Virus record (IMG/VR): IMGVR_UViG_3300029305_003961 | Span: 1-64,000 of that record | Direction: 5' to 3' (one strand) | Source: a virus | Taxonomy: Duplodnaviria; Caudoviricetes | Length of the DNA stretch: 64,000 nucleotides | Shown: positions 1 through 64,000 of the stretch, piece after piece | Layout: each line of letters opens with the position of its first letter | How positions within the stretch are numbered: the first letter of the stretch is position 1 | Translations under genes and position numbers: made by a program | Notes under the pieces: generated by a model | What the model saw: the letters and a program-made list of their open reading frames with translations, nothing else | What the model was told of the DNA's origin: nothing | The model's database searches: none

Positions 1-449
1 TAGTACTTGACAAAGATAAAAATTTTTGTAATAATAATTATAGTTTAGTTGAAGTATATACTAAACAATTTGATAAAACTACTAATAATATATGTGAATT
101 AAAGGCTATATTATATAGTTTTTTAAAATATGGAATAAATATAAATAATAAGGAATTTGCTGAAATTCCAGTTGTATATAGTGATTCCACCTATGCTATA
201 AACACCTTTGAAAATTGGATGTTCTCTTGGGCCAATAATGGATGGCGTAAGAGTGATAAAAAGATACCAGAAAATTTAGAAATTATTCAAGCCTATTATG
301 ATTGGTATCAAAAAGGTTATCGAATTGAATTGCGCAAAGTAAAAGGCCACTCAGATAATCTTTATAATAATTATGCTGACTTACTTGCTACTGGTAAAGC
401 AACTCCAGAACAAGTAAAACAAATGATTGGAGAAAATATAAATGGCTGA
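1..449 (+). CDS. rnhA: Ribonuclease HI (5' end outside the window)
   Basis: The frame is open from position 3. It shows the RNase HI motifs TTNNICELKA, YSDSTY, W..NGW....K..ENL and KVKGHS.N.YN..AD.LA. Confidence 0.9.
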   Translation, partial: VLDKDKNFCNNNYSLVEVYTKQFDKTTNNICELKAILYSFLKYGININNKEFAEIPVVYSDSTYAINTFENWMFSWANNGWRKSDKKIPENLEIIQAYYDWYQKGYRIELRKVKGHSDNLYNNYADLLATGKATPEQVKQMIGENING

Positions 450-3376
450 TAAAAAGAAATTATATAATGAAGACTCAATAGAATCGCTCAATCCGTTGGA
501 ATTTACTCGTCTAAGGCCACAAGTCTACGCAGGCGATTGCACTTATTCTACTCAACTACTGGTAGAGATTTTATCTAATGCTATTGATGAGTTCAATTTA
601 GGGCACGGAACAGAAATTAATGTTGTTTTAAATAAAGATGTAGTTATCGTAAAAGACCATGGACAAGGTTTTATTGTAAATCATACAAGAGATGATGGAA
701 AAACTATCCTAGAGGCAGCATTCTCTGTTCTCAACACTTCTGGAAAATACCGTGAAGATGGAGCATATGAAGGAACTTCATTAGGTTCTTTTGGTATTGG
801 TTCAAAAATTACAACTTTTCTATCTCACTATTTGGATGTTATAACATTTAGAGATAAACAGTTTGAAAGAATATATTTTAAAGAAGGCGTATTTGATAAA
901 CGAGAAGTCGGAAAATTAAATGATAATACAACTGGCACCATTGTTAAATGGCAACCAAGTGAAGAATTCTTTACCCATACCGAAGTTGAAATCGGTAAAG
1001 TAAAAGAACTTCTAAAGACTATTGTTTGCTTATGCCCTGGTCTAACTATTAAATTGGACAATAATGGAGAAAAAACTGAATACTTTTCTCAAAATGGACT
1101 GCGTGATTATGTAGACCAAAAGGTAAAAGATAAAGAAATCATTGATAATAGATTTTACTCCAAATTCAAAAATGGTAAAGAATCTATTGATTTTATTCTT
1201 ACTTATACCACCTCTTATAATGGAACAATTATTCCCTATGTAAATACTGGTCTTACTGAAAAAGGTTCTCATATTACTCTTATCAAGGCGCTTATTACTA
1301 AAGAGTTTAATAAGTTTTTTAGAGACCAAAAGTGGTTGAAAGAGAAAGATGAGAACTTGACTGGTGAAGATATCGCAGAAGGTCAATATATTGTCTTTAA
1401 TATTACGGCTTCTGGCGTTGCTTATGACGCACAAGTTAAGAGTAATATCACTAAGATTGATATGAAGCCTTTTATTAATGGACTAACAGAAGATTTGCGG
1501 ACTTGGCTAGAAACTAATAAGAAAGAAATTAAAGATATTGCGGATAAGGCTATTAATGCTCGGAAGGCTCGTGAGGCCGCTAAGAAAGCAAAGGATACTG
1601 TTCGTAATAAGGCTGAAAAGAAACAAAAGGCTTTGAAGTTTGATAGTAAACTTGCCGATTGTTATAGTAAACAGCGTAGCAAATGTGAAATCTATATCAC
1701 AGAGGGCGATTCGGCGTCCGGCAACCTAAAGACCGCAAGAAATAACGAATTCCAAGCAGTTATGCCTGTTCGTGGTAAGATTTTAAATACTCAAAAGGCT
1801 ACTCTTGATAAGATTCAGAAAAACGCAGAAATTATGACACTTATTGATGCTTTTGGTCTTACAATTGACCCAAAGAGTATGAAAATTACTTATAACAAAG
1901 AAGATTTACGTTATGGTAAGATTATTATTATGAGCGATGCTGATGTAGACGGCGCGCATATCAAAAATCTTTTCTATACATTCATTTGGAATTTCTGCCC
2001 GCAACTAATTCTTGATGGATATGTTTATGCGGGTGTGCCTCCTCTCTATAAAATTACTATTGGTAAGCAATACAAATATCTGAAAAACGATGAGGCTTTA
2101 GAACAATTCCGTAAAGAAAATGCCGGTCGTAAATATATTGTTAACCGCTTGAAAGGGTAAGAGATAGTCTGGCCCTTAGCTACTTTTCCTCTAATCAGAG
2201 GGGTCACAGAAATGCGGCTAACGAGGTAGTCTTCAAAATTATTTGGACATTTTAGGATAATCTGAAATGTATAAAATTCATATAATATTGAAGATAATCT
2301 CGTGGGAAAAAACTACGAATTATCTTACTGAAACAAAAAAGGTAGGATATAAACAATGATTGGTATCTATAAAATTACAAATAAAATAAATGGTCATTCT
2401 TATATTGGCTTGTCAACAAAGGTTGAAGAACGTTGGAAATACCATTTATCTCCGTATAATCAAGAACGAGAAAGTCATAAAACATTGTATTAGGCTTTTG
2501 CTAAATATGGAGTTGAAAATTTTGATTTTGAAATCCTTGAAGAGTGTAAAATAGAAGAACTTGGAGCAAAAGAAAAATATTATATTGATAAATTTGATAC
2601 ATATCATAATGGCTATAATATGACAGCAGGTGGTGAAGATAATGTGGGTCAAAGCCATCCTGGTCATAAATTAAATTAGCGTGATGTTGAAGATATACGC
2701 ATTAGGTATAATAATCTTGAACGAAGAAAAGAAGTTTATAATCTTTATAAGGACCGAATTGGCGAAAGCGGATTTGGGAAAATATGGAAGGGTGAATCTT
2801 GGTAGCATATTATGCCAGAAGTTTACACTCCTGAAAACAAAGCGTTCCATTTACATAATACTGCTAATAAAGGCAGTTCAAATGGACGCACTCGATTAAC
2901 AGAAGAAGAAGTTCGAGTTATTCGCCTTAGGCGTAAAAATGGAGAACAATTAAAAGATGTTTATGAAGATTATAAAGATAAATTAACAAAGGGTTCATTT
3001 TCAAATATTTGGTGTTATTAGAATTGGAAAGATATCGTAGTTTAAACCTGTATCGACTATCCGCTTTGTCGCGGAGTAGAATTGTTATTGATACACAATT
3101 CGAAAAGGTAGCATCCTATGACGGCAATTAAAGCGTTAGCCCGAGGATAAGAAATAGTCAGTACCATCAGTAATGATGGAGAAATATGTAGGCGAAATGG
3201 ATGTTGAAGAAACAGAAGAAACTCTTACTGACCCAGAGAACAGAATTATCAAACAAATTACAGTTGAGGATATAAAGAAAGCAGACCAGTTATTTGAAGA
3301 TTTAATGGGTGCTGGAATTGCCCCTCGTAAAAAATATATTCAAGACCACAGTGCGGAGGCAACAGGAAATGTATAA
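442..3376 (+). CDS. gyrB: DNA gyrase/type IIA topoisomerase subunit B, spliced: join(442..2158,3189..3376), about 634 aa
   Basis: GHKL motifs (EILSNAIDE, DHGQG) and TOPRIM motifs (EGDSA, PVRGKILN, DADVDG) are present. The conserved R.KGLGEM motif is restored by joining AAA GGG T to TA GGC GAA ATG. Confidence 0.93.
2245..2290 (+). promoter_or_regulatory. Candidate phage-specific promoter motif (copy 1, inside the intron)
   Basis: GGAC-N9-TAA-N16-TTCATATAATATTG. Confidence 0.55.
2356..3045 (+). CDS. Intron-encoded GIY-YIG homing endonuclease, 229 aa, 4 in-frame TAG (2491, 2677, 2803, 3019)
   Basis: Reads MIGIYKITNKINGHSYIG...YGVENFDFEILEEC...GYNMTAGG, followed by two repeated helical DNA-binding-like units. 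It ends in TAA only if TAG is read through. Confidence 0.88.
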
Positions 3377-5705
3377 TAGTGATTTAATAAATGAATTAGG
3401 TGTAAACTTTATCGAATATGCGGTTGCCGTCAATACAGATCGCGCAATACCAGACGCTAAATCCGGTCTGAAACCAGTAGCAAAAAGAATATTATATGGT
3501 GCTTATGATGCCGGTTATGCCTACTCAAAACCTCACGTAAAATGTGCTAATATTGTCGGTAATGTAATGGCCGATTGGCATCCACACGGCGATAGTTCTA
3601 TTTATGGAGCGCTTGTGCGTTTGGCTCAACCTTGGGTAATGCGCTATCCACTGATTGATTTTCACGGTTCTATGGGTAATAGAGATGGAGACGGACCTGC
3701 GGCTTATCGTTATACTGAAGCAAGATTGGCAAAACTTTCAGAAGAAGGTATGCTTGCTGGTATAAAAAAGAAGAATGTTGATTTTATTCCCAACTATTCT
3801 GAAACAAAAGATGAACCAATTACTTTACCTGCTATTTTCCCCAATTTGCTATGTAATCCAAATACTGGTATTGGTGTAGCAATGGCGTGTAATTGGTTGC
3901 CACATAATCTTGGTGAAGTGGCTCAGGCTATCTATGATTATATGGACGGTAAAGAGCCTATGATTCCTGGCCCTGACTTTCCGACCGGTGGTGAAATCAT
4001 CAATAAAAATGATTTACCTACAATTATTAAGTCCGGAAAAGGTAGTGTAAAACTTCGTGGTAGATATACTTTTGAAGATAATAATATTGTCTTTTATGAA
4101 ATTCCTTATGGAGTTGCCACAGAAGCACTTATGACTGAAATCGGCGCTGCTTGCGATGAAGAACGCATTAGGGGTATTGAAAATATTCGCAATGAAAGTA
4201 ATCGCAAAGGTTTTAGATTGGTTATTGAATGTGAAAAAGGTGCTAATCTAAATAATATTATCAATCTTTTATTTAAAGAAACAAGTTTACAAACTTCAAT
4301 TTCTTATAATCAAGTTGCCTTAATTGATAAAGTTCCTACAGAACTTGGATTAAAAGATTGTATCAAAATCTATATTAATCATAATATTGAGTGTATTACA
4401 AGAGAGGCTCAGTTTGATAAAAAGAAATCTCAAGATAGACTAGAAATTGTCGAAGGATTATTGCGAGCCTTAGAGGATATTGATAATATAATTGCTCTTA
4501 TTAAAGCGTCAGCAAGTTCTTCTGCCGCAAAAGATGCCCTTATAACCAAATATAATTTTACGGACGCTCAGGCAAAGGCTATCGTAGATATGAAATTGGG
4601 AAAATTGGCCGGTCTTGAAAAAATGGAAATAATGGAAGAAAAATCTGATTTATTAGAAGAGATTAAAGTTTTAGATATTATTATTTCTGACCCTAAGCCC
4701 GAATTGCGCAGAAGACTAGAAAATATTGTTCATCGATATGGCGATGCTCGTCGTACCGAATTGACACAAATTACAATTGCCAAAGAAGAAAAAGAAATCG
4801 AATTTGTTGAACCTGAAAAATGTGTTGTAGTTCTAACCGAAGCAGGAACTATCAAGCGTATTCCCACTACTTCTTTCCGCGCCCAGAAGCGCAATGGTAA
4901 GGGTATAAAAACACAAGAAGATATTACAAGTATGGTGCTTCGCACCAATACAATTGATAGTCTTATGATTTTCAGTAATAAGGGACAAATGTATAGGTTG
5001 CTTGTAAATGATATTCCTGCCGGTACGAATACAACAAAGGGTGTTCCTGTAAAAGCGCTTGTTTCAATGGAGCAGGATGAGGAACCCGCAACTATGTATT
5101 CTATCTACAGAGATACAGACGCTAAATATGTTTTATTTATCACTAAAAATGGTATCGTGAAAAAGACTACCTTAGAGGAGTACACAAATACCAAGAAGAA
5201 GAATGGCATCGGTGCCATTTCTTTAAAAGAAGGAGATAGTCTTGCGGCTGTGTCTTTGGTAAAAGACGAACCTCTTATTATTATTACTAAGCAAGGCTAT
5301 ATGATAAAGTTTAATTCAATGGAAATTGGCGCCACTTCTCGTATGACTACTGGCGTCAAGGGCATTACTCTTGGCGAAGGTGATGAGGTAGTAGCGGCTT
5401 TACCAGTTCGAAATGCTGATGATGCTGTGGCGGTGTTCACTGAAACAGGACTGGCAAAGAAGATGCTTCCAAAAGAGGTAATGTCTCAGAAACGAGGCGG
5501 CAAGGGACTAATTTGCTATAAGCCGACTGATTCTTCTGGCCATATTGTGGGTGCCGCAATGGTAAGTGATGAGGATAACATTCTTATCGTTGGCAATAAG
5601 AGTTCAATCTGTGTGGCCGCCACTGATATTCCTGCTCTTGGAAGAACCGGAATCGGCAATCAAATGATTAAGAGTGGTAGAGTTTCTACCATTAGTAAAG
5701 TATAA
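3369..5705 (+). CDS. gyrA: DNA gyrase subunit A, 778 aa
   Basis: Motifs RAIPDAKSGLKPV, HPHGDSSIY and catalytic AAYRYTE. C-terminal pinwheel repeats carry GyrA-box-like QKRNGKG and QKRGGKG. The ATG at 3369 overlaps the gyrB stop. Confidence 0.93.
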   Translation: MYNSDLINELGVNFIEYAVAVNTDRAIPDAKSGLKPVAKRILYGAYDAGYAYSKPHVKCANIVGNVMADWHPHGDSSIYGALVRLAQPWVMRYPLIDFHGSMGNRDGDGPAAYRYTEARLAKLSEEGMLAGIKKKNVDFIPNYSETKDEPITLPAIFPNLLCNPNTGIGVAMACNWLPHNLGEVAQAIYDYMDGKEPMIPGPDFPTGGEIINKNDLPTIIKSGKGSVKLRGRYTFEDNNIVFYEIPYGVATEALMTEIGAACDEERIRGIENIRNESNRKGFRLVIECEKGANLNNIINLLFKETSLQTSISYNQVALIDKVPTELGLKDCIKIYINHNIECITREAQFDKKKSQDRLEIVEGLLRALEDIDNIIALIKASASSSAAKDALITKYNFTDAQAKAIVDMKLGKLAGLEKMEIMEEKSDLLEEIKVLDIIISDPKPELRRRLENIVHRYGDARRTELTQITIAKEEKEIEFVEPEKCVVVLTEAGTIKRIPTTSFRAQKRNGKGIKTQEDITSMVLRTNTIDSLMIFSNKGQMYRLLVNDIPAGTNTTKGVPVKALVSMEQDEEPATMYSIYRDTDAKYVLFITKNGIVKKTTLEEYTNTKKKNGIGAISLKEGDSLAAVSLVKDEPLIIITKQGYMIKFNSMEIGATSRMTTGVKGITLGEGDEVVAALPVRNADDAVAVFTETGLAKKMLPKEVMSQKRGGKGLICYKPTDSSGHIVGAAMVSDEDNILIVGNKSSICVAATDIPALGRTGIGNQMIKSGRVSTISKV

Positions 5706-5728
5706 GAGGGGCTTATAGCCTCTCTTAA
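5703..5728 (+). terminator. Hairpin after gyrA
   Basis: Inverted repeat TAAGAGGGGCT-TAT-AGCCTCTCTTA with only a weak T tract. Confidence 0.5.
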
Positions 5729-5742
5729 TTAGGAGGGAATAA

Positions 5743-5949
5743 ATGAATATTTTACAATTTGATTTAAACAACTATGGCTTAGATGAAGTGGCTGATATAG
5801 TTAAATATCTTGAAAATCAAGGAATGGAAATTATTGCGATTCCAAAAGATTTTGATTTATTGCTTGATTGTGATACTTTTACTCTTACTTTAATAAAAGA
5901 AAAAATTGAAGCGGCTATTCGAGAAAAAGAAATTATAAATAATACATAA
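5743..5949 (+). CDS. Hypothetical protein, 68 aa
   Basis: Strong SD AGGAGG; TAA stop. Confidence 0.7.
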   Translation: MNILQFDLNNYGLDEVADIVKYLENQGMEIIAIPKDFDLLLDCDTFTLTLIKEKIEAAIREKEIINNT

Positions 5950-5974
5950 GGAGACTTTATAGTCTCCTTATTTT
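5946..5974 (+). terminator. Intrinsic terminator
   Basis: ATAAGGAGACT-TTAT-AGTCTCCTTAT followed by TTT. Confidence 0.75.
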
Positions 5975-6001
5975 GCTATTCCAAAAAAATTTTGATATAA
6001 T
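5973..6001 (+). promoter_or_regulatory. sigmaA-type promoter
   Basis: TTGCTA-17 nt-TATAAT with extended TG. Confidence 0.75.
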
Positions 6002-6034
6002 ATTTATGAAATAAAAGAAGGTGAAAAATTATAT

Positions 6035-6080
6035 GGGCGAAACAGATAAAATCATATTATGCTTTCTTGATAATATATAA
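6035..6080 (+). promoter_or_regulatory. Candidate phage-specific promoter motif (copy 2)
   Basis: GGGC-N9-AAA-N16-TTGATAATATATAA. Confidence 0.55.
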
Positions 6081-6096
6081 AGGAGGTAAGCATAAA

Positions 6097-7023
6097 ATGA
6101 TTTTTAGAAAAGATTTAACTAATCAAACATATGGTTTTTGGACTGTCTTAGAGTTTGACCAAGAGCGAAGTGATAAAGAAAAAAGAACTTATTGGAAATG
6201 TTAGTGCGAATGTGGAACTATCGCAAGTGTTTTAGGTTATAATCTAACTTCAGGTACATCGAGGTCTTGTGGTTGTCAATCACATAATTTAAGAAAAAAT
6301 GACCTTATTGGTCAAGTTTTTGGTTATTTAACAGTGATTGAAGATACTAAAAAATTAACCAAAGGACGCAATGTTATTTGGAAGTGCAAATGCAAATGTG
6401 GCAATGAAATTGAAGTTCCTGCGGGATATCTAATAAAAGGGTCTACATCTTCTTGTGGCTGTTATAAAAAAGAAACATTAATGAAAGATTTAACCGGGAA
6501 ACGTTTTGGTAAGTTAGTAGTGCTAGAAGAAACTGACCAACGATTAAGAGATTATATTGTTTGGAAGTGCAAATGTGATTGCGGTAATATCTGTTATATT
6601 ACAAGTTGGTGTTTAAATAACGGCCATACAAATTCATGCGGTTGTTTAAAATCTAAGGGCGAAGCTAAAATAAAAAATATATTAGACTCATATAATATTC
6701 CCTACAATACTGAACATACATTTGCTGATTTAATTTCCATTAATGGAGCTCATTTAAGATTTGATTTTGCTATTTTAAACTCTGATAATACAATTAGTCA
6801 TTTAATTGAATATAATGGATAGCAACATTATGAATGCAGTGAGCAATGGTGGAATACACAAGATAATTTTTCTACTTTACAGTAGAATGATTTATTAAAA
6901 CAATAGTATTGTAAAAAAAATAATATCGATTTAGTTATTATTCCATATGATGAATATGATAATATAACGATTGAAAAATTATTAGGAGATAAATATGAAA
7001 GAAAAAATGCGACAATTGATTGA
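6097..7023 (+). CDS. Free-standing homing-endonuclease-like protein: three Cys-rich repeats plus a C-terminal PD-(D/E)xK/Vsr-like nuclease, 308 aa, 4 TAG (6202, 6820, 6883, 6904)
   Basis: SD AAGGAGG. Three copies of DL.G..FG.L.V...WKC.C.CG...SCGC, then RFDFAI..IEYNG*QHY..ND..K..YC...NI.L..IPY. The ORF overlaps the ligA start. Confidence 0.82.
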
Positions 7024-8938
7024 ACAATTGAATCATTATACACATTTTTATGATATGGGCAACCCTTTAATTTCAGACGCAGAATGGGATAAATTATATT
7101 TTGATTTGCAAGAATTGGAGAAGAAGAGCGGTTATACTTTTCCTGACTCTCCTACTCAAAATATTTCTTATGATGTAGTTTCTGAATTGAAAAAAATCAC
7201 GCACAATCATCCAATGCTTTCTTTGCAAAAAACGAAGAGTTTAGATGAACTAAATGAGTTTTGTGGTAATCGAACTGCTTTCCTATCTTTAAAACTTGAT
7301 GGCTTAACTTGCTCACTTTATTATGCGGATGGTCGCCTACAACGAGCAGAAACTCGTGGAAATGGTTTAATAGGAGAAGATATTACCCATAATGCTATGG
7401 TAATTCCTTCGATTCCTAAGAAAATTGAGTATAAGGAAGAATTAGTGGTTGATGGCGAAATTATTTGTATGGACTATGATTTTATACCATTTTCTGAAGA
7501 ATATGCCAATTCACGTAATTTTGCGTCTGGCAGTATTAGATTATTGGATTCTAAAGAATGTGAAAAGCGTCATCTTACCTTTGTGGGTTGGGAAATGGTA
7601 AAGGGTTATGAAAATGTAAAGAGCGCTATTGATAAATTACAAGGCTTAAGAAAACTTAATTTTCACGTTGTTCCCTTTGAAATTATTTACAAGGAAACAA
7701 TTACAGAAGCCTTGATTGAGAGTTTAAAAAAAGTAGCAAAAATTGGCGGATATCCAATCGATGGACTTGTACTCAAGTATGATGATATTAATTACGCAAA
7801 ATCTTTAGGAGCCACCGCACACCATAGACGAGATGGATTGGCTTATAAATTCTTTGATGAATCAGTCGAAACAACTCTCCGAGATATTGAATGGTCTATG
7901 GGCCGCACTGGTAAATTAACTCCTGTCGCCATTTTTGACGAAATTGAACTTGAGGGTTCGAAAGTAAGTCGCGCCAACCTTCATAATATTAGTATTATGA
8001 ATGAAACCTTAAATTGTCCTGGATGGTCTGGTCAAAAAATTGGTGTTGTTAAACGCAATATGATTATTCCACAAATAGAATGGGCGGAAGAAAATGAAGA
8101 TATACCTCATATATCTCATAAGTTTTTTCTTTTACCCAAAACTTGTCCGATTTGTGGGGAAAAGACCTCTATTAAAAAGGATATAGATACATTTAATCTA
8201 TATTGTTCCAATCCGTTGTGCGAAGGAAAGTTGATTAATAAATTAGACCATTTTTGCGGTAAAAAAGGTCTAGATATCAAGGGGCTTTCTGTTGCCACAC
8301 TTGAAAAACTTATCGACTGGGGTTGGGTAAATTGTTTTGCTGATATTTTTGAATTGAGGCATTATTATACCGAATGGATTGAAAAACCTGGTTTCGGCAA
8401 AGCATCAGTAGAAAAATTACTTGACGCCATCGAATACGCTCAGTATAATTCTACTCACGAGTCTTTTATTTCTGCTATTGGTATTCCTTTAATTGGAAGA
8501 GCAATGGTAAAAGAATTGATGAAAAATGGTATTACTACATATTATGCCTTGTATAATTTAGTTCAACAAGGACAAGATTTTTCACAATTTAATGGTTTTG
8601 GATATGAAAAAAGTGAATCATTATTAAATTTCGATTACACCGAGGCTAATAAGGCTTATGCTTTGATGAGTCTCATTTCTTCCGAACCAGAAGAGAAAAA
8701 GGAGCAAAGTCTTGAGGGCAAATCTATTGTAATTACTGGAACTCTAAAAAACTTTAAAAATAGGGCTGCTCTTCAAGCAGTAATCGAGGCTGCCGGTGGT
8801 AAAGTCGTTAGTTCTGTTAGTAAAAATACTTCTTATTTAGTTAATAATGATATAGAATCTACTAGCGCTAAGAATCAAGCGGCGAAGAAACTAGGTATTC
8901 CGATTATTACTGAAGAAGATTTTTTGAAAATAATTTGA
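6995..8938 (+). CDS. ligA: NAD-dependent DNA ligase
   Basis: KLDG adenylation motif, TRGNG..GEDIT, OB fold, Zn finger (CPIC...C....C), HhH repeats and C-terminal BRCT domain. Confidence 0.96.
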   Translation: MKEKMRQLIEQLNHYTHFYDMGNPLISDAEWDKLYFDLQELEKKSGYTFPDSPTQNISYDVVSELKKITHNHPMLSLQKTKSLDELNEFCGNRTAFLSLKLDGLTCSLYYADGRLQRAETRGNGLIGEDITHNAMVIPSIPKKIEYKEELVVDGEIICMDYDFIPFSEEYANSRNFASGSIRLLDSKECEKRHLTFVGWEMVKGYENVKSAIDKLQGLRKLNFHVVPFEIIYKETITEALIESLKKVAKIGGYPIDGLVLKYDDINYAKSLGATAHHRRDGLAYKFFDESVETTLRDIEWSMGRTGKLTPVAIFDEIELEGSKVSRANLHNISIMNETLNCPGWSGQKIGVVKRNMIIPQIEWAEENEDIPHISHKFFLLPKTCPICGEKTSIKKDIDTFNLYCSNPLCEGKLINKLDHFCGKKGLDIKGLSVATLEKLIDWGWVNCFADIFELRHYYTEWIEKPGFGKASVEKLLDAIEYAQYNSTHESFISAIGIPLIGRAMVKELMKNGITTYYALYNLVQQGQDFSQFNGFGYEKSESLLNFDYTEANKAYALMSLISSEPEEKKEQSLEGKSIVITGTLKNFKNRAALQAVIEAAGGKVVSSVSKNTSYLVNNDIESTSAKNQAAKKLGIPIITEEDFLKII

Positions 8939-8963
8939 TTTTTTGAAAAATTTTCGATATAAT
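8935..8963 (+). promoter_or_regulatory. sigmaA-type promoter
   Basis: TTGATT-17 nt-TATAAT; the -35 element overlaps the ligA TGA stop. Confidence 0.7.
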
Positions 8964-8994
8964 ATATTCGTAAAGTTAAGGATGAAAATTTTTT

Positions 8995-9189
8995 ATGAAA
9001 GCAAAAGAACTCAAAAATTTGGCAAAAAAAATTGCTAAGTATGAGTTAATTATCCAAAATAGCACCGACAAAAAGGCTATTATGGATGCGGAGTCCTAGA
9101 TAATGAAATTATCAGGATGCGTCGATAAGATTGAAGATATGGTAATTATTGACGAACTAGTACAAGAGTATATTGAGGAACTTTCTTGA
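8995..9189 (+). CDS. Hypothetical protein, 64 aa, 1 TAG (9097)
   Basis: Reads MKAKELKNLAKKIAKYE...AES*IMKLSG...EELS then TGA, and fills the gap between two promoters. Confidence 0.65.
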
Positions 9190-9214
9190 CAAAAGAAAAA
9201 TTTTTTGATATAAT
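9186..9214 (+). promoter_or_regulatory. sigmaA-type promoter (consensus)
   Basis: TTGACA-17 nt-TATAAT with extended TG. Confidence 0.85.
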
Positions 9215-9281
9215 TTTTACATAAGCCAAAGGCTTAAAAGAAAAAACTAAAATAATTATTTTTTAAAGGAGAAAAAACAAA

Positions 9282-9758
9282 ATGGCAATGTCTGAAAATA
9301 GTGTTAAGATTCTAAATTTCTTAAAGGAAAATCACGGTAAGAACGTTACCAGCGCTGATGTCGCTGAGGCTCTTGACCTAGGTAAGAGCACGGTTAATGG
9401 CGCTTTCACCGCTATGCAGAAGAAGGGTTATGGTGTTCGCGTTGATGCTGAAGTGCCTGGTGTGGTTGAGGTTTCCTTCCTAACCATTACTGACGATGGT
9501 CGTGGTTGCGACACCGCTGAGATGGGTGAAACCGTTCAGAAGATTATGAATTATCTGGCTTCTGCTACCGACCATATTACTCTGGACGACCTGGCTACTG
9601 CTATTGACGTGAAGAAGAGCAGCGTTAATGGTTCTTTCAATGCTCTTGTGAAAAAGGGTCTGTGCGCTCGCACTCCCGCTAAGATTGAGACTATGGTTCC
9701 TGTGAAGTACCTAGTTCTGACCGAAGCAGGTTTGGCTCTGGACCCCGCTGCTGAATAA
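9282..9758 (+). CDS. Tandem winged-helix DNA-binding protein, 158 aa
   Basis: Two internal repeats: KILNFL...T.ADVAEALDLGKSTVNGAFTAMQKKG and KIMNYL...TLDDLATAIDVKKSSVNGSFNALVKKG. Confidence 0.75.
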   Translation: MAMSENSVKILNFLKENHGKNVTSADVAEALDLGKSTVNGAFTAMQKKGYGVRVDAEVPGVVEVSFLTITDDGRGCDTAEMGETVQKIMNYLASATDHITLDDLATAIDVKKSSVNGSFNALVKKGLCARTPAKIETMVPVKYLVLTEAGLALDPAAE

Positions 9759-9779
9759 TTTAACATAAAATTAAAGCCT

Positions 9780-9814
9780 ATAAGGGGTAAATATTAATTT
9801 ACCCCTTATTTTTT
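9780..9814 (+). terminator. Intrinsic terminator
   Basis: ATAAGGGGTAAAT-ATTA-ATTTACCCCTTAT followed by TTTTT. Confidence 0.85.
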
Positions 9815-9824
9815 CTAACTATTT

Positions 9825-10922
9825 ATGTGGGAACTTATTCTGGGAGCATTTCTTGGAGTTATTATTGGCTTAGGCGCTGGATGGCTTGTATGGCGACGCT
9901 TCCCGCAAGAAAAAATACGAGAAATTAATTATCAAAAACTCCTTGAAGAATAGGACCTCTTTTCTAAACAAAGAGAGCAAGAAGAAGAGGTAATTGCCGA
10001 ATTGGAGCGGCGAAAAGAACAGCGCCAAAAAGACTATGATTTTATGATTGATACCAACAGTAGGATTGTCGATGAATTGTAGCATAAAATCATTGCTTTA
10101 AAACTTGAAAATAGTGAAGAACAAGGCGAAATAAATAAATTAAAAACTCAAAAAATTACAATTCAAGATTCTTTAGTTGAACTAGAAAAATAGGCTTAGC
10201 AATAGGCCGATAAATTTTTCGCTTCGAGACTAGAATTGGCCGAAGAACGATTGGCGCAATCATTAGAGGCAGCCGCCCTCAAATACCAATAGGATGAAGA
10301 AGCATATCGGCGAGAATATGAAAAAACTGTCTTTGAGTGCGCAGAGGCGTTCAAAGAAGCAATAGCAGAATATCAAATTAAAATTTCTGAGGCTTCTGGA
10401 ACCTTAACCGAATTACAAAATAATATTGATATTATGGTAGCAAATGCTAAACGGGAAGAGCAAAAACGACAAGAGAAAAACTTTTATCGTTTAGTTTTGC
10501 CAGAAAGCGATATTGAAGAAATTCGTAAACTTCGTTCTGTAGAACCATATTTACGAGATAAAGAGGCTTTAAATAAAGTTATTTGGAAAGTTTATTATGA
10601 AAAGCCTTATACTGATATGATTGGTAGAATAATTGGTAATAAAATCATTACTGGTATTTATAAAATTACCAATATAGATAATGATATGTGCTATATCGGT
10701 TAGGCTGCTAATGTGGCTGACCGTTGGCGTCAACATATTAAACGTGGAATAGGTGCTGAGCCTCCGACACGCAATAAACTTTATCCGGCTATGCTGGCCT
10801 TCGGGGTAGAAAATTTTACCTTTGAACTATTGGAAGAATGTTAGCGAGATAAACTAGATGAGCGTGAAGACCATTGGCAAGATGTTTATCACGCAAAAGA
10901 TTTCGGTTATAGTATAAAATAA
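9825..10922 (+). CDS. N-terminal transmembrane helix + coiled coil + C-terminal GIY-YIG nuclease domain, 365 aa, 8 TAG
   Basis: Starts MWELILGAFLGVIIGLGAGWLVWRR, has an E/K/Q-rich helical middle, and ends TGIYKITN....CYIG*A.....RW.QH...LY.AM..FGVENFTFELLEEC. It is one frame ending in TAA. Confidence 0.82.
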
Positions 10923-10936
10923 GGAGATAAAATCGT

Positions 10937-11227
10937 ATGAAAAGAATAATTGATGAACCTTGTACCAACAAGACCTATAAATTACTTTTACATGCTAAAG
11001 AAACTAATTCAATTGTTGTATGTCGTAATCCAAGCGCAATGCTTCAAAAGGCTTTAGCCTATAATATTACTGGTATAAATTGTATTAGTTTTTATGACTT
11101 TGCTAAATGTAAAGTGTATGGTAAAAAATATTGTATTGATGAATTAGAGGAATTTATTAAGTATCTTTATTCTGAAACTGAATGTACTGGATATACTATA
11201 ACTATTGATAATTGGAGCACAACGTAA
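10937..11227 (+). CDS. Hypothetical protein, 96 aa
   Basis: SD AAGGAG; abuts thyA. Faint resemblance to a degenerate P-loop (NKT...YCIDE). Confidence 0.65.
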   Translation: MKRIIDEPCTNKTYKLLLHAKETNSIVVCRNPSAMLQKALAYNITGINCISFYDFAKCKVYGKKYCIDELEEFIKYLYSETECTGYTITIDNWSTT

Positions 11228-12091
11228 ATGATTATAACAAAAGCAGATAAATATATGGTTGAAATGATACATCATATCCAAGACCACGGATATAAAGATG
11301 TAAATCCTCGCCCAAAGTATGCGGATGGAACACCAGCACATACCATTTCAGTCAATCATACTTTTCGAACTTATGACCTAAGCAAGGGCGAATTTCCTAT
11401 TTGCACTTTTAGACCTATTGCTTGGAAGACCGGTATTAGAGAAATTTTCACTATTTATCAGAATCCCACGAATGATATTGCTAAAATGCGTGATATGGGC
11501 GTTACTTGGTGGGATGAATGGGATATAGGCGATGGAACAATTGGTCAGCGCTATGGCGCCACCGTGAGCCGTTATGACCTTATCAATAATCTTATTAAAG
11601 ATATTGAGAATGACCCTTATGGCCGCCGTAAGATTGTGTCATTATGGCAGGAACAAGATTTACACGAGACTCCTGGCTTGGCGCCCTGTGCCTTCCTTAC
11701 TATATGGAATGTGCGTGGCGTGTATCTTGATATGATGTTGGTTCAGCGTAGTGGCGATATGCTTACTGCTTCTGGCCCGGGCGGAATTAATGAGGTTCAA
11801 TATGCGGCTTTGCTTATGATGATTGCTGCTCATACCGGTTATAAACCTGGTGTTTTTAGCCACGTAGTTGCTAATGAACAAATTTATGACCGTCATTTTG
11901 AAGCCGCAGATGAGATGCTGGTTAGAGCAGGACTGCTACCAGAAGGGTCTGAATGGGGTAGAATAAACCCGATTCCCTGGTTATATCTTAATGAAAATGT
12001 AGATAATTTTTATGATATCACAATTAATGATTTTCAGATGGTGAATTATAATCCTATAAAGCCTCAATTGAAATTGGAGTTAGGTATATGA
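11228..12091 (+). CDS. thyA: Thymidylate synthase
   Basis: Motifs WWDEW...G.IG.RYG, P..RRKIVSLW, LAPC, QRSGDM and IYDRH. Confidence 0.93.
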   Translation: MIITKADKYMVEMIHHIQDHGYKDVNPRPKYADGTPAHTISVNHTFRTYDLSKGEFPICTFRPIAWKTGIREIFTIYQNPTNDIAKMRDMGVTWWDEWDIGDGTIGQRYGATVSRYDLINNLIKDIENDPYGRRKIVSLWQEQDLHETPGLAPCAFLTIWNVRGVYLDMMLVQRSGDMLTASGPGGINEVQYAALLMMIAAHTGYKPGVFSHVVANEQIYDRHFEAADEMLVRAGLLPEGSEWGRINPIPWLYLNENVDNFYDITINDFQMVNYNPIKPQLKLELGI

Positions 12092-12618
12092 TTGCTGCTA
12101 TTGTTGCCGTTGATAATAATTGGGGAGTCGGTTATAACGGTGAACTTTTGGAGCGAATTCCAGAAGATATGAAATATTTTAGAGAACTAACTGAAGGCAA
12201 TATCGTTATTATGGGACGAAAAACTTGGGACAGTTTACCTACTCAACCTCTTCCCAATAGAGATAATCTTATTATTAGTTCAAAATTATATCTTGATTAT
12301 AATAAATATCAAGATTACGCAGTTGGGACTCAAAGTATGGAAAATACAAAGTTTATTCTATCAATGTTGAAACATAATTATGCGATACAAAGTAATAATA
12401 AAGATATTTTCATCATTGGCGGAGGTTCAATTTATGAACAATTACTACCATATTGCGATACCGTATATCTAACTCATATAGGAAAAGACCATAAAAATGT
12501 TGATACCTATTTCCCTCGTATTGATAAAGACCCTAATTGGGAAATCGATACTTGTACGGAATTGCGCGAGTCTGTTAATGGCATTCCCTATGCTTTCTTT
12601 ACTTATAAGAGAGTGTAA
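12088..12618 (+). CDS. folA: Dihydrofolate reductase
   Basis: Motifs AIVAVD.NWGVG, PEDMKYF, VIMGRKTW.SL...PLPNR, IIGGGSIY and DTYFP. Confidence 0.96.
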   Translation: MIAAIVAVDNNWGVGYNGELLERIPEDMKYFRELTEGNIVIMGRKTWDSLPTQPLPNRDNLIISSKLYLDYNKYQDYAVGTQSMENTKFILSMLKHNYAIQSNNKDIFIIGGGSIYEQLLPYCDTVYLTHIGKDHKNVDTYFPRIDKDPNWEIDTCTELRESVNGIPYAFFTYKRV

Positions 12619-12647
12619 TTGACTTTATTTATTAAATTTGATATAAT
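12619..12647 (+). promoter_or_regulatory. sigmaA-type promoter
   Basis: TTGACT-17 nt-TATAAT with extended TG. Confidence 0.8.
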
Positions 12648-12687
12648 ATTTATACAAGATAAATGAAATGAAAGTGAGTTAATTAAA

Positions 12688-13038
12688 TTGAAACAGGAAT
12701 TTATTGAGTTTTTAAATGCTTTAATGGATGCTGCTCCTGAGGTAGCAAAAGAAAAAATGACTTCAAACGTGAAGGCTTATATTGATACTTTAATGGATAC
12801 TAAGAATGATAAGCCAGTCTTAACTGATAGCGGCAAACAAATTCTTGTATATATGCGGGAACATTCTGATACTCCTATGTGGAAAGCACGAGACGTAGCA
12901 GAGGGATTGTTTATTTCTTCTCGTGGTGTTTCTGGTGCTTTGCGCAAACTAGTAAATGATGGCTTCTGCGAAAAAATGGGTGAATCACCCGTAGTTTATT
13001 CTCTTACAAACAAAGGTAAAGAATTTATTATTGAATAA
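12688..13038 (+). CDS. Winged-helix DNA-binding protein
   Basis: LTDSGKQIL.YM...KARDVAEGLFISSRGVSGALRKLV.DGF......P.VYSLT.KG. Confidence 0.75.
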   Translation: MKQEFIEFLNALMDAAPEVAKEKMTSNVKAYIDTLMDTKNDKPVLTDSGKQILVYMREHSDTPMWKARDVAEGLFISSRGVSGALRKLVNDGFCEKMGESPVVYSLTNKGKEFIIE

Positions 13039-13065
13039 TTTAAGTTAAGGAGATTGAAATTTATT

Positions 13066-13998
13066 ATGAAAGCAAAGATTAATAACAAGACACATATTGA
13101 GGGTTATTTATATCAGCACTCTTTGGAAATGAAAGAGTCTGGTCCTAATTCTAAAAATCCTGGCACTGTATTTATTACTGGTAATGTCGATATCGCAACC
13201 GACAATGCTATGACAAATATTGTTTCTGTTCATTATACTTATACCACTGCCACTACTAGCACCGGTAAGGCAAATGCTACTTTTAATGTTTTAAAAGACA
13301 TTATTGATGAAAAATTGTGTAGTGTTATGGCTCACGGTGCTGATAAGGCCGCAATGATTTCTATTGACTCTGCGATTGGCCTAAATGAGTTTTATTCCGA
13401 CCGCAATGGTAAGGAAGAACTTGTTTCCGCAAAACGCAATGAGGGTGGATTCGCTGTTGTTAAAAATTCTATTAATGAGGATGAGAGCAAGCGCAACACC
13501 TTTGATGTCGATATGGTTATTACTGGTACTCGTATGATTGAGGCTGACGAGGACAGAGGTCTGCCTGAAAAAATGATTATTCGTGGAGCAATTTTTGATT
13601 TCCGCAATGCTCTTTTGCCTGTTGAGTTCTCTGTTCTAAATCCCAATGCTATCAATTATTTTGAAGGACTTGGCGCATCTCAGAATGAACCCGTATTTAC
13701 TCGTTTACAAGGTCGCTTAATTTCTGAAGTTGTAGTTCGTAGAGTGACTGAAGAGGGCGCTTGGGGCGAACCTATTATTAAAGAATATTCTAGTACTCGC
13801 AAGGATTATGTAATTACTTGGGCCGCTGCCGAGCCTTATGCCTGGGAAGATGAGTCTGGTATTACCGCTGCAGAGTTAAAGAAGGCTATGGCTGACCGTG
13901 AAGTGTATTTGGCTGGAGTGAAGAGTCGCCAGGATGAATATAAGGCTTCTAGAGGTCAGGCAACTGCCGCTCCTGCTACCGGTGGATTTAATTTCTAA
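13066..13998 (+). CDS. Probable single-stranded DNA-binding protein (tandem OB folds)
   Basis: Beta-rich, with a flexible tail ending GGFNF, and lies immediately upstream of the Sak4-like ATPase. The start could instead be the TTG at 13054. Confidence 0.6.
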   Translation: MKAKINNKTHIEGYLYQHSLEMKESGPNSKNPGTVFITGNVDIATDNAMTNIVSVHYTYTTATTSTGKANATFNVLKDIIDEKLCSVMAHGADKAAMISIDSAIGLNEFYSDRNGKEELVSAKRNEGGFAVVKNSINEDESKRNTFDVDMVITGTRMIEADEDRGLPEKMIIRGAIFDFRNALLPVEFSVLNPNAINYFEGLGASQNEPVFTRLQGRLISEVVVRRVTEEGAWGEPIIKEYSSTRKDYVITWAAAEPYAWEDESGITAAELKKAMADREVYLAGVKSRQDEYKASRGQATAAPATGGFNF

Positions 13999-14021
13999 TC
14001 CACCAATAGGAGGATTGAGTT

Positions 14022-15008
14022 ATGGCTATTAATTTATTGGCTTTAAAGCCTCATAAGGTCTCTCGCGACCTTTCTGGATATATTACTTATATCTACGGCG
14101 AAGGCAAGACTGGTAAAACTACTCTTGCTTCTAAAATGCCAAAGGCTCTTTTGTTGGCTTTTGAGCGCGGTTATAATGCTATTCCCGGTATTATTCCTCA
14201 AGATATTACCACTTGGGGTGAATTAAAGCAGGTTATTCGTGAATTAAAGAAACCAGAAGTCCAAGAAGTATACAAAAGTATTCTTGTTGATACTGTTGAT
14301 ATTGCCGCAGGACTTTGTGAGAAATATGTCTGTTCACAGGCCGGAGTTGAAAAGTTAAGTGATATTCCTTATGGTCAAGGTTGGACTAAGGTCAAAAAGG
14401 AATTCGAGGAGGCTTTCCGCTCTATTACTCAACTGGGATACGCAGTTGTATTTATTTCTCACGTAAAGGAAAAGACTTTCAAGAAAAAGGATGGTACTGA
14501 ATATAATCAGTATATTCCCTCTTGTCCTTCTACTTATAATGAGATTGCTAAGAATATGGCTGACATTTATGCCTTTGCGGAAAAGTATGAAGACAATGGA
14601 ACCGCTAAAGTTCGTTTAATTCTACGTTCTATCGACAATAGCGCCGATACTGGCTGTCGTTTTAAGTATATTACACCCACAATCGATTTTGAGTATAATG
14701 AACTTGTTAAAGCACTAAATGACGCTATTGACAAAGAGGCTCAAATGACGGATTCTTCTCTATTTACCAATGAAAGAGCCGCTACGGTTGTGGCTGCCAC
14801 TTTTGATTATGACGCTTTGATGCGTGAATTTGGAGATATTGTTGGAGACCTAATGGGTAAAGACCCCAGTTATTTTGGTCCTCGTATTACTCAAATTGTA
14901 GATTCTATTTTGGGCAAGGGTAAGAAGGTTTCTGACGCAACAATTGACCAGGCTGAATTAATCAGTTTAATTGTTGATGAAATTAAAGCCACTTTAATTA
15001 ATAAATAA
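14022..15008 (+). CDS. Sak4-like (AAA_24) ssDNA-annealing ATPase/recombinase
   Basis: Walker A YGEGKTGKTT, LLLAFERG, Walker B ILVDTVD, IPYGQGW and VFISH. Confidence 0.8.
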   Translation: MAINLLALKPHKVSRDLSGYITYIYGEGKTGKTTLASKMPKALLLAFERGYNAIPGIIPQDITTWGELKQVIRELKKPEVQEVYKSILVDTVDIAAGLCEKYVCSQAGVEKLSDIPYGQGWTKVKKEFEEAFRSITQLGYAVVFISHVKEKTFKKKDGTEYNQYIPSCPSTYNEIAKNMADIYAFAEKYEDNGTAKVRLILRSIDNSADTGCRFKYITPTIDFEYNELVKALNDAIDKEAQMTDSSLFTNERAATVVAATFDYDALMREFGDIVGDLMGKDPSYFGPRITQIVDSILGKGKKVSDATIDQAELISLIVDEIKATLINK

Positions 15009-15015
15009 ATATTTT

Positions 15016-15047
15016 AACCCTGGGGCAAAACCCCAGGGTTTGATTTT
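15016..15047 (+). terminator. Intrinsic terminator
   Basis: AACCCTGGGG-CAAAA-CCCCAGGGTT followed by a T-rich tract. Confidence 0.8.
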
Positions 15048-15068
15048 ATATAAAAAATTTGATATAAT
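15040..15068 (+). promoter_or_regulatory. sigmaA-type promoter
   Basis: TTGATT-17 nt-TATAAT with extended TG. Confidence 0.8.
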
Positions 15069-15098
15069 ATTTATATAAAATTATAAGGAGTGATAAAA

Positions 15099-15776
15099 AT
15101 AGCACATCAAGTAATTTGTTCTATTTGTAATGGAAAATTTGACCGGGATAAACTTGCTTTTGTATAGACGAGCGCAAGACGCTATGCTCACGCTGATTGT
15201 GCGTTGCGCCAAGCCGCTGATACAAATCAAGAATTAACTCTTGACATTATAGACCCAAATGATTTTATCACTTGTAAATATTGTAAAAAAACATTCAATA
15301 AAAAAGAAGAAAAATATATACAAATTACAAATTCTACTTATGCGCACGTAAAATGCGCGGAATTAGAAAATAAAAGAGAAAAGACCGATGCTGAAAAATT
15401 AGATGATTATATTATGAAATTGTTTAATTATGATTATGTTCCTCCAAGAGCAAAGAAGCAGATTAATCAGTTTATTCAAGAATATAATTATACATATTCT
15501 GGAATCTTGAAGGCATTGGTATATTTTTATGAAGTTAAAGGCGGCGATCGCGAAGCGGCCCACGATGGAATAGGTATTGTACCTTTTGTATGGCAAGATG
15601 CTTATAATTATTATTATAATTTATGGCTTGCGAAACAAAGAAATGAAGACAAGGATTTGTCTCAGTTTATTCCACAAACTATTGAAATTAAAATTACAAG
15701 TCCAGTAAGGGAACCTATTAAAAAACAAAGATTTACCTTCTTGGATGAAGAAGAGGTGAGCGCCGATGGCGAGTAA
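15099..15776 (+). CDS. Double zinc-finger protein upstream of the helicase (possible loader/initiator), about 225 aa, 1 TAG (15165)
   Basis: Two CxxC...YAHxxC repeats and C-terminal GIGIVPFVW..A.NYY. The start is ATA 15099 or GTG 15090 after SD AAGGAG. Confidence 0.7.
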
Positions 15777-17295
15777 ATACATTGACCCAATTAGTATTAT
15801 TCAAGTAATAGGTAATGTATTTAATAATCCTAAACTTTTAGGGTATGAGGATAAATATGTAATTACTGAAAACGATTTTGTTGACCAATTTCATAAAATT
15901 GTTTTTGGAGCCATATATAAATTATATGAATTTGGAGCCAAAAGTATTGAAATTGAAAATATCTTAGACTTTTTGAGTACCCGTCCAAAGAGCGAAGCGA
16001 TATTTAAGCAGCAAAAGGGCGAGGAATGGATTATTAAGGCATCTGAGGCCGCATCTAGTTCTAGTTTTGATTATTATTATAGCCGATTAAAAAAAATGTC
16101 TTTATTACGCGCATATGATAATTATGGAATTGATATTTCATTTATCTATGACCCTGATAATATTTTAGACATTAAAAAGAAACAACTTCAAGAGGACTAT
16201 TTAGATAATGCTACTTTAGAGCAAATTGCGCACAGGGTTGATGAGCGTATTGATGCTATTCGAATGGAGTATGTTGATGATGAATTCGGCGAAGCGCATC
16301 AAGCGGGTGAAGATATTTTTGACCTTATTAGCCGATTAAAGGAAAAACCAGAAGTCGGTGTACCATTATTCGGTCCGCTTATCAATACGGTGACACGAGG
16401 GGCGCGCTTAAAAAAGTTTTATTTGCGTTCTGCTGCAACTGGCACGGGCAAAAGCCGTACAATGATTGCCGATTGCTGCTATGTAGGTACTAATCGTATC
16501 TATGATGAAATGTTTGGATGGATAAAAAATGGCGTCGCTGAACCTTGCTTATATATAACAACAGAGCAAACTCTTGATGAAATTCAAACAATGATGTTAG
16601 CATTTTTATCCTGCGTAAATGAAGAACATATTATTAGTAGTAAATACGAAGGTGATGAAGAGGCTCGTGTATTGGAAGCCGGCCGTATTTTATCAGAAAG
16701 TCCAATTTATATAGAGGTATTGCCAGACTTTTCATTACAAGATATTGAAAATAAAATAAAGAAAAACATACGAGATAGAAATGTTAAATATATTTTCCAC
16801 GATTATATACATACAAGTTTAAAAATCTTGGAAGAAATTTCTAAAAAATCCGGCGGCGTAAAATTACGTGAAGATAATATTCTTTTTATGCTTTCTACAA
16901 GACTAAAAGATATTTGTAATAAATATGGTGTATTTATTATGTCAAGTACGCAATTAAATGCCGACTATCAAGATTCAGAAACGCCAGACCAAAATTTACT
17001 TCGTGGAGCAAAAGCCATTGCTGATAAAATTGACTTTGGAAGTATCTTATTATCAGTAAAAGACAAGGATATTGAGGCACTTGGCAAAATTCTTACATCT
17101 AATACTTTTGATAAACCAAATTTAAAGTTATCCATTTATAAAAATCGACGAGGGAGATACAATGGTATTTATCTATGGTGCCAAGCAGATCTTGGAACCT
17201 GTAGAGTAAAACCAATGTTTGCCACAGATTGGGGATATGAAATTATACCAATGGATGATATAAAAATTATAACAGAAGACCCAGGAGCATTTTAA
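15766..17295 (+). CDS. dnaB: Replicative DnaB-like (SF4) helicase
   Basis: Motifs SAATGTGKSR, YITTEQ, IFHDYI, STQLN, LRGAKAIADKID and KNRRG. Confidence 0.88.
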   Translation: MASKYIDPISIIQVIGNVFNNPKLLGYEDKYVITENDFVDQFHKIVFGAIYKLYEFGAKSIEIENILDFLSTRPKSEAIFKQQKGEEWIIKASEAASSSSFDYYYSRLKKMSLLRAYDNYGIDISFIYDPDNILDIKKKQLQEDYLDNATLEQIAHRVDERIDAIRMEYVDDEFGEAHQAGEDIFDLISRLKEKPEVGVPLFGPLINTVTRGARLKKFYLRSAATGTGKSRTMIADCCYVGTNRIYDEMFGWIKNGVAEPCLYITTEQTLDEIQTMMLAFLSCVNEEHIISSKYEGDEEARVLEAGRILSESPIYIEVLPDFSLQDIENKIKKNIRDRNVKYIFHDYIHTSLKILEEISKKSGGVKLREDNILFMLSTRLKDICNKYGVFIMSSTQLNADYQDSETPDQNLLRGAKAIADKIDFGSILLSVKDKDIEALGKILTSNTFDKPNLKLSIYKNRRGRYNGIYLWCQADLGTCRVKPMFATDWGYEIIPMDDIKIITEDPGAF

Positions 17296-17309
17296 TAAGG
17301 AGAAAAATT

Positions 17310-17540
17310 ATGAGTAAAAAAAGAAAACAGTTCGGAATTATTATTCGTAAAGAAGGCACTTTAAGTGAAAAATGTGGTAGTGTAGAATATACTATGACTA
17401 GCGCTTTGGCTAATCATATTTTGAAAACCCATAAGGGCCCCAAGAAAAATAAACAAGAAACACTTTGCGCTTATGTTAATGAGCAGTTCGGCCTTAAAGG
17501 TAAATGCGTAAGGGTGTTGATTGAACTTGATAAACTTTGA
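17310..17540 (+). CDS. Hypothetical basic protein, 76 aa
   Basis: SD AAGGAG; lies between helicase and primase. Confidence 0.65.
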   Translation: MSKKRKQFGIIIRKEGTLSEKCGSVEYTMTSALANHILKTHKGPKKNKQETLCAYVNEQFGLKGKCVRVLIELDKL

Positions 17541-18630
17541 TAAAAGTAAAGTCAGAGAGGCTTTAAGTATAGAAAATGTATTTGAAGTCTTTTCTGATTT
17601 CGGAGGAGACCCGGAGTACACCGACTTCGGGATTCTCTCCTCTACCATTTGCCATAATATGCCCGGAGAGGGTAGTCGTAAATTGTACTGGTATAAAAAC
17701 ACTGGATTATGTAGATGTTATACAGGATGCGATGAACCTACTTTCGATATTTTTGAATTAACTATAAAAGTTTTTCAAATCCAACAAAATAGACAAATTG
17801 ATTTAAACGATGCCGTGCGTTTTATTGCGGCAAAGTTTAGTATTTCTGGAGAATATGAAGAATCAGATTTAGACTTGCCGGCAGATTGGAAAATATTTGA
17901 TGGTTATGCGAGAGTTCAAAATACTGAAATTAAAGATTATTCAGTACAATTAAAAAAATATGATAATAAAGTTTTAAAAAATCTAAATTATAATATTACT
18001 CTAACCCCATGGCTTAAAGAGGGTATTACGCAAGAGGCTCTCAATAAGGCGCAAATTGGATACTTTCCCGGAACAGATATGATTACAATTCCGCACTATG
18101 ATAAAGATGGTAGATTTGTTGGGTTGCGCGGACGTGCTATGGCGGCCGATGATATAGAACGATATGGAAAATACCGCCCTATGAAAATTAATAAGCAGTT
18201 ATATAACCATCCTCTTGGAATGAATTTATATGGTTTAAATTGGGCAAAAGATAATATTAAAACTTTAGAAAAAGCAATTATATTTGAATCTGAAAAATCA
18301 GTTCTATTATATATGAGTCATTTTGGGGTTGATAATAGTATTGCCGTGGCCTGCTGTGGTAGTAATGTTTCAGCCTACCATATTCATATGCTATTGGAAG
18401 CAGGAGTAAAAGAAATTATTGTTGCTTTTGATAGACAATTTCAAGAAATTGGAGATAATGAATTTAAGCATTTGACTAATAATTTAACTAAATTACATAA
18501 TAAATATAAAAATGATGTAGAGTTAAGTTTTATATTTGATAAAAAAATGATTACTGATTATAAAGCAAGTCCAATTGATGAAGGTAAAGAAAAGTTTTTA
18601 CAACTTTTTAAAGAAAGGATTAAATTATGA
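17521..18630 (+). CDS. dnaG: DNA primase (DnaG-like)
   Basis: Zn-binding ICHN...CYTGC, IPHYD..G..VG.RGR, LYGLN and TOPRIM motifs IFESEKS and AFDRQ. Confidence 0.85.
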   Translation: MNLINFDKSKVREALSIENVFEVFSDFGGDPEYTDFGILSSTICHNMPGEGSRKLYWYKNTGLCRCYTGCDEPTFDIFELTIKVFQIQQNRQIDLNDAVRFIAAKFSISGEYEESDLDLPADWKIFDGYARVQNTEIKDYSVQLKKYDNKVLKNLNYNITLTPWLKEGITQEALNKAQIGYFPGTDMITIPHYDKDGRFVGLRGRAMAADDIERYGKYRPMKINKQLYNHPLGMNLYGLNWAKDNIKTLEKAIIFESEKSVLLYMSHFGVDNSIAVACCGSNVSAYHIHMLLEAGVKEIIVAFDRQFQEIGDNEFKHLTNNLTKLHNKYKNDVELSFIFDKKMITDYKASPIDEGKEKFLQLFKERIKL

Positions 18631-18929
18631 GAGGAACTATATGGGGTCGCAATATTAATAGGGCTAAACCGATTTTTCAAGAAATAGTTAATAATTACAA
18701 ATTAATAAATATTACTCCGATAAAAATAATTGAAAATACACACTGTAGTCAAGCCTGGTTTGATAATGGCGATATATGGACCGCGGTTGGGGCCGCAGAA
18801 AGTCAACGGGGTCGATTGTCTAATATTTCTTTGGTTGATTATGAAATTGACCAAGAGTTGATTGATTGTGTTATTAGACCGGCTACACGGTTGACTCCTT
18901 ATTCAGTATTAGATTATTTTTATCTTTAA
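18627..18929 (+). CDS. Hypothetical protein, 100 aa
   Basis: ATGA overlap with the primase stop. Confidence 0.65.
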   Translation: MRGTIWGRNINRAKPIFQEIVNNYKLINITPIKIIENTHCSQAWFDNGDIWTAVGAAESQRGRLSNISLVDYEIDQELIDCVIRPATRLTPYSVLDYFYL

Positions 18930-18933
18930 TTTT

Positions 18934-18980
18934 GGTCAAAAAGTTACAATTTGTAACCTATGATTTTTAAAAATATAGTG
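18934..18980 (+). promoter_or_regulatory. Candidate phage-specific promoter motif (copy 3, before recJ)
   Basis: GGTC-N9-CAA-N16-TTTAAAAATATAGTG. Confidence 0.5.
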
Positions 18981-19011
18981 GGCGGATACCTTGAAAGGAG
19001 ATTGATAAACT

Positions 19012-20766
19012 ATGAATTATCAACTAATAGCACCTAGGCTGCCCCACACTTCGGTTATAGAACAGGTGTTATTGAATCGAGGTATTCAAGCCTAGGATAT
19101 TAGACATTATCTAAATACAAGTGATAAAGACATTTTAGATCCAACTCTTATTGATAATATAAGAGAAGGGGCTAAAATGCTCATTTATCACATTTCTCAA
19201 GAACATAAAATTTTTATTTAGATAGATAGCGACTGTGATGGCTATACCAGTTCTGCTTTTCTAATCAACTATCTAAATAGTCTATTTCCCGGATTTACGC
19301 AAAATAATATATATTATCGTGTTCACGAAGGAAAATAGCACGGACTTATTCTTGAGACAATTCCAGAAGATGTGAAACTAGTTATAGCGCCCGATTCTTC
19401 AAGCAATGATTATGAAGTTCATTCAACTTTGCGTGAGCGGGGTGTTGACGTACTAGTAATAGACCATCACGAAGCAGAACGCATATCTGAAAATGCCTGT
19501 GTTATTAATAATCAACTTTGTGATTATCCAACCAAATCTCTTTCAGGCGTTGGTATGGTCTATAAATTTTGTTCTTATATTGATAGTTTGTTAGGTATAA
19601 ACAATGCTAACCAATTTGTGGACTTGGTTGCTTTAGGACTTATCGCTGACGTAATGCTAATGCGCGATTTTGAGACTAAGCACCTAATAAACATCGGTCT
19701 AAAACAAATTAACAATCCGTTTTTTAGGGGAATGACCATCAAAAATGAATATTCTCTAGGTGGCGGAGATATTACACCTTTTGGAGTGGCTTTTTATATT
19801 GCGCCATATATCAATGCGGTAACTCGATGTGGCACGCAAGAAGAAAAGCTCTTACTATTTGAGGCTATGTTAGATTTTAAAGCCTATGGACAGATTCCTT
19901 CAACAAAAAGAGGTTTTAAAGGAACATACGAGTCTCGAGTAGAACAAGCTTGTCGTAATTGCACAAATATCAAAAATAGGCAAAACAAAGCAAGAGACGC
20001 TAGCTTGAAGATAATTGAACAAATTATCAAAGAAGAAAATTTACTAAAAAATCAAATTTTAATTGTTCGCTTACCGGTCGAATGCGCAATTGATAAAAAT
20101 TTAACTGGTTTAGTAGCAACTAAAATTGCCAATCAATTTCAAAAGCCTACGCTTATTTTAAATGAAACTCGCGATGCGGAGACAAATGAATTGATTTGGG
20201 CGGGTTCTGGTCGTATATTTAGTCAAAGTAATTTCACTACTTTTAAAGATTTCTTAGAACAGTCTAATTATTTTGAAATGGCTCAAGGACATCAGGGCGC
20301 CTTTGGATGCGCAATTAAAGATGTTAATATTGATTCTTTTACAGAATATGCGAACTTAGAGTTAGTAAATTTTGATTTTACCCCAAAATATTATATTGAT
20401 TTAGAATACCAGGCTGAAACTTTAACACCAATAGATGTAATGAATTTGGCCAGTTATGATAATCTTTGGGGCCAGGGAGTGGAAGAGCCGTTTGTTTTAG
20501 TTAAAGGAATTAGACTTACCAAAGAAAATATTTCTTTACTAAAAGAAACCACTTTAAAAATAACACTTCCTGCTGATGGTCAAGATATTAGTTTAATTAA
20601 ATTCGGTTCGTCTAGGGAAGAGTATGATTTATTACACTCTGACTTAGGTTATGTTACTATTAATGTTATTGGCCGTTTCCAGAAAAACATTTGGAATGGT
20701 AATATTAGTCCGCAAATTTTAATAGAAGATTATGAAATTGTAGGAAGGGCAGTCTATTATTTCTAA
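19012..20766 (+). CDS. recJ: RecJ-like DHH-family ssDNA exonuclease, 584 aa, 3 TAG (19093, 19219, 19336)
   Basis: SD AAAGGAG. Motifs *IDSDCDGYTS, GK*HGL, IDHH, LSGVG, GLIAD, APYINAVTR, GSGR and GHQGAFG. DHH motif I lies upstream of the tracked ORF and requires TAG read-through. Confidence 0.9.
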
Positions 20767-20810
20767 AACATAACAGGACCTAATAGCAATATTAGGAGGA
20801 AAGTTATATT

Positions 20811-21668
20811 ATGAAACATATTGCGAAAGAAATATTATTTAATACAATAATTTTTATGTGTATTTTTGGAGTTTTTATAATACTATTAATTTCATCGCCG
20901 GCTGCAGCACTTCAGCAAGAAAGTATGGCTGCGACAGTCATTACAACCGAGCCGACGATAGAATATACAGAACCTGAAACAGAGGATCCAACTCCACCGC
21001 CAACTTTATCTTTGGAAGAACAATATTTTCAACCTTATACTTATAAAGAATTTTCTTCCAAACTAGAAATTGAAATGGCAATTGTAGAAGGTAAGGAGTA
21101 TTTAAACTCTATAGCGCATTTAATTAGAGAAGAAGTAATTGATAATGAAATCAATAGAATAAATTCTATTCTACAAAAATATGAGGAAGATTTTATGTGG
21201 CAAAAATTGTATGAAACTGCGACATTTAAATCAGTGCCAAGTGAATACAATAAGAGAGATTTTAAGTCATATGAAAATTATACCTGTATTACCTCAAAAA
21301 CCTCCCCACACTATAAATTACAGCGCCAATACGCCTATACTGGCAATTTTGGTATTCGAATGGTAGATGGACGTTATTGTATTGCCTTAGGCAGTTATTT
21401 TACCACTACTATTGGACAATATATTGATATTGTTTTAAAAAATGGAGTGGTGATTCCTTGTATTTTAGGAGACCAAAAATCTGATGCTCATACTGATAAA
21501 CGACATATCGCCCATAGAACAGATAAAAGCATAGTAGAATTTATTGTTGACAAAAATAAATTACCTCATCAAGCAAAAATTATAGGTAATATTTCTTATT
21601 GTTGCGATGAATGGCAAAGTCCAGTCGTACAAATTATCATATATGATAAAAACTTTTTTACAGAATAA
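20811..21668 (+). CDS. Membrane-anchored or secreted protein with a putative C-terminal peptidoglycan-hydrolase (3D/DPBB-like) domain
   Basis: Hydrophobic N-terminal helix, T/E/P linker, then GIRMVDGRYCIALGSYF...GQYIDI.L.NG..IPCILGD.K...HTD...VEFIVD. Confidence 0.55.
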   Translation: MKHIAKEILFNTIIFMCIFGVFIILLISSPAAALQQESMAATVITTEPTIEYTEPETEDPTPPPTLSLEEQYFQPYTYKEFSSKLEIEMAIVEGKEYLNSIAHLIREEVIDNEINRINSILQKYEEDFMWQKLYETATFKSVPSEYNKRDFKSYENYTCITSKTSPHYKLQRQYAYTGNFGIRMVDGRYCIALGSYFTTTIGQYIDIVLKNGVVIPCILGDQKSDAHTDKRHIAHRTDKSIVEFIVDKNKLPHQAKIIGNISYCCDEWQSPVVQIIIYDKNFFTE

Positions 21669-21672
21669 ATTT

Positions 21673-21722
21673 ATAGGGTTATACAAGAGAATATTAATCT
21701 TGTATAACCCTATTTCTTTTTT
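21673..21722 (+). terminator. Intrinsic terminator (long stem)
   Basis: ATAGGGTTATACAAGA...TCTTGTATAACCCTAT followed by TTCTTTTTT. Confidence 0.8.
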
Positions 21723-21734
21723 AGGAGAGAATAA

Positions 21735-22016
21735 ATGGCAATTAGTAAAATTCAAATTTTAGACAATATTTATGACTTTACAGTTCCGTCATTAGAAGAA
21801 AAAATAGGTGATTTAACTCGACAACTTGATATTATAAAGGCCAAGTTAGAAGGCATAGAGTGCACAGAATACGCCACAAAGGCTGATATTTATGCTATAA
21901 TGGATCAGTTCCGGTCGGAAACGAAAGTCACAATCGAAAACCCAGAACAAAAATTCGATTTGGAAATTTTTGAGGTAATAGAAGCATCTAATCCTTTTCT
22001 ACAAAACTTGAAATAA
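21735..22016 (+). CDS. Hypothetical protein, 93 aa
   Basis: SD AGGAG; ORF fills the gap. Confidence 0.6.
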   Translation: MAISKIQILDNIYDFTVPSLEEKIGDLTRQLDIIKAKLEGIECTEYATKADIYAIMDQFRSETKVTIENPEQKFDLEIFEVIEASNPFLQNLK

Positions 22017-22036
22017 TATAATATTTATGGTATAAT
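22008..22036 (+). promoter_or_regulatory. sigmaA-type promoter
   Basis: TTGAAA-17 nt-TATAAT with extended TG. Confidence 0.8.
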
Positions 22037-22067
22037 ATTTATATATAAGAATAAGTAGGTGAAATAA

Positions 22068-23261
22068 GTGAGTATTGAATTAACTAAAAAACAAGAAGAG
22101 GGTTTGCGTGTAGCCGTGGCTCGCTATAAATTAGGTGAAAAATATACAGTTATCTCTGGTTATGCTGGCTCGGGTAAATCAACTTTAATTAAATTTATTA
22201 TTGATGCCTTACCTGTGAACCCAGAAAAAGATGTTGCTTATGCTGCCTTTACCGGAAAAGCCGCTACAGTTTTACAACAAAAAGGATGCCAAAATGCCAC
22301 CACGGCGCATAAATTACTATATAGGGCAAAGCCAATGCCGAACGGAACTTATAAATTTTATCCGCGCATAAAGGCGGAAATGGAATATAAAATTATTGTT
22401 ATTGATGAAATCTCAATGCTACCTCGTCCGATGTGGGAACTATTAATGACACACGATGTATATGTATTGGCTACTGGAGATCCTGGACAATTGCCTCCGG
22501 TAAATCCAGAAGATGATAATCATGTTTTAGATAAACCCCACGTGTTTTTAGATGAAATTATGCGGCAGGCGCAAGATAGCGAAATTATTCGGTTATCAAT
22601 GCATATCCGCGAGGGACATCCATTGTCTAATTTTGGATGTTCTGGACAACAAGTTCAAATTTTTAATAAATCCCAAGTTGTTAGTGGAATGTATGATTGG
22701 GCCGACCAAATTCTTTGCGCAACGAATGCCCAGAGAACAAAAATTAATAATTTTGTACGTCAGCAAAAGGGATTTGGTCCAGAGCCTGAAATAGGGGATA
22801 AAATTATTAGTTTACGTAACCACTGGGACTGGTCCTCTTCAAGTGGAGAATGGGCGCTTACAAATGGGTCTATAGGTACAATTGAATATATGAATAAGCA
22901 AAATATTTATGTACCAAAATACATTTATGATAAACCTATACCTTATTTATTTACTAATTTTAGATTAGAAGATGAAGATAATTTTATTTCTATTCCAATT
23001 GATTATAATTCTTTAAAAAATGGAGAAATGACTCTTACGCCTAAGCAAACCTATCTTTTAAATAAAAGTAAAGGTTTTATAGAAGCGCCATTCGAGTTTG
23101 CTTATGCTTATGCTATTACTTGTCACAAGAGCCAGGGTAGAGAATGGAACAAAGTTCTTGTATTTGAAGAATGGTTTCCAAACGCGCCTGAAGAACATAA
23201 AAAATGGTTATATACTGCTTGTACTCGAGCAAGTGAAAAATTAGTTATCATTAAAAAATAA
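22068..23261 (+). CDS. RecD/Dda-like SF1B helicase
   Basis: Motifs GYAGSGKST, AFTGKAA, IDEISM, GDPGQLPPV, EIMRQ, YAITCHKSQG and LYTACTRA. Confidence 0.92.
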   Translation: MSIELTKKQEEGLRVAVARYKLGEKYTVISGYAGSGKSTLIKFIIDALPVNPEKDVAYAAFTGKAATVLQQKGCQNATTAHKLLYRAKPMPNGTYKFYPRIKAEMEYKIIVIDEISMLPRPMWELLMTHDVYVLATGDPGQLPPVNPEDDNHVLDKPHVFLDEIMRQAQDSEIIRLSMHIREGHPLSNFGCSGQQVQIFNKSQVVSGMYDWADQILCATNAQRTKINNFVRQQKGFGPEPEIGDKIISLRNHWDWSSSSGEWALTNGSIGTIEYMNKQNIYVPKYIYDKPIPYLFTNFRLEDEDNFISIPIDYNSLKNGEMTLTPKQTYLLNKSKGFIEAPFEFAYAYAITCHKSQGREWNKVLVFEEWFPNAPEEHKKWLYTACTRASEKLVIIKK

Positions 23262-23276
23262 TAGGAGTAAACAATT

Positions 23277-23441
23277 ATGGAAGTAACAGTAGATTTAGAT
23301 GAAGTAAAAAGTTTTATTGAAAGTCCGGATTTTCATCAGTATCTTTTATCTCATACGGTTCATTTTGAAACGGCGGCTTTTATTTTACAGACCCTTTTAA
23401 ACGCGGTTGAAGATGCGGCATCTTCGATTGACAATTCTTAA
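23277..23441 (+). CDS. Hypothetical protein, 54 aa
   Basis: SD AGGAG; reads MEVTVDLDEVKSFIES... to TAA. Confidence 0.6.
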   Translation: MEVTVDLDEVKSFIESPDFHQYLLSHTVHFETAAFILQTLLNAVEDAASSIDNS

Positions 23442-23456
23442 AAAATATGTTATAAT
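23428..23456 (+). promoter_or_regulatory. sigmaA-type promoter (consensus) for dnaE
   Basis: TTGACA-17 nt-TATAAT with extended TG. Confidence 0.85.
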
Positions 23457-23489
23457 AAATTAAGAACTATAAAAAAGGAGGACAACTAA

Positions 23490-26400
23490 ATGCCGCTAAA
23501 GTATGAAGGAAGTCTTCATAATCATACAGAAATGAGCAATCAACGATTACGCGACTCTATTAACCGCATTGAAGAATTAGTAAATTATGCGATTGAATTA
23601 GGCCATAGCGTAATCGCTTTTACAGAACACGATACAGTATCTAACGCAATTAAAATTGAAAACTATTATGAAAAAATAAAAAAGACCAATCCTAATTTCA
23701 AGATTATTTTAGGTAATGAAATTTATTTATGTCGCGATGATATGACTGCTGATAATTTTATCAAGGGGGAAGATAAATACTTTCACTTTATTTTATTGGC
23801 TAAGGATGCCGAAGGCCATAAACAAATTAGAGAGTTATCAACACGAGCCTGGATGCGGTCTTGGATGAATGGTAAAATGCGTAGAGTGCCAACCTATTAT
23901 CAAGATTTAATTGATATTATTGGCGCCAATCCCGGCCACGTGATCGGGTCTACGGCTTGTTTGGGTGGATTTTTAGGAACTAAAATTTTGCAATGGTATT
24001 CTCGCGGCAATGACCAATCATTCTTCAACAAAATTAAAAACTGGTGCTGTCAAATGGAAAGAGTGTTTGGTAAAGGTAATTTTTATCTTGAAATGCAGCC
24101 TTCCGCAAACGAAGAACAGGCAATTGTTAATAAACAAATTTATTTGTTATCTCAAGAACTAAATATTCCATTTATTATTACAACCGATAGTCATTATTGC
24201 CGCAAAGAAGATGCGCCGATTCATAAAGCGTTTTTAAATGCGCAAGAAGGCGACCGTGAAGTTGATTCATTTTATGCTACAACATATATGATGGATACGG
24301 CGGAGATAGAGAGTTATATGGACGGCTTTACTAATGAAGTATTCCAGGAGGCTTATGAAAATATTATTAAAATTCGAGACGCTTGTGAAGATTATTCTTT
24401 AAAGAAGCCATTAAAAATTCCATCGCTTCAATGGAAAATACCTACTATGACCACCGTGCCTGAATTTTGGTATGAAAAAATTCCATACTTAAGAACTTTT
24501 AATGAATCTACTTTTAATGGAGATAGACGGCTTGTAGAATTAATTGTTGAAAAACTAGAACAAAACCCCCAATTACAAACCCAAGAAATTTATGATGAAT
24601 TAAATGATAACTTAAGAATTACTTGGACTTCTTCGCAGGTTAACAAGGCTCATTGGAGCGCATACTTTTTAAATCTACAAAAAATTATTGATATCTGCTG
24701 GGATGCTGGTACAATTGTAGGTCCTGGAAGAGGTTCTGGTGTAGGCTTTCTGTTATTATATATATTAGATATTATTCAAATCAATCCTATGTGGGAAACT
24801 ACTCGCACATTTTCGTGGAGATTTTTGAATCCAGATCGTGTATCAGTTCTTGATATTGATACAGATATCGAAGGAAGCCGTCGCGCCACCATCTTACAAG
24901 CACTGCGCGATTATTATGGTGAAGACAGAGTTGCTAATGTGGTCACTTTTGGAACAGAAAAATCCAAGAGTGCTATTCAAACAGCGGCCCGTGGCTTAGA
25001 AATTGATAATGATATTGCGCTTTATATTTCTTCATTGGTGCCCTCTGACAGAGGACAGGCTCGAACCTTGAAGCAATGTTATTATGGGGATGAAGAAAAT
25101 GATTTTAAACCAATTCCACTCTTTGTTAAAGAAATGGATAATTATCCGGAGTTATGGAGAGTTGCTCAGCGCATTGAGGGATTAATTTGTCGTGTGGGTG
25201 AGCACGCAGGCGGCGTTATTTTTGTTGATGAGCCATTTACTGAATCTACTGCGTTAATGAAAGTGCCAAATGGCGATATTGTCACACAATTTGACTTACA
25301 CGATTGTGAGGCCGCCAGTCTTATTAAAATTGATTTATTATCAGTTGAAGGACTTGATAAAATTCACACTTGTATTGATTTGCTTTGCGAAAATGGTTAT
25401 GTAGAACCAGAAGCAACATTAAGAGAAACTTATGAAAAGGTAATTGGAATTTATAACCTTGAGCGCGAAGCGCCCGAAATGTGGAAAATGGTTTGGGAAC
25501 ATAAAATTCAAGCCCTTTTCCAAATGGAAAAGCAAAGTGGCGTTCAAGGTATCGCACTAACACGACCTGAAAGTGTCGATGATTTGGCGGTTCTTAACTC
25601 AGTTATTCGACTAATGGCGCAAGAAAAGGGTGCAGAGCAACCGCTAAATAAATATGCTCGGTTTAAAAACAATATAAATCTTTGGTATAAAGAAATGCGT
25701 GACTATGGCTTAACCGAACAGGAACAAAAACTTCTTGAGCCTATTGTTAAGCAATCATATGGTATTTGCGAGTCTCAGGAAAAGTTTATGCAATTAGTTC
25801 AAATGCCCGAGTGTGGTGGCTTTAATCTAACTTGGGCCGATAAACTACGTAAGGCAATTGCGAAAAAGAATCCGCAAGGTTTCCTAGAATTACAAGAAGA
25901 ATATTATAAAAACATTGATGAAAAAGGATTAAGTAAAAATCTATGTCATTATGTTTGGAATGTTCTTGTATCTACCAGTAAAGGTTATGGTTTCAACGCT
26001 TCACACACCTTAGCATATTCCTTAGTTGGATTACAAGAAATGAATTTAGCATATCGCTTTCCAATTATCTTTTGGAACACAGCCTGTCTAATTACAGATA
26101 GTGGCGGTGTAGAAGAAGCAGATGCCGAAGGCAAGAATAATAATTATGATAAAATAGCAACTGCTATTGGTAAAATGAAACAGGCGGGTATTAGCGTAAT
26201 GCCGCCCAATGTAAATAAATCACAATATACATTTTACCCTGATGTAGAGCAGAATAAAATTGTTTTTGGCTTAAGAGGTATGTTAAATGTTGGAGAAGAA
26301 GTTATTGCCAATATCATTAAATATAGACCCTATTCTTCTCCAAAGGATTTTCTCCAAAAGGTAAAGCCAAATAAACAAGCAATGATTTCCTTAATTAAGG

Positions 26401-27377
26401 GCGGCGCCTTTGATGAAATGGAAGATAGAAAATTTACAATGGCTTGGTATATTTGGGAAACTTGTGATAAAAAGAATCGTATTACTTTACAAAATATGCC
26501 TGGCTTAATTAAATATGGATTGCTTCCAGAAGACACTGAAGAACGGATTATGGCGCGACGAGTATATGAATTTAATCGATATTTGAAGGCTATTACCAAG
26601 TCTGATAGTTGTGCCTATAAAGATTTTTATACTTTAGATACTAGAGCCTTAAACTTCTTAAACGAATTAGGTTATGATGATTTAATTGAAACTGATAATC
26701 TGGCTTGGTTTATTAAAATTAAGGTTTGGGATAAAGTATATCAAAATTGGATGAATGTATTTCGCACTTGGATTTTTGAAGAAAAAGAATCTATTCTTCA
26801 GAAATTAAATGAAACAATCTTTATGGAAGATTGGAATAAATATGCAAATGGTACCATCTCTGCTTGGGAAATGGAGGCATTGTGCTTCTATTATCACGAC
26901 CACGAATTAGCTAATGTTAATTTAGGTAAGTATGGTTTAGTAGACTTCTTTAATCTGCCTGAAGATCCAGCGGTAGATAGAGTATTCTACAAGGGTGATA
27001 AAGAAATTAAAATGTTTAAATTATGTAAAATTTGTGGTACTTGTATTGCCAAGGATAAAAATAAATCTACGGTGACGTTGTTAACAACTAATGGTGTTGT
27101 TAATATTAAATTCCGCAAGGAATATTTTTCTATTTTTGATAAGCAAATTTCCGAACGTCAAGTGGACGGTACTAAAAAAGTAATTGAAAAATCTTGGTTC
27201 AACCGCGGTAATATGATTTTGGTTCAAGGTATTCGGTCAGGCGATAGTTTCATTCCTAAAAAATATGCCTCATCGGGCGGACATCAATTATATAAAATCA
27301 ATGACATTATTGGTGATGGAGACTTAGTGCTTCAAACTGAAAGGTACCAAGGAGGCTATGAAGAAGATGCAGACTAA
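23490..27377 (+). CDS. dnaE: DNA polymerase III alpha subunit (family C)
   Basis: PHP domain (LHNHT, FTEHD, GNEIY, TDSHY), GPGRGSG, RFLNPDR...DIDTD, HAGGV, KIDLL, YGFNASH..AYS and PPNVNKS. Confidence 0.96.
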   Translation: MPLKYEGSLHNHTEMSNQRLRDSINRIEELVNYAIELGHSVIAFTEHDTVSNAIKIENYYEKIKKTNPNFKIILGNEIYLCRDDMTADNFIKGEDKYFHFILLAKDAEGHKQIRELSTRAWMRSWMNGKMRRVPTYYQDLIDIIGANPGHVIGSTACLGGFLGTKILQWYSRGNDQSFFNKIKNWCCQMERVFGKGNFYLEMQPSANEEQAIVNKQIYLLSQELNIPFIITTDSHYCRKEDAPIHKAFLNAQEGDREVDSFYATTYMMDTAEIESYMDGFTNEVFQEAYENIIKIRDACEDYSLKKPLKIPSLQWKIPTMTTVPEFWYEKIPYLRTFNESTFNGDRRLVELIVEKLEQNPQLQTQEIYDELNDNLRITWTSSQVNKAHWSAYFLNLQKIIDICWDAGTIVGPGRGSGVGFLLLYILDIIQINPMWETTRTFSWRFLNPDRVSVLDIDTDIEGSRRATILQALRDYYGEDRVANVVTFGTEKSKSAIQTAARGLEIDNDIALYISSLVPSDRGQARTLKQCYYGDEENDFKPIPLFVKEMDNYPELWRVAQRIEGLICRVGEHAGGVIFVDEPFTESTALMKVPNGDIVTQFDLHDCEAASLIKIDLLSVEGLDKIHTCIDLLCENGYVEPEATLRETYEKVIGIYNLEREAPEMWKMVWEHKIQALFQMEKQSGVQGIALTRPESVDDLAVLNSVIRLMAQEKGAEQPLNKYARFKNNINLWYKEMRDYGLTEQEQKLLEPIVKQSYGICESQEKFMQLVQMPECGGFNLTWADKLRKAIAKKNPQGFLELQEEYYKNIDEKGLSKNLCHYVWNVLVSTSKGYGFNASHTLAYSLVGLQEMNLAYRFPIIFWNTACLITDSGGVEEADAEGKNNNYDKIATAIGKMKQAGISVMPPNVNKSQYTFYPDVEQNKIVFGLRGMLNVGEEVIANIIKYRPYSSPKDFLQKVKPNKQAMISLIKGGAFDEMEDRKFTMAWYIWETCDKKNRITLQNMPGLIKYGLLPEDTEERIMARRVYEFNRYLKAITKSDSCAYKDFYTLDTRALNFLNELGYDDLIETDNLAWFIKIKVWDKVYQNWMNVFRTWIFEEKESILQKLNETIFMEDWNKYANGTISAWEMEALCFYYHDHELANVNLGKYGLVDFFNLPEDPAVDRVFYKGDKEIKMFKLCKICGTCIAKDKNKSTVTLLTTNGVVNIKFRKEYFSIFDKQISERQVDGTKKVIEKSWFNRGNMILVQGIRSGDSFIPKKYASSGGHQLYKINDIIGDGDLVLQTERYQGGYEEDAD

Positions 27378-27729
27378 ACAAAAATGTATATGCTGTCAAA
27401 AATTATTGCCTTTTTCTTCTTTTTGGAAGAAAAAGGCAAATCCTCCAATTTACGAAGGGCATTTAGCATTAGAGCAATTTGATAATAAATGTAAAGAATG
27501 TTATTTGACCTCAGTAGATAATAATAACCCAGATACCTTTATACCGATTTTACAGTATTTTAATGTTCCTTACATTGAGAAAGAATGGCAAAGAACCTGT
27601 GAATATGCCGCAGAAAGGCCGGGAAGTGTTTTAGGAAGATACTTATCCAAAATGAAATTATGGGCTTATTATCCTTTTGGTTTTGAAGATAGCGACCATT
27701 TTAATGAGGTACGTAAAAATGAAAAATAA
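27358..27729 (+). CDS. Hypothetical Cys-containing (zinc-binding) protein, 123 aa
   Basis: CICC...CKEC; overlaps both neighbours. Confidence 0.65.
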   Translation: MKKMQTKQKCICCQKLLPFSSFWKKKANPPIYEGHLALEQFDNKCKECYLTSVDNNNPDTFIPILQYFNVPYIEKEWQRTCEYAAERPGSVLGRYLSKMKLWAYYPFGFEDSDHFNEVRKNEK

Positions 27730-28306
27730 AATAAAAATTATAGCAATTTGTGGCAAGTCTGCCGCAGGAAAAGATACGCTATTAAAAGAAATATTAAAAT
27801 TAGATAGAACCGATTTACACGAAATTGTAAGTTGTACCACTCGCCCTCCGCGTGAGGGCGAAGTAGATGGTATTAATTATCATTTTCTAACCAATCAAGA
27901 ATTTGCTGATAAAATTGAGAATGGTCAAATGCTTGAAGCCACGGTTTTCAGAGACTGGTGCTATGGAACATCATTAGATAGCCTAAAAAGCGATGGAATT
28001 AATGTTGGAGTATTTAATCTAGATGGCGTTGATATTCTATTAGATAATCCAAAAATTGATTTATATATCGTTGAAGTTTATGCTCCTGATAAATTACGAT
28101 TATTACGCTCTTTAAATCGTGAAGTCAATCCCGATGTGAAAGAAATTATTCGGCGCTACGAAGCCGATGAAAAAGATTTTGAAGGATTTAATGATGCTCA
28201 TTATCGAGTAGAAAATTTAGATGATACTCGTTGGATGACACTTGAAGACCACGCGAAACTTATACTCATTCAATCAATCCGCCATTGGGCAGGATTAACT
28301 AATTAA
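27719..28306 (+). CDS. gmk: Guanylate kinase
   Basis: Motifs GKSAAGKDT, VSCTTRPPREGEVDGINYHF and YGT. Confidence 0.92.
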   Translation: MKNKIKIIAICGKSAAGKDTLLKEILKLDRTDLHEIVSCTTRPPREGEVDGINYHFLTNQEFADKIENGQMLEATVFRDWCYGTSLDSLKSDGINVGVFNLDGVDILLDNPKIDLYIVEVYAPDKLRLLRSLNREVNPDVKEIIRRYEADEKDFEGFNDAHYRVENLDDTRWMTLEDHAKLILIQSIRHWAGLTN

Positions 28307-28332
28307 AACACTACAAAAACTAAATATAGTGG
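28287..28332 (+). promoter_or_regulatory. Candidate phage-specific promoter motif (copy 4, before nrdD, overlapping the first NrdR-like box)
   Basis: GGGC-N9-TAA-N16-ACTAAATATAGTGG. Confidence 0.45.
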
Positions 28333-28364
28333 ATGCCCAAAAAAAATTTCACTATATTTAGTTT
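28317..28364. promoter_or_regulatory. Tandem NrdR-box-like operators (also a perfect 15-bp inverted repeat)
   Basis: AAACTAAATATAGTGG (28317-28332) and TCACTATATTTAGTTT (28349-28364) resemble the NrdR consensus acaCwAtATaTwGtgt. They are 32 bp apart and lie directly before the nrdD SD. Confidence 0.7.
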
Positions 28365-28377
28365 GGAGGTATAAAAT

Positions 28378-30666
28378 ATGCTAATAATTAAAAGAGATGG
28401 AACGAAAGTTCTTTTTAACAAACAAAAAATTATTGATGCTGTAAATAAAGCATTACTCGAAGTAGATGGTTGTCTATATGAAACTGAAACCGCTGAAGAA
28501 ATTGGCGAAGCAGTAGAAGCGCACGTTTTAGGTGCTGAAATAATTGGTGAAACTCTAACCGTTGAAGATATTCAAGACCGAGTAGAAGATTACCTTATGT
28601 AGTCCGAACGTCGCGATGTGGCTCGCGCCTATATTCGTTATAGATATAAAAAAGAGGTTGCTCGCAACTACAAAGATGATTTTATCACTGCTATTGGCGA
28701 AAAACTAAATGCTTCTAATGTTCAAAATCAAAATGCCAATCTTGATGAAAAATCTTTTGGCGGGCGTATAGGCGAAGCATCAAGTTATATGACTAAAGAT
28801 TATGCTTTAAATTATATACTATCTGATATGGCTCGTAAAAATCATTTAGAAAATATGATTTATATTCACGATTTAGATGCCTATGCGGTTGGTAGTCATA
28901 ATTGCTTAACTATTCCATTTGATAAACTATTGGCCGAAGGATTCAATACTCGTCAGTGCGACGTGCGTCCCGCCAATTCTGTAAATACTGCTTTCCAGTT
29001 AGTCGCAGTTATTTTCCAATTACAAAGCCTATGCCAATTTGGTGGTGTTAGCGCGAGCCACATTGACTGGACTATGGTTCCTTATGTGAGAAAGAGTTTT
29101 AAAAAACATTTTAAAGATGGGTTATACTACTGCCATAATTTTGTTTCAGATGCTGATAACTCTGGAGATGAAAAATTTTTCCAACTATTAGCAGAAACAC
29201 ACGGAGTTACCCAAGAAGAATATAATTCTATTCCAATAGACCATTGTTTTTATAGTAGTTCTGGACATCCAATGGCATACAAATATGCTATCGAAATGAC
29301 CGAGCGTGAAATTTATCAAGCAGTTGAAGCTATGTATCACAATCTTAACACTTTACAAAGTCGTTCAGGAAATCAGTTGCCTTTCACTTCTATCAACTAT
29401 GGTACTTGCACGCTTCCAGAAGGAAGAATGGTAACTAAAGCCATTCTTGATGTGTCTATTAAAGGTTTAGGTAAATTACATAAGACCTCTATCTTCCCTT
29501 GTGGTATTTTCCAAGTAATGAAGGGCGTAAATAAAGAACCTGGTACTCCAAACTATGATTTATATCGTTTGGCACTGCGTTCTACGGCTCAACGCCTATA
29601 TCCGAATTATGCTAATGTGGATTGGAGCGTAAATAAAGGATATAATCCTGACCGTCCATCCGAATATACAAGCACAATGGGTTGCCGAACATATAACGGT
29701 TTTGATATCAACGGTCTTGGCTTTGAGAAAGATGGCCGCGGCAATATTGCCCCCGTTACTATCATTATGCCCACTTTGGCAATGATGGCCAAAGAAAAAG
29801 TAATGAAAGAATGCGAACCCTTTGCCGAAGACTTAGAAGGTCAAACTCTTGATGAATTTATGTTCCTGTTGGAATCTAAAATCTATGAGGCAAAAGATAT
29901 GCTCCTTGAGCGTTATCGTTGGATTTGTTCTCAATCTCCCGACTCTGCTAAATTTATGTATGAGAATGGCGTAATGGCCGGTTATATCCCAGAAGAAGGA
30001 ATCCAAAGCGCATTACGGCACGGAACCCTTGTCATTGGCTCTCTTGGCTTAGCAGAAACTTTACAAATTTTAATTGGATGCGATCATACCACTCCTGCCG
30101 GCATGGGATTAGCCAAACACATTTATAAAAAGTTTAATGAACTTTGTGCTATGTTCAAAAAAGAACTTCATTTAAATTTTGGTGTTTATTTAACACCTGC
30201 TGAAAATCTTTGCCATACCGCAATGAAAAAGTTCCGTGAGAAATATGGTATAATTGAAAATGTCTCTGATAAAGAATTTTTTACCAATTCTACTCACGTT
30301 CCGGTGTGGAAGGAAATGAGTCCTTTTGAAAAAATTGATATTGAGAGTGAGTTGTCTGGATACTCTAATGCAGGATGTATTACTTATATTGAATTAGATT
30401 GCGGAGCAAAAAACAATATTGACGCATTGGAAACTTTAGTAAATTATGCTATGGATAAAGACCTACCTTATTTCGCAATTAATGTTCCTAATGATACCTG
30501 CCTATCTTGCGGATATTGCGATGAATTTAATGATAAATGTCCTGAGTGCGGCAGTGAAAATATTCAACAGTTGCGTCGCGTGACCGGCTATCTAACTGGA
30601 AATTATACAACTGCTTTTAATAAGGGTAAACAAGATGAAGTTCATCATCGCGTAAAACATTGTTAA
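28378..30666 (+). CDS. nrdD: Anaerobic (class III) ribonucleoside-triphosphate reductase with ATP cone, 762 aa, 1 TAG (28600)
   Basis: The ATP cone (IIKRDG..V.F...KI..A) continues in frame through DYLM*SERRDVARAYIRYR. Also IYIHDLD, HNC, MGCRT, CxxC...CxxC and the glycyl-radical loop RVTGYL. Confidence 0.95.
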
Positions 30667-30668
30667 AT

Positions 30669-30697
30669 TTGACAAAAAAAGAAAATTTTGATATAAT
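30669..30697 (+). promoter_or_regulatory. sigmaA-type promoter (consensus)
   Basis: TTGACA-17 nt-TATAAT with extended TG. Confidence 0.85.
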
Positions 30698-30726
30698 AAA
30701 AGAAAAAAATGAGGTGAAACATATCT

Positions 30727-31233
30727 ATGATTGAGCAAGTAGAAAAATTAGAAGATGTTCTTGAACCTTATCACGGCCAAACCGTCTGGTGCTCTGATGA
30801 AGATAAATGCTATCGCTTTGATGCCGTAGAAGGTTGGCAAGAAATACCGGACGATAGAACAGAAACCGCAATCAGTATGAACGTTTATGAAATGAATAAA
30901 CAAATTATCGGTCAACTAGAAATTCTTGATGAGGCCGCAATGGCAGAAAAGGGAGAATTTGTAAGAAACTTTATTGGTAAATGGAATTGTTAGTATTACA
31001 TGCTTTTATGCAGAGAACTAAATTATTACACTTTATTTAATATTGATTTGAAAAATGCTAATGAAACTGTTGAAAATGTTTTATTTGAATGCGCGAGTGT
31101 AATTGGCGAAATCAAATCTGTTGAAATTACGAGTGATGAATGTGCTATTGAAATTTGGGTAACCAATGAAGACAATGAAACTTACGCTATGTATTTCTTC
31201 CCCTATGACAATGGAGTAGTAGTATGCAAGTAA
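30727..31233 (+). CDS. Hypothetical protein, 168 aa, 1 TAG (30991)
   Basis: ORFs 30727..30993 and 31000..31233 are in the same frame and separated only by TAG (WNC*YYMLLCRE). Confidence 0.7.
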
Positions 31234-31490
31234 TTATCTGTAATATTCAAATGTTTTCCAATGATCAAATGATCTATGTTTTTGACACGGAAACACAAAC
31301 TAATATCTATGCTCAAAAAGTTGATTTAAATAATATTCCAGAAGCAGTTTGCGCTTTGGCGCAGCAGTATGGTATAACTGAAGTAAAACTCCACGGAGAT
31401 ACCTCATTTAATTCTTTATGGGCTCAAGAAATTGAAACAACCTATTCATTAAATTATAATCATAATACACTAAATGTAGAGGTAATATAA
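31224..31490 (+). CDS. Hypothetical protein, 88 aa
   Basis: Overlaps its neighbours; SD GGAG. Confidence 0.65.
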   Translation: MQVIICNIQMFSNDQMIYVFDTETQTNIYAQKVDLNNIPEAVCALAQQYGITEVKLHGDTSFNSLWAQEIETTYSLNYNHNTLNVEVI

Positions 31491-31732
31491 TGTCTAAATA
31501 TTTAATTCAAACAACAGAAGTGTATCGTGTAGATACCGAACCAGAAGTCGAAAATCTAATTGCTGAGGCAAAAGAGGATACTACTTTTAATGTGGTAAAA
31601 TATAATTGCGAACACAAAGAGCGTAAACAAAAAGGAGAAGTTATTGACGACTATTATAAAGTCTCTATCGTCAAAGGCTTTACTGATGAAAAGGAACCTG
31701 AGACTCAGGTATTGGTAAGTTATGAAATTTGA
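31490..31732 (+). CDS. Hypothetical protein, 80 aa
   Basis: TAATG coupling; SD GAGG. Confidence 0.65.
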   Translation: MSKYLIQTTEVYRVDTEPEVENLIAEAKEDTTFNVVKYNCEHKERKQKGEVIDDYYKVSIVKGFTDEKEPETQVLVSYEI

Positions 31733-32453
31733 AATTGTTTCTAAATATGCGGATGCGGGTCTGCGTCTTCCCGAACGGAAGACCGCCGCAAGCGCAGGCT
31801 ATGACTTTCAAGTTGCCGAGGATACTGTAATTCCTTCTTTATCTAAACTATATGACAAAATGGCATTATATGCCGACATCGGTTATATGAGAACTTTGAA
31901 AGAATTAACAGAGATTACTAAAGCCACTGCGGCAAAACCTACACTTGTTCCTACTGGTATCAAATGTGAAATGCCTAAAGATATGTACCTTGAATTATCT
32001 GTCCGTAGTTCTTGCCCTTTAAAATCTTGGCTTATTCTTGCTAATGGAGTAGGTATTATTGATTCTGACTATTATAATAATCCAGATAACGAAGGACATA
32101 TTTATTTTCAAATAATTAATTTATCACCTTTTGATATTCTTCTTAAAAAAGGCGATACAATTGGTCAAGGTATTTTTAAAAAATATTATGTGGCTGATGA
32201 TGATGCGGCAACTGCCGAACGACAAGGCGGCTTTGGCTCAACCGACACTCTTGTTGACACCTTTAATGAAACTGGTCATCCTTATTTTTTAACCACTGAT
32301 GAATGGTATGAACTTGGAATGAAATTATTTAATCCAAAAAGAGAAGAAGAAGAATGTGTAATGGCTTGTAATCCTGAGCGTCGCGCCTTTATCGTTGATA
32401 GTTCAAAAACTTTTACAACGGAGAATCATAGCGTTGAATATTCTGGCTCTTGA
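31722..32453 (+). CDS. dut: Trimeric dUTPase with an internal insertion and a C-terminal extension
   Basis: Motifs SAGYDF, VPTGI, RSS, GIIDSDYY, GDTIGQGIF and RQGGFGST. Confidence 0.92.
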   Translation: MKFEIVSKYADAGLRLPERKTAASAGYDFQVAEDTVIPSLSKLYDKMALYADIGYMRTLKELTEITKATAAKPTLVPTGIKCEMPKDMYLELSVRSSCPLKSWLILANGVGIIDSDYYNNPDNEGHIYFQIINLSPFDILLKKGDTIGQGIFKKYYVADDDAATAERQGGFGSTDTLVDTFNETGHPYFLTTDEWYELGMKLFNPKREEEECVMACNPERRAFIVDSSKTFTTENHSVEYSGS

Positions 32454-32907
32454 TTAGGCCTCGCGCACCAGTGGATATGCTATCTTTTAGGATGATAAGT
32501 TAATAGCAAATGGCACTTTCACTTATGATGACGATGATTTTTCTTTACGCCTTGTAAAAATTCGCAATAAAGTAATTTCTCTTATTCACGATTATTGTAT
32601 AAATAAAATTCTGCTTGAAGATATTCAACTTCAAGGTTAGATAAATAATGTCTCGACTTATAAGGCTTTAGCCGAGGTGCTTGGCGTGCTTGAAGAATTG
32701 GCGCGTGAATGCGGCATCCCACACGAGATAGTTCATTCACAAACCTGGAAATCAACACTCGGCATTAAAGGTCGTGATCGTGCTACCTAGAAACGGAATG
32801 CGCAATTGTTTGTAACCGAGACCTACAATATTAAAGTGTCTCAAGACGCCAGTGACGCAATTTGTATTGGTACTCACTATATCAAAAGTAATAAATCGGC
32901 CTTTTAA
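32434..32907 (+). CDS. ruvC: RuvC-like Holliday junction resolvase, 157 aa, 4 TAG (32455, 32488, 32638, 32788)
   Basis: TTG start after GGAG. Motifs ILALD*ASRTSGYA, ILLEDIQ, LAEVLGVL, TWKSTLGIKG..R..*K and DASDAICIG. The gene is absent from the ORF track. Confidence 0.88.
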
Positions 32908-32923
32908 TAAGGCCGATTTTTTT
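32893..32923 (+). terminator. Intrinsic terminator
   Basis: AAATCGGCCTT...AAGGCCGATTT followed by TTTT. Confidence 0.8.
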
Positions 32924-32956
32924 CATTTTATCCACTCTCTTTTTGATAATATATAG
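32911..32956 (+). promoter_or_regulatory. Candidate phage-specific promoter motif (copy 5, before the holin-like gene)
   Basis: GGCC-N9-CAT-N16-TTGATAATATATAG. Confidence 0.55.
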
Positions 32957-32998
32957 ACACAGGAAACAACTATAATAAGGAAAGGGGGAGCAAATCAA

Positions 32999-33454
32999 AT
33001 GGGTGAATGGATTGCTGCCAATATTGGTGGCATAATTTTATCTTTGATTACTGCCGGAGCATTGACCTTTTGCGGTTGGTGTTGGAAACAACTAAAAACT
33101 TATAAGGGATTGCTTGATGAGAAGAAAGAAGCAGCAATTGATGACGCAATTGATGAAAAAATTGAGCCTGTCAAACAGGATATCCAACAGTTGCGTGACT
33201 ATGTAACCTAGGTCGATGTGGCTGAAAAGCACAAGATGGACCTAATTGTTTCTTCTTATAGATATAGACTAACACAACTATGTCGTCTATACTTGGGACG
33301 CGGCCATATCACAACAGGTGAATATGAATAGTTAAATGAATTTTATCATCTGTATACTGGTTTGGGCGGCAATGGAGAGGCAAAAATTTGGTTTGATAGA
33401 GCCATTTAGTTGCCAATTGTTAACAATAATACTAGTAAAAATGAAGACAAATAA
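32999..33454 (+). CDS. Holin-like membrane protein (N-terminal TM helix, LGGNG motif), 151 aa, 3 TAG (33209, 33329, 33407)
   Basis: Hydrophobic IGGIILSLITAGALTFCGW, then a coiled coil, then YL.RG.IT..EY....E.Y..Y..LGGNG......LP. I recall this pattern from phage holin-like families. Confidence 0.65.
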
Positions 33455-33496
33455 AAAATAGGGAAGCCTTAACAAAAGGCTTCCCTATTTTCTTTT
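33453..33496. terminator. Bidirectional terminator where the two arms converge
   Basis: AAAATAGGGAAGCCTT-AACAA-AAGGCTTCCCTATTTT, flanked by A and T tracts. Confidence 0.85.
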
Positions 33497-33798
33497 AATC
33501 GTTTAAAGAACAAATTGGTTTTACATACAATTTCCTATCCATAAGTCGCAACGAGGTCTGCGAATAATTCTTCTTGATCATGACTCATTTCTATGTTATA
33601 ACTAAACATAGCCGCGTGGGTTAATTCGTGAGATAAAACTTTTTTCATCATTGGATAATTTAAATCTTCGCAAAGATATATAGTTTTTAAATAGTCATCG
33701 CAAGCGCCAATAGACCAAGAACCATCACTCCGCTATAATTGCGGATGAAGTGGAGAGACTAAAAGAACTCTCCACTCCTCTCCATTAATATTTATCAT
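33469..33798 (-). CDS. Small zincin-like metallopeptidase (HExxH), 109 aa, 2 TAG
   Basis: Reads MININGEEWRV...GACD....TIYL......KKVLSHELTHA.......EELFAD. Confidence 0.72.
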
Positions 33799-33866
33799 TT
33801 AATTTTTGTAGCCAAAGCCGCAATGCGGTTTCCCATAAAAATCTGGGAAACCGCTATAAAAAAAAT

Positions 33867-33900
33867 AAACCCCTAGTAGATAATTCTACTAGGGGTTTTT
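33867..33900. terminator. Intrinsic terminator after the holin (probably bidirectional)
   Basis: AAACCCCTAGTAGA-TAAT-TCTACTAGGGGTTT with A and T tracts. Confidence 0.85.
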
Positions 33901-33901
33901 A

Positions 33902-34291
33902 TTATTTCTGTAAATTAACTTCGGCTTCAATTCGAGTGGTTAGGTAAGCAGTAGCATCACCATATAATTCTGTCAAGTAAGCCTTTGCGTCATCGCTTAA
34001 AACAGCGATTACCGCATCAAGAGTTTTTTGGAAAGCAATCTTTTGTGCCTCCGCATTAAAAGAACCTTGCTTTTTTAAAGCCTCTACATATGTTTGATTC
34101 GTGGCAATAACACAATCAGTAATTGTTTGTGCCACCATAGAAATATATTTATCGGCAGTATCATTTTCAACTTTAACAAGGATTTCTTCTTCTTTGGCTT
34201 TTAACCATTTAACTAAGAAAGTTGTCAAAACACCCAAAATAGGAATTAGACAAATTTCTAAAATTTTATATAATAATTCTAACCAATCCAT
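33902..34291 (-). CDS. Holin (LL-H-like family), 129 aa, TAG-free
   Basis: Single N-terminal TM helix; motifs V.ATNQTYV..LKKQG.F..EAQK.A and IEAEV...K. Confidence 0.75.
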   Translation of the reverse strand: MDWLELLYKILEICLIPILGVLTTFLVKWLKAKEEEILVKVENDTADKYISMVAQTITDCVIATNQTYVEALKKQGSFNAEAQKIAFQKTLDAVIAVLSDDAKAYLTELYGDATAYLTTRIEAEVNLQK

Positions 34292-34294
34292 TAC

Positions 34295-35119
34295 TTATTT
34301 TCCTCCTTTTAAACTTAAAACCACATTTCCTTCATCATCTCCGATGGCAACAAATGATATATCACCAGCCTAAAGAGCACTTTCTGCTTTGGCTAATGAT
34401 GCTTTTGTCTCATCGCTTAGGCTAATTTCGATATTAGAAGAAAGGCTACCTCCACCAGTTAGTCCTTCTTTTCCGTAAATGGTTATAGTTTTTAAAGCAT
34501 AAGAACTAGCATCTCCAAGTTCGTACCAATAACCTTCGGACCAGACGTATTCTTTTCCTCCGCACAGAATAACATCACCATCTATACCTTCCTCAGGTAA
34601 AGAATCTTTTATTCCAATAAATCGCATTGCTCCAGTTATATCTAAATCTGCCGCAGTCGGCTTTTTTACATATAAACCATTATCACTAAGACTTAGTATA
34701 TTGTCGCTAGCAGAATCAATATTGACCTTTGCTTCTAAATTGCCTTGATTATCAATATCATCAAAAGTTAAAGACTTATCATTATTAGTAATAGACATAA
34801 CGCCAAGAGAGGTTGGAATTTTTTCGTCTAACTTTTGTTCGGCCGCCTTGGCGCGTTCAACTTCTTCATTTAAACTTGCTGTTGTAGCATAAGATCTTGC
34901 TTCTAGTTCTGCGGCGTCAATAAAATCTGGTATCAATTCAAACTATAATTGATTATTTTTATTTATTTTTGCGCCTATGGTTTCACTATTAGAAATTACT
35001 AATTCATCATTATAGTCATTCGCATTTAAAGAAGATATTGTTGTGTTTTCTTTGTTTTTAATTGTAATAGTCTTAAAGGCCTTGGTTAAATAATTTATAA
35101 CATTACCATAGAAACTCAA
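34295..35119 (-). CDS. Tail fibre-associated/virion protein, about 274 aa, at least 2 TAG
   Basis: TTG start (MSFYGNV). Contains the phage fibre-type segments EVERAKAAE, ITGAMRFIG...GDVIL...KEYVW....W.ELGD and GLTGGG.LS. Confidence 0.6.
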
Positions 35120-35400
35120 TGTTGGACACCCCCCTCGGTACTGTCCTCACTTATGATATCCACAATTATCGATACATCTTCATTAGCATTACTGATAAAT
35201 ACTAAGGTGGTAATAACGCCTCCAACCATAGAAAGGTCTAATTCATAAATGCCATATTTACCAATGGTAATATCTGTACCATTATTAATCTGAAAAACGG
35301 TGCCTGGTGCCCCCTATATACCTAACTTATAAACATGTTTACCGGGTATAATGTTTTCATTGAATTTATCTACAATAATTTGTTCAATACTTTTAGCCAT
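35116..35400 (-). CDS. Small virion-module protein, 94 aa, 1 TAG
   Basis: SD AAGGAGG; reads KLGI*GAPGTVFQIN....ITIGKYGIYELD to TGA. Confidence 0.7.
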
Positions 35401-35418
35401 ATTATTACCTCCTTTTTC

Positions 35419-37611
35419 TTAAAGTAGTGGCTAAGCAGCCTTAGTTGCCGTAATACTCATACTTCCATTATATGCCAGTGGAAGTGAGATTTTACTTACA
35501 ATATAATCACCTTCAATTCCCGCTTCAATATCGCTAACATAAATGCGGGTATTAGGCTCCAAATAATAAATTGGAATGGAACTAATAGATACACTTTCTA
35601 TACAATATCCGTGATTATATAATAATGTATCGATAGCCTCTTTAGCGCTTTTTCCTTGAGTACTCTTACTAAACGCCCCGGCTAAGTTTCCAACTGAAAA
35701 ATACCTATATCCAGTTTTCTCGGGGGCATCCTTAACTCGATTGAAAATAATTTGAGGTGTTTCTCTATAATATATGGCTTTTACATCTTTATCATTGCTT
35801 ACTTTTGGCCTTACTCCAAGGACAGGAATGGAAAATTGCTCTAACTCTCCAGAAGTATCTAAGAAATCAATCCAAAAGTTAAGAGTTTCAGGCTGCTAGT
35901 AGATTGCACGAGCCCACCCTAGTCTTGTAGGGTCGTCATCTTCATTAGTGGGTGTAATATAATAAATAGAATTGTCTCCATCGAAAGGATTATATAACTA
36001 TCTCCAAAAACCTTCCATATCAATATAATATTGTTCATATCCAGTTCGACCGTTTTGATAAAGACCATCTTCAGAATTGACTTGAATAACTCTTAACTGA
36101 AAATCATCTAAATGGTTATATTTACGATAATCTTGAGCCATTCGGAATATCAATTCACGCCAATCACAATGAATACCATCCTCTTGCTCTCCATATATAT
36201 CATCAGCGATATAGGTTATAGGGTACTACCCCTCTAGATTAAAACCATATTTAGTATTATAGGCAGTAATTTCTTCTGCGTCCTTACCTTCGAGTTGAAT
36301 TTTTTCTCCTGCCTCATTGGTTTTCCAAAAGGCATCAACTTCAATAGAAGTATACTTCCAAGGCTTTTTATCAATCGCATAACGCATATGAACAGGTAAT
36401 TCACTACCGGAGATAGATTTACGAACACCCCAAACGCTATAATCATTTTTCAAATTGTTTAAATCAGGAGTGTTATTAAAGGCTGTAAAAAATTCAGAAC
36501 CTGAGAATATGTAGGAGTATCCATTCGCGGCGGCCAGGTCCTCCACATAATATTTTCCACTATCGGTTTGAGAGATAGGATTCCAAGTTTCATTGATATA
36601 AGTTTTCTTCTTTTGGAATACGAACTAACCATCTAGGTTATAAAAATATTCAAATTCACCCAAGAAATTTTTAATTTTATCTAATACAGAAGTAATACTT
36701 TCTCCTATATTAGCGATTAAATCATCGGGATATACAAGGTCGATTTCTTTATAGCCCACAGTTTCGCCATAATCAATTTTTGCTACATAGTATTCATTAT
36801 CATTGTCATCAGGAAGTTTTATCTTCACTTTGTTCTATTGGTTAATAAAATCATCAGACAGGCTTTCAAACTGTTCTTCTGGAATATCAGATAATTTTTT
36901 ATACTCACTAGGACTAGTGATAGGCTGCTCTCCATTAAGGGTTCCATTGGAATAAGTATTATTATTTATATTTCGATATAAATACATTGGAATATCATAT
37001 CGATATTCTTGTAATTCAAGGCCTAATTCATCCAAGTCATTAATAATTATATTGTGGAATGGTTCTCCTCCGTATTGGTGAACGGCTTCTCGTATAATAT
37101 CTTTAACTGGATATTTAGCAATTTTATAAACGCCATTACCATTTTCATCCTTTCCAATTTCTTGTTCAATTTTACCAAAGTCAACCGAAGAGTTTAAAGA
37201 ACCGCCAACTTCGCCATTTAATAAACACATTTTATCTTTACCGCTTAGATTAATGGTATAAGAATTAGAACTATAAGCAGAACTAAAACTAGTAATTACA
37301 TAAATACCCTAATCAAACCAAATAATATTGGGATATTCGGGGTTTATATCATTTTTAACACCAATAGCAAGTTTAATTTTGGTATTTAATCCCCAATAAT
37401 AATTTGCGATATTGATTTCTGGCGTTATCATACTCAGTTGACAAGTGCGGCGGACTGCGCTGGCTCCATCAATATTAATGGAGCCAGACGTAATTCGACC
37501 TTCAATTTGTTCAAGAGGCTGTTCATCAAAAGTAAGGGCAATTATACGAGCGTATATAATTTTATTGCGTTGTCTATCTAATAGATGTAAAAATTCTTTA
37601 GGATATAGCAT
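35419..37611 (-). CDS. Tail tip/baseplate hub-like protein, about 730 aa, many TAG
   Basis: Four tracked ORFs share one frame and each ends at TAG. Motifs GSINIDGASAVRRTC, WFD*GIYVIT, GKDKMCLLNG, EYFYNLDG*FVFQKK and IPIYYLEPNTRI. Confidence 0.75.
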
Positions 37612-39928
37612 CGCTTGTTGCCCCCTCTATTACATTATAGTGCGCTGGTGCGGACTTAGTTGTTAAAACATTTAATTTATAATAAACATCTGCGCGTACG
37701 CCAAACGGTATATTAATTATTTCTGGTACAAAATATCCATCAAAATCATTAGAAGTCAATTCCAAACGGCCGTTTATTACTCGCTTAAACGCATCAGTAT
37801 AGTTATTTTCTGTTATTATAGCATTATTATTAGTATATATTTGTTTTCCATTACTTAAATTAACCTTAATTACTTCGCTATCTTTCCATTTAAACTAAAC
37901 TTCTCTATCTCCCTGAACCCCGTCTAAAAGTTCTAGGCGCAAAAATAATATATTATTTAAATATTTCTTTATATTTGTATCTTCAGAGTATACTAATTGG
38001 TCTATAATATTAGTATACTCTCCATCATCGTCTTTATGCGTAAACTGGGCCGCTTTTTCTAGCGTGGCTATAGATTCAATAATATTTTCTTTATCCAAGT
38101 AAATATTATCAACTTTGGACTAAGTAGTAGCATACTCTATTTTATATTCATACTCGGTCTCAAGGCCATCGGCACCTATTTGTTTTAATTCAATAGAAAT
38201 CAATAAATTAGAATTAAAATTTAGTTCATGCATACCAGTAGCCCCAATTCGCAAAGTAAAGATTTCACCATTCTTAAATTTTAATTCATATATAGTTCCA
38301 GGGCGACCATAAATACGTGCCCAGACAGCAGGATCAATTTGATAAATACCGACACTATCAATATCAACGCTATAAACACGCGTAATTCTTTTGTCTTCTA
38401 TGGCGGTTAAAAATCCATATTTACTCTAGTTCGAGTGATTATTTTCAGCAATTTCATAGGCAGTAGAACTGAAAGTATGTAGCATTCTTCCAAGAGTGTC
38501 ATTAGGGGATAAGGAAGTGTTCATTAGGCGAACAATATAGTTGCCTTCAGTTGGAGAGCGGAATAATTTGGGCTTTCCATTATTTAACCATTCTAAAACT
38601 GTTAATTTAAAGACGCGCTCGGCGGCGATATTTTCACCAACCAAATTAATTGTGCGCATAGCAGTAGTTTGAATGGGACCCGCGGCAGTGGCGCTTCTCC
38701 GTTCGGATTGAGCGGCTAACCGCATATCTTCATCAGTTAGGAACAACTCATCGTTATCCATATGATAAGAAATTAAACCAGAAAGAGAAAATTCCTTATA
38801 TTTCGTATTTCCGTTTCTAAAAACGAATGGGAATTGACCGCCTATAGTGTCTAATTTACTTTCCAAAATAGTATCTTTAAAAGAAGATACTTTAGGGTCA
38901 AATTTAATCTTTAACTGGCGCACGCCATCAAATAGAAAAATATCTTCAAAATCAACACACACGATTTCAGTCATTATAGGAGCAGTATAAATACCATTGG
39001 CGCTATACTGCCGCAATCCATAAATATAATTTACTCCCTACTGGACAGTAAAATCTTTATAAAGGGAATAAGAAAATGAACTAACAATATCGTTAATTAC
39101 AAAGTCTTGTATAACTTCTTGAGTGCTATAATTATCTAAATCGCTACTACGAATTAATTGAAATTGTCCTCTAATATCTTGAGGCTCCGAATTAGTTGAA
39201 CGATGTAGGATGATTTCCACAAAACCATTCTCATCATCGCTATGAGCCTCTAGGGTCATTTTAAAATCGATATCCACTTCAGCGGCCGCTTCAATTAGAT
39301 ACCGAGGAGAAGCAACTCTTAAGCCATTGGAGGTGGTTACTTCATACTATATTGAATAAATTCTATCTTGTCTCAAAATCTATGTAAACTGATAAGAATC
39401 TCTAGAAACTTTTGGGTCTGTATCTTCAGAAGAATTATGTAGTAATTCACCAGAAGAGGTTAAGAGACTATCATCACTATAAATATTAAAACAATAAGAA
39501 TAAACTTTTTCATTTATATCGTTCTCTGGAGCCTCGTATTTACCAATTACAAGCGGCCCGCAGTAATTTTTCTTATCTATTTCAAATTCTACATTGTTAG
39601 AATTGACTGAAAGAGTGGGCTCTTCCGTATATTTAAAAACTCCAACTGTGGAGTAGTATCCAACTTCTTTATCTTTTACATAAGCAATTTGCGCTTTGTA
39701 GAATTGGCCTACTATAAAAGAATAGTCAGTTGGAAAATTACCATTTTTGTCTCCTGATATTGTGGCTATTTCTAAATTTGTAGATACGGTTTTGATTTTT
39801 AAACTCATTGAGTCATAATCATTAATGCCCACGGCTCTGTTATGTAGGTAGGGAATATGTAGTATATTCCCTACCTAAGCGGGCAATTTGCCATCAATAG
39901 AAGGAGGAAGTAATTTTTTCGTTGCCAT
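37598..39928 (-). CDS. Distal tail/baseplate protein with Ig/FN3-like segments, about 776 aa, many TAG
   Basis: ORFs starting at 39832, 39277, 39016 and 38098 are co-framed. Motifs LLPPSIDGKLPA and KPKLFRSPTEGNYIVRLMNTSLSP...LGRMLHTF...AYEIA. Confidence 0.72.
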
Positions 39929-39949
39929 AGTAAGCAAACCTCCCTTTTA

Positions 39950-40315
39950 TCATTCCTCTATCATAAACATAATTGCGGAAAGTTCTTGATATGATAGTTC
40001 AATATTATCAAAATCAGAAAGTTTAAACATATGAATTGGAATATCTTGCTCTAATTCATATAAATCAGTAAGTTCTTTATTTGCGGCCGCAATATTCTCG
40101 GGTGGAATATCATAGCCATTTTGTGCTTCATTTACTGTACCGAACTGCGCGCCAATTGATAGACGCGCTTGTTCGATTTCCTGAGAAGCCTATTGGATTA
40201 ATTGAATATTTTTTTGTAGATAGAAATTAATCCGAACTGGTAATTTTATATTACAATTAGAAAATATGGATAACTTTTGTCCATATTCATAAATTTTTTG
40301 ATTTGTTAAGTTCAT
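39950..40315 (-). CDS. Small tail-module protein (DUF1617-like), 121 aa, 1 TAG
   Basis: Reads M.LTN..IY.....KLPVRINFYLQKN...; SD AAGGAG; TGA stop. Confidence 0.65.
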
Positions 40316-40349
40316 TATTTAATTACTCCTTTTACTCTTTTTATTAATT

Positions 40350-43300
40350 TTAGCCAGTACTGCCTAAAATTTGTTTCATACCATACCACAATCGTAGCCA
40401 GCTTATAAATTTATAATCTGTATTAGACGCCGCACCATTGTTCCACTAATTAATTTCTTTTATGTATATACCTCTAGAAGTTAAAATTGGTATTTGATAC
40501 TAATAAGTAGATACACCATTGCTTACACTAGAATGGATTAAGGTGTTTTCATTAGCTTCATCTTCAGTTGACAAGGCCCAACCATCATATCCCGTTAGAT
40601 CAAAAGCAATAGAATCTATTGATGGTAAATTACTAGTATTAAATTTACTAATTTTCCAGCCTCCAATGTTTCCACCTTCTTTAGCTGTAATTGTACCTTC
40701 AATGGTTGCTCCTGTACAAGTTAACTCTCCGGTAGTTTCAACTTTAAAAGCATAGCCTCCGCTCGCTTTTTTGACTCCGAATGCAACTTTATTATCAAGT
40801 GCGCTCTTTAATCCATTAACACCAGATTGTGGAATTGTCGCTCCATCCACTAGCGTAAGTGTTTTAGCAATAATATCGCCTTTAACTGTTACGTTGCCAT
40901 TGCTTTCAATAGTAAAATTATCACCAAATTTAACTTTTGAAGAATTAATTGAGAATTTTCCATCACTGGCGCTAAAACTTCCACTAAGTACAGCTCCAGT
41001 AGCATAGAGTGTACCTTCTGAATCAACGCCAAAATTGGCTGAAGTACCCTTAATACCATTGCGACCCAAAAGTAAACGCCAATCATTTTTTTTCATGTTA
41101 GCTATCGTAACGTAGTCTGAAGTGGTCCAAGAATTATAAAAATAAGAAGTACCGCCCTCATCTCTTAATCCTTTATCGGCTATCATCCATCCGGCTATAT
41201 TTCCTTCATGCGCTGTTATAGTTCCAGAGAATGTTCCATTACCATGAATTGTAAGACCCTTTTCATCTATTATTAAAGCCTCTTTTGATGTTCCTCGCTC
41301 TGATAAAACGCTCCAACCGCCACTATTATTATTTAAATATCTTCTATATATAAAAGTAACTGTATCCCCCGCTTTTACTTCTGGAGCATATAGCTTGCTA
41401 CCCTCATACACTACATCCTCATAGCCTGTTGGTTTTTCCTCATGACATATGTCATTGGTATCAATAATTCTAATTGCTATAGCAGGTTTATTATCTTCGC
41501 TTTCTACACGCTCATTACCTTTCTTAAATACAACATCTAAAATTATTCCTTCATCATATAATTCGTAATCTTCTGAACCCTATTCTCTACCTATATAAGG
41601 GAATTCTGGAGGAACTCTAACCTCTTTAACCATCTCGTCTGGATCAGTCCAACATATTCCTTGCCATCCGGGTGATTCATTGCTTATATTAAAAACTGCT
41701 CTTCCTTTATTATCAACCGTAAAACGATTAGCAAAATTAATCCCATTGGAATTTACTATAAAATTACCGGCTTCTAATCCGCCTTTAAAAGTACCAAATG
41801 CACCAGTAATATCTCCTTTAAAAAAGGCATTACCATTAGCATCTATATAAAAGTTCTTACTATGCAAATCCCCATCTTTTAGGTTAATATACATACCGGC
41901 ATCTGTATAGCCATTTATAATATTTTGAAAATTTCCTGATTGAATAATACCTTGTGCGCCATCAAATTCAATGCGGCCCGCACCACTTTTGCCAATAAAT
42001 GCAGTACCATTATCACGAAAACCGTATACCTAAGCACCATCTTTATAACCATATAGCCCAGTATTATAACCAGTAGTAGCATCAATATTTTTTACATCAC
42101 CCAAAATAACACCACTAAAAGTATTGTTATTATTTTTCTTTACACCAAAAACAGCAGCCGCACTTAAAATTTGATTATTTTCTTCATCAATTGTTAATGC
42201 GCCATTCCAATTATTGAGAACTTCAGAACCATATTTATACTATTGTATAATAATTGGTTGAGTATATAAAATTTCATTATTATTACTTGCTATTAGTACA
42301 CAATAAGTTGCTTGTGCTTCGCTTATATAGATAGATGGTACCAATAATGAGCCATCTTTAATTTGTGGTAAAATGTTTAAATTACTAGGATTGGTTATCT
42401 TTTCATTTTTGTTATTACGATAAGAAATGCTCCAAGAACATTCAATTATTGTACCATCTCGATTAAATAACTGTAACTTTGGTATTTTAGTTTTTAAAGC
42501 ACCAAAGGAATCATAAATAATTTTTGTTGGTACTGAAGCATAATAACTATCATTTTGAGAATAAATAACTGGATAAATAGTTTTTAAGGTAATTTTTTGT
42601 CCTGCCCAAGTAATTAATGAGCCTTTGGCTGTTGCCACTATTGTATTATAATATTCGGGTAGGTGTTTGTTATTTTCATCTAAACCACTTGGCAATAATT
42701 CATAAGAACGCCCTAAAACGGTGTCTCCTTCAAGGCTGATATCTTTACCCTATGGGTCAATTAAATTAACATTAAAGTGTTGAATTAATGCTTCTCCATC
42801 TTTAAAGCCAAACTCGCGCCCATCATTTGGTCGGACAATGAGCGTATAATCTGTACCGCTATTACCCTAAGATGAAAAAGCCAAAGATTTTATTGCTGTT
42901 AATATAAATCCATTATGCTCAATAATACATGTAATTGTATTATTGCGCGCGGTATCTACATATACAGATTTTAATTTATACTAAAAAGTAGTAATATCAT
43001 CAAAGTTTTCTGAAGTAATTGTTTCAGATTCTATGTTCTTTGCTGATATCATTGTATTGTCATTTGGAATCGTCCAGGTAATTTTCGCTCCATACCAGTA
43101 TTCTTTTTCAATTTTACCAAGATTCCATTCCCAATCAAATTTTACTGTACGAGTTTTATAAGCCTCGCCAGCTATGGCTTGATTATCTTCTCCATAAATA
43201 GCATAAGCATCTTGCGTCTAATCACCATTTATAATTTTAATTTTAACATCAGTTCCTAACACTAAGTGTGTTTTGTCCGTATTATTAGTAAATGTTATAA

Positions 43301-44519
43301 TATTTGACTTATATTGTGTGCCATTCAGCCAGATTATAGCATATACATCAGTTGAAGCAAGTTGCGGAATACACTGAGCCACTAAAATTTGATTTTCTTC
43401 TATAGTTTTTTCTGAATTATATTCCTATACTGATTTGGAAACACCATTTTCTCCATCAGCATACCATTCAATCCAATAATAATTTTGGCCATCAGTAATC
43501 TCTTCTTCGCCTTTGGCCTTATCTTTATCAAATTTGCCGTCTTTAAAACCCAAAAATTTATTTCCCTCGCCCTTATTATACCAAATAAGTTCGATATATT
43601 TCTCCGCATCTTCTTTGCCCTAATATTTTAGAGAACTATTGGTTACAATTTTAACCGTATTGTCTTCCACTTGAGAGACATCAGTTCCAAAAAAGATTTG
43701 AATATTACGAACAAAAATATTTGACTAAACTTCATTATCAGAAATTTTATTAAAAGGAATGGCAATAGGTGCATCTTCAGTTCCATCATCGTAATAAAAA
43801 TTACCATCTTGATATAAATACCAAACAAGTCTTTTAATAGTTCCAATAGAGAAATTAAACTTATAGGCTTGGGATTGCGCGGCCCACGCGGCATAGGCGT
43901 ACGGACGTCCAAACATATCACGGCTACTGTCTAGCATAAAAGTAGCAATTTCTTTATCGTTCTCGTCAAACGCTTTTACCATTAGACCATAGGCGCCAGA
44001 TTCCATATCATAATTATCAAGTAAACATCTAAAATCTGCCTAAATACAAAGAGTATCATTTATTAAAGTATTTATAGGAGTTTCAATACTTCCAATCTCT
44101 TTAATAAGGGCTCCTGCGATTGGATTACCTTCACTATCATAACTACAGTTGGCGGCTACGTCAGCGCCACCGAAACCGTTCGCAAGGTTTTCGGTTAATT
44201 GCGCCACTTTTTCTAAAGGTGACACATAGGTGATAGGCTGGTTATCTTCGTCGCCAGTATAACGGCCGGTAATCAACTTGCGCGCCGTCCAATCTCCTTT
44301 GGGTATGGTTACATAAACCTACGCATCATTATAATAATGAGTTGTTTCCGTATACGCATCAAAGGTAATTGAACCATCAGTCACTTTATAATGTCCGTTC
44401 TTTTTATCACTGTCATCAACAATCGTACAGATAATAGTTTCATCGAATTGTAATTCTGATAAGCGCTATGCGACCACTGTATCAATTGCTGTCAATAATA
44501 TTTCATTATAATCCTTCAT
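40350..44519 (-). CDS. Large tail tip/central fibre protein, about 1389 aa, many TAG
   Basis: ORFs starting at 44276, 44006, 42695, 41894 and 41411 are co-framed. Motifs NTFSGVIFGDV, AFIGKSGAGRIEFDG and Gly-rich beta repeats (GTITAHEGNIAGW, GTITAKEGGNIGGW). Confidence 0.75.
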
Positions 44520-44547
44520 AAAAGGTCTCTCCTTTCTCTCCATTATT

Positions 44548-44593
44548 CTATTTATTATCAAAAATCTTCAATTTCAATTTGTTTATATCGTCC
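44548..44593 (-). promoter_or_regulatory. Candidate phage-specific promoter motif (copy 6, before the tail tip genes)
   Basis: The - strand reads GGAC-N9-AAA-N16-TTGATAATAAATAG. Confidence 0.55.
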
Positions 44594-44600
44594 TCAAAAG

Positions 44601-44637
44601 AAAAAGAGGCAAGGTAGTTTCTTCTACCTTGCCTCTA
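44601..44637 (-). terminator. Intrinsic terminator after the tape measure gene
   Basis: AGAGGCAAGGTAG-TTTCTT-CTACCTTGCCTCT, preceded on + by an A tract (a T tract on -). Confidence 0.85.
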
Positions 44638-44645
44638 TTATAACA

Positions 44646-47600
44646 TTATTTTTTACGATTAGCAAATTGAGACGCGCGGTTGATAAGAGTATCAAAGGCT
44701 GCTTCAATTTCACCACGATTAGTTGCGTTCGGGAATTCTGCGTGAATTGTAACTTCTTGTTGTAGAGAGTTATTTGATGGCATTACTGCCGGTCTATACA
44801 TCTCGTTTAAAGCGGCCTATTGAGCGGCTGCCCGCAAATCTATTACGTGAGAAATATCTCTTATAATATGAATTGCTGATAAGAAGTTTTCTGTATCATC
44901 GGCATTCAGAACGATTTCCTTTTGGTGAAGCATCGCTAGACGTCCTCCAGAACCCCAAGCGCCTGTATAACCGCCAGTGTCGAACTAATCCCACGTCACT
45001 GGGGTGCGTGGTCCCCCGCCTGTGTAAAGGGCTCGAGCAATTATATTGGGAGTAATTCCTAATTCTTTTGCCATTAATCTGGCAATTTCTTCTTTAATAT
45101 AAAAAGTTCTTCCACCATAATTAAAATAACCATAATCCTAATGGTCGTCAATTATTAAACCATTAATATCACTCTTTCGTACTGTAAGCCCGGTATATGC
45201 ACCTTGTCCAGTTTTACCATCTTCTTTATTAAAAAAAGCTTTCTCTACGTGGAACGTAGTTTCAGGGGGGTTGGGCTCCTCAGGTGGATTGGGCTCTTCG
45301 GGCGGAATTGTGCCCTCAGGCTTTCCTTTATTTGGGTCTCCTTCTTCCGGATTATAATCACCAGAAAGGTCTGGTTTTTCTTCAACGACACGTTTGTATA
45401 AAGCCAAAATATTTGAAATACTTGATGCAACTTCATTGTTTTTATTTATAACTGCCTAAACGGTATTAGAATATTTAGTTGCCCAAGTACTAGCCTCATC
45501 TAAAATTTTATCATAAGCAGTGTCAAACTTTGTTTCCATATCGGTAGCAGACTACGCAGTATCTTTATTATCCTATTGAATGTCTTTAGTTTTTTCATCA
45601 ACAGTTTTCTCAAAATTTTCGACATCTTTACCAGCCAGGTCAAAAGCAGTATTTACATCATTTTTCCAATCAGAATAATGTCCCGCTAAAGCGTCTAGCA
45701 AAATGTCACTATTAGTAACAAAATTACTTAACGCGCCTTCGGCAGTGGTATAACCAGTAGTCTAAGCATAAATAGTTTCATTAAAATTATCGCGCCATTC
45801 AATTTCTTTACTAATTTTATAGCCAGTTTTTTCATTGTAGGCTAGCCAGTCATTCTGATAAATATAGGCGCTATCTTCTATTGCGCCATTCATTTGCTTT
45901 AAGTGATACTCGTACAAACCGGTGTAATAAGCACGCACTTCTTCGACCGCCCTCAAATATTGCTCCTCAGACTCATAAGCATTTTTATCAATAGCAGCAA
46001 TTGCATCAGCCATCTAAGCAGGAATTTCAATAAGGGCCGATTCCATTTCATCAATATAATTTTGAGTTAACTCTTGATAAGCATAAAGTTTATCTTCATA
46101 TCCCTACTGGGCTCCTGCAACAGCATCCTAATCAGCAGTATAAACATAACTCCAATTGCCTTCACTATCACGACGCATACGAACTTGAGACTTAGCATTT
46201 TGCGCCTCTTCAAGAGCAATTTCAGCCAGCCTTAATTCATAACGAGCGCGTAATTCATCCACTTCATACTGGGTCATTTCAGTATTAGATTCTTGAAGAT
46301 TATTAATTTCTTCTTGTAAATCTCTTAACTTAGTTTTGGCTACCACGCTATCAGTATCATCTATGGATTTGGTTAAATCTCTATTTAATTTAGATAACTC
46401 ATAAATTTTCTAATAATCATCCAAATAACGCTCAGAAATTTCTTTCTGCTACTCAAATCGCTGAGATAGTACATCATTGGAGCCAGCAATACCAGCCATT
46501 GCATCTTTAAACGTTTGAACTGTATTATTGACAGCTTCATCAAACGCATCTGCCGCTGCCTACAAGGCATTTTCCCAAGAGGACATAAATGCTTCTTCAG
46601 CAGAAGTTAACTCTTTTTCCAAATTTTTAATTGTTTCATCCCAACGAGTTTTTTCTTCATCGCTTAACTAATCAGCAATGGCATTATATTCTGCTAAAGT
46701 ATCATCATATATAGCTTTATTGGTATCGAATTTAGCCTTCGCCGCTTGTAATTCAGCTTGAGCCCCTTCTACAGAAGCACGAGATAAATTAGCCATAACC
46801 TAATCACTAATACCTAATGCGTCTTGCCCCACTAAATCAATAATATTACGATAATTTTCGAGTAAAGAGTTATTGTGTGAAATAGATTCACTTTGTTCAT
46901 CTAGTTTAGAATTCATTTCCTCGACAGCTGCGACCACTTTTTCGTGAACAGTATCGCCTATATTATTTAACTCTTCATTAGCCTCCCAAAGAGCCTCTTG
47001 ATATTCAGTAAGTGCACTAACTTGTGCATTAGTTAACTGCTTACCATCTAAAACTGACATATTGCCACCAATAAGGGCTTCGATATTCGCATCTGTTAAA
47101 CCGCTTTGGCTAAAAGTCTTATAGATACCGGTTTCATAAGCTTCTATTTTTTTCAGGGCCAGTTCTGCTTGCTAACCTAAAGTAGCAATAGCATCAGCGG
47201 CATCATCAATTGGATCATCAAGATTTTTTAATTGATGTTCTAAAGCATTAAATAGATAACCAATTTTTTCTACCGTATGCTCGACCACATATTGAATTTC
47301 TTCTATTTTAGAATCAGCAATTTCATTATTTTTATCAAGAAGTTTCTACTACTCTTCTTCTAATCCGTTTAGAGATGCTTCATACTATTTTACAGCTTTA
47401 ACAAATTTTTCATATTCTTCTTCATCGCCTGAGATATTATACTTGTCAATTTGAGCCTAATAAAGTTCTTCATAGTTAGTAATGCGTCCGTGTGAATCGC
47501 GTCCCGCGCCATATTCTGCTAAAACGTCCCAGTCTTTATTGACATCCTCCCTCATTGCCTTAACAAGGGCTTCCTAAGTTGCCAATTGCTTCTCCAAAAC

Positions 47601-50600
47601 CACTTGCTCTTGCTTCATATAAGCAAGTTTATCAGGACCCCAGGCACGGTCTTTAGCATCAGTAATGCGCTTATATTCGCGTTCTAAATCAGATAAAGTT
47701 TCTTTTATATAGTGATATCTTTCAATTTCATCATCTATGCGCTTATTGCGCTTTTCAATATCTTTTAAGATATTGTCATTAATAATATCCGTAGCATTAC
47801 CTATATACTATAATTGACCAATAATACCATCTTTATCAAAGTAAGCCTAATAGCCATAAGAAGCCAAAATGGTTTGAGCCTATTCTCCAGTTAATTTTAA
47901 AGAGGTAATCAAACCCTATGCCCACTTTGTTAATTCGCTATTGCTATCAAATGTAGCGCCAATTTTTAAGCTATTTGCATTTGCATAAGTCTATAAAACA
48001 TTTAAAATACCCTAAATTTCACCTGGTAACTATTCAAAATTAGTTATACCAGTAATTTCTAAAACTATTTGTTCTCCAGCCGCGTCTCTAAGTTTCTCAA
48101 TAGCTTCAAGGTCTCCTGTAACCGCAGCACCAATTAAAGCCTAGTATTCTAAAATAAAATTATCCGATAAATATTCATCAGATATATCTAATAGATTGCT
48201 TAAAGCGGTTTTAGTTTCTTCCATTGCCTAAGTGTATTGGGAAGTACCAAATCCACTATTAATACCTTGAGACCAATTACTCCAATTATTTACTAAATCT
48301 TCTAAACCATTATTAATTCGCAGATGTGCTTGAGCAACCTGTAGAGCATAAACCTTATTGTTTTTTAAATCTTCACTAACGGTTTCAACGGCTCCAGCCA
48401 TTTCATATAAAGCTTCAGCGTGAGTTTCTACCTATTCACTATCAATTCCAAGTGCTTTATTTTCTGTTTCTAACTATTCAATAAATTTAGCTTCTGCTTC
48501 TGCTGCTTCTTGCATTTTGGTCTCATACTTATCTATTGACTAGCGTTTTTCATTGGCCTCATTATAGGCTTTAACAGCTTTGTCGGTTTTAATTTGAATA
48601 TCACTATCTTCGAAATTTGGAATATAAACATCTTTTATCCATTTATAAAATTTTGAACTATCCTACTCATCAAAAGTGCCGACTTTTTTAGCCTATGCAA
48701 TTAAAGTATCAACAAAATCCTTGGGCAATCCTATGCGCTCAGGATCGGTTAACCACTCTCGTATATCCTCTTCTGTCTCGGCTACACCAGTTATAGAAGA
48801 AGAATTAGGCAAAGTTTTATCTCTAAAAAACTAATATTGCTCTGACTAGAGAATATCTCGTTTAGCTTCTAGCTCTTCTTTTTCTACTTGTAACTTATAA
48901 ACTTCTGCTTCGGTTGGAACATTTTCCAATTGTGCCTAGGCTTTTGCATATTCTTGTTCAGCAATCTGTAATCCCTATACCACTTCATAAGTGGATTGAG
49001 TTTGAGAGCTACTGCGACTCTATTCAATAAGTTCTAAAACTTCTCTATCAGATTTTTTAAGCCATTCGGTTTTTTCTTCTATCGTGAGGTCTTCTTTATT
49101 TTTACCCAAGAAAGTAGCCACTTGAGCCAAATAAGCCTCACGACCCTATCCTTCTCCAGTGCCCCATCGATTATTGCTTGTTATAAATTTTGTAAATTTA
49201 TCATTGGCGGTAATATTTAAACCAATCTATTGACTTTCCCACCACTCTTTACCAATCTCAAAAGCATCTTTAAATTCATTTAAAGTCTAATCTTTATCTA
49301 AATCTAATTTCCATAATAAAGTCTAATCATCCTCAGAAAGAGAATTATACCATTGCTCAAAACCATTAGGCATAGATTTAAGCATTTCCGTAATATAATT
49401 CTCAATTGCAACTCTTAAATTTTCATTTGAAATAGTAGAAGTATCAAGCCTTAATAATGTACCTAAATTATCTACATTAAAATTATCTAGTGTGCCAGTA
49501 TCTTCATTATAAGCGGATAAAATACTATTAATAAGAGTTTGAACCGCTCCACCAGCTTTTAAATTTTCAACAGCCGCTTTAGTTTCCGATACTAATAAAT
49601 CAATATAATTTTCTTGATCCTATAAAGTTTTCCATTCACCGTATATTTTAGCTATCTCATTTTGATGATATTTATCTTTTTCACCCTGATTAACCCAGTT
49701 ATCATTTTCATCTTTCTTTTGAAGAGTCCAACCTACTCCGCCAAGGTTTGTAAAGCGATATTGCTCTGGGTCATATCCCATTGCCTTTATGGCTTCAGTG
49801 GCCCATTCACTTTCATCGCCCCATCCGGATAAACCTGAAAGAAATTCTTCTGCATATTTAGCATTACTTGCTTCAATTTCCTCTTTAGAATAAGCTCTTT
49901 CAGCGACATATGAGCTATTTACGTCATTAAGCTTATCTGAATACATAGCAATAAAAGCATTTTTCCAATCAGTTTTTTCTTGTAAGTTTTCTTTATTTAT
50001 TTGTTTTGTTAATTCTTTAAGAGCTTCGCTATTTTCAACTAAAGAATTAATAAGTTTTATATCTTTAATCCCTAAATCATCTAAGGATTTTCGTAATTCA
50101 GTTTCAGACGCAAAAACAGCATAATTGCTTTCTTCGGCCTTGGCAGCTAAGTCTTCTAACAGCTATTTTTCCGCTTCAGTATCTTGGTCTAATAGAGCTC
50201 CTGTAATTCCACCGGCTGCAAGACCAGCAGCAGCAGCACCTGCAATAATAGGTAAAGAGGCGCCTGCGGTCATTATGGTTAGAACAGTAGCGGCTAAAGC
50301 TGCAGTGGCCGCTCCACCAAGTCCTAAAGCTCCAGCGGTTCCAGCACCTTCTGCAGAACTTTGCATAGATTTTTGTGCAAAACCGACTTTATCAGCCTCT
50401 AATCGCGCCTAATCAGCCTAGCTAGAACTTAAAATTTTAGCACTTTGCGCATTTAGTAGTTTTTTCTATTCTAAACTCTATGCACGCTCTAGCTCTGCCT
50501 CTGAAATATTAATTAAGCCATTTTCATCTATTGTATAACTTAATTCATCCTATTTTTCCAAAAGTGCCATGGCGGATTCATTAGCCTCTTGGATTGCATC

Positions 50601-53600
50601 ATTATATTCAAGAGTACCTTTTGTTAATTCCTTTAGGCCCTCTCTTGCGGATTCATAGTTAGAAACAGTATTATTAAGTTCTTCATAACTAGCTTTGGCT
50701 TCGTCAAAACCGGCACTAACTGCTTTTGCCAGAGCTTTGGCTTGTTCAGCAGCTTTTTCTTCTTTTTTACGGTTAGCATCTACAGCAGTTGCCATAATAG
50801 CAATTCCTGCAACAACAATAGCTATAGCGGCTGCTATACCACCCATAGTCATTAATAATTCTTTACCGCTGGTAGATAAGGCTGGTATATTTGATTTTCC
50901 AGCTTTTCCCTGTACTCCATTTACCACAGTATCTTGAACCTAAGCAGCAGTTTCCTTTTTTTGTTCTTTTTTCATGGTATTGGATGCGGCTGCAGTCTTA
51001 AGTTTTTGCTTTTCTAAACGTTTTTCAGAAGCTTCATTAAGCATATTAATCATAGAGTCTTTTAATTTGGCTTGACGAAGTTCATTAAATGCACTAACAG
51101 CCATAGGAAGCACCATGCCCAACGAGGTACTAATACTTAAAAGTTTATCTCCCCAAGACATGTCCTCATTATTTAAGACATCTAGCGCGCCCTTTAAAGT
51201 ACTTAATACCATAGTTATTGTCATCGTCATATTGGCAACAAACTATAACCTTTGGCCAAATTCCATGGCATAAAAACTACTATCTCGTAAAATAGGACTT
51301 AGCCCTTCTAAAGCCTAAGATTCAGCCATAATATGCTTCTAAGTTTCTCCAGCTCCAACTCCTGCTTGTCGCTATCCTTGAATAAATTCATCAGTAGCAC
51401 CATTGACTTTTGCCTATTGAACTGCATTTTGTTGTAATACATCGGTCTATGATTCTAACGCATTATTTTTTTGTCTTACATTTTCTAAAGCCTAATTTGC
51501 TTTATCTTTAGCAACATCAACATCCTATCCTGATTGTTCAGCTTTTTCTAAATCTAATAAAGCCTATTTGGCTTCTTTTACAGCATTTGCATACTCCTTA
51601 TATTCTTCTCCTAAGTCTTTACCAACTGTATTTTGTAACTAATCAGTTGTACCTTCTGCAGTGGCACCCAATCCCTTAAGGCGAGATTCTAATTCAGTAA
51701 GACTCTTCATCTGCTAAGTAGTATTACCCACTCCACCATTAGCAATAGATGCAAAAGCGCTTTCATTTGAAATTGAAATGGCACTATTTATTTCTGCGGC
51801 CGCAGATGTCTGTTTTATCTAAGTAGCAGATTTATTAAATTCCTACTATGAAGTTTGAATTGCATTAACATCAGATGGAGTTATATTTCTAAGGGCTTTT
51901 GTAGCATTTGCTTTTTGAACACCCGCCTAAGTTCTTAAGCTTTTAATTTCATCGTCTGTGCCACCCTTACCCTCCAATTCCGCTATCTAATTTAGTGTGG
52001 CTTTTAATTTTTCAAGATTCTATAAATACTTCTATACTTGAGTACTTGAATCTCCAAACATAGATGTTAACTCTTCTTCTGTGGAATTAGCACTAATTCC
52101 TAATTCTTTAAATTTCTATTCAACCTATTGTACATCGCTAACAGTCTTAAGGTTTTTAGTCTCAGAAGGAGCTATCTATTTAACCTAATTTATATTTTGA
52201 TTTATATTTTGAGCCTATCTAATTTGACTATTAAATTCTAGATTTTTAGCATATTTTGCCTTATTAGCATCGGTATCTAATTGCATATTTCTAGTAAATT
52301 CTTCTGAGCTATAATATCTTTCATCACTTTTTTCTCTTTCACTCATCTAAACTTCAAAAGCAGCTTTTTGAGTTTCAGTTAAATTTTGTGATTTTTCATT
52401 AAATTCCATTAAAGTTTTTGCTCGGTTTTTAGCACTTTCATTTTGGGCTCCTTCTAAACCATATGAACTAGAATTAAACATATTATTTGCAGCCCATTCT
52501 TTCTACTCTGCCATTTTTTGTCTACCACTAGAAGTTAATGACATAACATTGTTTGCTATAGCAGTAGCACCCGCTGCAATCTATGGAGAAAAAGTGCGTA
52601 ATAAAGCAGTACCAACCAAAGCTAATACGCCTGGTAAACCTCCTAGACCTTCAATCATTTTATCTAAAAGATTTAAAAATCCGGTAAAAGTATCTAATAT
52701 ATCAATAAAAAATTCATCATCTAGTAATTTGCTATAAATCGCTTCCAAAGCCGCTGTCACTCGGTCTGCCGCCGCTTCCCAAGATTCAGCATAAATATCC
52801 TACTATTCTTGTAGCGTTCCAGAAGAGGCATTCGCAGTATTTAAATTTTCCTAGAAATAAGACCAGTTATCCATCAAAGCAATCAATTGAGAGTATTGGC
52901 GTACGCCGGCAACAGTTTGCGCTACAGATACCTACTATGCCTTAGATAGAGTATCCCACTTTTTGCCCATTTCATCCAAAATATCATTCATATCTTTCAG
53001 ATTACCATTAGCATCTAAAATATTAACCCCAATAGTAGCAAGACCTTCTGAGTACTAACCTAAAGTCACTCCATCTTCTAAAGTATTTCCAAGCTCCAAA
53101 TCTTGAATACGGGCAAATAAGGTTTTAAAGGCGGTACCAACTACATCCGCACTCTAACGAGTTGTTGCGGTAACAGTTGCTAGTGCCGCAGTGGCATATT
53201 CATAAGACAGACCTACTGTATTTGCAATGGCAGCAAATTTTTCTAGACCCTCAGAAATCTCATCTGAACTAGAGGCTGTCGCTGCACCCAAAGCAGTTAA
53301 TACATCGGCATAATACTCAAGACTTTTAGTTCCATCATAGAAGTTGTTCCAAACTGCTGTTAATTGGTCAGAAACAGTCTCAACAGATTGTCCAGTAATA
53401 TTGGCTAATTTAATTGTTGTTTCTGCGCGCTCCTATGCCTCTTTCATATTTAAACCCTGTTGGAAATAAATCAAAGAAGCATCGGTCATAGCGGTTGTTG
53501 TTGTACTTAATGCTTTAGCGGCTCTATTTGCCTCATTAGCAAACTCTTTCATTTCTTCAGCACCATAATTGGTAACAATACGAATATTATTTAAAGAGGT

Positions 53601-54107
53601 ATTTAATTCTTTAGTATAATCTACTGCTTCACTTATGCCCTAAACAAATCCCATGATAACACTAGAAGATAGTTGATATCTTAAAGTGTTCATAAAAGTG
53701 GCACCTAAGCGCTATATTCCCTTACTCAAGTTTAGTACTGGCGCTTCGGCAGTGGCAATTGAATAAGCCAACTTATTAAAAGCCTACTGTCCCTACGGAC
53801 CAATGGCTGTGAGTTGGGCTTTATATTTTTCAAGTGTCATTCCACTACTTTTTAATTCCTAATTAAATTTTACTAAATTTAATTTTCCTGTGTCTGCGTT
53901 GAAAGCATTTTGTAACTGAATGCGTAATTGTGCCGCAGCCTAAGAGGCTTTATTCAAATCGGCGGCGTACTAAGTGCCTACGGACGAATGCATAGAAGTG
54001 CTATTAATCTATGCCAAAGAACCTTGTAATTCAGACATAGCTCTTTTAGCAGCACTTACATCAGCACTAAATTTAAGATTTACACCTATAGTTTGATTAC
54101 TTGCCAT
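44646..54107 (-). CDS. Tail tape measure protein, about 3153 aa, dozens of TAG
   Basis: Eight tracked ORF fragments share the frame from ATG 54107 (SD GAAAGGAG) to TAA 44646. Shows an N-terminal TMP domain (LNTSLNNIRIVT, LIYFQQG, VGTAFKTLFAR), central hydrophobic helices and C-terminal FDTGGYTG.W...G.LAMLHQKE.VLN. Not every codon was checked for TAA or TGA. Confidence 0.88.
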
Positions 54108-54135
54108 AATTAAGTTCTCCTTTCTCTCAACAAAA

Positions 54136-54170
54136 TAAAATAAGCGGAAGGATAAAAATCCTTCCGCTTA
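54136..54170 (-). terminator. Intrinsic terminator just upstream of the tape measure gene
   Basis: TAAGCGGAAGGAT-AAAA-ATCCTTCCGCTTA with a T tract on the - strand. Confidence 0.8.
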
Positions 54171-54186
54171 ATCGAAATTTTCTTAT

Positions 54187-54232
54187 CCAATTATTTTCAA
54201 AAATTGGAACTATTAATTTATCTAGTTAGACC
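54187..54232 (-). promoter_or_regulatory. Candidate phage-specific promoter motif (copy 7, before the tape measure gene)
   Basis: The - strand reads GGTC-N9-AAA-N16-TTGAAAATAATTGG. Confidence 0.5.
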
Positions 54233-54754
54233 AGTCATATCTACCATGCTCTTTAATAAAGTTAAGGCTTGAGGGTCATTAATTTGATTCATAAGTTCAG
54301 TAACATCGAAGTTTAAATTATCTCTATTATTAGAAATGGCTTTCAAAATGCCAAGTACAGAATTGTTATAAGTAGTAATTTCTTTAGCTAAAGCCATAAT
54401 ATTACTCCAAATATATTCACGTTCGGCTTCAGGAATTGCGTCGGCTACTGCGGCCCAAATATCATTTAAACGAATGGCGTCATATAGCTTAGGAGTATCT
54501 TCGAGTTGTTTTTCAGTAAAGCTAATATTCGTATAGGCTCGAATCATTTCAATAACATAATAGGCTTCAAGCTTTACGATATTAAAGAAGCCTTCTTCTC
54601 CATTGCCAGACTGCTCAATAACAGAGGTAATTAAATTTAATTTCTCTTCCAAAGGAAGATATTGTTCAACCAAAATCTTTTGGTCCTCAACAACAATCTC
54701 TACTGCTGGTAGAGATTTGATTTTATTAAATTTTGAAAAAGCAATTTTTGCCAT
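54218..54754 (-). CDS. Hypothetical protein, 178 aa, TAG-free (occupies a tail-chaperone-like position)
   Basis: ATG 54754 after SD AAGGAG; motifs I.VEQYLP..EK and YTNISFTEKQ.ED..KLYD. Confidence 0.75.
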   Translation of the reverse strand: MAKIAFSKFNKIKSLPAVEIVVEDQKILVEQYLPLEEKLNLITSVIEQSGNGEEGFFNIVKLEAYYVIEMIRAYTNISFTEKQLEDTPKLYDAIRLNDIWAAVADAIPEAEREYIWSNIMALAKEITTYNNSVLGILKAISNNRDNLNFDVTELMNQINDPQALTLLKSMVDMTGLTR

Positions 54755-54797
54755 AGTAATTTTCTCCTTTTTCTCTCGCTTTTGCGATTTTTTATTT

Positions 54798-54826
54798 ATT
54801 ATATCAAAAATTTTTGAGATTGTCAA
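54798..54826 (-). promoter_or_regulatory. sigmaA-type promoter (consensus) inside the virion cluster
   Basis: The - strand reads TTGACA-17 nt-TATAAT with extended TG. Confidence 0.85.
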
Positions 54827-56169
54827 TTTTCATTAATAGCAATTCGATAATCCTTTGGTTTTGTAACCGATACAGAGCCAATGGGTGCAAAGTATTTGCT
54901 TCTAGCAAATAAATTAGTATAATAAGTATAAGAATCCATAATACCCTTTGAGGTCATCATATAATAATTTCCTTTAATAATTTTATTATCTAGAAATTTT
55001 CCTAAACAATAACTAAATAAAGCCTTATAATCGGGATGCGTAGACTTTACATTGAATCGATGGGTAACATTTTCTTTCTAATACCCCTCTATACCTTGTG
55101 ATAGTATATATAAATTCCTTAAGGCTTTAGCCTAAGCATAATCTGCATTAATTACATCATAAAAAGATACTTTACCCATTGTAATATATCCTCCTCGATG
55201 ATATTTAGACTATAATCCTATTGCTGATTTCATTATCTACTACCATTCACTGTCTGTAAAGCTGATTGAACTATTATTAGATTGAGCGTTATTTAAATAT
55301 TCATGTAAATTAACTTTTTCCCCATTGCTTAATTCTATTACTAAATTTTTTTCAAAAAATAAAGCGTCTTGTGAAGCCTATTGACCACCAACTAAAATCT
55401 AACCAGTTCCAACAAAAGAAATATTTTGAGGGATTTTTACCTTTTCTTTAATAAACTTAATGCCTTCATGTTCTAACAAAGTAATACCTTTAATCTACAT
55501 GGAGAGATAGCCTAATTTACTAATGAAGTTAACCTATTCCCCTTGTTTATTCTAAAATAGGGATTTATCTAACAATATTGATGGAGTTGAGTCAACTTGA
55601 TTGCCAATGATTTGAATTAAAGTGTCTAGCTCTTGTAAATATTTATCTGTTACATTTTTCAACTAATTATTTTTAATACTACTATATATAGATAAAAATT
55701 TTTTATATGCTGTTTGTAGCTAGGAATTTGCAGAAAGCATATTTTCGACACTTGTTGAAATTGATTGAATCTATTTTAATTTTCCGGCCGACTTAAGAAC
55801 TTCATCGATACCAGCTTCTAATGCTTTGATTCCATTTTTCACTAGATTCTAAACAGCTAAATCCGCTTCCAAAAAAGCTTGTTGATTATTCATCTTAGTA
55901 AGCTATAATAGAAGTTTACTTTGCTAAAAAGTTTTTTGAATACTTAAAAAATGTTTCTTCTGTTCCAAAGCAATATCTGAAGCAGTGGGAATATTTAAAT
56001 TATTCATAAAATTAGCTTTAATACCAGTGGCATAAACAAATTGATTATTATCAGTGTTATATCCCCACATTGGCTTACCGTCATAAAAATGCTATGTTCT
56101 TCTATTATATAAAGTATTCTTATTCGATTTACCACGATTTCTAAAGTTAATATAATCACTTAATTTCAT
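54823..56169 (-). CDS. Hypothetical protein, about 448 aa, TAG-rich
   Basis: SD GAAAGGAG, ATG 56169 and an in-frame TGA at 54823. It fills a 1.35-kb gap in the ORF track. Confidence 0.65.
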
Positions 56170-56197
56170 TTTTATTCTATCTCCTTTCTCTCAAAAA

Positions 56198-56236
56198 TAA
56201 AAAATAGGAGGAAAACTTATTCAGTTTTCCTCCTAT
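56198..56236 (-). terminator. Intrinsic terminator
   Basis: ATAGGAGGAAAACT-TATTC-AGTTTTCCTCCTAT with a T tract on the - strand. Confidence 0.85.
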
Positions 56237-56240
56237 AAAT

Positions 56241-56609
56241 TTAATGTATAACGGGAATAGTTATTTCATCGGTAAATAAAATTGATTGACCATTTTTCTT
56301 GGCATAGGCCTGAGCCTCTAAAGAAATTTCATTAACTTCATCTTTTACATCTAAAGAAATGAGAGAGATATATATCTCAGGCTAGAGTGGATCAAAATGA
56401 AGAAGAGGATCATCAACATATAAAATTTCATTTTCAGCTCCCATGTAAGACACAACAGCCTATAGATTCTCCCATTCTTCAATTGTATCATCTAACATTA
56501 AACTTCCGATATTACTTACTACATTAAAATAATAAGTATCATTAACATTTATTCCCTAACTTATATCACTTACGGCAACTAAATGAATTGATTTTAGTTG
56601 CCCTGAGTA
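56241..56609 (-). CDS. Probable -1 frameshift C-terminal extension of the tail tube protein (about 120 aa, 3 TAG)
   Basis: The -1 frame is open across the tail tube stop and runs to TAA 56241. It has no start codon or SD at its 5' end. Candidate slippery heptamer A AAC CCT at 56615-56609. Confidence 0.55.
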
Positions 56610-57580
56610 GGGTTTACAGGACCGATAACGCCATTTTCGTCTTCCTTACGAAGAGTATTGGTAGCATCTCTGTCCATCTCGTCTTGAGCGGCTCCGCCAA
56701 TAATCTGAATGGAAGCCAATACCTTTTCCTTGCGGTCAAAGCGAGTATAATCGGGGAAGGCGTCCATAGTAAAAGTAAAGGAAGAGGGATCTCCAGAACC
56801 AGCCATAGTAAATGTAAAATTAGATTGTACACGAGCATTAGGAATAATGAACTCGGCAGGCATATCTAACTGAGTTGCCTGGTCGCGGAATAAAGTAGAA
56901 GCCTCAACATAGAAAGCTCCACCGAACTTATCAGGAGTAATATTAATCTGCATTGCTCCAGAGTTCTTCTCAACATAATAATCTACTAAAATAGTATAAC
57001 CATTTAAATGAGCAGGCTTATCAATTCCGTTGGGCTTGCTAATAGTTAATACTTTATCGGCTACACTAATTTCACCGGCACCACCCTCGTTGGTATCAGT
57101 GGAGAATGGCTCACAATATAAATTATTTTGAGCGTCATAAATTAGTACGTAAACATCAGCGCCAGATTTCTTTTCAGGGGTTACAGGAGCTTCAGTCATG
57201 GTGACTTCAATAGTGCCATCTTCACTCCAAGTAACAAATTCAGTATCAGCAGCATCAATACGCTCAGTGCTATGAACATAAATAGTCTCTTCGGCACCAT
57301 CAATAATTCCAGCACCAGTCAGAATAGATAGACCCTCAGGAGAAATTAAAGCATCCTCCATAGTGAAAGTAACTGTACGCTCACCATCCCAAGACATTAA
57401 ACGAGCATTACCACGTCCACCTTGAGCGTAAACAGTAGTTGCTGCGCCTTCTAAAGTAGAAGTTTTCAGAGTGTCAAAATAAATAACGGGCTCACCCTTA
57501 TAGAAAATTCTTTTACCAACTTTCATAGGAGCCTTGGCTCTGAAAACAACATCGCAACATTCGCGAACACCAAATTTCAT
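56594..57580 (-). CDS. Major tail tube protein, 328 aa, TAG-free
   Basis: Motifs MKFGVRE, LKTSTLEGAATTVYAQGGRGN.RL..WDGE, EDAL and FTFTMA..GDPS.FTFTMDAFP. Lies between the neck genes and the tape measure gene. Confidence 0.8.
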   Translation of the reverse strand: MKFGVRECCDVVFRAKAPMKVGKRIFYKGEPVIYFDTLKTSTLEGAATTVYAQGGRGNARLMSWDGERTVTFTMEDALISPEGLSILTGAGIIDGAEETIYVHSTERIDAADTEFVTWSEDGTIEVTMTEAPVTPEKKSGADVYVLIYDAQNNLYCEPFSTDTNEGGAGEISVADKVLTISKPNGIDKPAHLNGYTILVDYYVEKNSGAMQINITPDKFGGAFYVEASTLFRDQATQLDMPAEFIIPNARVQSNFTFTMAGSGDPSSFTFTMDAFPDYTRFDRKEKVLASIQIIGGAAQDEMDRDATNTLRKEDENGVIGPVNPTQGN

Positions 57581-57608
57581 AGTGTGTTTCCTCCTTAAAA
57601 TATTATTT

Positions 57609-58331
57609 TTAATGAATATTCTTCATCCAACTATCAACAGGTTTATCAGGTTTAGCACCCGCTAAGCGAGATTTTAAATCGATATCCCAATTGATATATA
57701 GAGAATATCTTTCAACCAAATCATACAGTTGATACATAGTTAAGTTAATGCAATCTTGTAAAGACATAGAACCTAATCCAACAGTAAGGGTTGAAATATA
57801 CTGCGCAAAAGCGCTTCCTTCGTTATCAGCGGCCTTTTGTGCGGCTACTTTCTAACGCCCTTTCATGAGTTTATCTGCTATTTCTTTAGCCTTTTTATCA
57901 CCGGGATTAAATACCTGCTAATCAGTTTTATTTAAGCAAAATATCTAGCCAATAATCTCTTGAAATTTTTCAAAATTGTTTTCATCTATTATGGCGGTTT
58001 GTCCTTCACAATTCAAGGAAATTGCCCGAGGCGTAAAAAAAGTTGTACACTACGGAAATAATAAAGCCAACGTTGATAAAACACTTTGTTTTTTATCAGC
58101 CGTAGATTTATCATTCATAACCGTCATAAATATTTGAAAATTCGATGTAGTTGATAGAAGATTTTCGTCCTATATCACCATTTTTTTCTATATACTTAAA
58201 CACTAAATTCCTACTAAAAATTCTTTCTCCCCTAAATAAGAAATTTCTTTAAGCGTTGGCTAATGAAGCGTAATTTGTAATTCTGGAATAGGAATGTCTA
58301 CGCCAGTCATTAAGGCTAGTCTAATGTCCAT
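57609..58331 (-). CDS. Tail-module protein, 240 aa, multiple TAG
   Basis: Reads MDIRLALMTGVDIPIPE...LH*PTLKEI...AKEIADKLMKGR*KVA...LTMYQLYDL.ERY...LAGAK...WMKNIH. Absent from the ORF track. Confidence 0.75.
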
Positions 58332-58924
58332 TCTTTTTCACCATTATTAAACATTTCATTAAATTCTTTAATAAAGGCTTCATTATCCTCGGGATTAAGC
58401 ATAAACTTTTTATCATCTTCTCCGTTAATAACACTATACATTAAAGAAATGCCAGCAAATTCATCATTTAAAATAATTTGATTGGCTCCTAAAAATTGTG
58501 TTTCACCAATTCCTGCCAAATGTTTTTTATCAATCATATAATCAATTTCAGCCGCAATTTTATAGGGTCTTAATTGGAAGTCTTTTAAATGCCATTGGTC
58601 AAAATGACAAATAATATCAAAAGAAATAATATGGTCTCTAAACTCAGGATTGGTTGCGTTAGGAGTAAAATTATCGAAACTAATAATTACATAGTTCTCA
58701 ACAGTTTTATCAATAACCAATTTGGGAACAATACGAATATTTTTACCAAATAACTCATAAGTCTAATCGGCAGTAAGTTTTGCTTTATCCAAAGCGTTCG
58801 GAGTAGTGTAATATAATAATTTTTTTAATCTGTCATTTTTGAGCATTAAATTAGTAATAATACTTAAATCTTTTTCAATACTCAAAAAACTAGATTTAGG
58901 AAATTGATAATTTTCAATTTTCAT
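58310..58924 (-). CDS. Neck/tail-completion protein, 204 aa, 2 TAG
   Basis: Motifs FLSIEKD, RLKKLLYY, FDNFTPNATNPEFRD, FDIICH..W and RPYKIA.EID. Confidence 0.65.
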
Positions 58925-58941
58925 AACTGTTCTCCTTTATC

Positions 58942-59988
58942 TCAAAAAAGTGATTTAACAGTAATCTCCTTGGAAGTTTTTCCAAAAGATAAAGTAAATG
59001 TATCACTATAACTCGCAGTCCATATTAAATCAATAATATTATCGCTAATCTGTGCTTCTAGTGGCAAAGAAGCGTCATAACTCCATTCGCCATCTTCTGC
59101 ACCGTCATAACGATATCTATAAGTTTTTCGTGGCCGCATTGTATTCTCACCAACGATAATATAATCAACCTCGCTAGGAAGTTCAATCATAACTACGTCT
59201 TTAACAATACCTTGTTCTACATCATCAACCTATTCGTTTGAATAATATTCGTGAGCAGTAATTTCTAAAATACCAGGCATACTTATAGTATCAGTTGCTT
59301 CCACACGCCAGCAAATTTTATTAGTTTCCGCATCGGCACCGCGAATATAAAATTTAGCATATCTCTAAAAACGCTTTATAGTTTCATCATTTTTAGGCAT
59401 TAAAATATTTAAAGTGTGATTAGGAATATCCATATTATAATTATCTTTAGTAATAGAGTTCATCGCAGTTTCTACTGGACCGCGAATCGCAAACCAGGTA
59501 TGGTGAATTTGTCCATATTCATCTTCCCAGTTTACCCAATAATTACATTTGCGTATATCTCCTTTAAAATATGCTAACTCTGTTAAATCTTGTAAATATA
59601 TTAACCAATAGGAGGTGTCAACAGTGCCATCTTGTTTTTTACGATGCCACTAAATTACATCTCCGGGTTTATAATTATATTCATATCCAACAGACAGAAT
59701 CTTATCATCATAATCTTGTTTTACGATATTGGCATTAATCAGCGCCCTCTGTCGTATTCTAGGACAATTTACAGGAGAAATTTCTGCGGCTTGATATGAA
59801 TTAAACACGGCTCGATCAAGCGTTTTTCGCTTGGCCTGAATCATTCTTTCTTGCTAACGATAGCCGCCTTCAGCGCGCAATAAAGTTGCTTGATTATCTA
59901 CTCCTTCAGTCGCGCCAATATTTTGGTAGGGAGCCTTTTCATAAACACCCAAACGTGCTTCCATTAATTTTTTATTATGAGTAATCAC
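58942..59988 (-). CDS. Head closure/neck protein, 348 aa, several TAG
   Basis: GTG start after AGGAG. Motifs RALIN....KQDYDDKILS, WLIYLQDLTELAYFKG.IRKC and WRVEATDTIS.PGILE. Confidence 0.7.
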
Positions 59989-60283
59989 GACCGAACTCCT
60001 ATAATAAACTAATGGCTTCAAAAACAGTTTTACGATACAGGGTAAAAGGAATATCTTCCATAGCCTTTAATCCCTCTAACTTACTTAATAAAGAAATTAG
60101 AACTGAATTAAGAATTAATACTTCTTGTAATCCGGTGATTTCAAGAATTACTGTATCTAACTGTTTTTGCCAATCTTCTTCATGCTCTTTCATTGGAATT
60201 AATTTCCAAAGTTGATTAGTTAATCTCATAACATTTTTTTGCATACCCTCTACCTCTGCAAATCCATATTTAGTTAAGAGCAC
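59975..60283 (-). CDS. Hypothetical neck-region protein, 102 aa, 1 TAG
   Basis: Motifs RLTNQLWKLIPM.E and YRKTVFE.ISLL*E. Read-through ends at a TAA overlapping the next start. Confidence 0.65.
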
Positions 60284-60764
60284 TATTATCCCTCAATACT
60301 GACCAGTTAGATTCATACTTTCCGCCATCATCAAATCTGCGGCGCTTATATAAACGCTACATATGATGGGATTGGCGTTGATTTTCAGCCAGTAAAGTTA
60401 ATAGTTTTCCCAAGTGATTTGCTTGAGAGGTAAATTTAAAATCAGAACTACTAAATTTCATTCTGGTATTTTCGATAGAGGTAATTTGTCTTTGAGTCCA
60501 ACTAATCATCATTAAAATAGCGAGGATATTTATTTCCTCGCTACTTAATTCTTCGGCAAAAGAAGAAGTATCTTCGAGCACGTTCTCTGCTTCTTCAATG
60601 CTATAATCCATAAGATTTTTTCGTGGAAATTCAAAGCCAGGAATAGCATCAATAAGCAAATTGCGCAAATCACGCATAGTGTCTTCTGGAGTTAACTCCA
60701 TATACATATCGTCAGTAATTTTTCCAAGAAAGCGATTATAAACTTGAGTAAATGGTGTGCCCAT
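60270..60764 (-). CDS. Head-tail adaptor/connector, 164 aa, 1 TAG
   Basis: Motifs TPF..VY.RFL.KITDD, L..EEINILA..M...W and DFKFTSQANHL.KL...HHM*RLYKRR. Confidence 0.7.
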
Positions 60765-60780
60765 AATCGCTCCTCCTTAC

Positions 60781-61344
60781 TTATTCTTCAATAATATTAT
60801 ATTTGCTTTCAGTTCTACGAACTTGAGTTTCTGCGTTTGTCTTCTGAACACGACGAGTGGTAGTAGAGGCTTCTACTGGAACTTCGTCCTCATCTGGCGC
60901 ATTATTCTCAATAGCGGCTGTTACATTAAAACCAGTCATCTCAAGGATTGCCTGTCTCTTAAGCATATCGTAAATGGGCAGTTCGACTGCTTTATCCTTA
61001 ATAATCTGAATAACTCCCTTAGGAGCAAAATCCAAAGCATCCTTTAATTCATCAAGAGAGCCTTGCTGTAGCATCTTAACTACATCTTCTTCACTCATAA
61101 AATATTCAGGTTCAGTGTGAATGTTTAAGTTTTTCGTGGCCTGAACTTCTTGAATTTGTAGCATATTGGTCATTAAATTACGACCGCCGGGTCTATAACT
61201 TAACCAAACTAACTCCTCATAGGGAACCTGTTTAGTTTCATTAGCATTAAATTCTCTGCGAATGCCATGCTCAGGAATACGGTATACAACACGTCCCGCA
61301 CTTCTATTTTTAACATTCACAAGTTTCTTCATATCAAATTCCAT
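60781..61344 (-). CDS. Conserved head-region protein, 187 aa, TAG-free
   Basis: SD AAAAGGAG. Motifs V.VKNRS.G.V.Y.IP and GSLDE.KDALDFAP.GV. Lies directly after the capsid gene. Confidence 0.7.
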   Translation of the reverse strand: MEFDMKKLVNVKNRSAGRVVYRIPEHGIRREFNANETKQVPYEELVWLSYRPGGRNLMTNMLQIQEVQATKNLNIHTEPEYFMSEEDVVKMLQQGSLDELKDALDFAPKGVIQIIKDKAVELPIYDMLKRQAILEMTGFNVTAAIENNAPDEDEVPVEASTTTRRVQKTNAETQVRRTESKYNIIEE

Positions 61345-61363
61345 AATAAATCTCCTTTTTCTC

Positions 61364-61406
61364 AAAAAAATAATAGGGGAGAGGGGAAATCCCCCGTCTC
61401 CCCTTA
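61364..61406 (-). terminator. Intrinsic terminator after the major capsid gene
   Basis: AGGGGAGA-GGGG-AAAT-CCCC-CG-TCTCCCCT stem with a T tract on the - strand. Confidence 0.75.
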
Positions 61407-61422
61407 ATATATATTATATTAA

Positions 61423-62463
61423 TTAAGCATTAGCCTCAATGTCTAAGCTGGAGTCGAAATAGTGGCAAACGCTGTTGTTCAGCATAGCAACTACGCCAAC
61501 CTTCTTATAAACCTGGATATCGCGGCTCCAATCGTCGTTCTCATGCTCTTTCATTAGAGTCTCGCCTTCCATTGCTACGTAGATAGGAGTACCGTTAGCA
61601 CCAGTAGCAATAACCCAGCAGTGAGCAGGATTTACAACTTTTTGGCTGTTGGTTTCATCAACGAAACTCTGCTCTAGGATAACTACGCGGGTGCCCTTGT
61701 AGTTACCTAACCAACCATTGTTCCAAATCTTCTCTTTCATTCCCTCGGTTAAATAACCTTCAGCAGGAATCATACGAACAGCAAATTCACGAGTGCAATA
61801 TACAACAGGAGTGCCGTAAGCAGCAGCAATCTGAATTAAACGGTCCATTTCATCGGGATCCCAACCATCGATAGCAACACGGTTAGCGGCAGGCAGCTGG
61901 TTAACAGCACCTTCCATAGCCTTTACTACTTCTTCCTGGATTGCCTCATCAATGCCTTCCAGAACGATGTTTAGGACTTCAGCCATATCAATACGGCCAT
62001 CTAGGAATTCTTCAAAACCGATTTGAGCAGCTCCGCCCAGTGCGCTAGTGGGTACCTGGAAGCTTTCAGTTTTCTTGCCTAGCTTGAAAACTTCATAGCG
62101 GCCAGCCAGACCAACGCGAGTGATGAACTGCTTAGCACGACGATTATTGGTACGATTACGCTTGAATTCAGGCTTGTCGCCCTGAGCGAATACCTTTACA
62201 GTAGCCAGACCAGCATAGCGGTCAGCAACACTCTTAGGAAGAACGTCATCTAAAACTTCTTCCATAATAGAGAAAATTAAGTTCTTGTTCTCACGATATA
62301 GGGAGTGAGTAGAAGCTAAAGCGTTCAACTCGTCACGCAGAGTTTCATTAACAGCGCTGTAAGTCAGGCTAGCGCCATTGAAACTATAAGCGGTAGGAGC
62401 AGAAGGATTAGCAGTCATAGCAATTTTACCTAATTGCACTAAATCTTGTTTATTTAAAGCCAT
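61423..62463 (-). CDS. Major capsid protein, 346 aa, TAG-free
   Basis: Size, position after scaffold and cement genes, and high-expression codon bias. Sequence features include IGFEEFLDGR and GWLGNYKGT.V..L.Q. Confidence 0.85.
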   Translation of the reverse strand: MALNKQDLVQLGKIAMTANPSAPTAYSFNGASLTYSAVNETLRDELNALASTHSLYRENKNLIFSIMEEVLDDVLPKSVADRYAGLATVKVFAQGDKPEFKRNRTNNRRAKQFITRVGLAGRYEVFKLGKKTESFQVPTSALGGAAQIGFEEFLDGRIDMAEVLNIVLEGIDEAIQEEVVKAMEGAVNQLPAANRVAIDGWDPDEMDRLIQIAAAYGTPVVYCTREFAVRMIPAEGYLTEGMKEKIWNNGWLGNYKGTRVVILEQSFVDETNSQKVVNPAHCWVIATGANGTPIYVAMEGETLMKEHENDDWSRDIQVYKKVGVVAMLNNSVCHYFDSSLDIEANA

Positions 62464-62481
62464 TGTTCTTCTCTCCTTTCA

Positions 62482-63171
62482 TTAAGCGATACGCATAATC
62501 TTTACGCCCTTCTGATAGTCGGGCATAGTATAAACTTTAACGACCTGCCACTGCATCTTGGCATCTTCGCCAACCTCTAGAATACCATTAGCACCAACCT
62601 TTAATAGGTCACCAACTTCTAGAGACTCAGCATTAACGCAGTTAGTGGTGAAAATATCACCAACCATAGTCTTAAATACACGAGGAACCATAGTGGTGTC
62701 TTCGGGCATTAAAGCAACTTCATTCTGAGAATAAATGCGGAAGGGGTCAGCAACAGCGTCTAAAGAATAAGGGTCAGCAGGAGCAACGATGTCGCGATAG
62801 TCGCGAGCATATAGATAATTGCCTTCCTCATCCTTTAATTCACTTAATTCACCCTTGCTGGGACTATAAACGCGAGCCTTGTAATTGCCCTTCACCATAG
62901 CAAATTCGCAATCATCCTGGCCGTCACGATATAGTTTGATTTCATTGAAAACTAGCATCCATTCGCCCTTGCCTTCAAAATTGACAAGGCCTTTTTCATA
63001 GTCGTATTTAACGAACTGACCATTTTCTAAAACGTCAATGTCAGCAGCCGCAGGTAATTGAGCATAAATCTGGCCATTGCGTTGAGCAGAAAGATGGTTA
63101 GGCTCAACCTGAGCATAGCCATAATCAACATAGGTGGCTTGGCTCAAGCCTTCTAAAAATGTTTTAGCCAT
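62482..63171 (-). CDS. Capsid cement/decoration protein, 229 aa, TAG-free
   Basis: Motifs GYAQVEPNHLSAQRNGQIYAQLPA, LENGQF.KYD, PR......GDIFTTN and TMPD.Q.GVK. Lies immediately upstream of the capsid gene. Confidence 0.7.
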   Translation of the reverse strand: MAKTFLEGLSQATYVDYGYAQVEPNHLSAQRNGQIYAQLPAAADIDVLENGQFVKYDYEKGLVNFEGKGEWMLVFNEIKLYRDGQDDCEFAMVKGNYKARVYSPSKGELSELKDEEGNYLYARDYRDIVAPADPYSLDAVADPFRIYSQNEVALMPEDTTMVPRVFKTMVGDIFTTNCVNAESLEVGDLLKVGANGILEVGEDAKMQWQVVKVYTMPDYQKGVKIMRIA

Positions 63172-63195
63172 TTTCTATATCCTCCTTAAAAATTA

Positions 63196-64000
63196 TTACA
63201 TAGTTTTCTGCTTGTCAAGCACAGCTTTAATCCAAGCAGGCATAGATTCATCTCCAGCGGTTTGATCTAAATTATAAGTGACCGTACTAGCAGGAGTTTC
63301 CTCTTCTTCTGAAGCAAAACTAATTTTATTGCGGAACGCAATAACAGAAAGTTTTGATTCAATATCATCAAGAGAATAAGTATCAATGTTATCTAAAACG
63401 TCTTTCTTGTCTTCAGGAGATAACATATAGAAGGTTTCGTTAATCATAACCTCTTTTTCTTTTCTCTCAATCGCCATTTTAAAAGCAGTTAATTCATTAA
63501 TCTGCATTTCTAAATTTGCCTTATCGGCTTCCCAAGTGGTCTTAGCGGCCTCTAAGGTAGCGTTTTCGGCCTACAAACTTTCATAGTTTGCTTGTAAAGC
63601 AGAATAAGTCTGGGAAAGTTCCATATATTCTGGAATTTCTTCCAAAACATATTTATCTTTCTTGTCCTCATCCTCTTCTTCACATTCACATTCATCAAGT
63701 GGCTTACCACACTTAGGACAAACTTCCTTATCTTCTTCTTCCTTTTCAGGCTTTTTACTAGCGGCATATTCTGCCACATAGTTATTATAAGCCTCTAAAG
63801 AAAATTGAGGTTCAGCGGCAGGAACAAATTCCTTGCTAACTTCAATCAATTCCTCAGAAGCACTAAAGCCCTCTTCAGTAAGAGTAAAGTTCAAGCGGAA
63901 ATAATCCATAGTGGTACGATGTTGAAGAATAGCGAATTTTTGACCTTCTTCCTCATAGATGCCTTCAATACGATAGACAGTACAATATTCGCACTCCTCA
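63196..64000 (-). CDS. Prohead scaffold/protease C-terminal region (5' end outside the window), 1 TAG (63571)
   Basis: ORFs 63571..63909 and 63196..63507 are co-framed. Acidic coiled coil, CPKCGKP..ECEC, YSLDDIE.KLS and PAWI.AV. Confidence 0.72.

What the first reader, a model, noticed from the sequence alone, without database searches (positions are those of the whole stretch)
1..64000. Amber (TAG) stop codon reassigned to a sense codon, almost certainly Gln (genetic code 15)
Seen: more than 25 genes are interrupted only by in-frame TAG, continue in the same frame and end in TAA or TGA. No convincing gene ends in TAG. An internal repeat of the 15099 protein aligns TAG with Gln (FV*TSARRYAHADC vs YIQITNSTYAHVKC). 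TAG also falls where I recall Gln in the families: GIY-YIG YIG*A, RuvC ALD*AS, RecJ *IDSDCDG and GK*HGL, NrdD LM*SERRDVA, and WKC*CECG. Established: TAG-to-Gln recoding occurs in gut phages whose hosts use code 11.
Basis: partly seen in the sequence, partly recalled or inferred. Interest (0 to 1): 0.85.

Follow-up and report, generated by a model that had tools for sequence, protein, structure and literature searches.

The report
Phage reads TAG as glutamine
This is half of a roughly 170-200 kb gut phage genome that uses the stop codon TAG as a glutamine codon, mostly in late genes; this kind of recoding is real here but already well described in gut phages.

Summary
Treating TAG as sense raises ORF coverage of the window from 0.62 to 0.93. 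TGA-sense gives 0.64 and TAA-sense 0.77. About 27 genes carry roughly 199 in-frame TAGs and no in-frame TAA or TGA, including a 3153-aa tape measure with 94.

In 160 related IMG/VR loci, TAG columns align best with Gln. Of the 15 TAG columns at sites at least 80% conserved, 13 are Gln (P about 1e-18). Glu, Lys, Leu, Tyr and Ser are rejected.

TAG placement is non-random and conserved across the clade. The replisome, major capsid protein, scaffold and tail tube avoid TAG. The portal, terminase, sigma factor, tape measure, tail genes and homing endonucleases use it.

No tRNA(CUA), release factor or GlnRS lies on the contig. The contig is only about 59% complete. In the collinear relative, a 42-tRNA array with two tRNA(CUA) genes lies just past the point where this contig ends.

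The closest named phage is Phass-1, a published TAG-to-Gln group. This is therefore a new member of a known kind.

The scan holds 37 notes on amber-recoded phages in at least 35 genomes; the follow-ups I saw read TAG as Leu, Tyr or Glu. Here it is plain Gln.

The parts
44646..54107 (-). Tail tape measure protein, 3153 aa, 94 in-frame TAG (45% of its Gln-type codons)
40350..44561 (-). 1403-aa tail or host-recognition protein, 15 TAG
54823..56169 (-). 448-aa late protein of unknown function, 17 TAG
35419..39937 (-). Two tail proteins (730 and 779 aa), 7 TAG each
57609..60764 (-). Head-tail connector or minor virion genes with 8, 2, 4 and 1 TAG. Several of these TAG columns are invariant Gln in relatives (58942 gene position 56: Q 45/45; 60270 gene position 136: Q 50/50).
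63196..64000 (-). 3' part of a 520-aa head gene (runs to 64758), 3 TAG. The portal (9 TAG), terminase (5) and sigma factor (6) follow just outside the window.
19012..20766 (+). RecJ-like exonuclease, 3 TAG. Close relatives have Gln or TAG at all three positions.
28378..30666 (+). NrdD anaerobic ribonucleotide reductase, 1 TAG (relatives: R/K/Q)
2356..3045 (+). GIY-YIG homing endonuclease between the two topoisomerase genes, 4 TAG
6067..7023 (+). HNH homing endonuclease, 4 TAG
9825..10922 (+). 365-aa protein with a C-terminal GIY-YIG domain, 8 TAG. The TAG in YIGX is Gln in 43 relatives and TAG in 15.
15090..15776 (+). Protein with two zinc-ribbon repeats. Its TAG in repeat 1 aligns with Gln in repeat 2.
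32395..32907 (+). RuvC-like Holliday junction resolvase, 4 TAG. ALDX matches ALDQ in relative G006.
32852..35400 (.). Turn-around region with small TAG-bearing genes (4, 2, 2 and 1 TAG) and a TAG-free holin (33902-34291)
11228..28306 (+). Core replication block, TAG-free apart from RecJ and 15090-15776: ThyA, Sak4-like, DnaB, primase, Dda helicase, DnaE-like polymerase, guanylate kinase. The orthologues in TAG-recoded relatives have 0.2-3 TAG per 1000 codons.
60781..63171 (-). Three TAG-free head genes, including the major capsid protein 61423-62463 (HK97 fold) and a presumed scaffold 62482-63171
56594..57580 (-). TAG-free virion structural protein, presumed tail tube. It has 0.1 TAG per 1000 codons in 43 recoded relatives.

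Best explanation
The window is the left two thirds of a 96.7-kb fragment of a large siphovirus from herbivore or human gut. CheckV puts the fragment at 59% of the genome. Full genomes in the clade are 165-200 kb. The phage is distantly related to phage Phass-1.

In this phage TAG is a sense codon for glutamine, and genes end only in TAA or TGA.

Shown here:
- TAG is in frame in about 27 conserved genes.
- The aligned residue in relatives is Gln.
- The pattern is shared by most of the clade.
- TAG is kept out of the replisome and out of the most abundant virion proteins (major capsid, scaffold, tail tube).
- TAG is frequent in the portal, terminase, a phage sigma factor, the tape measure, tail proteins and homing endonucleases.

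Inferred:
- Early genes are translated under the host's standard code.
- A phage tRNA(CUA) with a tRNA-Gln-like acceptor stem is charged by host enzymes. It is probably encoded in a tRNA array of about 40 genes lying about 8 kb past the right end of this contig.
- That tRNA turns TAG into Gln, which allows synthesis of the TAG-bearing late proteins.
- TAG therefore works as a translational gate on late functions.
For: Coding density: 0.62 to 0.93, for TAG only.

TAG counts per gene, all ending in TAA or TGA.

Gln assignment from 80 portal-region and 80 RecJ-region relatives:
- 914 of 2412 informative cells are Gln.
- Log-likelihood is -5491 for Gln against -7701 for Lys.
- 13 of 15 conserved TAG columns are Gln, P about 1e-18.
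- 125 of 298 cells are Gln in standard-code relatives alone.
- RecJ, GIY-YIG and RuvC TAG columns are Gln in close relatives.

The tape measure is collinear with uninterrupted tape measures of standard-code relatives.

Gene-class pattern conserved in recoded relatives: MCP 0.3, tail tube 0.1 and DnaE 0.3 TAG per 1000 codons, against portal 10.8, terminase 8.2 and sigma factor 9.4. The MCP has the HK97 fold.

Contig completeness and the missing tRNA:
- The contig is 59% complete and ends inside an ORF.
- The collinear relative G006 begins 3 kb after a 42-tRNA array that holds two tRNA(CUA) genes.
- tRNA(CUA) was found in the six TAG-recoded genomes whose tRNA arrays were recovered (G007, G009, G010, G013, G014 and both halves of G021). 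It was absent from two standard-code relatives.
- RF2 is present in G007.

Literature: bioRxiv 10.1101/2021.08.26.457843, PMC9523058 and PMC10607447.
Against: No tRNA(CUA), release factor, or GlnRS/GluRS is present on this contig. The decoding agent for this particular phage is therefore inferred from relatives.

The host, and hence its genetic code, is unknown. MAG bin names for related contigs disagree with each other.

There is no protein-level evidence.

Some TAGs lie 1-3 codons before the TAA/TGA stop and could still act as stops early in infection.

At many variable columns the relatives have Lys, Glu or Arg rather than Gln. This is the substitution pattern expected for Gln, but it is not proof on its own.
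Confidence: 0.88

Rival explanations
1. TAG is decoded without a phage suppressor tRNA. The phage inactivates or outcompetes host RF1, and host tRNA-Gln(CUG) or a host suppressor reads UAG by a G36-U wobble at the first codon base.
For: No tRNA(CUA) is on the 96.7-kb contig. Borges et al. detected suppressor tRNAs in only 40% of TAG-recoded genomes. Near-cognate Gln insertion at UAG in RF1-deficient cells is established knowledge, stated from my memory and not checked here.
Against: The collinear relative has two tRNA(CUA) genes just past the point where this contig ends. Every TAG-recoded relative whose array was recovered has at least one. Ninety-four TAGs in a single gene need near-complete decoding at each codon, which near-cognate reading is unlikely to give.
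Confidence: 0.07
2. TAG is a sense codon for an amino acid other than Gln, such as Glu, Leu, Tyr, Ser, Lys or pyrrolysine.
For: Other follow-ups of this scan report phages that read TAG as Glu, Leu or Tyr (these are unchecked AI notes). Several relatives carry CUA tRNAs with a long extra arm, which resemble Ser, Leu or Tyr tRNAs at first sight.
Against: Log-likelihoods are far worse for every other residue: Lys -7701, Glu -8185, Ser -9076, Tyr -10529 and Leu -10891, against Gln -5491. Thirteen of 15 conserved TAG columns are Gln, with one Glu and one Arg. The long-arm CUA tRNAs have tRNA-Gln bodies, and their genomes also show Gln at conserved TAG columns.
Confidence: 0.03
3. The TAGs are true stops. 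The genes would be decayed pseudogenes of a dead prophage, or the TAGs would be low-level programmed read-through sites.
For: Under the standard code the late genes are fragmented.
Against: TAG is the only stop found in frame. There is no TAA or TGA in about 22,000 codons of TAG-bearing and neighbouring genes. TAG positions sit at conserved Gln columns. The pattern is shared by dozens of diverged relatives under purifying selection. A read-through efficiency of 90% per codon would still give only about 5e-5 full-length tape measure.
Confidence: 0.01

Closest known systems
Phage Phass-1 and the proposed Phassvirus group (Babkin et al. 2023, PMC10607447; OQ749652)
   Same: It is a gut siphovirus with TAG recoded to Gln in 41 ORFs, mostly virion genes plus some DNA-processing genes. 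It has 36 tRNAs, including three tRNA(CUA), and no dedicated aminoacyl-tRNA synthetase. Its tape measure is 3149 aa, against 3153 aa here. It is the best named hit for the portal (39% identity over 90% of the length).
   Different: It is only a distant relative, with 39% portal identity. The Phass-1 genome is 136 kb, whereas this clade's complete genomes are 165-200 kb. This contig lacks the tRNA array. The samples here appear to come mostly from herbivore gut.
Code-15 (TAG to Gln) phage clades of Borges et al. (bioRxiv 10.1101/2021.08.26.457843), especially the large Agate-type phages
   Same: Late structural genes are recoded while replication genes are only variably recoded. Code 11, code 15 and code 4 are mixed within one clade. 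RF2 is present in some TAG-recoded genomes. Suppressor tRNAs are detectable in only part of the genomes.
   Different: Membership in a named gemstone clade could not be tested, because their sequences are not at hand. Here the most abundant virion proteins (MCP, scaffold, tail tube) and the holin are TAG-free, so the split is not simply early against late genes.
crAss-like phages with proteomically validated TAG = Gln (Peters et al. 2022, PMC9523058)
   Same: The codon reassignment is the same, and gene calls are equally fragmented under table 11.
   Different: They belong to an unrelated phage order (podovirus-like Crassvirales infecting Bacteroidota). There is no proteomic evidence for the present phage.
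Amber suppressor tRNA-Gln(CUA) of E. coli (supE)
   Same: The relatives' tRNA(CUA) genes keep the tRNA-Gln acceptor features U1, G2, G3 and G73 together with a CUA anticodon. This is the logic by which supE inserts Gln at UAG.
   Different: supE is a weak cellular suppressor in a cell that still uses UAG as a stop. Here the codon is used hundreds of times as a regular sense codon. Some relatives' copies also carry a class II-like extra arm.

Membership tests
TAG-to-Gln (code 15) recoded phage | In-frame TAG in conserved genes, with TAA and TGA absent from the same frames | tested here: met
TAG-to-Gln (code 15) recoded phage | Coding density is restored specifically when TAG is read as sense | tested here: met
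   0.62 to 0.93. TGA-sense gives 0.64 and TAA-sense 0.77.
TAG-to-Gln (code 15) recoded phage | TAG columns align with Gln in homologues | tested here: met
TAG-to-Gln (code 15) recoded phage | Phage-encoded suppressor tRNA with anticodon CUA | tested here: inconclusive
   None is on the contig. The contig is 59% complete. The collinear relative has two tRNA(CUA) genes just beyond the equivalent of the contig end.
TAG-to-Gln (code 15) recoded phage | Recoded codon concentrated in late (structural or lysis) genes | tested here: met
   15.3 TAG per 1000 codons in the late module against 2.8 in the replication module. The exceptions, conserved in relatives, are the TAG-free MCP, scaffold, tail tube and holin.
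TAG-to-Gln (code 15) recoded phage | Host uses the standard code | not testable with these tools
   The host is unknown, and MAG bin names for related contigs are inconsistent. The nearest cultured relatives infect Bacillota.
TAG-to-Gln (code 15) recoded phage | Gln observed at TAG sites in the protein | not testable with these tools
   This needs metaproteomics.
Phass-1-like phage group (Babkin et al. 2023) | Homologous signature proteins and the same overall layout: siphovirus, tape measure of about 3150 aa, large tRNA set with tRNA(CUA) | tested here: inconclusive
   The portal is 39% identical. The tape measure is 3153 aa against 3149 aa. tRNA arrays were seen only in relatives. No phylogeny was built.

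The most novel reading that the evidence does not exclude
TAG may be a selective gate rather than a blanket late-gene code, conserved across the clade. It is excluded from the bulk virion proteins (major capsid, scaffold, tail tube), from the holin and from the replisome. It is required in the phage sigma factor, portal, terminase, tape measure, tail proteins and homing endonucleases.

On this reading the code switch, meaning expression of tRNA-Gln(CUA), would sit upstream of the late transcription switch and of particle assembly and DNA packaging. The proteins made in the largest amounts would avoid dependence on a limiting suppressor tRNA.
Probability: 0.35. Interest if true: 0.5.

Novelty: new member of a known kind. 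Interest (0 to 1): 0.3.

Why it matters
Practically, any table-11 annotation of this phage and its many IMG/VR relatives is badly fragmented, and mis-binned copies in MAGs share the problem. The tape measure alone breaks into about 95 pieces. These genomes should be annotated with table 15.

Biologically, the finding adds one more large Bacillota-type siphovirus lineage to the recoded gut phages. It also provides a clade in which code 11, code 15 and code 4 members are close enough to compare codon by codon. The data show which gene classes tolerate the recoded codon.

It does not change what is known about how such recoding works.

Tried and rejected
Searches that found nothing:
- Relatives of the 1403-aa tail protein in IMG/VR: none.
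- Relatives of the last complete gene at the right end, and an exact-match search for the contig end: none. The contig could therefore not be extended.
- RF-1/RF-2 domain and GlnRS/GluRS catalytic domain on the contig: none.
- A custom scan for a CUA anticodon stem-loop with a T-arm on the contig: nothing credible.

tRNA-like candidates that were set aside:
- A weak Rfam tRNA hit next to tRNA-Lys (genome 76420-76492, 29.7 bits). Its anticodon arm does not pair and it has no CUA, so it is rejected as the suppressor.
- An odd 97-nt tRNA-like gene in relative G006, with CUA inside a 16-nt loop. It has no homologue here or in four other relatives.

Other dead ends:
- Solved RecJ and NrdD structures do not have Gln at the TAG-aligned sites.
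- Pfam gave nothing for the TAG-free late genes.
- The AlphaFold model of the presumed tail tube was too poor to search (pLDDT 51).
- Host assignment from MAG titles failed. The bins are named Gastranaerophilales, Bacilli, Agathobacter, Muribaculaceae, Clostridia and Treponema.
Full report
**What the window is.** The window is the first 64 kb of a single 96,663-bp virus record. IMG/VR classes the record as linear, and CheckV rates it 59% complete.

PHROG scans give two modules.
- The plus strand, 442-33454, is a replication and nucleotide-metabolism module. It holds two topoisomerase II subunits, NAD ligase, ThyA, a Sak4-like protein, DnaB, primase, RecJ, a Dda-like helicase, a 1295-aa DnaE-type polymerase like SPbeta YorL, guanylate kinase, NrdD, dUTPase and a RuvC-like resolvase. 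Three homing endonucleases are interspersed.
- The minus strand, from 33469 to about 72.8 kb, is a late module. It holds a holin, tail proteins, a 3153-aa tape measure, virion proteins, head genes, portal, terminase and a sigma factor.

GC skew flips at about 32 kb.

**Checking the observation.** Under table 11 the late module is shattered. With TAG read as sense, long ORFs appear that end only in TAA or TGA.

Greedy ORF coverage of the window is 0.62 under table 11 and 0.93 with TAG as sense. The controls give 0.64 with TGA as sense and 0.77 with TAA as sense.

About 27 ORFs in the window carry roughly 199 in-frame TAGs. The tape measure has 94, and the chance of 3153 codons with no TAA or TGA at its composition is about 1e-81. 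The two other frames of that gene hold 132 and 382 TAA/TGA codons. The tape measure aligns over 3029-3147 of its 3153 residues with the uninterrupted tape measures of two standard-code relatives.

**Which amino acid.** The portal, which lies just outside the window, retrieved 80 IMG/VR loci at 51-89% identity. RecJ retrieved another 80. I translated our genes with X at each TAG, ran tblastn against these loci, and read the codon opposite each X.

In the late region, 2412 informative cells over 43 TAG columns gave Gln 914, Lys 304, Glu 287 and Arg 195. This is the substitution spectrum expected for Gln. I scored the TAG columns against the substitution profile of each of the 20 residues in the same alignments. 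Gln fits best at logL -5491. Lys is next at -7701, Glu scores -8185, and Ser, Tyr and Leu are far worse.

Every near-invariant column opposite a TAG is Gln. Examples are portal positions 162, 281 and 453, terminase position 225, and four others. Restricting to columns at least 80% conserved, 13 of 15 are Gln. Gln makes up only 63 of 2158 conserved columns, so the binomial P is about 1e-18. Against relatives with no in-frame TAG at all, 125 of 298 cells are Gln. Reciprocally, the relatives' own TAGs fall mostly on our Gln (822 cells; next is Lys at 164).

In the replication module the results are:
- RecJ X70: Q 36, TAG 25.
- RecJ X109: Q 48.
- RecJ X28: Q 20.
- The GIY-YIG 'YIGX' site: Q 43, TAG 15.
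- RuvC 'ALDX' matches 'ALDQ' in the collinear relative.

These show Y/H, a gap, and K/E at the RecJ and NrdD sites. Those sites are simply variable outside the clade.

**Distribution of TAG.** TAG density is 2.8 per 1000 codons in the replication module and 15.3 in the late module. TAG supplies 8% and 32% of Gln-type codons respectively.

The split is not simply early against late. Within the replication module nearly all TAGs sit in the homing endonucleases, RecJ and RuvC, while the replisome proper has none.

Within the late module four genes have none, where 11.2 would be expected (P = 1.4e-5):
- the presumed tail tube (56594-57580);
- a 194-aa head protein;
- the 346-aa protein 61423-62463, which has the HK97 capsid fold;
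- the presumed scaffold.

The holin is also TAG-free.

The same pattern holds in TAG-recoded relatives:

| Gene | TAG per 1000 codons |
|---|---|
| MCP | 0.3 |
| scaffold | 0.3 |
| tail tube | 0.1 |
| DnaE | 0.3 |
| primase | 0.4 |
| portal | 10.8 |
| terminase | 8.2 |
| sigma factor | 9.4 |
| 57609-58331 orthologue | 29.5 |

This agrees with another first-stage note on this genome (e1-5938134).

**What decodes TAG.** ARAGORN and Rfam find only tRNA-Lys(UUU), at genome 76500-76572, and next to it a degenerate tRNA-like element with no usable anticodon arm. A custom scan found no CUA anticodon hairpin. No release factor or GlnRS/GluRS domain is present.

The contig is a fragment. It ends inside an ORF. 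Related records of 71-105 kb are rated 43-61% complete, and near-complete ones are 165-178 kb, one of them with terminal repeats.

Those genomes carry arrays of 8-42 tRNAs. The TAG-recoded ones include tRNA(CUA), while two standard-code relatives do not.

The closest near-complete relative is G006 (176.6 kb). It is collinear with our contig: our 219-95292 corresponds to G006 128.6-6.1 kb. G006 appeared to lack tRNAs. However, the same phage is embedded in a 402-kb record. There the G006 sequence starts exactly 3 kb after a 42-tRNA array that holds two tandem tRNA(CUA) genes.

By synteny the array should begin about 8 kb past our right end. The CUA tRNAs have tRNA-Gln acceptor features (U1, G2, G3 and G73). 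One relative encodes RF2 with SPF and GGQ motifs.

The most likely mechanism here is therefore a phage tRNA-Gln(CUA) charged by host enzymes. For this phage the step is inferred, not shown.

**Comparison with what is known.** TAG-to-Gln recoding of late genes in gut phages is established. Borges et al. (bioRxiv 10.1101/2021.08.26.457843) report clades that mix codes 11, 15 and 4. [quoted passage not shown] Peters et al. (PMC9523058) gave proteomic proof in crAss-like phages.

The best named hit for our portal is phage Phass-1, at 39% identity. Babkin et al. (PMC10607447) describe it as a siphovirus with TAG = Gln, 36 tRNAs including three tRNA(CUA), no dedicated synthetase, a 3149-aa tape measure, and a wider monophyletic group of recoded relatives.

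Our clade shows the same mix of codes. Most members read TAG as sense. Six loci have no in-frame TAG (one more, L016, has two), and one reads TGA as Trp (6 of 9 sites).

**Verdict.** This is a new member of a known kind, of moderate-to-low interest in itself.

The scan's index holds 37 notes on amber-recoded phages in at least 35 genomes. The follow-ups I saw read TAG as Leu, Tyr or Glu (unchecked AI notes). I tested those alternatives explicitly here and they are rejected.

The parts worth a second look are side observations. One is the conserved exclusion of TAG from bulk virion proteins while the sigma factor depends on it. The other is the long-arm tRNA-Gln(CUA) genes in several relatives.

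Noticed in passing
relatives: L088 2602-2692(-), L095 1110-1202(-), L128 2516-2610(+), L127 1688-1775(+), L269 2265-2361(-): Several TAG-recoded relatives carry tRNA(CUA) genes of 88-97 nt. These have a class II-like extra arm (for example CCUC-UGAAG-GAGG) on a tRNA-Gln-like body with U1, G2, G3 and G73. One copy is 83% identical to a tRNA-Gln(CUG) core. TAG is still Gln at conserved columns in those genomes. I found no paper describing such a tRNA.
   Followed up: partly
L267+L268 (G021 199001-232000) and L269+L270 (G021 1-30000): The 402-kb IMG/VR record is two related phage genomes of about 200 kb joined head to tail. Each is preceded by a tRNA array of 18-20 kb (39 and 42 genes) with two tandem tRNA(CUA) genes. 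The 176.6-kb record G006 starts exactly 3 kb after one of these arrays. Assemblies of this clade seem to break at the array.
   Followed up: yes
L001 12420-12492 (+), i.e. genome 76420-76492, outside the window: A tRNA-like element (Rfam 29.7 bits) sits directly upstream of tRNA-Lys(UUU). Its acceptor and T arms are intact but its anticodon arm is unpaired. It is probably a decayed tRNA.
   Followed up: partly
L245 19008-19104 (-): Relative G006 has a 97-nt tRNA-like gene with its own -10 box, a long extra arm, and a 16-nt anticodon loop, CUUUGGUCUAAGCCUU, that contains CUA. It has no homologue in this genome or in four other relatives.
   Followed up: partly
L040; L014-L017, L079, L083: One portal clade (51-89% identity) holds three codes. 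Most members read TAG as sense. Six loci have no in-frame TAG (L016 has two). L040 has 9 in-frame TGA codons, 6 of them aligned with Trp.
   Followed up: partly
L145 865-1917 (+): Relative G007 (178 kb, TAG-recoded) encodes a 350-aa release factor 2 with SPF and GGQ motifs. The gene itself has no TAG.
   Followed up: partly
window 58310-58924(-), 35419-37611(-), 2356-3045(+); also genome 66750-68492, 73005-73319, 74358-74687, 91196-91618: Six to eight genes have a TAG only 1-8 codons before their TAA/TGA stop. These may be former TAG stops now read through to a nearby back-up stop, or stops that still work early in infection. The enrichment over chance is weak.
   Followed up: partly
window 2356-3045, 6067-7023, 9825-10922: The homing endonuclease genes inside the otherwise TAG-free replication module are TAG-rich (4, 4 and 8 TAGs). 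Their orthologues in relatives are too, at 9-15 TAG per 1000 codons.
   Followed up: partly
genome about 82.1-88.5 kb (L002), e.g. 84783-84819, 85774-85814, 88469-88507: A repeated sigma-70-type promoter (TTGACA, 17 nt, TATAAT, with conserved flanks) recurs in the early region. It is shared almost verbatim with relative G006.
   Followed up: no
G009 also has a tRNA(UCA) beside its tRNA(CUA).
   Followed up: no

Follow-up and report, generated by a model that had tools for sequence, protein, structure and literature searches.

Contig, genetic code and phage family

The DNA analysed here (the window) comprises the initial 64 kb of a viral contig that was recovered from animal faeces, measures 96.7 kb, and is about 59% complete. 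It derives from a siphophage using code 15, in which TAG is decoded as Gln. Opposite the TAG sites of the contig, non-recoded orthologs carry Gln in 52% of 190 aligned residues, compared with a background of 4.2% and with 56% opposite its CAA/CAG sites. Reading TAG as sense restores full-length open reading frames (ORFs) for the tape measure (94 TAG), the portal (9), TerL (5), and tail genes (7-15), which match PHROG families end to end. Annotation was based on Pfam and PHROGs profile matches, atlas look-alikes, tblastn, and TAG counts in ORFs; promoters and terminators are consensus predictions, the sigma-A consensus being of the host type.

The phage belongs to the large phAss-1-like group, whose cultured relatives all have Bacillota hosts, and its major capsid protein (MCP) is 44% identical to OQ749652 across 99% of the length. 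More than 300 family relatives, recoded and non-recoded together, are present in IMG/VR; the 80 capsid-linked relatives comprise 57 that are recoded and 23 with the standard code. For comparisons, 12-30 dereplicated recoded lineages were available per region. phAss-1, of the proposed Phassvirus (Babkin et al., PMC10607447), has TAG in TerL and the tape measure, a DnaE-type polymerase, and a suppressor tRNA(CUA), lacks an aminoacyl-tRNA synthetase, and probably infects Clostridia/Bacillota. The contig shares with it the capsid (44% identical), DnaE, TerL, and the tape measure, the latter two with TAG. However, the two phages are distant kin of different genera, and PMC10607447 contains no analysis of TAG-avoiding genes. 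No tRNA(CUA) suppressor was found on the contig, about 59% complete, whose tRNA complement consists of a tRNA-Lys and one degenerate tRNA-like sequence; a recoded relative with a complete genome of 185 kb encodes a suppressor tRNA(CUA) within a tRNA array. Searches for a release factor and a Gln/Glu-tRNA synthetase (PF00472, PF00749) gave 0 matches in the contig and two near-complete relatives. In this respect the contig differs from phages with a Jade-type code-change module, which consists of a phage release factor or aminoacyl-tRNA synthetase.

Replication and nucleotide-metabolism genes

The + strand arm, to which the coordinates in this section refer, opens with a split gyrB. Exon 1 (442..2160; Pfam DNA_gyraseB, Toprim; 0 TAG, 18 CAA/CAG) ends with ...NRLKG at the putative intron, and the TAG-free exon 2 (approximate limits 3188..3376) continues in the frame (L)GEMDVEE..., which corresponds to the conserved C-terminal region of GyrB. 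TAG is also absent from gyrA (3309..5705; Pfam DNA_topoisoIV), thyA and folA (11228..12618; Pfam), an AAA_24 (Sak4-like) ATPase (14022..15008; Pfam AAA_24), the dnaB helicase and primase (15766..18630; Pfam DnaB_C, phrog_47), a RecD-like SF1 helicase with a predicted sigma-A promoter upstream (22068..23261; Pfam AAA_30/UvrD_C_2), the guanylate kinase gene gmk (27677..28306; Pfam), and the dUTPase gene dut (31722..32453; Pfam). The gene for the 1295-aa DnaE (Pol III alpha; 23490..27377; Pfam), preceded by a perfect sigma-A consensus promoter predicted at 23428-23456, has 0 TAG versus 55 CAA/CAG. The longest ORF of ligA, the NAD-dependent DNA ligase (6971..8938; Pfam), has one TAG as its fifth codon, but because it lies upstream of all homology it probably is 5' of the true start and thus outside the gene. 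The single TAG of the anaerobic ribonucleotide reductase NrdD (28378..30666; Pfam NRDD, ATP-cone 1-93) is genuine, as it is codon 75 within the ATP-cone; it had been overlooked by the initial annotation.

Altogether, the 13 replication/nucleotide-metabolism genes have 2 TAG among 209 Gln codons, a TAG fraction (fTAG) of 0.01 compared with a neutral expectation of about 0.5 (0.52), and their codon usage is otherwise ordinary (TTG/CTG 5.4, CAA/CAG 4.1). These counts bear out the earlier description of the replisome and nucleotide genes as TAG-free. For the SSB included in that description, all candidate ORFs indeed lack TAG, but no SSB was identified by Pfam or PHROGs.

The depletion holds across 12-23 dereplicated recoded relatives with a protein identity of just 45-65%. 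In 12 recoded relatives gyrA has 0 TAG among 216 Gln codons, and fTAG is 0.021 each for dnaB and primase. The 9 TAG among 1125 Gln codons of DnaE in recoded relatives all are lineage-specific singletons at conserved Gln columns; with one or two genuine TAG in 7 of 23 recoded lineages, they would imply that the barrier to TAG is leaky, or that suppression starts early, in those lineages. Measured against a Leu control (23 and 12 lineages), the TAG deficit is 169-fold for DnaE, 67-fold for DnaB, about 55-fold for gyrA, and 35-fold for primase, compared with 5-fold for RecJ and 0.6-fold, i.e. none, for RuvC. The state of some genes flips between relatives: gmk and the gene at 68492-69712 of the contig are TAG-free here and TAG-rich elsewhere, with an fTAG of 0.27-0.43 for gmk.

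Nucleases and lysis candidates

Several genes of the same + arm do carry TAG. Between gyrB exon 1, which ends ...KG, and exon 2, which begins (L)GEM, lies a GIY-YIG homing endonuclease (2356..3045, +; Pfam GIY-YIG, phrog_7168) with 4 TAG; a match to Rfam Intron_gpI at 2997-3180 is weak (17 bits compared with a gathering score of 50). An HNH-type homing endonuclease (6067..7023, +; phrog_374/559), also with 4 TAG, has a predicted sigma-A-like promoter upstream (5973-6001). Eight TAG are found in a gene (9825..10922, +) for a protein with an N-terminal transmembrane (TM) helix, a coiled coil, and a C-terminal GIY-YIG nuclease (Pfam/PHROG, residues 277-357), which starts about 15 nt past a strong predicted terminator (9780-9809). 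In relatives, fTAG of this TM-GIY-YIG gene is 0.32-0.38, and TAG is present in 5/5 and 6/8. The RecJ exonuclease (19012..20766, +; Pfam DHH, RecJ_OB) has 3 TAG at codons 28, 70, and 109. Neither a terminator nor a promoter is predicted between it and the TAG-free primase gene, and 13 of 21 relatives have TAG in recJ. The gene for the RuvC-like resolvase (32395..32907, +; Pfam RuvC), with 4 TAG, overlaps dut at the end of the latter and is followed by the only terminator predicted for this gene pair (32893-32919); 18 of 20 lineages have TAG in this gene (fTAG 0.40). These counts for the endonucleases, TM-GIY-YIG, RecJ, and RuvC agree with those reported initially. RecJ, RuvC, and the endonucleases are TAG-bearing members of predicted sigma-A operons that also contain TAG-free genes. 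As a class, the nucleases have an fTAG of 0.27, compared with 0.36 expected from their own genome.

The lysis candidates give a different picture from that drawn initially, in which lysis genes were locked by TAG. The gene for a single-TM protein with an LGGNG motif (32852..33454, +; phrog_4257), whose label 'holin-like' is putative, has the 3 TAG claimed when counted from Met50 and 4 from the longest start; it is TAG-rich here and TAG-free in relatives, the opposite of gmk. The sole PHROG-labelled holin of the contig (33902..34291, -; phrog_13712, E 2e-32), overlooked before, has 0 TAG, and no endolysin (Amidase_2, Amidase_3, GH25) was found on the contig. A lock on lysis genes is not supported by these data.

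Virion genes

On the - strand, TAG is abundant in the 3153-aa tape measure (44646..54107; phrog_4211 and others; 94 TAG, fTAG 0.45) and in the ORF between tube and tape measure (54823..56169; 17 TAG, fTAG 0.50). The distal tail and tail-tip genes (35419..44561) have 7, 7, 1, and 15 TAG (fTAG 0.08-0.33), the head-tail joining and minor virion genes (57609..60764) have 8, 2, 4, 1, and 1, and the 3' part of a gene for a 520-aa head protein that crosses the window edge (63196..64000; phrog_3313) has 3. Among the other late genes as a whole, fTAG is 0.37 compared with 0.42 expected.

By contrast, no TAG occurs among the 42 Gln codons of MCP (61423..62463; tblastn to annotated Bacillus phage MCPs), a cement/decoration-like protein (62482..63171), and the tail tube (56594..57580; YomU/Tube family look-alike; phrog_2729; atlas score 0.98, PF27173). 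The cement assignment is an atlas lead to PF22758 (Phage_cement), 48% of whose members fall in one atlas cluster and 25% in another. All three genes prefer CAG over CAA, CTG over TTG, and AAG over AAA, a sign of general codon optimisation, and the CAG and CTG preferences exist in recoded and non-recoded relatives alike. After allowing for this bias a fraction of 0.23 would be expected instead of 0/42 (P ~2e-5). TAG is missing from MCP in 27 of 30 lineages (3 TAG vs 240 CAG), from the tube in 17 of 19, and from the cement-like gene in 19 of 24. In a set of 30 recoded lineages after dereplication, the TAG/CAG ratio is 0.01 for MCP, 0.03 for the cement-like gene, and 0.04 for the tube, compared with 2.5-9 in neighbouring genes, and the TAG deficit of the capsid gene is about 50-fold. 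The contrast noted initially between these three genes and the tape measure and tail genes is therefore upheld by the counts, and its explanation, that the highest-copy proteins avoid TAG for efficiency, is supported by the comparison with relatives. Two further - strand ORFs without TAG had been missed: one after MCP (60781..61365), TAG-free in 17 of 28 relatives, and one inside the tail module (54218..54826) with its own perfect predicted sigma-A promoter (54826-54798) and terminator.

Statistics of TAG placement

TAG placement across the window is strongly heterogeneous (chi-square 186, 51 df, 51 expected; the maximum of 5000 simulations was 106), and so it is in each arm taken by itself (+ arm, 87.5 vs 29 expected; - arm, 57.5 vs 21). 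The test of TAG fraction against functional class that had been proposed initially was carried out with a binomial GLM, in which the null deviance of 246.8 decreased to 238.7 with GC alone and to 82.6 with class alone; once class was included, GC gave no gain (p = 0.77). This confirmed that TAG placement is non-random and accounted for by functional class rather than GC, and it rejects the refuting condition set initially, an explanation by Gln count and AT content alone. The classes were set after the data of this genome had been seen, and the relatives serve as the independent test; in these sequence comparisons the uneven pattern is conserved in the family. The tape measure, tail, portal, terminase, RuvC, homing endonuclease, and TM-GIY-YIG genes have TAG densities equal to or slightly lower than expected from mutation, and none has a higher one.

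Probable selection on TAG codons

We consider it probable that TAG density reflects graded purifying selection with two separate causes, timing and efficiency, whereby the timing component and the existence of a switch are deduced from the pattern. Genes that have to be translated at a stage when UAG is still a stop codon in the cell would be purged of TAG, and this set would comprise the replisome, topoisomerase, ligase, and nucleotide-metabolism genes and small early cassettes. The earlier proposal that early genes must be readable before a code switch gains indirect support, as the 2/209 TAG occur at ordinary codon usage and the depletion is kept in relatives. The capsid, cement-like, and tube genes, as the most heavily translated, would be purged within general codon optimisation, because amber decoding would be the least efficient way of inserting Gln. 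In the remaining genes TAG would drift to mutational equilibrium, with TAG/CAG approaching TTG/CTG. As a by-product, RecJ, RuvC, the endonucleases, and TM-GIY-YIG would not yield full-length protein until the phage suppressor tRNA(CUA) is active, since they share host-sigma-A operons with TAG-free genes. From this we infer a temporal translational gate as in the model of Borges et al. (10.1101/2021.08.26.457843); that the lock itself was selected would be a further step.

That step, namely positive selection of TAG in nuclease, endonuclease, and lysis genes as a lock against premature DNA cutting or lysis, appears rather unlikely, albeit with some evidence in its favour. RuvC, TM-GIY-YIG, and the homing endonucleases have TAG in nearly all recoded relatives, RuvC TAG columns are common to 9-11 of 21 sequences, and since the predicted transcripts are shared with TAG-free genes, TAG is the only visible discriminator. 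Borges et al. furthermore reported preferential recoding of an intron endonuclease and of lysis genes in other clades. However, the TAG density of these genes (0.27 here; 0.40 for RuvC in relatives) is no higher than expected under neutrality or than in ordinary late genes, no 5' bias of TAG was found within TAG-bearing genes, RecJ is intermediate, and the lysis candidates do not conform. The initial claim that DNA-cutting genes are locked thus holds insofar as they carry TAG beside TAG-free operon mates, but 'permitted' would fit the TAG data of the nucleases as well as 'locked'.

The capsid, tube, and cement-like genes, the occasional real DnaE TAGs in relatives, and a deficit that is graded instead of binary would also agree with suppression throughout infection, without any temporal switch, and a TAG density that falls as the required expression or accuracy rises. 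We regard this as improbable, because the replication genes have the largest deficits yet no codon-optimisation signal. Moreover, the 94 read-throughs of the tape measure would, by calculation, require a per-codon efficiency of at least about 99% late in infection, so that for a low-copy polymerase a cost in efficiency alone is not a plausible explanation.

A very small likelihood is left for mosaic ancestry, in which TAG-free genes would be recent arrivals from standard-code donors that have yet to accumulate TAG. The replication genes are cell-like (dnaE, gyrAB, ligA, nrdD) and 23 of the 80 capsid-linked relatives are not recoded, but the same genes are TAG-poor in recoded lineages with 45-65% identical proteins, where synonymous sites are saturated. 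Composition or chance, i.e. a TAG fraction that tracks Gln count and AT content, has next to no probability and is refuted by the chi-square test, Leu control, and GLM: although the TAG-free late genes are GC-richer (0.37-0.45 compared with a window average of about 0.34-0.35), GC accounts for 8 of 247 deviance units and for zero after class, and in capsid genes TAG/CAG moves more than 250-fold, compared with about 10-fold for the Leu T/C control.

Outside the window, at the start of the virion (late) arm, a - strand gene labelled 'sigma factor' by PHROGs and GenBank (69759-70820) has 6 in-frame TAG and a perfect host-type sigma-A promoter predicted 35 nt upstream; in a fold search, a sigma fold of its product was not supported. 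TAG is present in this gene in 16 of 17 dereplicated recoded lineages, most with a consensus promoter, whereas in non-recoded relatives the promoter is present but TAG is absent. Speculatively, and with considerable doubt, amber suppression might act through this putative sigma factor as a master timer upstream of late transcription. If late transcription depends on the putative regulator, the corresponding mRNA would be synthesised from the onset of infection, but the protein would be completed only after tRNA(CUA) builds up. A single tRNA would in that case control entry into the late programme as a whole, and RecJ, RuvC, and the endonucleases would lag behind replisome genes of the same transcript.

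Comparison with other recoded phages

Borges et al. (10.1101/2021.08.26.457843) have already put forward the core idea, with the locked intron endonuclease as a part of it: early genes use the standard code, late genes are recoded, and a suppressor tRNA is the switch. Proteomic support for this model exists (Peters et al., PMC9523058), and block-wise dual coding has been described (Mgcod preprint, 10.1101/2022.06.29.495998). As in the phages of Borges et al., TAG encodes Gln here, replication genes are TAG-free, and structural genes are TAG-full; the Agate phages of that study have an early-gene intron homing endonuclease with recoded stops, comparable to the one in the putative gyrB intron. 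Unlike in those systems, the partition here goes beyond blocks and operates also gene by gene within operons, with TAG-bearing RecJ and RuvC inside predicted sigma-A replication operons and TAG-free top-copy virion genes inside the recoded block. The tail tube family is preferentially recoded in their crAss-like set, the opposite of the tube here, and their enrichment in lysis genes is not seen. An MCP without TAG was noted in an amber-reassigned crAss-like phage, with efficiency invoked (preprint 10.64898/2026.08.21.746148). That report concerns one genome of an unrelated order and has no statistics, whereas the present comparison quantifies capsid avoidance across 30 lineages, adds the tube and the cement-like gene, and distinguishes the avoidance from general codon bias.

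The evidence for recoding as a timing regulator in phages is almost entirely genomic, and the present family offers a clean natural data set with recoded and non-recoded members side by side. In it, two forces are separable, a timing constraint on replication genes and, for the three virion genes of highest copy number, a constraint of efficiency. The dut-RuvC and primase-RecJ pairs, the gyrB intron endonuclease, and the TAG-bearing putative regulator provide compact handles on the gate.

In the standard-code phage T4, the DNA-cutting enzymes I-TevI and endonuclease VII are made late through late promoters and RNA structure. By analogy, DNA-cutting enzymes would be late here too, but through codon meaning in place of promoters or RNA structure. 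Because TAG-rich genes are at mutational equilibrium, the TAG/CAG versus TTG/CTG ratio can serve as a null and thus as a simple test of 'preferential' recoding in other phage groups. For mixed-code gene callers, single TAG-free genes in recoded blocks are to be expected, and vice versa.

Recoding and the Phage Family

The window spans positions 1–64,000 of a 96,663-bp linear IMG/VR viral contig, 59% complete according to CheckV, with a GC content of ~34–35%. A GC-skew flip near 33.4 kb matches the boundary between a plus-strand arm of replication, nucleotide metabolism, and nuclease genes (1–33.4 kb) and a minus-strand arm of virion genes (33.5 kb to ~70.8 kb). Near-identical DNA was found in animal faeces metagenomes only, with no RNA data set among the listed matches. 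IMG/VR holds 316 capsid-protein relatives on contigs of up to ~240 kb. The nearest named relative is phAss-1 (44% capsid protein identity), and the more distant ones are ~130–170-kb phages of Enterococcus, Clostridioides, and Bacillus; because of these hosts, the host here is probably a member of the Bacillota. The genetic code varies inside the family, as 57 of 80 retrieved capsid-linked relatives are TAG-recoded and 23 lack in-frame TAG use, with no intermediates.

Reading TAG as a sense codon opens a tape measure gene of 3153 aa (44646–54107, minus strand) with 94 TAG, and also the genes for portal (9 TAG), large terminase (5), and tail proteins (7, 7, and 15). All these ORFs match PHROG families along their whole length. 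In non-recoded orthologs, Gln occupies 52% of the positions aligned to TAG codons, compared to a background of 4.2% and to 56% at CAA/CAG positions, which is the same as at TAG positions. TAG as stop is ~4 times more common in the non-recoded relatives. At 58310–58924, 35419–37611, 2356–3045, and contig 66750–68492, a TAG lies 1–7 codons before the terminal TAA or TGA. Such TAGs probably once terminated these genes, with translation now continuing to the TAA or TGA as a reserve stop. ARAGORN and Rfam detected no suppressor tRNA on the 59%-complete contig, only tRNA-Lys(UUU) and, directly upstream of it, a degenerate tRNA-like sequence (contig 76420–76492, 29.7 bits) with an irregular anticodon arm and no CUA anticodon. 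A complete 185-kb recoded relative contains a CUA-anticodon tRNA within its tRNA array, whose acceptor features (U1, G2-C71, G3-C70, G73) we take to be Gln-like. No release factor and no GlnRS/GluRS were found on the contig and in two near-complete relatives, and phAss-1 likewise has no aminoacyl-tRNA synthetase.

Uneven Distribution of TAG

The initial annotation described a translational gate, with TAG-free replisome genes and TAG-dependent nuclease, lysis, and minor virion genes. A gene-by-gene recount reproduced all its TAG counts, and most gene assignments were confirmed; SSB was not recognised, and the "holin-like" LGGNG gene (32852–33454, plus strand) encodes a single-TM protein of unknown function. 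The longest ORF of ligA, reported as TAG-free, has one TAG at codon 5, but upstream of all homology. NrdD (28378–30666) contains one genuine TAG, codon 75 (28600–28602), inside the N-terminal ATP-cone, and TAG also occurs in NrdD of 8 of 12 recoded relatives. An in-frame start codon follows at codon 81; under standard decoding, re-initiation could in principle yield a cone-less catalytic NrdD. The gyrB intron appears to be real at the protein level, with exon 1 ending in NRLKG and exon 2 resuming at (L)GEMDVEE, and its Rfam group I match is below threshold. The proposed locking of lysis genes was not sustained on the contig, where the sole PHROG-labelled holin (33902–34291) is TAG-free and searches for an endolysin (Amidase_2, Amidase_3, GH25) gave no match. 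Two more late-arm genes, 60781–61365 and 54218–54826, are TAG-free. The latter (minus strand, phrog_30570) is flanked by the tape measure gene with its 94 TAG and by a gene with 17 TAG, has its own perfect predicted sigma-A promoter (54826–54798) and a predicted terminator, and most of its orthologs in relatives carry TAG. This gene resembles an early-type cassette that has entered the tail module.

Across 52 genes, the TAG fraction of Gln codons, fTAG = TAG/(TAG+CAA+CAG), is strongly heterogeneous (chi-square 186 vs. 51 expected; maximum 106 in 5000 simulations), and significantly so inside each arm separately. Gene calls beyond ~71 kb (greedy ORFs) were left out of all statistics because they conflict with ~20 consensus plus-strand promoters in that region. 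Gln count and AT content do not explain this pattern: in a binomial model, five functional classes remove 164 of 247 deviance units and GC content 8, and GC adds nothing beyond class. TAG codons are not concentrated at the 5′ ends of genes, where a design for early termination would place them.

TAG and CAG differ by T or C at the first position, like the Leu codons TTG and CTG, which served as neutral yardstick. In the TAG-rich late genes, TAG/CAG is 3.7 and TTG/CTG 4.5 (fTAG 0.37, expected ~0.42), and the plus-arm nucleases have an fTAG of 0.27 (expected 0.36). The TAG-rich genes thus show no excess of the kind that positive selection would leave, and those initially called saturated are therefore at mutational equilibrium. 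In replication and nucleotide metabolism genes, fTAG is 0.01 instead of the expected 0.52 at otherwise ordinary codon usage (TTG/CTG 5.4, CAA/CAG 4.1). Four high-copy virion genes, coding for the major capsid protein (61423–62463), the cement-like protein (62482–63171), the tail tube (56594–57580), and the product of 60781–61365, have no TAG among 42 Gln codons (expected 0.23, their own bias allowed for). They prefer CAG over CAA, CTG over TTG, and AAG over AAA, which is a signature of translational selection. The tube gene is followed by a short TAG-bearing ORF (56241–56650, minus strand). If this were a −1 frameshift extension of the tube, the abundant form would be TAG-free and the rare extended form would need suppression.

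Conservation in Recoded Relatives

Among 30 dereplicated recoded lineages compared for the late arm, the capsid gene is TAG-free in 27 of 30 (TAG/CAG 0.01; 3 TAG vs. 240 CAG), the tube gene in 17 of 19 (0.04), and the cement-like gene in 19 of 24 (0.03), whereas TAG/CAG is 2.5–9 in their neighbours. For the Leu control, the difference from the neighbouring genes is only ~10-fold, and the CAG and CTG bias of all three is present in non-recoded relatives too. The early-arm comparison drew on 23 dereplicated recoded lineages for the dnaE region and 12 for the gyrA region. Here fTAG rises from 0 (gyrA, gyrB) through DnaE (0.008), DnaB and primase (0.021 each), ligA (0.028), the RecD-like helicase (0.05), NrdD (0.063), the Sak4-like protein (0.066), and RecJ (0.094) to gmk (0.27), a GIY-YIG nuclease with TM helix and coiled coil (TM-GIY-YIG; 9825–10922, plus strand; 0.32–0.38), and RuvC (0.40), and the deficit relative to the Leu control declines from 169-fold (DnaE) to none (RuvC). 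The TAG content of the early arm is a gradient and not a binary split. All nine TAGs in DnaE orthologs are lineage-specific singletons at conserved Gln columns, as expected of mildly deleterious, short-lived mutations, and in RuvC TAG columns are common to 9–11 of 21 sequences. Because synonymous sites are saturated at 45–65% protein identity, the lasting absence of TAG reflects continuing selection rather than recent acquisition. Both gmk and contig 68492–69712 are TAG-free here and TAG-rich in relatives; the reverse holds for the holin-like gene. In several relatives, dnaE matches span 4.35–5.06 kb vs. 3.88 kb, and these insertions of 0.5–1.2 kb inside dnaE probably are inteins or introns.

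Two Proposed Causes of TAG Avoidance

Replication genes may avoid TAG under a timing constraint, if UAG is still a stop when they are translated; such a constraint would predict TAG avoidance without codon optimisation. In the highest-copy virion genes, TAG is probably avoided as part of codon optimisation. Since the former genes are not codon-optimised and the latter are, two causes are proposed. The tape measure needs 94 read-throughs, and late suppression must therefore reach ~99% or better per codon: the calculated share of completed chains is 39% at 99% suppression and 0.8% at 95%. At 99%, a capsid gene with five TAGs would still waste ~5% of the infection's largest protein investment.

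A model of early standard and late recoded translation, with a suppressor-tRNA switch and a locked intron endonuclease, has been published (Borges et al., doi 10.1101/2021.08.26.457843) and has proteomic support (Peters et al., PMC9523058). TAG was described in TerL and the tape measure protein of phAss-1 (Babkin et al., PMC10607447), a TAG-free capsid gene was remarked in one crAss-like phage, with efficiency invoked (2026 preprint, 10.64898/2026.08.21.746148), and a jumbo-phage survey reported no protein-type preference. We found no systematic report of TAG avoidance in capsid, tube, and cement genes in the literature. As the model is already published, our finding is a well-documented further case, which adds quantification and intra-operon cases.

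Predicted Transcription Units

The contig has 35 consensus sigma-A promoters (TTGACA, a 17-nt spacer, in most cases TG, then TATAAT; ≤1 mismatch), compared to 3–7 in shuffles. Plus-arm genes with such a promoter upstream are the MarR-like gene, 12688, the RecD-like gene, dnaE, 30727, and 31490, and slightly weaker ones stand before the dnaB operon and the HNH endonuclease gene; strong predicted terminators lie at 5946, 9780, 15016, 32893, and 33455. By these predictions RecJ would be co-transcribed with dnaB and primase, the GIY-YIG endonuclease would lie inside the gyrB transcript, and the TM-GIY-YIG gene, which immediately follows a predicted terminator, would share a unit with thyA and folA. 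The RuvC gene overlaps the end of dut. Because these nucleases share predicted units with their neighbours, only the TAG codons would be responsible if they were made later. This extends to RecJ and RuvC what Borges et al. argued for an intron endonuclease. TAG in the nuclease genes may be adaptive or simply tolerated. The motif AATATAGTGG, upstream of RecJ and NrdD, was rejected as a shared non-sigma-A motif of TAG-bearing genes, as it is not enriched (6 vs. 6.8 expected).

The virion arm is headed by a minus-strand gene outside the window (contig 69759–70820, start at 70820), to which PHROGs and the GenBank entries of Enterococcus and SPbeta-like phages give the label "sigma factor". It has a perfect predicted sigma-A promoter and 6 TAG. 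Its homolog keeps TAG in 16 of 17 dereplicated recoded relatives, and the promoter is retained at 0–1 mismatch in 14 of 16 recoded relatives with enough upstream sequence. The putative sigma identity comes solely from these labels of its homologs: Pfam and PDB profile searches yielded no sigma identity, Foldseek no match at all at E ≤ 0.001, and VIA-align only sigma-H at Z 6.6, within noise for helical proteins. The protein has four conserved Cys at its C-terminus. Should this protein be the regulator of late transcription, the transcriptional cascade would be subordinate to the code switch.

Contig 73000–90500 contains ~20 near-perfect plus-strand promoters (TTGACAAA, spacer, TG, TATAAT) and probably consists of numerous small early-gene cassettes; minus-strand longest-ORF gene calls are unreliable there. 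A repeated intergenic element of ~45 nt (8931–8980 and 15040–15083; contig 90335–90471, 94018–94066, and 95855–95896) overlaps terminator/promoter boundaries; in the 185-kb relative it also flanks the tRNA array.

Follow-up and report, generated by a model that had tools for sequence, protein, structure and literature searches.

Seven sites with a common geometry

The window (the whole 64,000-nucleotide stretch of Caudoviricetes DNA that was analyzed) contains seven sites at which GGNC is followed, after exactly 28 nt, by an AT-rich box. An earlier note had listed them, and both their positions and the invariant gap held when each was checked on its own strand. Positions within the motif are numbered from the first G of GGNC (p1), and the copies are named by the coordinate of that base.

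The first copy (2245..2284, + strand) reads GGAC, AA at p15-16, TT, and the hexamer CATATA, with TATAAT two bases beyond. It is located in an intron-like insert of ca. 1.0 kb, upstream of a GIY-YIG endonuclease gene (2356..3045, 4 TAG codons). The insert is missing from the closest relative, G001; no group I intron or other Rfam family was detected at gathering score in the window. The second copy (6035..6074, + strand; GGGC..AA..TT GATAAT) precedes a free-standing endonuclease gene (6097..7023, 4 TAG) with a leader of only ca. 16 nt. It is contained in a 15-codon mini-ORF (6033-6080), the start of which is the ancestral ligA ATG, and it lies 60 nt 3' of a sigmaA promoter (5973-6001). This endonuclease cassette is also missing in G001, which carries a 39%-identical paralogue at another locus with its own motif copy.

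The third copy (18934..18973, + strand; GGTC..AA..TT TAAAAA) is found upstream of recJ (19012..20766, 3 TAG) and overlaps a weak sigmaA-like sequence, TTGTAA-N17-TATAGT (18951-18979). In L018/L064, a site of the same geometry (GGAC-N30-TAAAAT) occurs ca. 8.9 kb upstream of nrdD; the window has recJ at that distance, and from its position only, we infer that the site is the orthologue of the recJ site. The fourth copy (28287..28326, + strand; GGGC..AA..AC TAAATA) precedes nrdD (28378..30666, 1 TAG), and its GGGC doubles as Trp-Ala codons.

The remaining copies are in the late region. That at 32911..32950 (+ strand; GGCC..AT..TT GATAAT) lies upstream of a small holin-like gene (32999..33454, 3 TAG), and its GGCC is the start of the 3' arm of a terminator (32894-32923). 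The copy at 44554..44593 (- strand; GGAC..AA..TT GATAAT) is situated between the tape-measure gene and the tail-tip gene (40350..44519, 15 TAG), immediately after a terminator (44596-44633). The last (54193..54232, - strand; GGTC..AA..TT GAAAAT) lies between a chaperone-like gene (54218..54754) and the tape-measure gene (44646..54107, 94 TAG), and its GGTC doubles as codons Gly175-Leu176. A terminator (54132-54169) is interposed between this copy and the tape-measure gene, within ca. 25 nt of the copy. A small inverted repeat, CCAATT..AATTGG (54187..54207, - strand), overlaps the hexamer, and its arms covary in relatives (CTAATT/AATTAG in L235; CCTAATTTT/AAAATTAGG in L225).

The consensus originally proposed fits six of the seven copies as GGNC-N28-TTNAWAWWWW; in the 28287 copy the spacing is unchanged and the box begins with AC (ACTAAATATAG). 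This expression had 8 matches in the window, compared to 1.6 +/- 1.3 in 100 dinucleotide shuffles. Five of the 8 were wholly intergenic, in a window that is itself 5% intergenic. An identical sequence, TTGATAATAWATA, is indeed shared by three sites (6067, 32943, and 44561). The central element described as "mostly NAA" is likewise present, with AA at p15-16 in 6/7 window sites and in 12/19 non-redundant sites from relatives, for which the search did not require AA.

The consensus of the element is TtGGnCaAaa at p1-8, atTAA(t) at p12-17, a run of T at p31-34, and, at p35-40, nAtAAt, which is a -10-like hexamer. The conserved core of the downstream box is this hexamer, which starts two bases inside the original box, and not TTGA, as first described. 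The distance from GGNC to the hexamer is thus 30 nt, with TTAA ca. 10 bases after GGNC. A tripartite pattern built on these parts had 11 copies in the record vs. 3.8 +/- 1.9 in shuffles, and positions that it leaves unconstrained still carry information.

Conservation and distribution in related genomes

Searches of IMG/VR with one protein at a time, the tail-tip or the chaperone-like, returned no relatives; an alignment query did find them. A megablast search against INPHARED gave no match. A search of IMG/VR for the exact box TTTGATAATAWATAG was uninformative: the matches listed were unrelated viruses, with GGNC at the expected place in 0/80. Many relatives at 75-90% exist outside the set compared here.

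Four orthologous intergenic sites keep GGNC exactly 30 nt upstream of the nAtAAt hexamer, while spacers, terminators, and coding context vary. At the site between RuvC and the holin-like gene, GGNC-N30-hexamer is kept in G001, G002, G009/G010, G004/L015, L068, and L024, and the GGNC variously opens a terminator arm, closes one, or is part of a coding region. The site between the tape-measure and tail-tip genes is kept in G001, where ca. 13/28 spacer bases (by our count) are changed with no indel, and in the distant G007/G008. The spacing of the chaperone-to-tape-measure site is maintained in L234, L242, L235, and G010 despite different lengths of the C-terminal tail. Upstream of nrdD, alignment on GGNC placed it exactly 28 nt before the box in all 10 distinct rows; of the 17 rows with an NrdR-type box (described below), two had no GGNC and one had it one base out. 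Finally, the two mobile endonuclease cassettes of the window and the paralogous cassette found elsewhere in G001 each have their own copy of the motif.

The spacing also stands out when orthology is set aside. Among the relatives only (2.66 Mb), GGNC occurred 30 nt upstream of 22/1189 intergenic -10-like hexamers, whereas any other distance gave 5.4 +/- 2.9; for four whole genomes, the numbers were 15 at the 30-nt spacing and ca. 5 at others. The tripartite pattern was also applied to four whole related genomes that had never been used to define it. Its density was 2.34 per 10 kb per strand in intergenic regions vs. 0.14 in genes (17-fold), and 27/31 of the intergenic copies were co-oriented with the next gene (4 were anti-oriented), with hexamers 29-116 nt upstream of start codons.

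These data bear on one alternative, a heterogeneous set of AT-rich boxes that happen to follow GGNC drawn from terminator arms, codons, or an operator. In favor of this reading, the GGNC is part of a terminator arm at 32911, of Gly-Leu codons at 54232, and of Trp-Ala codons at 28287, where the box is also an NrdR box, and the pattern was defined post hoc. However, the spacing peak, the intergenic enrichment, and the orientation bias all come from genomes outside the pattern definition, and the spacing survives changes of context. A chance collection is already disfavored, and we regard it as very improbable. An account of the set as a mixture, made up of the NrdR operator, arms of terminators, codons, and an extended -10 in degenerate form, was dropped because orthologous sites in the relatives keep both GGNC and its spacing. 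The seven sites are most likely copies of a family-wide, promoter-like element.

Promoter-like features and the genes downstream

The hexamer has A at position 2 in 29/29 aligned sites. T at position 6 is present in most of them and in 4/7 window copies (it is absent at 2245, 18934, and 28287), so that the element resembles TATAAT. At the place of a -35 element the sites read (t)TAAt, lacking the G and C of TTGACA, and no TTGACA-type -35 was found. Nor is there an extended -10: the bases preceding the hexamer are TT, in a conserved register. An extended -10 register, TGaTAATAT, was tried and rejected; it fits three window copies only, and the orthologues have lost it (TTCAAAAT in G001, TTTATAAT in G007). 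No published description of the motif was found, and promoters go unmentioned in the phAss-1 group paper.

The nrdD copy is superimposed on a second signal. A tandem NrdR-type operator (28317..28364, + strand) consists of box 1 (28317-28332) and box 2 (28349-28364) separated by a 16-bp linker, and both boxes carry C4, A6, A8, T9, T11, and G13. Box 1 overlaps the motif hexamer (the AT box) of the 28287 copy. Bacterial NrdR operators comprise two 16-bp boxes with C4/A6/A8/T9/T11/G13 and a 15-16 bp linker upstream of a ribonucleotide reductase (RNR) gene, and they are placed in promoter regions (PMC13584703). The phage sequence resembles them in having two full 16-bp boxes and a 16-bp linker upstream of the RNR gene nrdD, and the operator is kept in relatives. 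The likeness accounts for the nrdD copy only, and there GGNC is kept 28 nt upstream of box 1. Searches of phage genomes for NrdR, RNA polymerase beta, YonO, sigma, ArpU, and RinA were negative or sporadic.

Every copy is co-oriented with a downstream TAG-containing gene (7/7), as had been claimed. Three of the sites need qualification: a terminator intervenes at 54232, the 6035 copy is inside a mini-ORF and 60 nt 3' of a sigmaA promoter, and the box at 28287 is also NrdR box 1. The next gene contained TAG for 21/28 motif copies vs. 34/130 consensus sigmaA promoters (Fisher 3e-6), a comparison in which orthologous sites are counted repeatedly and the gene calls are rough and our own. In the relatives, the next gene contained TAG for 19/27 motif matches. 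The proposed division, with sigmaA promoters on TAG-poor genes and the motif on TAG genes, is a tendency with exceptions in both directions near 70 kb, outside the window: a consensus sigmaA promoter at 70.9 kb heads a 6-TAG gene (69759..70820), and a motif copy at 69774 (- strand) heads a TAG-free gene. What stands is a second, non-consensus promoter-like class of fixed geometry that is conserved, intergenic, co-oriented, and preferentially associated with TAG genes.

Such sites could be weak, factor-independent host promoters, at which sigmaA RNA polymerase alone uses TTAAT-N16/17-nATAAT, with GGNC either contacted upstream or bound by a host protein. Low constitutive initiation would then occur after terminators and before mobile genes, with no temporal switch. 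The conserved A2 and mostly conserved T6 of the hexamer, TTAAT at the -35 distance, the lack of any detected phage sigma factor or known late activator, and the fact that neither nrdD nor recJ is a classical late gene are consistent with this. On the other side, GGNC is the best-conserved part of the motif, and it is not known as a sigmaA or UP-element contact; G and C of TTGACA are missing from the -35, in a genome with otherwise near-perfect TTGACA-N17-TGnTATAAT promoters; and a regulatory class of its own is suggested by the association with TAG genes. We consider the weak-promoter explanation unlikely, though deserving of some weight.

The terminators suggest another possibility, i.e. that the motif is a loading or pause site for a factor acting on polymerase that is already transcribing, as lambda Q does, or has some other DNA-binding function. 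GGNC would be the binding element and the hexamer a sigma-dependent pause, leading to late readthrough of terminators in the virion operon. The late-region copies do adjoin terminators (32911 and 44593 after one, 54232 before one), an arrangement kept in relatives, and the 6035 copy is 60 nt downstream of a sigmaA promoter. By contrast, the nrdD, recJ, and intron copies have neither a terminator beside them nor a promoter upstream, an NrdR operator over the hexamer suits an initiation site, and the motif is the sole upstream signal of the mobile cassettes. This appears distinctly unlikely, more so than weak sigmaA promoters. The lambda PR'-tR' region, where a terminator comes directly after a promoter-like site and before the late genes, resembles the 54232 copy; the arrangement is seen at that copy only, and no Q gene is known in this phage.

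A proposed mechanism, candidate readers, and known systems

The explanation that we find most likely, with moderate confidence, is a promoter class at which host RNA polymerase works together with a phage factor. With the hexamer taken as the -10 element, GGNC would fall at ca. -46 to -43, with TTAAT in place of the -35. Host sigmaA RNA polymerase would recognize the hexamer, and a phage DNA-binding factor (an activator or a sigma-remodeling protein) would recognize GGNC(AAA) and compensate for the missing -35. The factor would be made from an early, TAG-free gene with a consensus promoter, and the motif units would fire only thereafter. In this scheme, initiation at the motif, the time at which it occurs, and the factor itself, in both its existence and its identity, are all predictions. 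Some observations were counted against this explanation: a terminator so close to the 54232 copy is odd for a plain promoter, and T6 is lacking at three copies, the 6035 leader is short, and a sigmaA promoter heads a 6-TAG gene.

No phage RNA polymerase, whether beta (PF00562) or of the SPbeta YonO type, was matched in five genomes, which implies use of the host enzyme. The middle/late character suggested in the earlier note, with a phage sigma factor or activator as the reader, is likewise a prediction. Sigma70_r2, r4, and r4_2 had no match in this 59%-complete record, and RinA/ArpU (TIGR01636, TIGR01637) had none in G000, G001, G003, G004, G007, or G010; sigma70-like genes are present in two of four complete motif-bearing relatives (G003 and G010; not G004 or G007). 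One candidate factor, put forward as a candidate only, is a TAG-free protein with two winged-helix (MarR-like) domains (9282..9758, + strand) behind a consensus sigmaA promoter (9186-9214). Its N-terminal domain is kept in G001, G003, G004, G007, and G010, and a PDB sequence search with the protein returned nothing significant.

A more specific and quite tentative version is a polymerase-redirecting system of phAss-1-like gut phages, in which a small early protein (e.g. that of 9282..9758) would bind GGNCAAA at a distance of one helical turn from the crippled -35, on its upstream side, and hand the host polymerase to the TAG genes. If this is true, late expression would need two independent keys, i.e. 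the transcription factor and amber suppression, and the signal would have been taken over by the homing endonucleases as well.

One close parallel is with T4 middle promoters, which combine a MotA box with a sigma70 -10 and are used after sigma appropriation by AsiA/MotA. Both classes combine a host-type -10 with the lack of a usable -35 and with a short upstream box, specific to the phage, at a fixed distance, in genomes that also have strong consensus early promoters. They differ in that the MotA box, (a/t)3TGCTTtA, is at -30, whereas GGNC(AAA) would be at ca. -46 to -43 with an additional TTAAT at -35; moreover, the host here is Gram-positive-like (strong GGAGG ribosome sites), and no MotA/AsiA gene is known in this phage. 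Late promoters of Gram-positive phages rely on RinA/ArpU/Ltr-type activators or on phage sigma factors (SPO1 gp28, gp33/34). They share with the motif a phage-specific signal before morphogenesis and lysis genes and the host core polymerase; they differ in that there is no RinA/ArpU here and no sigma70-family gene in this record, G004, or G007. The consensus is not known to match SPO1 sequences, and the genes that follow the motif include nrdD, recJ, and those of homing endonucleases. The T4 late promoter, TATAAATA, is served by gp55/gp33/gp45. Its AT-rich, -10-only appearance is similar, and ATAAATA occurs in some copies, but the conserved information here lies upstream, in elements (GGNC, TTAA) that T4 late promoters do not have. 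A T4-like 8-mer late promoter was rejected, as it showed no intergenic enrichment: TATAAATA occurred 21 times (5 intergenic, 0 co-oriented with a late gene) and ATAWATAG 24 times (3 intergenic).

Amber-recoded gut phages are thought to restrain late or lytic genes by the change of code; to our knowledge, their transcriptional organization has not yet been described. The earlier note envisaged transcriptional and genetic-code switches layered on the same genes. Because motif units mostly contain TAG, transcription control and the amber-to-Gln switch would share largely one gene set, and the two appear to act on largely the same genes; the split is not clean. A second promoter class that tracks TAG genes would give the code-switch idea a concrete, testable handle, with defined bases, a fixed spacing, and few early TAG-free DNA-binding proteins to consider. 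Annotators could also use the motif to mark transcription units throughout a large group of uncultivated phages, in which a host-type NrdR operator and homing-endonuclease cassettes are built on one promoter scaffold.

Geometry of the motif in the window

The window (GC content, 35%) starts at the first position of an IMG/VR record of 96.7 kb (CheckV completeness, 59%) and covers 64 kb of it. The genome layout and a tape-measure protein of ~3150 aa agreed with the phAss-1 group, published recoded gut phages whose description includes no promoter analysis (PMC10607447). TAG is a sense codon in late genes, 94 being present among the 3153 codons of the tape-measure gene. The nearest match of the DNA polymerase was SPbeta YorL (38%).

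Seven copies of a promoter-like motif were located where an earlier note had placed them, and GGNC, 28 nt and an AT box were present in all seven. The downstream genes also agreed with those named previously: a GIY-YIG endonuclease (after the copy at 2245(+)), a DUF2726-like endonuclease (6035(+)), RecJ (18934(+)), NrdD (28287(+)), a small membrane-protein-like gene (32911(+)), a tail gene of 1389 aa (44593(-)) and the tape-measure gene (54232(-)). The spacing at 28287 was that of the others, but its AT box starts with AC. The expression GGNC-N28-TTNAWAWWWW yielded 8 matches in the window, compared to 1.6 ± 1.3 in dinucleotide shuffles. The T4-late-like 8-mer ATAWATAG was also considered as a signal and was rejected, as it was not enriched between genes.

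Individual copies overlap other features. The GGCC at 32911 begins the 3' arm of a terminator; the GGTC at 54232 encodes an invariant Gly175-Leu176 pair of the upstream protein, and the box of that copy overlaps a small covarying hairpin that is followed by a terminator. The 6035 copy lies within a 15-codon mini-ORF whose start is the ancestral ligA ATG, 60 nt past a consensus sigmaA promoter, and the AT box at 28287 is an NrdR-type box. The first impression was therefore of a heterogeneous set (NrdR box, terminator arm, codons, mini-ORF); this reading was overturned by the conserved spacing in relatives. A weak sigmaA-like TTGTAA-N17-TATAGT followed by GGG (18951-18979) overlaps the recJ copy. 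The recJ leader may carry a further signal, because ATAGTGGG..GATACCTTGAAAGGAG is kept in the relatives G001 and G002.

Conservation of the spacing in related phages

Comparisons were made to G001 (75-89% identical to positions 1-45 kb), G002 (~75% over 10-34 kb) and more distant genomes. Four orthologous intergenic sites had a -10-like hexamer at a distance of exactly 30 nt downstream of GGNC, in surroundings that all differed. Upstream of nrdD, GGNC-N28-ACTAAATATAGTG occurred in every distinct sequence aligned on GGNC, the GGNC falling within coding sequence or between genes depending on the lineage; among 17 sequences with the NrdR-type box, GGNC was absent from two and one base out in one. 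At the RuvC/holin-like site, a terminator arm begins with GGCC (the window, G001, G002, G009 and G010) or ends with GGAC (G004), and GGTC is coding in L068 and L024; the hexamers were GATAAT, GATATT, TAAGTT, CATAAT, CATAAT, TATATT and CAAAAT. The site between the tape-measure (44646..54107 (-)) and tail-tip (40350..44519 (-)) genes was conserved in G001 with ~13 of the 28 spacer bases changed (by our own count) and no indel, and was present also in the distant G007 and G008. Between the chaperone-like (54218..54754 (-)) and tape-measure genes, the spacing was identical in the window, L234, L242, L235 and G010 despite a variable length of the C-terminal tail. Numbering from the first G of GGNC as p1, the alignment gave a consensus of TtGGnCaAaa, then atTAA (p12-16), a run of T and finally nAtAAt (p35-40).

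The spacing was also examined in relatives only (2.66 Mb), using 1189 unique intergenic [CGT]A[AT]AAT hexamers with a co-oriented start no more than 110 nt downstream. GGNC occurred at distance 30 in 22 of 1189, compared to 5.4 ± 2.9 for the 79 remaining distances; overlapping hexamers probably account for a shoulder at distances 33-35. The tripartite pattern GGNC-N10-AA-N16-TT-NA-N3-W was found 11 times in the record (shuffles, 3.8 ± 1.9). Seven or eight of the 11 matches were intergenic, among them two past the end of the window (69774(-) and 92861(-)). Four whole relatives had no role in defining this pattern; in these, 31 matches were intergenic and 16 coding (2.34 vs. 0.14 per 10 kb per strand), and 27 of the intergenic matches were co-oriented with the next gene, compared to 4 that were not. 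The chance-level frequency in genes or on the opposite strand that the earlier note had named as counting against its claim was thus not observed.

Promoter-like character, recoding and candidate readers

The motif resembles a promoter in that position 2 of the hexamer is an invariant A, the hexamer lies 29-116 nt from the start codon, all copies described are co-oriented with the following gene, an NrdR operator is superimposed on the nrdD hexamer, and each mobile endonuclease unit (the intron-like insert at 2161-3188, the 6035 cassette and a 39%-identical paralogue located elsewhere in G001) has its own copy. The consensus promoters of the phage (TTGACA-N17-TGnTATAAT), also strongly conserved, are distinct from this motif. 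A search for a published description of a GGNC promoter-like signal found none.

TAG was present in the gene following 21 of 28 motif matches versus 34 of 130 consensus promoters (six genomes; Fisher 3e-6) and, in relatives, following 19 of 27 matches; these figures rely on our own gene calls and include repeated counts of orthologues, and exceptions occurred in both directions. The earlier note had claimed a second, non-sigmaA promoter class read by a phage sigma factor or activator. The fixed-geometry motif was borne out and is a feature of the whole phage family. It would best be read as a second class of promoters that depend on a factor and are superimposed on the code switch, an interpretation supported only in part.

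No RNAP beta or YonO-like gene was found in the phage genomes, which implies the host polymerase, and searches of those genomes for RinA, ArpU and NrdR genes were likewise negative. Sigma70_r2, r4 and r4_2 had no match in this 59%-complete record. Full sigma70-like genes were found in G003 (L101 1309-2205; regions 1.2, 2, 3 and 4) and G010 (L295; 39566-39724) and were absent from the complete G004 and G007. The proteins 9282..9758 and 12757..13038, both small, TAG-free and under consensus promoters, are no more than candidate readers of the motif. The former features two tandem MarR-like winged-helix domains, the first (N-terminal) of which was 51-60% identical in five of five relatives tested.

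The nrdD operator, mobile units and tape-measure leader

A complete tandem NrdR-type operator, conserved in many relatives, precedes nrdD. Box 1 (28317-28332 (+)) and box 2 (28349-28364 (+)) are separated by a 16-bp linker, and both contain C4, A6, A8, T9, T11 and G13 (criteria from PMC13584703). Since no phage NrdR gene was found, a host repressor probably controls the phage anaerobic ribonucleotide reductase.

At 5973-7023, the endonuclease cassette directly follows the ancestral ligA start codon, resulting in the mini-ORF (6033-6080). G001, the closest relative, has no cassette at ligA; its paralogue of the endonuclease (L096; 23000-23340) is located behind a similar mini-ORF. G001 lacks the GIY-YIG insert (~2161-3188), and its homologous interval is shorter by ~1.0 kb, as would fit a mobile intron; the insert did not, however, match any Rfam group I intron model at gathering score.

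Between the chaperone-like and tape-measure genes (54132-54207 (-)), the arms of an AT-rich hairpin covary, and a strong intrinsic terminator and then the conserved leader GAGAGAAAGGAG lie downstream of it. The layout is the same throughout the clade, and expression of the tape-measure gene may be set or gated by it. Midway along the block of virion genes, a near-perfect TTGACA-N17-TATAAT promoter (54798-54826 (-)) heads the TAG-free chaperone-like gene and is kept clade-wide (orthologues in L234-L239 and L223-L232). Beyond the window, at ~71.5-90 kb of the record, genes are short in a higher-GC block that also has GC-rich hairpins and a different variety of TTGACA-type promoter.

Follow-up and report, generated by a model that had tools for sequence, protein, structure and literature searches.

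The window, a stretch of 64,000 nt (positions 1 to 64,000 of the IMG/VR virus record IMGVR_UViG_3300029305_003961), belongs to an uncultured TAG=Gln-recoded gut siphovirus resembling the phAss-1 group. Its gyrB gene is interrupted by a group I intron with a predicted homing endonuclease gene inside, and the locus is organised as follows (positions along the window).

442..2158, + strand: gyrB exon 1, 572 codons plus the first base of a Leu codon; Pfam DNA_gyraseB, Toprim and GyrB_hook; 0 TAG
2159..3188, + strand: group I intron, 1030 nt, within gyrB
2356..3045, + strand: predicted GIY-YIG homing endonuclease gene in loop L6, 229 aa, TAA stop; Pfam PF01541, E=8.7e-11
2491-2493, 2677-2679, 2803-2805 and 3019-3021, + strand: in-frame TAG codons within the endonuclease gene
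3189..3376, + strand: gyrB exon 2, the last 62 codons (LGEM...); gyrA is next at 3372

The 3' end of exon 1 reads AAA GGG T and exon 2 starts with TA GGC GAA ATG at 3189, the intron splitting the Leu codon of a KG|LGEM motif after its first base. Removal of the intron joins KG to LGEM and regains both the frame and the complete C-terminal domain of GyrB; the ligated exons would read AAAGGGT-TAGGCGAAATGG. While exon 2 alone matched positions 13-63 of the Pfam domain DNA_gyraseB_C with 51.3 bits, a 76-aa peptide spanning the junction matched positions 2-63 of 63 with 68.9 bits, and the splice junctions proposed in the initial annotation proved exact to the base. Among related phage gyrB genes, the KG LGE(M/Q) motif is uninterrupted at the intron site in 13 of 15. 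An in-frame TAA at 2158-2160 ends exon 1 and an ATG-started ORF spans exon 2, an arrangement that would also suit a truly split gyrB whose 572-aa and 67-aa products (the latter from ORF 3173-3376) are made separately around a non-splicing insert; the annotation of Lactococcus phage LW81 likewise lists two topoisomerase CDS. We consider such a split gene highly improbable, since the ATG at 3173 has no upstream Shine-Dalgarno sequence and is located within helix P9 of the ribozyme, one Pfam domain is exactly regained across the junction, relatives carry intron-free gyrB alleles, and a conserved ribozyme core shows covariation across approximately 60 introns. The insert is a genuine group I intron, as had been observed, and gene callers miss the last 62 gyrB codons in the intron-bearing copy.

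The ribozyme was modelled using about 60 introns of the same family from IMG/VR and from cultured Lactococcus and Enterococcus phages. The P1 U-G wobble, P10 and P7, all named in the initial annotation, were located together with the remaining elements of the fold.

2153-2158/2172-2177, + strand: P1, exon AAGGGU with internal guide GCCCUU; wobble U2158-G2172
2167-2171 with 3189-3193, + strand: P10, GUCUG with UAGGC of exon 2, from sequence
2179-2184 with 3107-3112, + strand: P3, 5' strand GCUACU; permutation-supported pairing
2186-2192/2197-2203 and about 2204-2217, + strand: peripheral hairpins hpA and hpB (region 2186..2217); RNAalifold, 26 5' halves
2218-2221, + strand: J3/4, CUAA, after hpB
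2221-2225/2299-2303 and 2230-2236/2288-2294, + strand: P4 and P5, with J4/5 GUAG and J5/4 UAAU; covariation
roughly 2237-2287, + strand: P5 extension, about 50 nt, containing the hairpin 2248-2255/2262-2269
2304-2306 with 3047-3049, + strand: P6, 5' strand GGG with CCU; covariation
3055-3059 with 3155-3159, + strand: P7, GACUA with UAGUC, from sequence
3060-3064/3071-3075 and 3080-3085/3095-3100, + strand: P7.1 and P7.2; RNAalifold, 3' halves
3113-3117/3144-3148 and 3149-3154, + strand: P8 and J8/7, in the 3' ribozyme half (3047..3188)
3164-3169/3174-3179, + strand: P9 with GUAA loop, in the 3' ribozyme half
3188, + strand: terminal G, last intron base

Across the family, compensatory changes support P1, P3, P4, P5, P6, P7.1, P7.2 and P9. 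RNAalifold detected them in 9 of 21 pairs of the 5' halves (n=26), with both hpA and hpB affected, and in 15 of the 23 pairs of the 3' halves (n=48), with many in both P7.1 and P7.2. The P1 pair 2154/2176 changes from A-U to G-C in the relatives L047 and L111; among the 26 5' halves a P4 pair is A-U in 15 and G-C in 11 and a P5 pair is C-G in 14 and U-A in 12; and P6 occurs as GGG/CCU, GGC/GCU and GGU/ACU. The full-length MAFFT alignment mis-registers P3', and pairs between the two halves were therefore counted by script. For P3, the cognate strands of 15 introns formed 5.67 of 6 pairs compared with 3.56 of 6 for non-cognate strands, and none of 20000 permutations did as well. P7 is invariant across the family and hence uninformative on covariation, and P8 is discernible in every sequence, though it cannot be aligned across the family. 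All 12 aligned same-site introns end in G, including G3188 (omega G). The alternative P3 partners GGUAGU (2226-2231) and GCUA (2217-2220) were rejected for want of support from covariation, and an 8-bp complement of GGCUAACG with CGUUAGCC in L8 was dropped, as it is unconserved in L026 or L125.

The presence of P7.1 and P7.2 between P7 and P3' is a trait of subgroup IA2. The P2 hairpin between P1 and P3, another trait of that subgroup, is absent, the guide sequence and P3 being a single nucleotide apart. In all family members with a recovered 5' half, the stretch from P3 to J3/4 holds two hairpins, hpB being shrunken in the intron of the window. We know of no description of such a hairpin pair. 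The Rfam group I model RF00028 scored 17.1 bits (E=0.13) on the window region, over the 3' half only and below its gathering cut-off of 50 bits, in a scan admitting E up to 10; it found nothing in the whole window at that cut-off, in the relative L092, whose intron has no ORF, in 20 family loci or in the window's own genome. The group I model scan suggested in the initial annotation hence falls short of the cut-off, but the low score says little because the model misses all members of the family, the ORF-less ones included. The ORF-less intron of L092 folds with a z of -4.5. For annotation this means that the Rfam group I model overlooks a whole intron family.

Among known group I introns, that of the T4 td gene resembles the gyrB intron in bearing its endonuclease gene in the P6 loop and in the homologous GIY-YIG catalytic domain of its product I-TevI (1MK0, E=6.7e-8). 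The order of P7, P7.1, P7.2, P3' and P8 and the sequences of J8/7 and P7 are presumably alike in both. The td intron resides in another host gene, and the gyrB intron differs from it by the lack of P2 before P3 and by the two hairpins after P3. Furthermore, the 3' core runs nearly parallel to what we take to be the Twort/IA2 sequence (GACUAUNC, hairpin, GNAGUAG, hairpin, CGAAAU, P3', P8, AUAGUC); the Twort/IA2 introns likewise occur in phages of Firmicutes, with the peripheral hairpins placed differently.

The initial annotation had called gyrB a much less familiar host gene for such an element, but gyrB often hosts introns of this family: the same gyrB site is occupied in 12-13 other IMG/VR introns and in Lactococcus 949-group phages, and introns of the same family are also found at other gyrB and gyrA sites. 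Two of the same-site IMG/VR introns are ORF-less, one in L092 (287 nt) and the other a second copy in L116, and so is the intron in the cultured Lactococcus phage LW81. The 949-group phages (LW81, AM1-AM12, P1048) carry the intron at KG|LGE with a shared core and a covarying P3 (CCACCU/GGGUGG), but they have neither the endonuclease gene nor the P5 extension, and the phages themselves bear no sign of recoding. In these cultured phages the intron is unannotated, the gene being given as two separate topoisomerase CDS, and in the paper on the related PhiL47 the only introns listed are those in RNR. The introns of L110 and L026 are 93% identical compared with 73-74% for their flanking exons; for the window's own copy there was no sign of recent transfer (intron 77-80%, exons 71-77%). 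Presence/absence polymorphism and lateral spread, both read from sequence comparison, point to a mobile intron family.

The intron ORF is an I-TevI-like GIY-YIG homing endonuclease, for which cleavage activity is predicted. Besides PF01541 and 1MK0 it matched phrog_7168 (5.9e-40), and the alignment to 1MK0 shows the GIY, YIG, RW and GYN motifs and a Glu at the position of I-TevI E75. Phage matches obtained by blastn with 400-3400 fall in the endonuclease coding region. The four in-frame TAG codons were found as initially described, the first being codon 46, within the catalytic domain. Under table 11 they would be stops, and a suppressor tRNA (CUA) was not found by ARAGORN in 96.6 kb of a record rated 59% complete, where only a tRNA-Lys was detected; both points would agree with a decaying pseudogene whose TAGs are genuine stops. 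Suppressor tRNAs are, however, detected in only 40% of such recoded phages (Borges et al., bioRxiv 10.1101/2021.08.26.457843). In 10 orthologues the endonuclease ORF is full length, with exactly 229 codons, a TAA stop, no frameshift and no internal TAA or TGA; the catalytic motifs are intact, and the structural block of the phage requires TAG as a sense codon, e.g. in the tape measure gene of 3153 aa with 94 TAG. We therefore give the pseudogene reading almost no credence.

The coding density of the phage rises from 0.61 under table 11 to 0.93 with TAG=Gln. The endonuclease gene contains 17.5 TAG per 1000 codons, compared with 1.6 in its non-nuclease neighbours and 15.2 in the structural block, and 57% of its Gln-type codons are TAG, whereas gyrB and gyrA on either side are free of TAG. 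The conclusion that the endonuclease gene is written in the TAG=Gln code of the phage, inside a TAG-free early gene, is thus supported. At the TAG columns the homologues have Gln at four positions (19, 46, 86 and 222) and Lys or Glu at five others, all one base away from TAG. In the orthologue of L125, which is 67% identical and occupies the same gyrB site, all six Trp codons are TGA and the locus needs TGA=Trp, and in L085 a full-length orthologue contains no recoded codon at all. These two orthologues, together with the ORF-less copies in Lactococcus phages showing no sign of recoding, speak against the earlier proposal that the element could home only among recoded phages. Moreover, the recipient need not be recoded because a coinfecting donor would supply the suppressor.

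Instead of selection for gating, drift towards the codon usage of the resident phage could account for the TAG enrichment. That the TAGs are neutral and do not delay translation, with timing achieved by the hairpin described below or not set at all, is a real but lesser possibility in our judgement. It fits the variation of the TAG columns between lineages, with Lys or Glu often found there, the low TAG numbers in the non-late genes RecJ (3), NrdD (1) and RuvC (4) and the recoded-codon-free orthologue of L085, but it accounts less readily for the contrast between the endonuclease gene and the TAG-free gyrB and gyrA around it. High TAG densities (12.6 and 21.9 per 1000 codons) also mark the other two nuclease genes of the early block, codon 222 is TAG in 8 of the 10 orthologues and CAA in the other two, and the L125 orthologue has followed its own code with TGA at every Trp. 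In addition, the family of intron endonucleases has been reported to be recoded with significant preference (Borges et al., bioRxiv 10.1101/2021.08.26.457843). The TAG-recoded, TGA-recoded, recoded-codon-free and endonuclease-free copies at a single gyrB site provide a natural series in which selection for gating can be set against drift.

Two further elements lie upstream of the endonuclease start and bear on its expression.

2321-2329 with 2341-2349, + strand: predicted RBS-hiding hairpin, UAUCUUACU with GGUAGGAUA; -7.7 kcal/mol, z -2.4
2245..2285, + strand: candidate 'late promoter' copy, GGAC (2245-2248), 28 nt, TTCATATAA; TATAAT at 2281-2286; inside the P5 extension, by pattern match only

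An equivalent hairpin, differing in sequence, is the MFE structure in 9 of 11 family members, where it hides the Shine-Dalgarno sequence, and one more member hides the AUG. Delayed translation of I-TevI with its RBS hidden in a hairpin has been described, as cited in PMC3984707 (Gibb and Edgell 2010, 'Better late than early'). From these predicted folds the conserved hairpin appears to be a better-supported second brake on the nuclease than an internal promoter. An RNA switch in which strand 2315-2326 either pairs with 2291-2303 or hides the RBS fits the window and L039 and was rejected, as it fails in L026, L085 and L125.

The candidate late promoter of the initial annotation stands as a pattern match, but it is the weakest of seven instances of a degenerate motif, overlaps conserved RNA structure in the P5 extension and shows only loose conservation among same-site relatives. 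Intron-internal promoters drive the expression of T4 I-TevI. A comparable promoter in the gyrB intron (box 2277-2286, or AATTAT at 2318-2323 just 5' of the hairpin strand) would yield a separate late endonuclease transcript, which we hold possible if somewhat doubtful. The composite motif has 7 matches against 1.5 expected, TATAAT at 2281-2286 is perfect and ATATAATATT is common to four intergenic promoter-like sites, but the motif was defined post hoc from the same sites, and the intron copy misses the TTTTGAWAATA core common to the four best ones, has neither a TTGACA-type -35 nor a TG extension and fails a sigma-70 scan. The P5 extension is present in 9 of 9 same-site introns with a full-length endonuclease ORF and in 0 of 3 ORF-less ones, and the ORF-less L092 lacks it while being otherwise nearly identical to L073; the box within the extension, on the other hand, forms the 3' strand of a helix that covaries, and its sequence is different in L026 (AAAATATAAAT) and L039 (TAAATATTAG). 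The start-codon hairpin of Enterococcus phage VRE9_3 encloses a good TTGATT-17-TATAGT between its two strands. In 3 of the 5 same-site relatives tested, an RNA starting near 2293 would still retain the Shine-Dalgarno hairpin. When the regions upstream of the recoded operons were searched de novo for a late promoter of a separate type, only sigma-70-type TTGACA-N17-TGATATAAT emerged, and a separate late promoter class is not established because these clear promoters of the genome also head the structural operon. I-TevI differs here, its internal late promoter and operator being proven and that of the gyrB intron only a candidate. An internal promoter would complement the splicing and gating explanation rather than replace it.

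Taken jointly, the locus very probably holds a mobile td/Twort-like group I intron in the gyrB of a recoded phage, with early splicing, a gated and occluded nuclease and delayed homing. The gyrB pre-mRNA would be transcribed early and would splice itself, so that full-length GyrB could be translated in the host code. Ribosomes would not complete the endonuclease until TAG is decoded, given a first TAG at codon 46 in the catalytic domain, and would load poorly on it through the occluded binding site. This would keep ribosomes out of the folding ribozyme and put off DNA cutting and homing until replication or the late phase. Early splicing with a late nuclease is the natural reading; compared with T4 td, the delay of the nuclease would come partly from amber codons.

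Recoded intron endonucleases in early genes, and the idea of a delayed nuclease, have already been described, and in the Agate phages an early gene written in the standard code has a self-splicing intron whose endonuclease prefers the reassigned stop codon, with splicing inferred to be early and the nuclease to be delayed until the code has switched (Borges et al., bioRxiv 10.1101/2021.08.26.457843). The reassignment is TGA=Trp there and TAG=Gln in the phage of the window, and the preprint leaves the host gene and site unnamed and comes without RNA structure, RBS hairpin or comparison of orthologues across codes. Within the gyrB family, L125 looks similar to the Agate kind. The final version of the preprint reportedly appeared in Nat Microbiol in 2022. 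A wider interpretation, which we consider unlikely, places the intron in a large structural subclass of phage group I introns that has yet to be described (no P2, two hairpins between P3 and J3/4, invisible to Rfam) and puts the nuclease of the endonuclease-bearing gyrB lineage under three stacked controls travelling with the element, namely stop gating retuned to the code (TAG, TGA or none), RBS occlusion and a P5 extension gained or lost with the endonuclease gene and acting as an I-TevI-like promoter/operator. The P5 extension contains GAAATGNAT, which resembles the half of the putative homing site that lies in the 3' exon.

The gyrB intron is a new, well-documented instance of a principle that has been published before, for related phages. 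At the sequence level it exemplifies how a selfish intron may spare an essential early gene, the ribozyme removing itself and the nuclease being unreadable until the code switch.

The gyrB gene belongs to the replication block at the start of the window and is interrupted after AAA GGG T, where an in-frame TAA follows directly, until the frame resumes 1030 nt downstream.

Interrupted gyrB gene and the reading frame inside its intron
442-2158, + strand: gyrB exon 1, start at 442 and in frame to AAA GGG T at 2158; 572 residues, Pfam DNA_gyraseB, Toprim and GyrB_hook
2159-3188, + strand: intron, 1030 nt
2356-3045, + strand: GIY-YIG homing endonuclease ORF, 229 aa with TAG read as Gln, Pfam GIY-YIG 8.7e-11
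3189-3376, + strand: gyrB exon 2 (TA GGC GAA ATG ...), ending just past the gyrA start at 3372

By itself, exon 2 matched positions 13-63 of Pfam DNA_gyraseB_C (51.3 bits), and the 76-residue peptide read across the proposed junction matched positions 2-63 of 63 (68.9 bits), so that excision of 2159-3188 rebuilds one domain together with the KGLGEM motif. Furthermore, KG LGE(M/Q) is uninterrupted in 13 of 15 related gyrB genes from IMG/VR (59-88% identical); the two remaining alignments end earlier, at a different insert just past the DADV(DG) TOPRIM motif. The exact splice junctions restoring KG/LGEM, as proposed in the initial annotation, thus hold.

The Rfam scan with the group I model RF00028 yielded no match in the window at the gathering threshold, and a permissive scan reached 17.1 bits (E=0.13) on 2997-3180, with AAGAAAUAGUC aligned to the J8/7-P7 consensus. 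The same model did not match a natural ORF-less intron at the same gyrB site (locus L092), which folds far more strongly than its shuffled sequences (z = -4.5), nor 20 further loci of the family; RF00028 is thus blind to the family, and the assignment of 2159-3188 to group I is based on comparative sequence evidence. Searching IMG/VR for the 3'-core pattern GACTATCC-N10-GGAGTAG, we obtained at least 117 stretches, including about 60 distinct examples of the full layout: CCUGUAUC-GACUA, a hairpin, GGAGUAG and a hairpin with UAUUGAUAC loop, followed by UCGAAAN, six variable bases, a hairpin, AAGANAUAGUCAG and a GNRA hairpin.

RNAalifold predicted P7, P7.1, P7.2 and P9 from 48 3' halves, with compensatory double changes in 15 of 23 pairs, and from 26 5' halves two hairpins, P4 and the base of P5 (21 pairs, nine compensatory), the fourth P4 pair being A-U in 15 and G-C in 11. 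P3 is formed by the six bases directly after the internal guide and the six after UCGAAAN; in 15 introns cognate strands form 5.67 of 6 pairs versus 3.56 for non-cognate ones, and none of 20000 permutations was as good. P6 varies in the family as GGG/CCU, GGC/GCU and GGU/ACU, and the terminal G is present in 12/12 aligned same-site introns. The P1 wobble noted in the initial annotation is confirmed as U2158-G2172, and one P1 pair changes from A-U to G-C in loci L047 and L111, whose Lys codon is AAG. The order P7, P7.1, P7.2, P3', P8, P7' and the P7-flanking sequences appear to parallel those of the T4 td and Twort introns. Unlike the td/Twort subgroup, however, the family has no P2 between P1 and P3 in any member with a recovered 5' half, and all of these carry instead two covarying hairpins between the P3 5' strand and J3/4 (window 2178-2221: P1, one nucleotide, P3 5' strand, hairpin A, hairpin B, CUAA as J3/4, P4). 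This P2-less topology, missed by RF00028 in about 60 members, may be a structural subclass not yet described, or may reflect incomplete coverage by Rfam.

The endonuclease ORF starts about 50 nt past the P6 5' strand and its TAA stop lies one base ahead of P6', hence it fills loop L6. It matches PHROG 7168 "homing endonuclease" (5.9e-40) and the I-TevI catalytic domain (PDB 1MK0, 6.7e-8), and has the GIY, YIG, Arg and GYN motifs as well as Glu at the position of E75. The four in-frame TAG codons reported initially are found at 2491, 2677, 2803 and 3019, four of seven Gln-type codons (17.5 TAG per 1000 codons). Long frames cover 61% of the window under table 11 and 93% with TAG as Gln; the tape measure gene contains 94 TAG and gyrB and gyrA none, and the frequency per 1000 codons is 1.6 in non-nuclease genes of the early block and 15.2 in the structural block. 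No suppressor tRNA was found in the 96.6 kb of the record, rated 59% complete. TAG is frequent in each of the early block's three nuclease genes: a second GIY-YIG ORF (9825-10922, +; 365 aa, domain C-terminal, Pfam 1.4e-9) has eight in-frame TAG in this otherwise TAG-poor block, and a DUF2726-like ORF (6067-7023, +; 318 aa, weak Pfam match 5.9e-4) has four, lies downstream of a sigma-70-type promoter TTGCTA-17-TATAAT (5973-6001) and overlaps the NAD-ligase gene start.

Ten full-length orthologues of the intron endonuclease all have exactly 229 codons and a TAA stop. Among the alignment columns with TAG, four have Gln in other sequences and five have Lys or Glu; eight orthologues write codon 222 as TAG, two as CAA. 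The orthologue at the same gyrB site of locus L125 (2974-3663, - strand; 67% identical protein) uses TGA for 6/6 Trp, a reading needed at that locus, where it raises coding density from 0.76 to 0.91, and that of locus L085 has no recoded codon. Thus the endonuclease follows the code of its resident phage.

The initial annotation also assigned the endonuclease its own copy of a candidate late promoter. The pattern GGNC-N28-TT(G)AWAWWW, itself drawn from the matching sites, has seven matches versus 1.5 expected, one of them at 2245-2285 in the intron; this copy lacks the TTTTGAWAATA common to four sites and has TATAAT (2281-2286) with neither TG extension nor -35 element. The clear promoters of the genome, TTGACA-N17-TGATATAAT, drive the early block and also stand at the head of the structural operon (near 70.85 kb), so a separate late promoter class is not established. 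Moreover, the intron match overlaps conserved RNA structure: its GGAC lies in a conserved hairpin (2248-2255/2262-2269), and the promoter box, different in sequence in loci L026 and L039, forms the 3' strand in a P5 extension (2237-2287) composed of a GGACAUUUYAGG...CUGAAAUG hairpin and an AT-rich box. An internal promoter appears rather improbable; the idea is kept alive because this extension is present only with a full-length endonuclease ORF, in 9/9 such same-site introns and in 0/3 ORF-less ones (L092, otherwise almost identical to L073; L116:5485-5821(-); L138, Lactococcus phage LW81). The extension also contains GAAATGNAT, like GAAATGGAT of the 3' exon, a match not significant alone (roughly 0.7 expected by chance).

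A predicted hairpin (2321-2329/2341-2349, -7.7 kcal/mol) contains the endonuclease Shine-Dalgarno sequence as its 3' strand. For 9 of 11 family members the minimum-energy fold is an equivalent hairpin that differs in sequence; in one more it is the AUG that is hidden. The early gyrB transcript would splice to give full GyrB in the host code, while the endonuclease gene would be poorly loaded with ribosomes, and these would halt at codon 46 as long as amber codons are not decoded; such a block could protect ribozyme folding and postpone cleavage. Experiments on I-TevI have shown the same logic (Gibb and Edgell 2010, as cited in PMC3984707), and it was proposed for Agate phages, where an early gene holds a TGA-recoded intron endonuclease (Borges et al., bioRxiv 10.1101/2021.08.26.457843). 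The endonuclease cassette also includes an inverted repeat AAGAUAAU-c-UCGU / ACGA-AUUAUCUU (2291-2303 / 2315-2326), competing with P5'/J5/4/P4' and with the ribosome-binding-site hairpin; in predicted folds of isolated RNA the repeat is the preferred pairing for the window and L039, and it loses in L026, L085 and L125.

Although gyrB had seemed an unfamiliar host, the family uses it commonly. Another 13 verified IMG/VR introns lie at the KG|LGE site, which in cultured Lactococcus 949-group phages holds an ORF-less intron of about 304 nt: in LW81 (NC_049855.1, 56554-58842), AM1-AM12 and P1048 gyrB appears as two "topoisomerase" CDS about 290 nt apart, the gap being the unannotated group I intron, and the paper on the related PhiL47 lists gyrase ORFs and mentions introns for RNR only. 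Family introns occupy further gyrB sites, after DADVDG and at GIG|SK (L011, L012, L014/L059, L021, L074), and gyrA at the ...ACNWLPHNL motif (L038, L051, L052, L133, L134); some related gyrB genes carry two. The L110 intron is 93-94% identical to those of L026 and L111, far above the 71-74% of the flanking exons (L026: 93% and 73-74%), which indicates lateral movement of the intron between phages that are divergent. For the copy in the window, the identities of intron (77-80%) and exons (71-77%) give no sign of recent transfer. This host range (same-site introns, L125, L085, ORF-less Lactococcus copies) argues against the initial suggestion that homing could succeed only among recoded phages. 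During coinfection the suppressor would come from the donor, so any recipient could be cut. An element that moved into a standard-code phage would carry a dead nuclease, with which the ORF-less Lactococcus copies are at least compatible.

The closest cultured GyrB is less than 36% identical. The giant tape measure gene (44646-54107, -) and amber recoding recall the phAss-1 group, and the length of 3153 aa, compared to 3149-3209 aa in that group (PMC10607447, which mentions neither introns nor gyrase), suggests a position within or near it. Beyond the window, at 72.5-90 kb of the phage's longer record (L136, L137), upstream regions appear much richer in GC than the otherwise AT-rich record, and their promoter-like context differs too; a chimeric assembly or a foreign module could account for this. 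The principle of a recoded intron endonuclease in an early gene is already published (Borges et al., bioRxiv 10.1101/2021.08.26.457843), to which the gyrB intron adds three minor points: orthologues compared between genetic codes, the ribosome-binding-site hairpin and the unusual core topology missed by Rfam.
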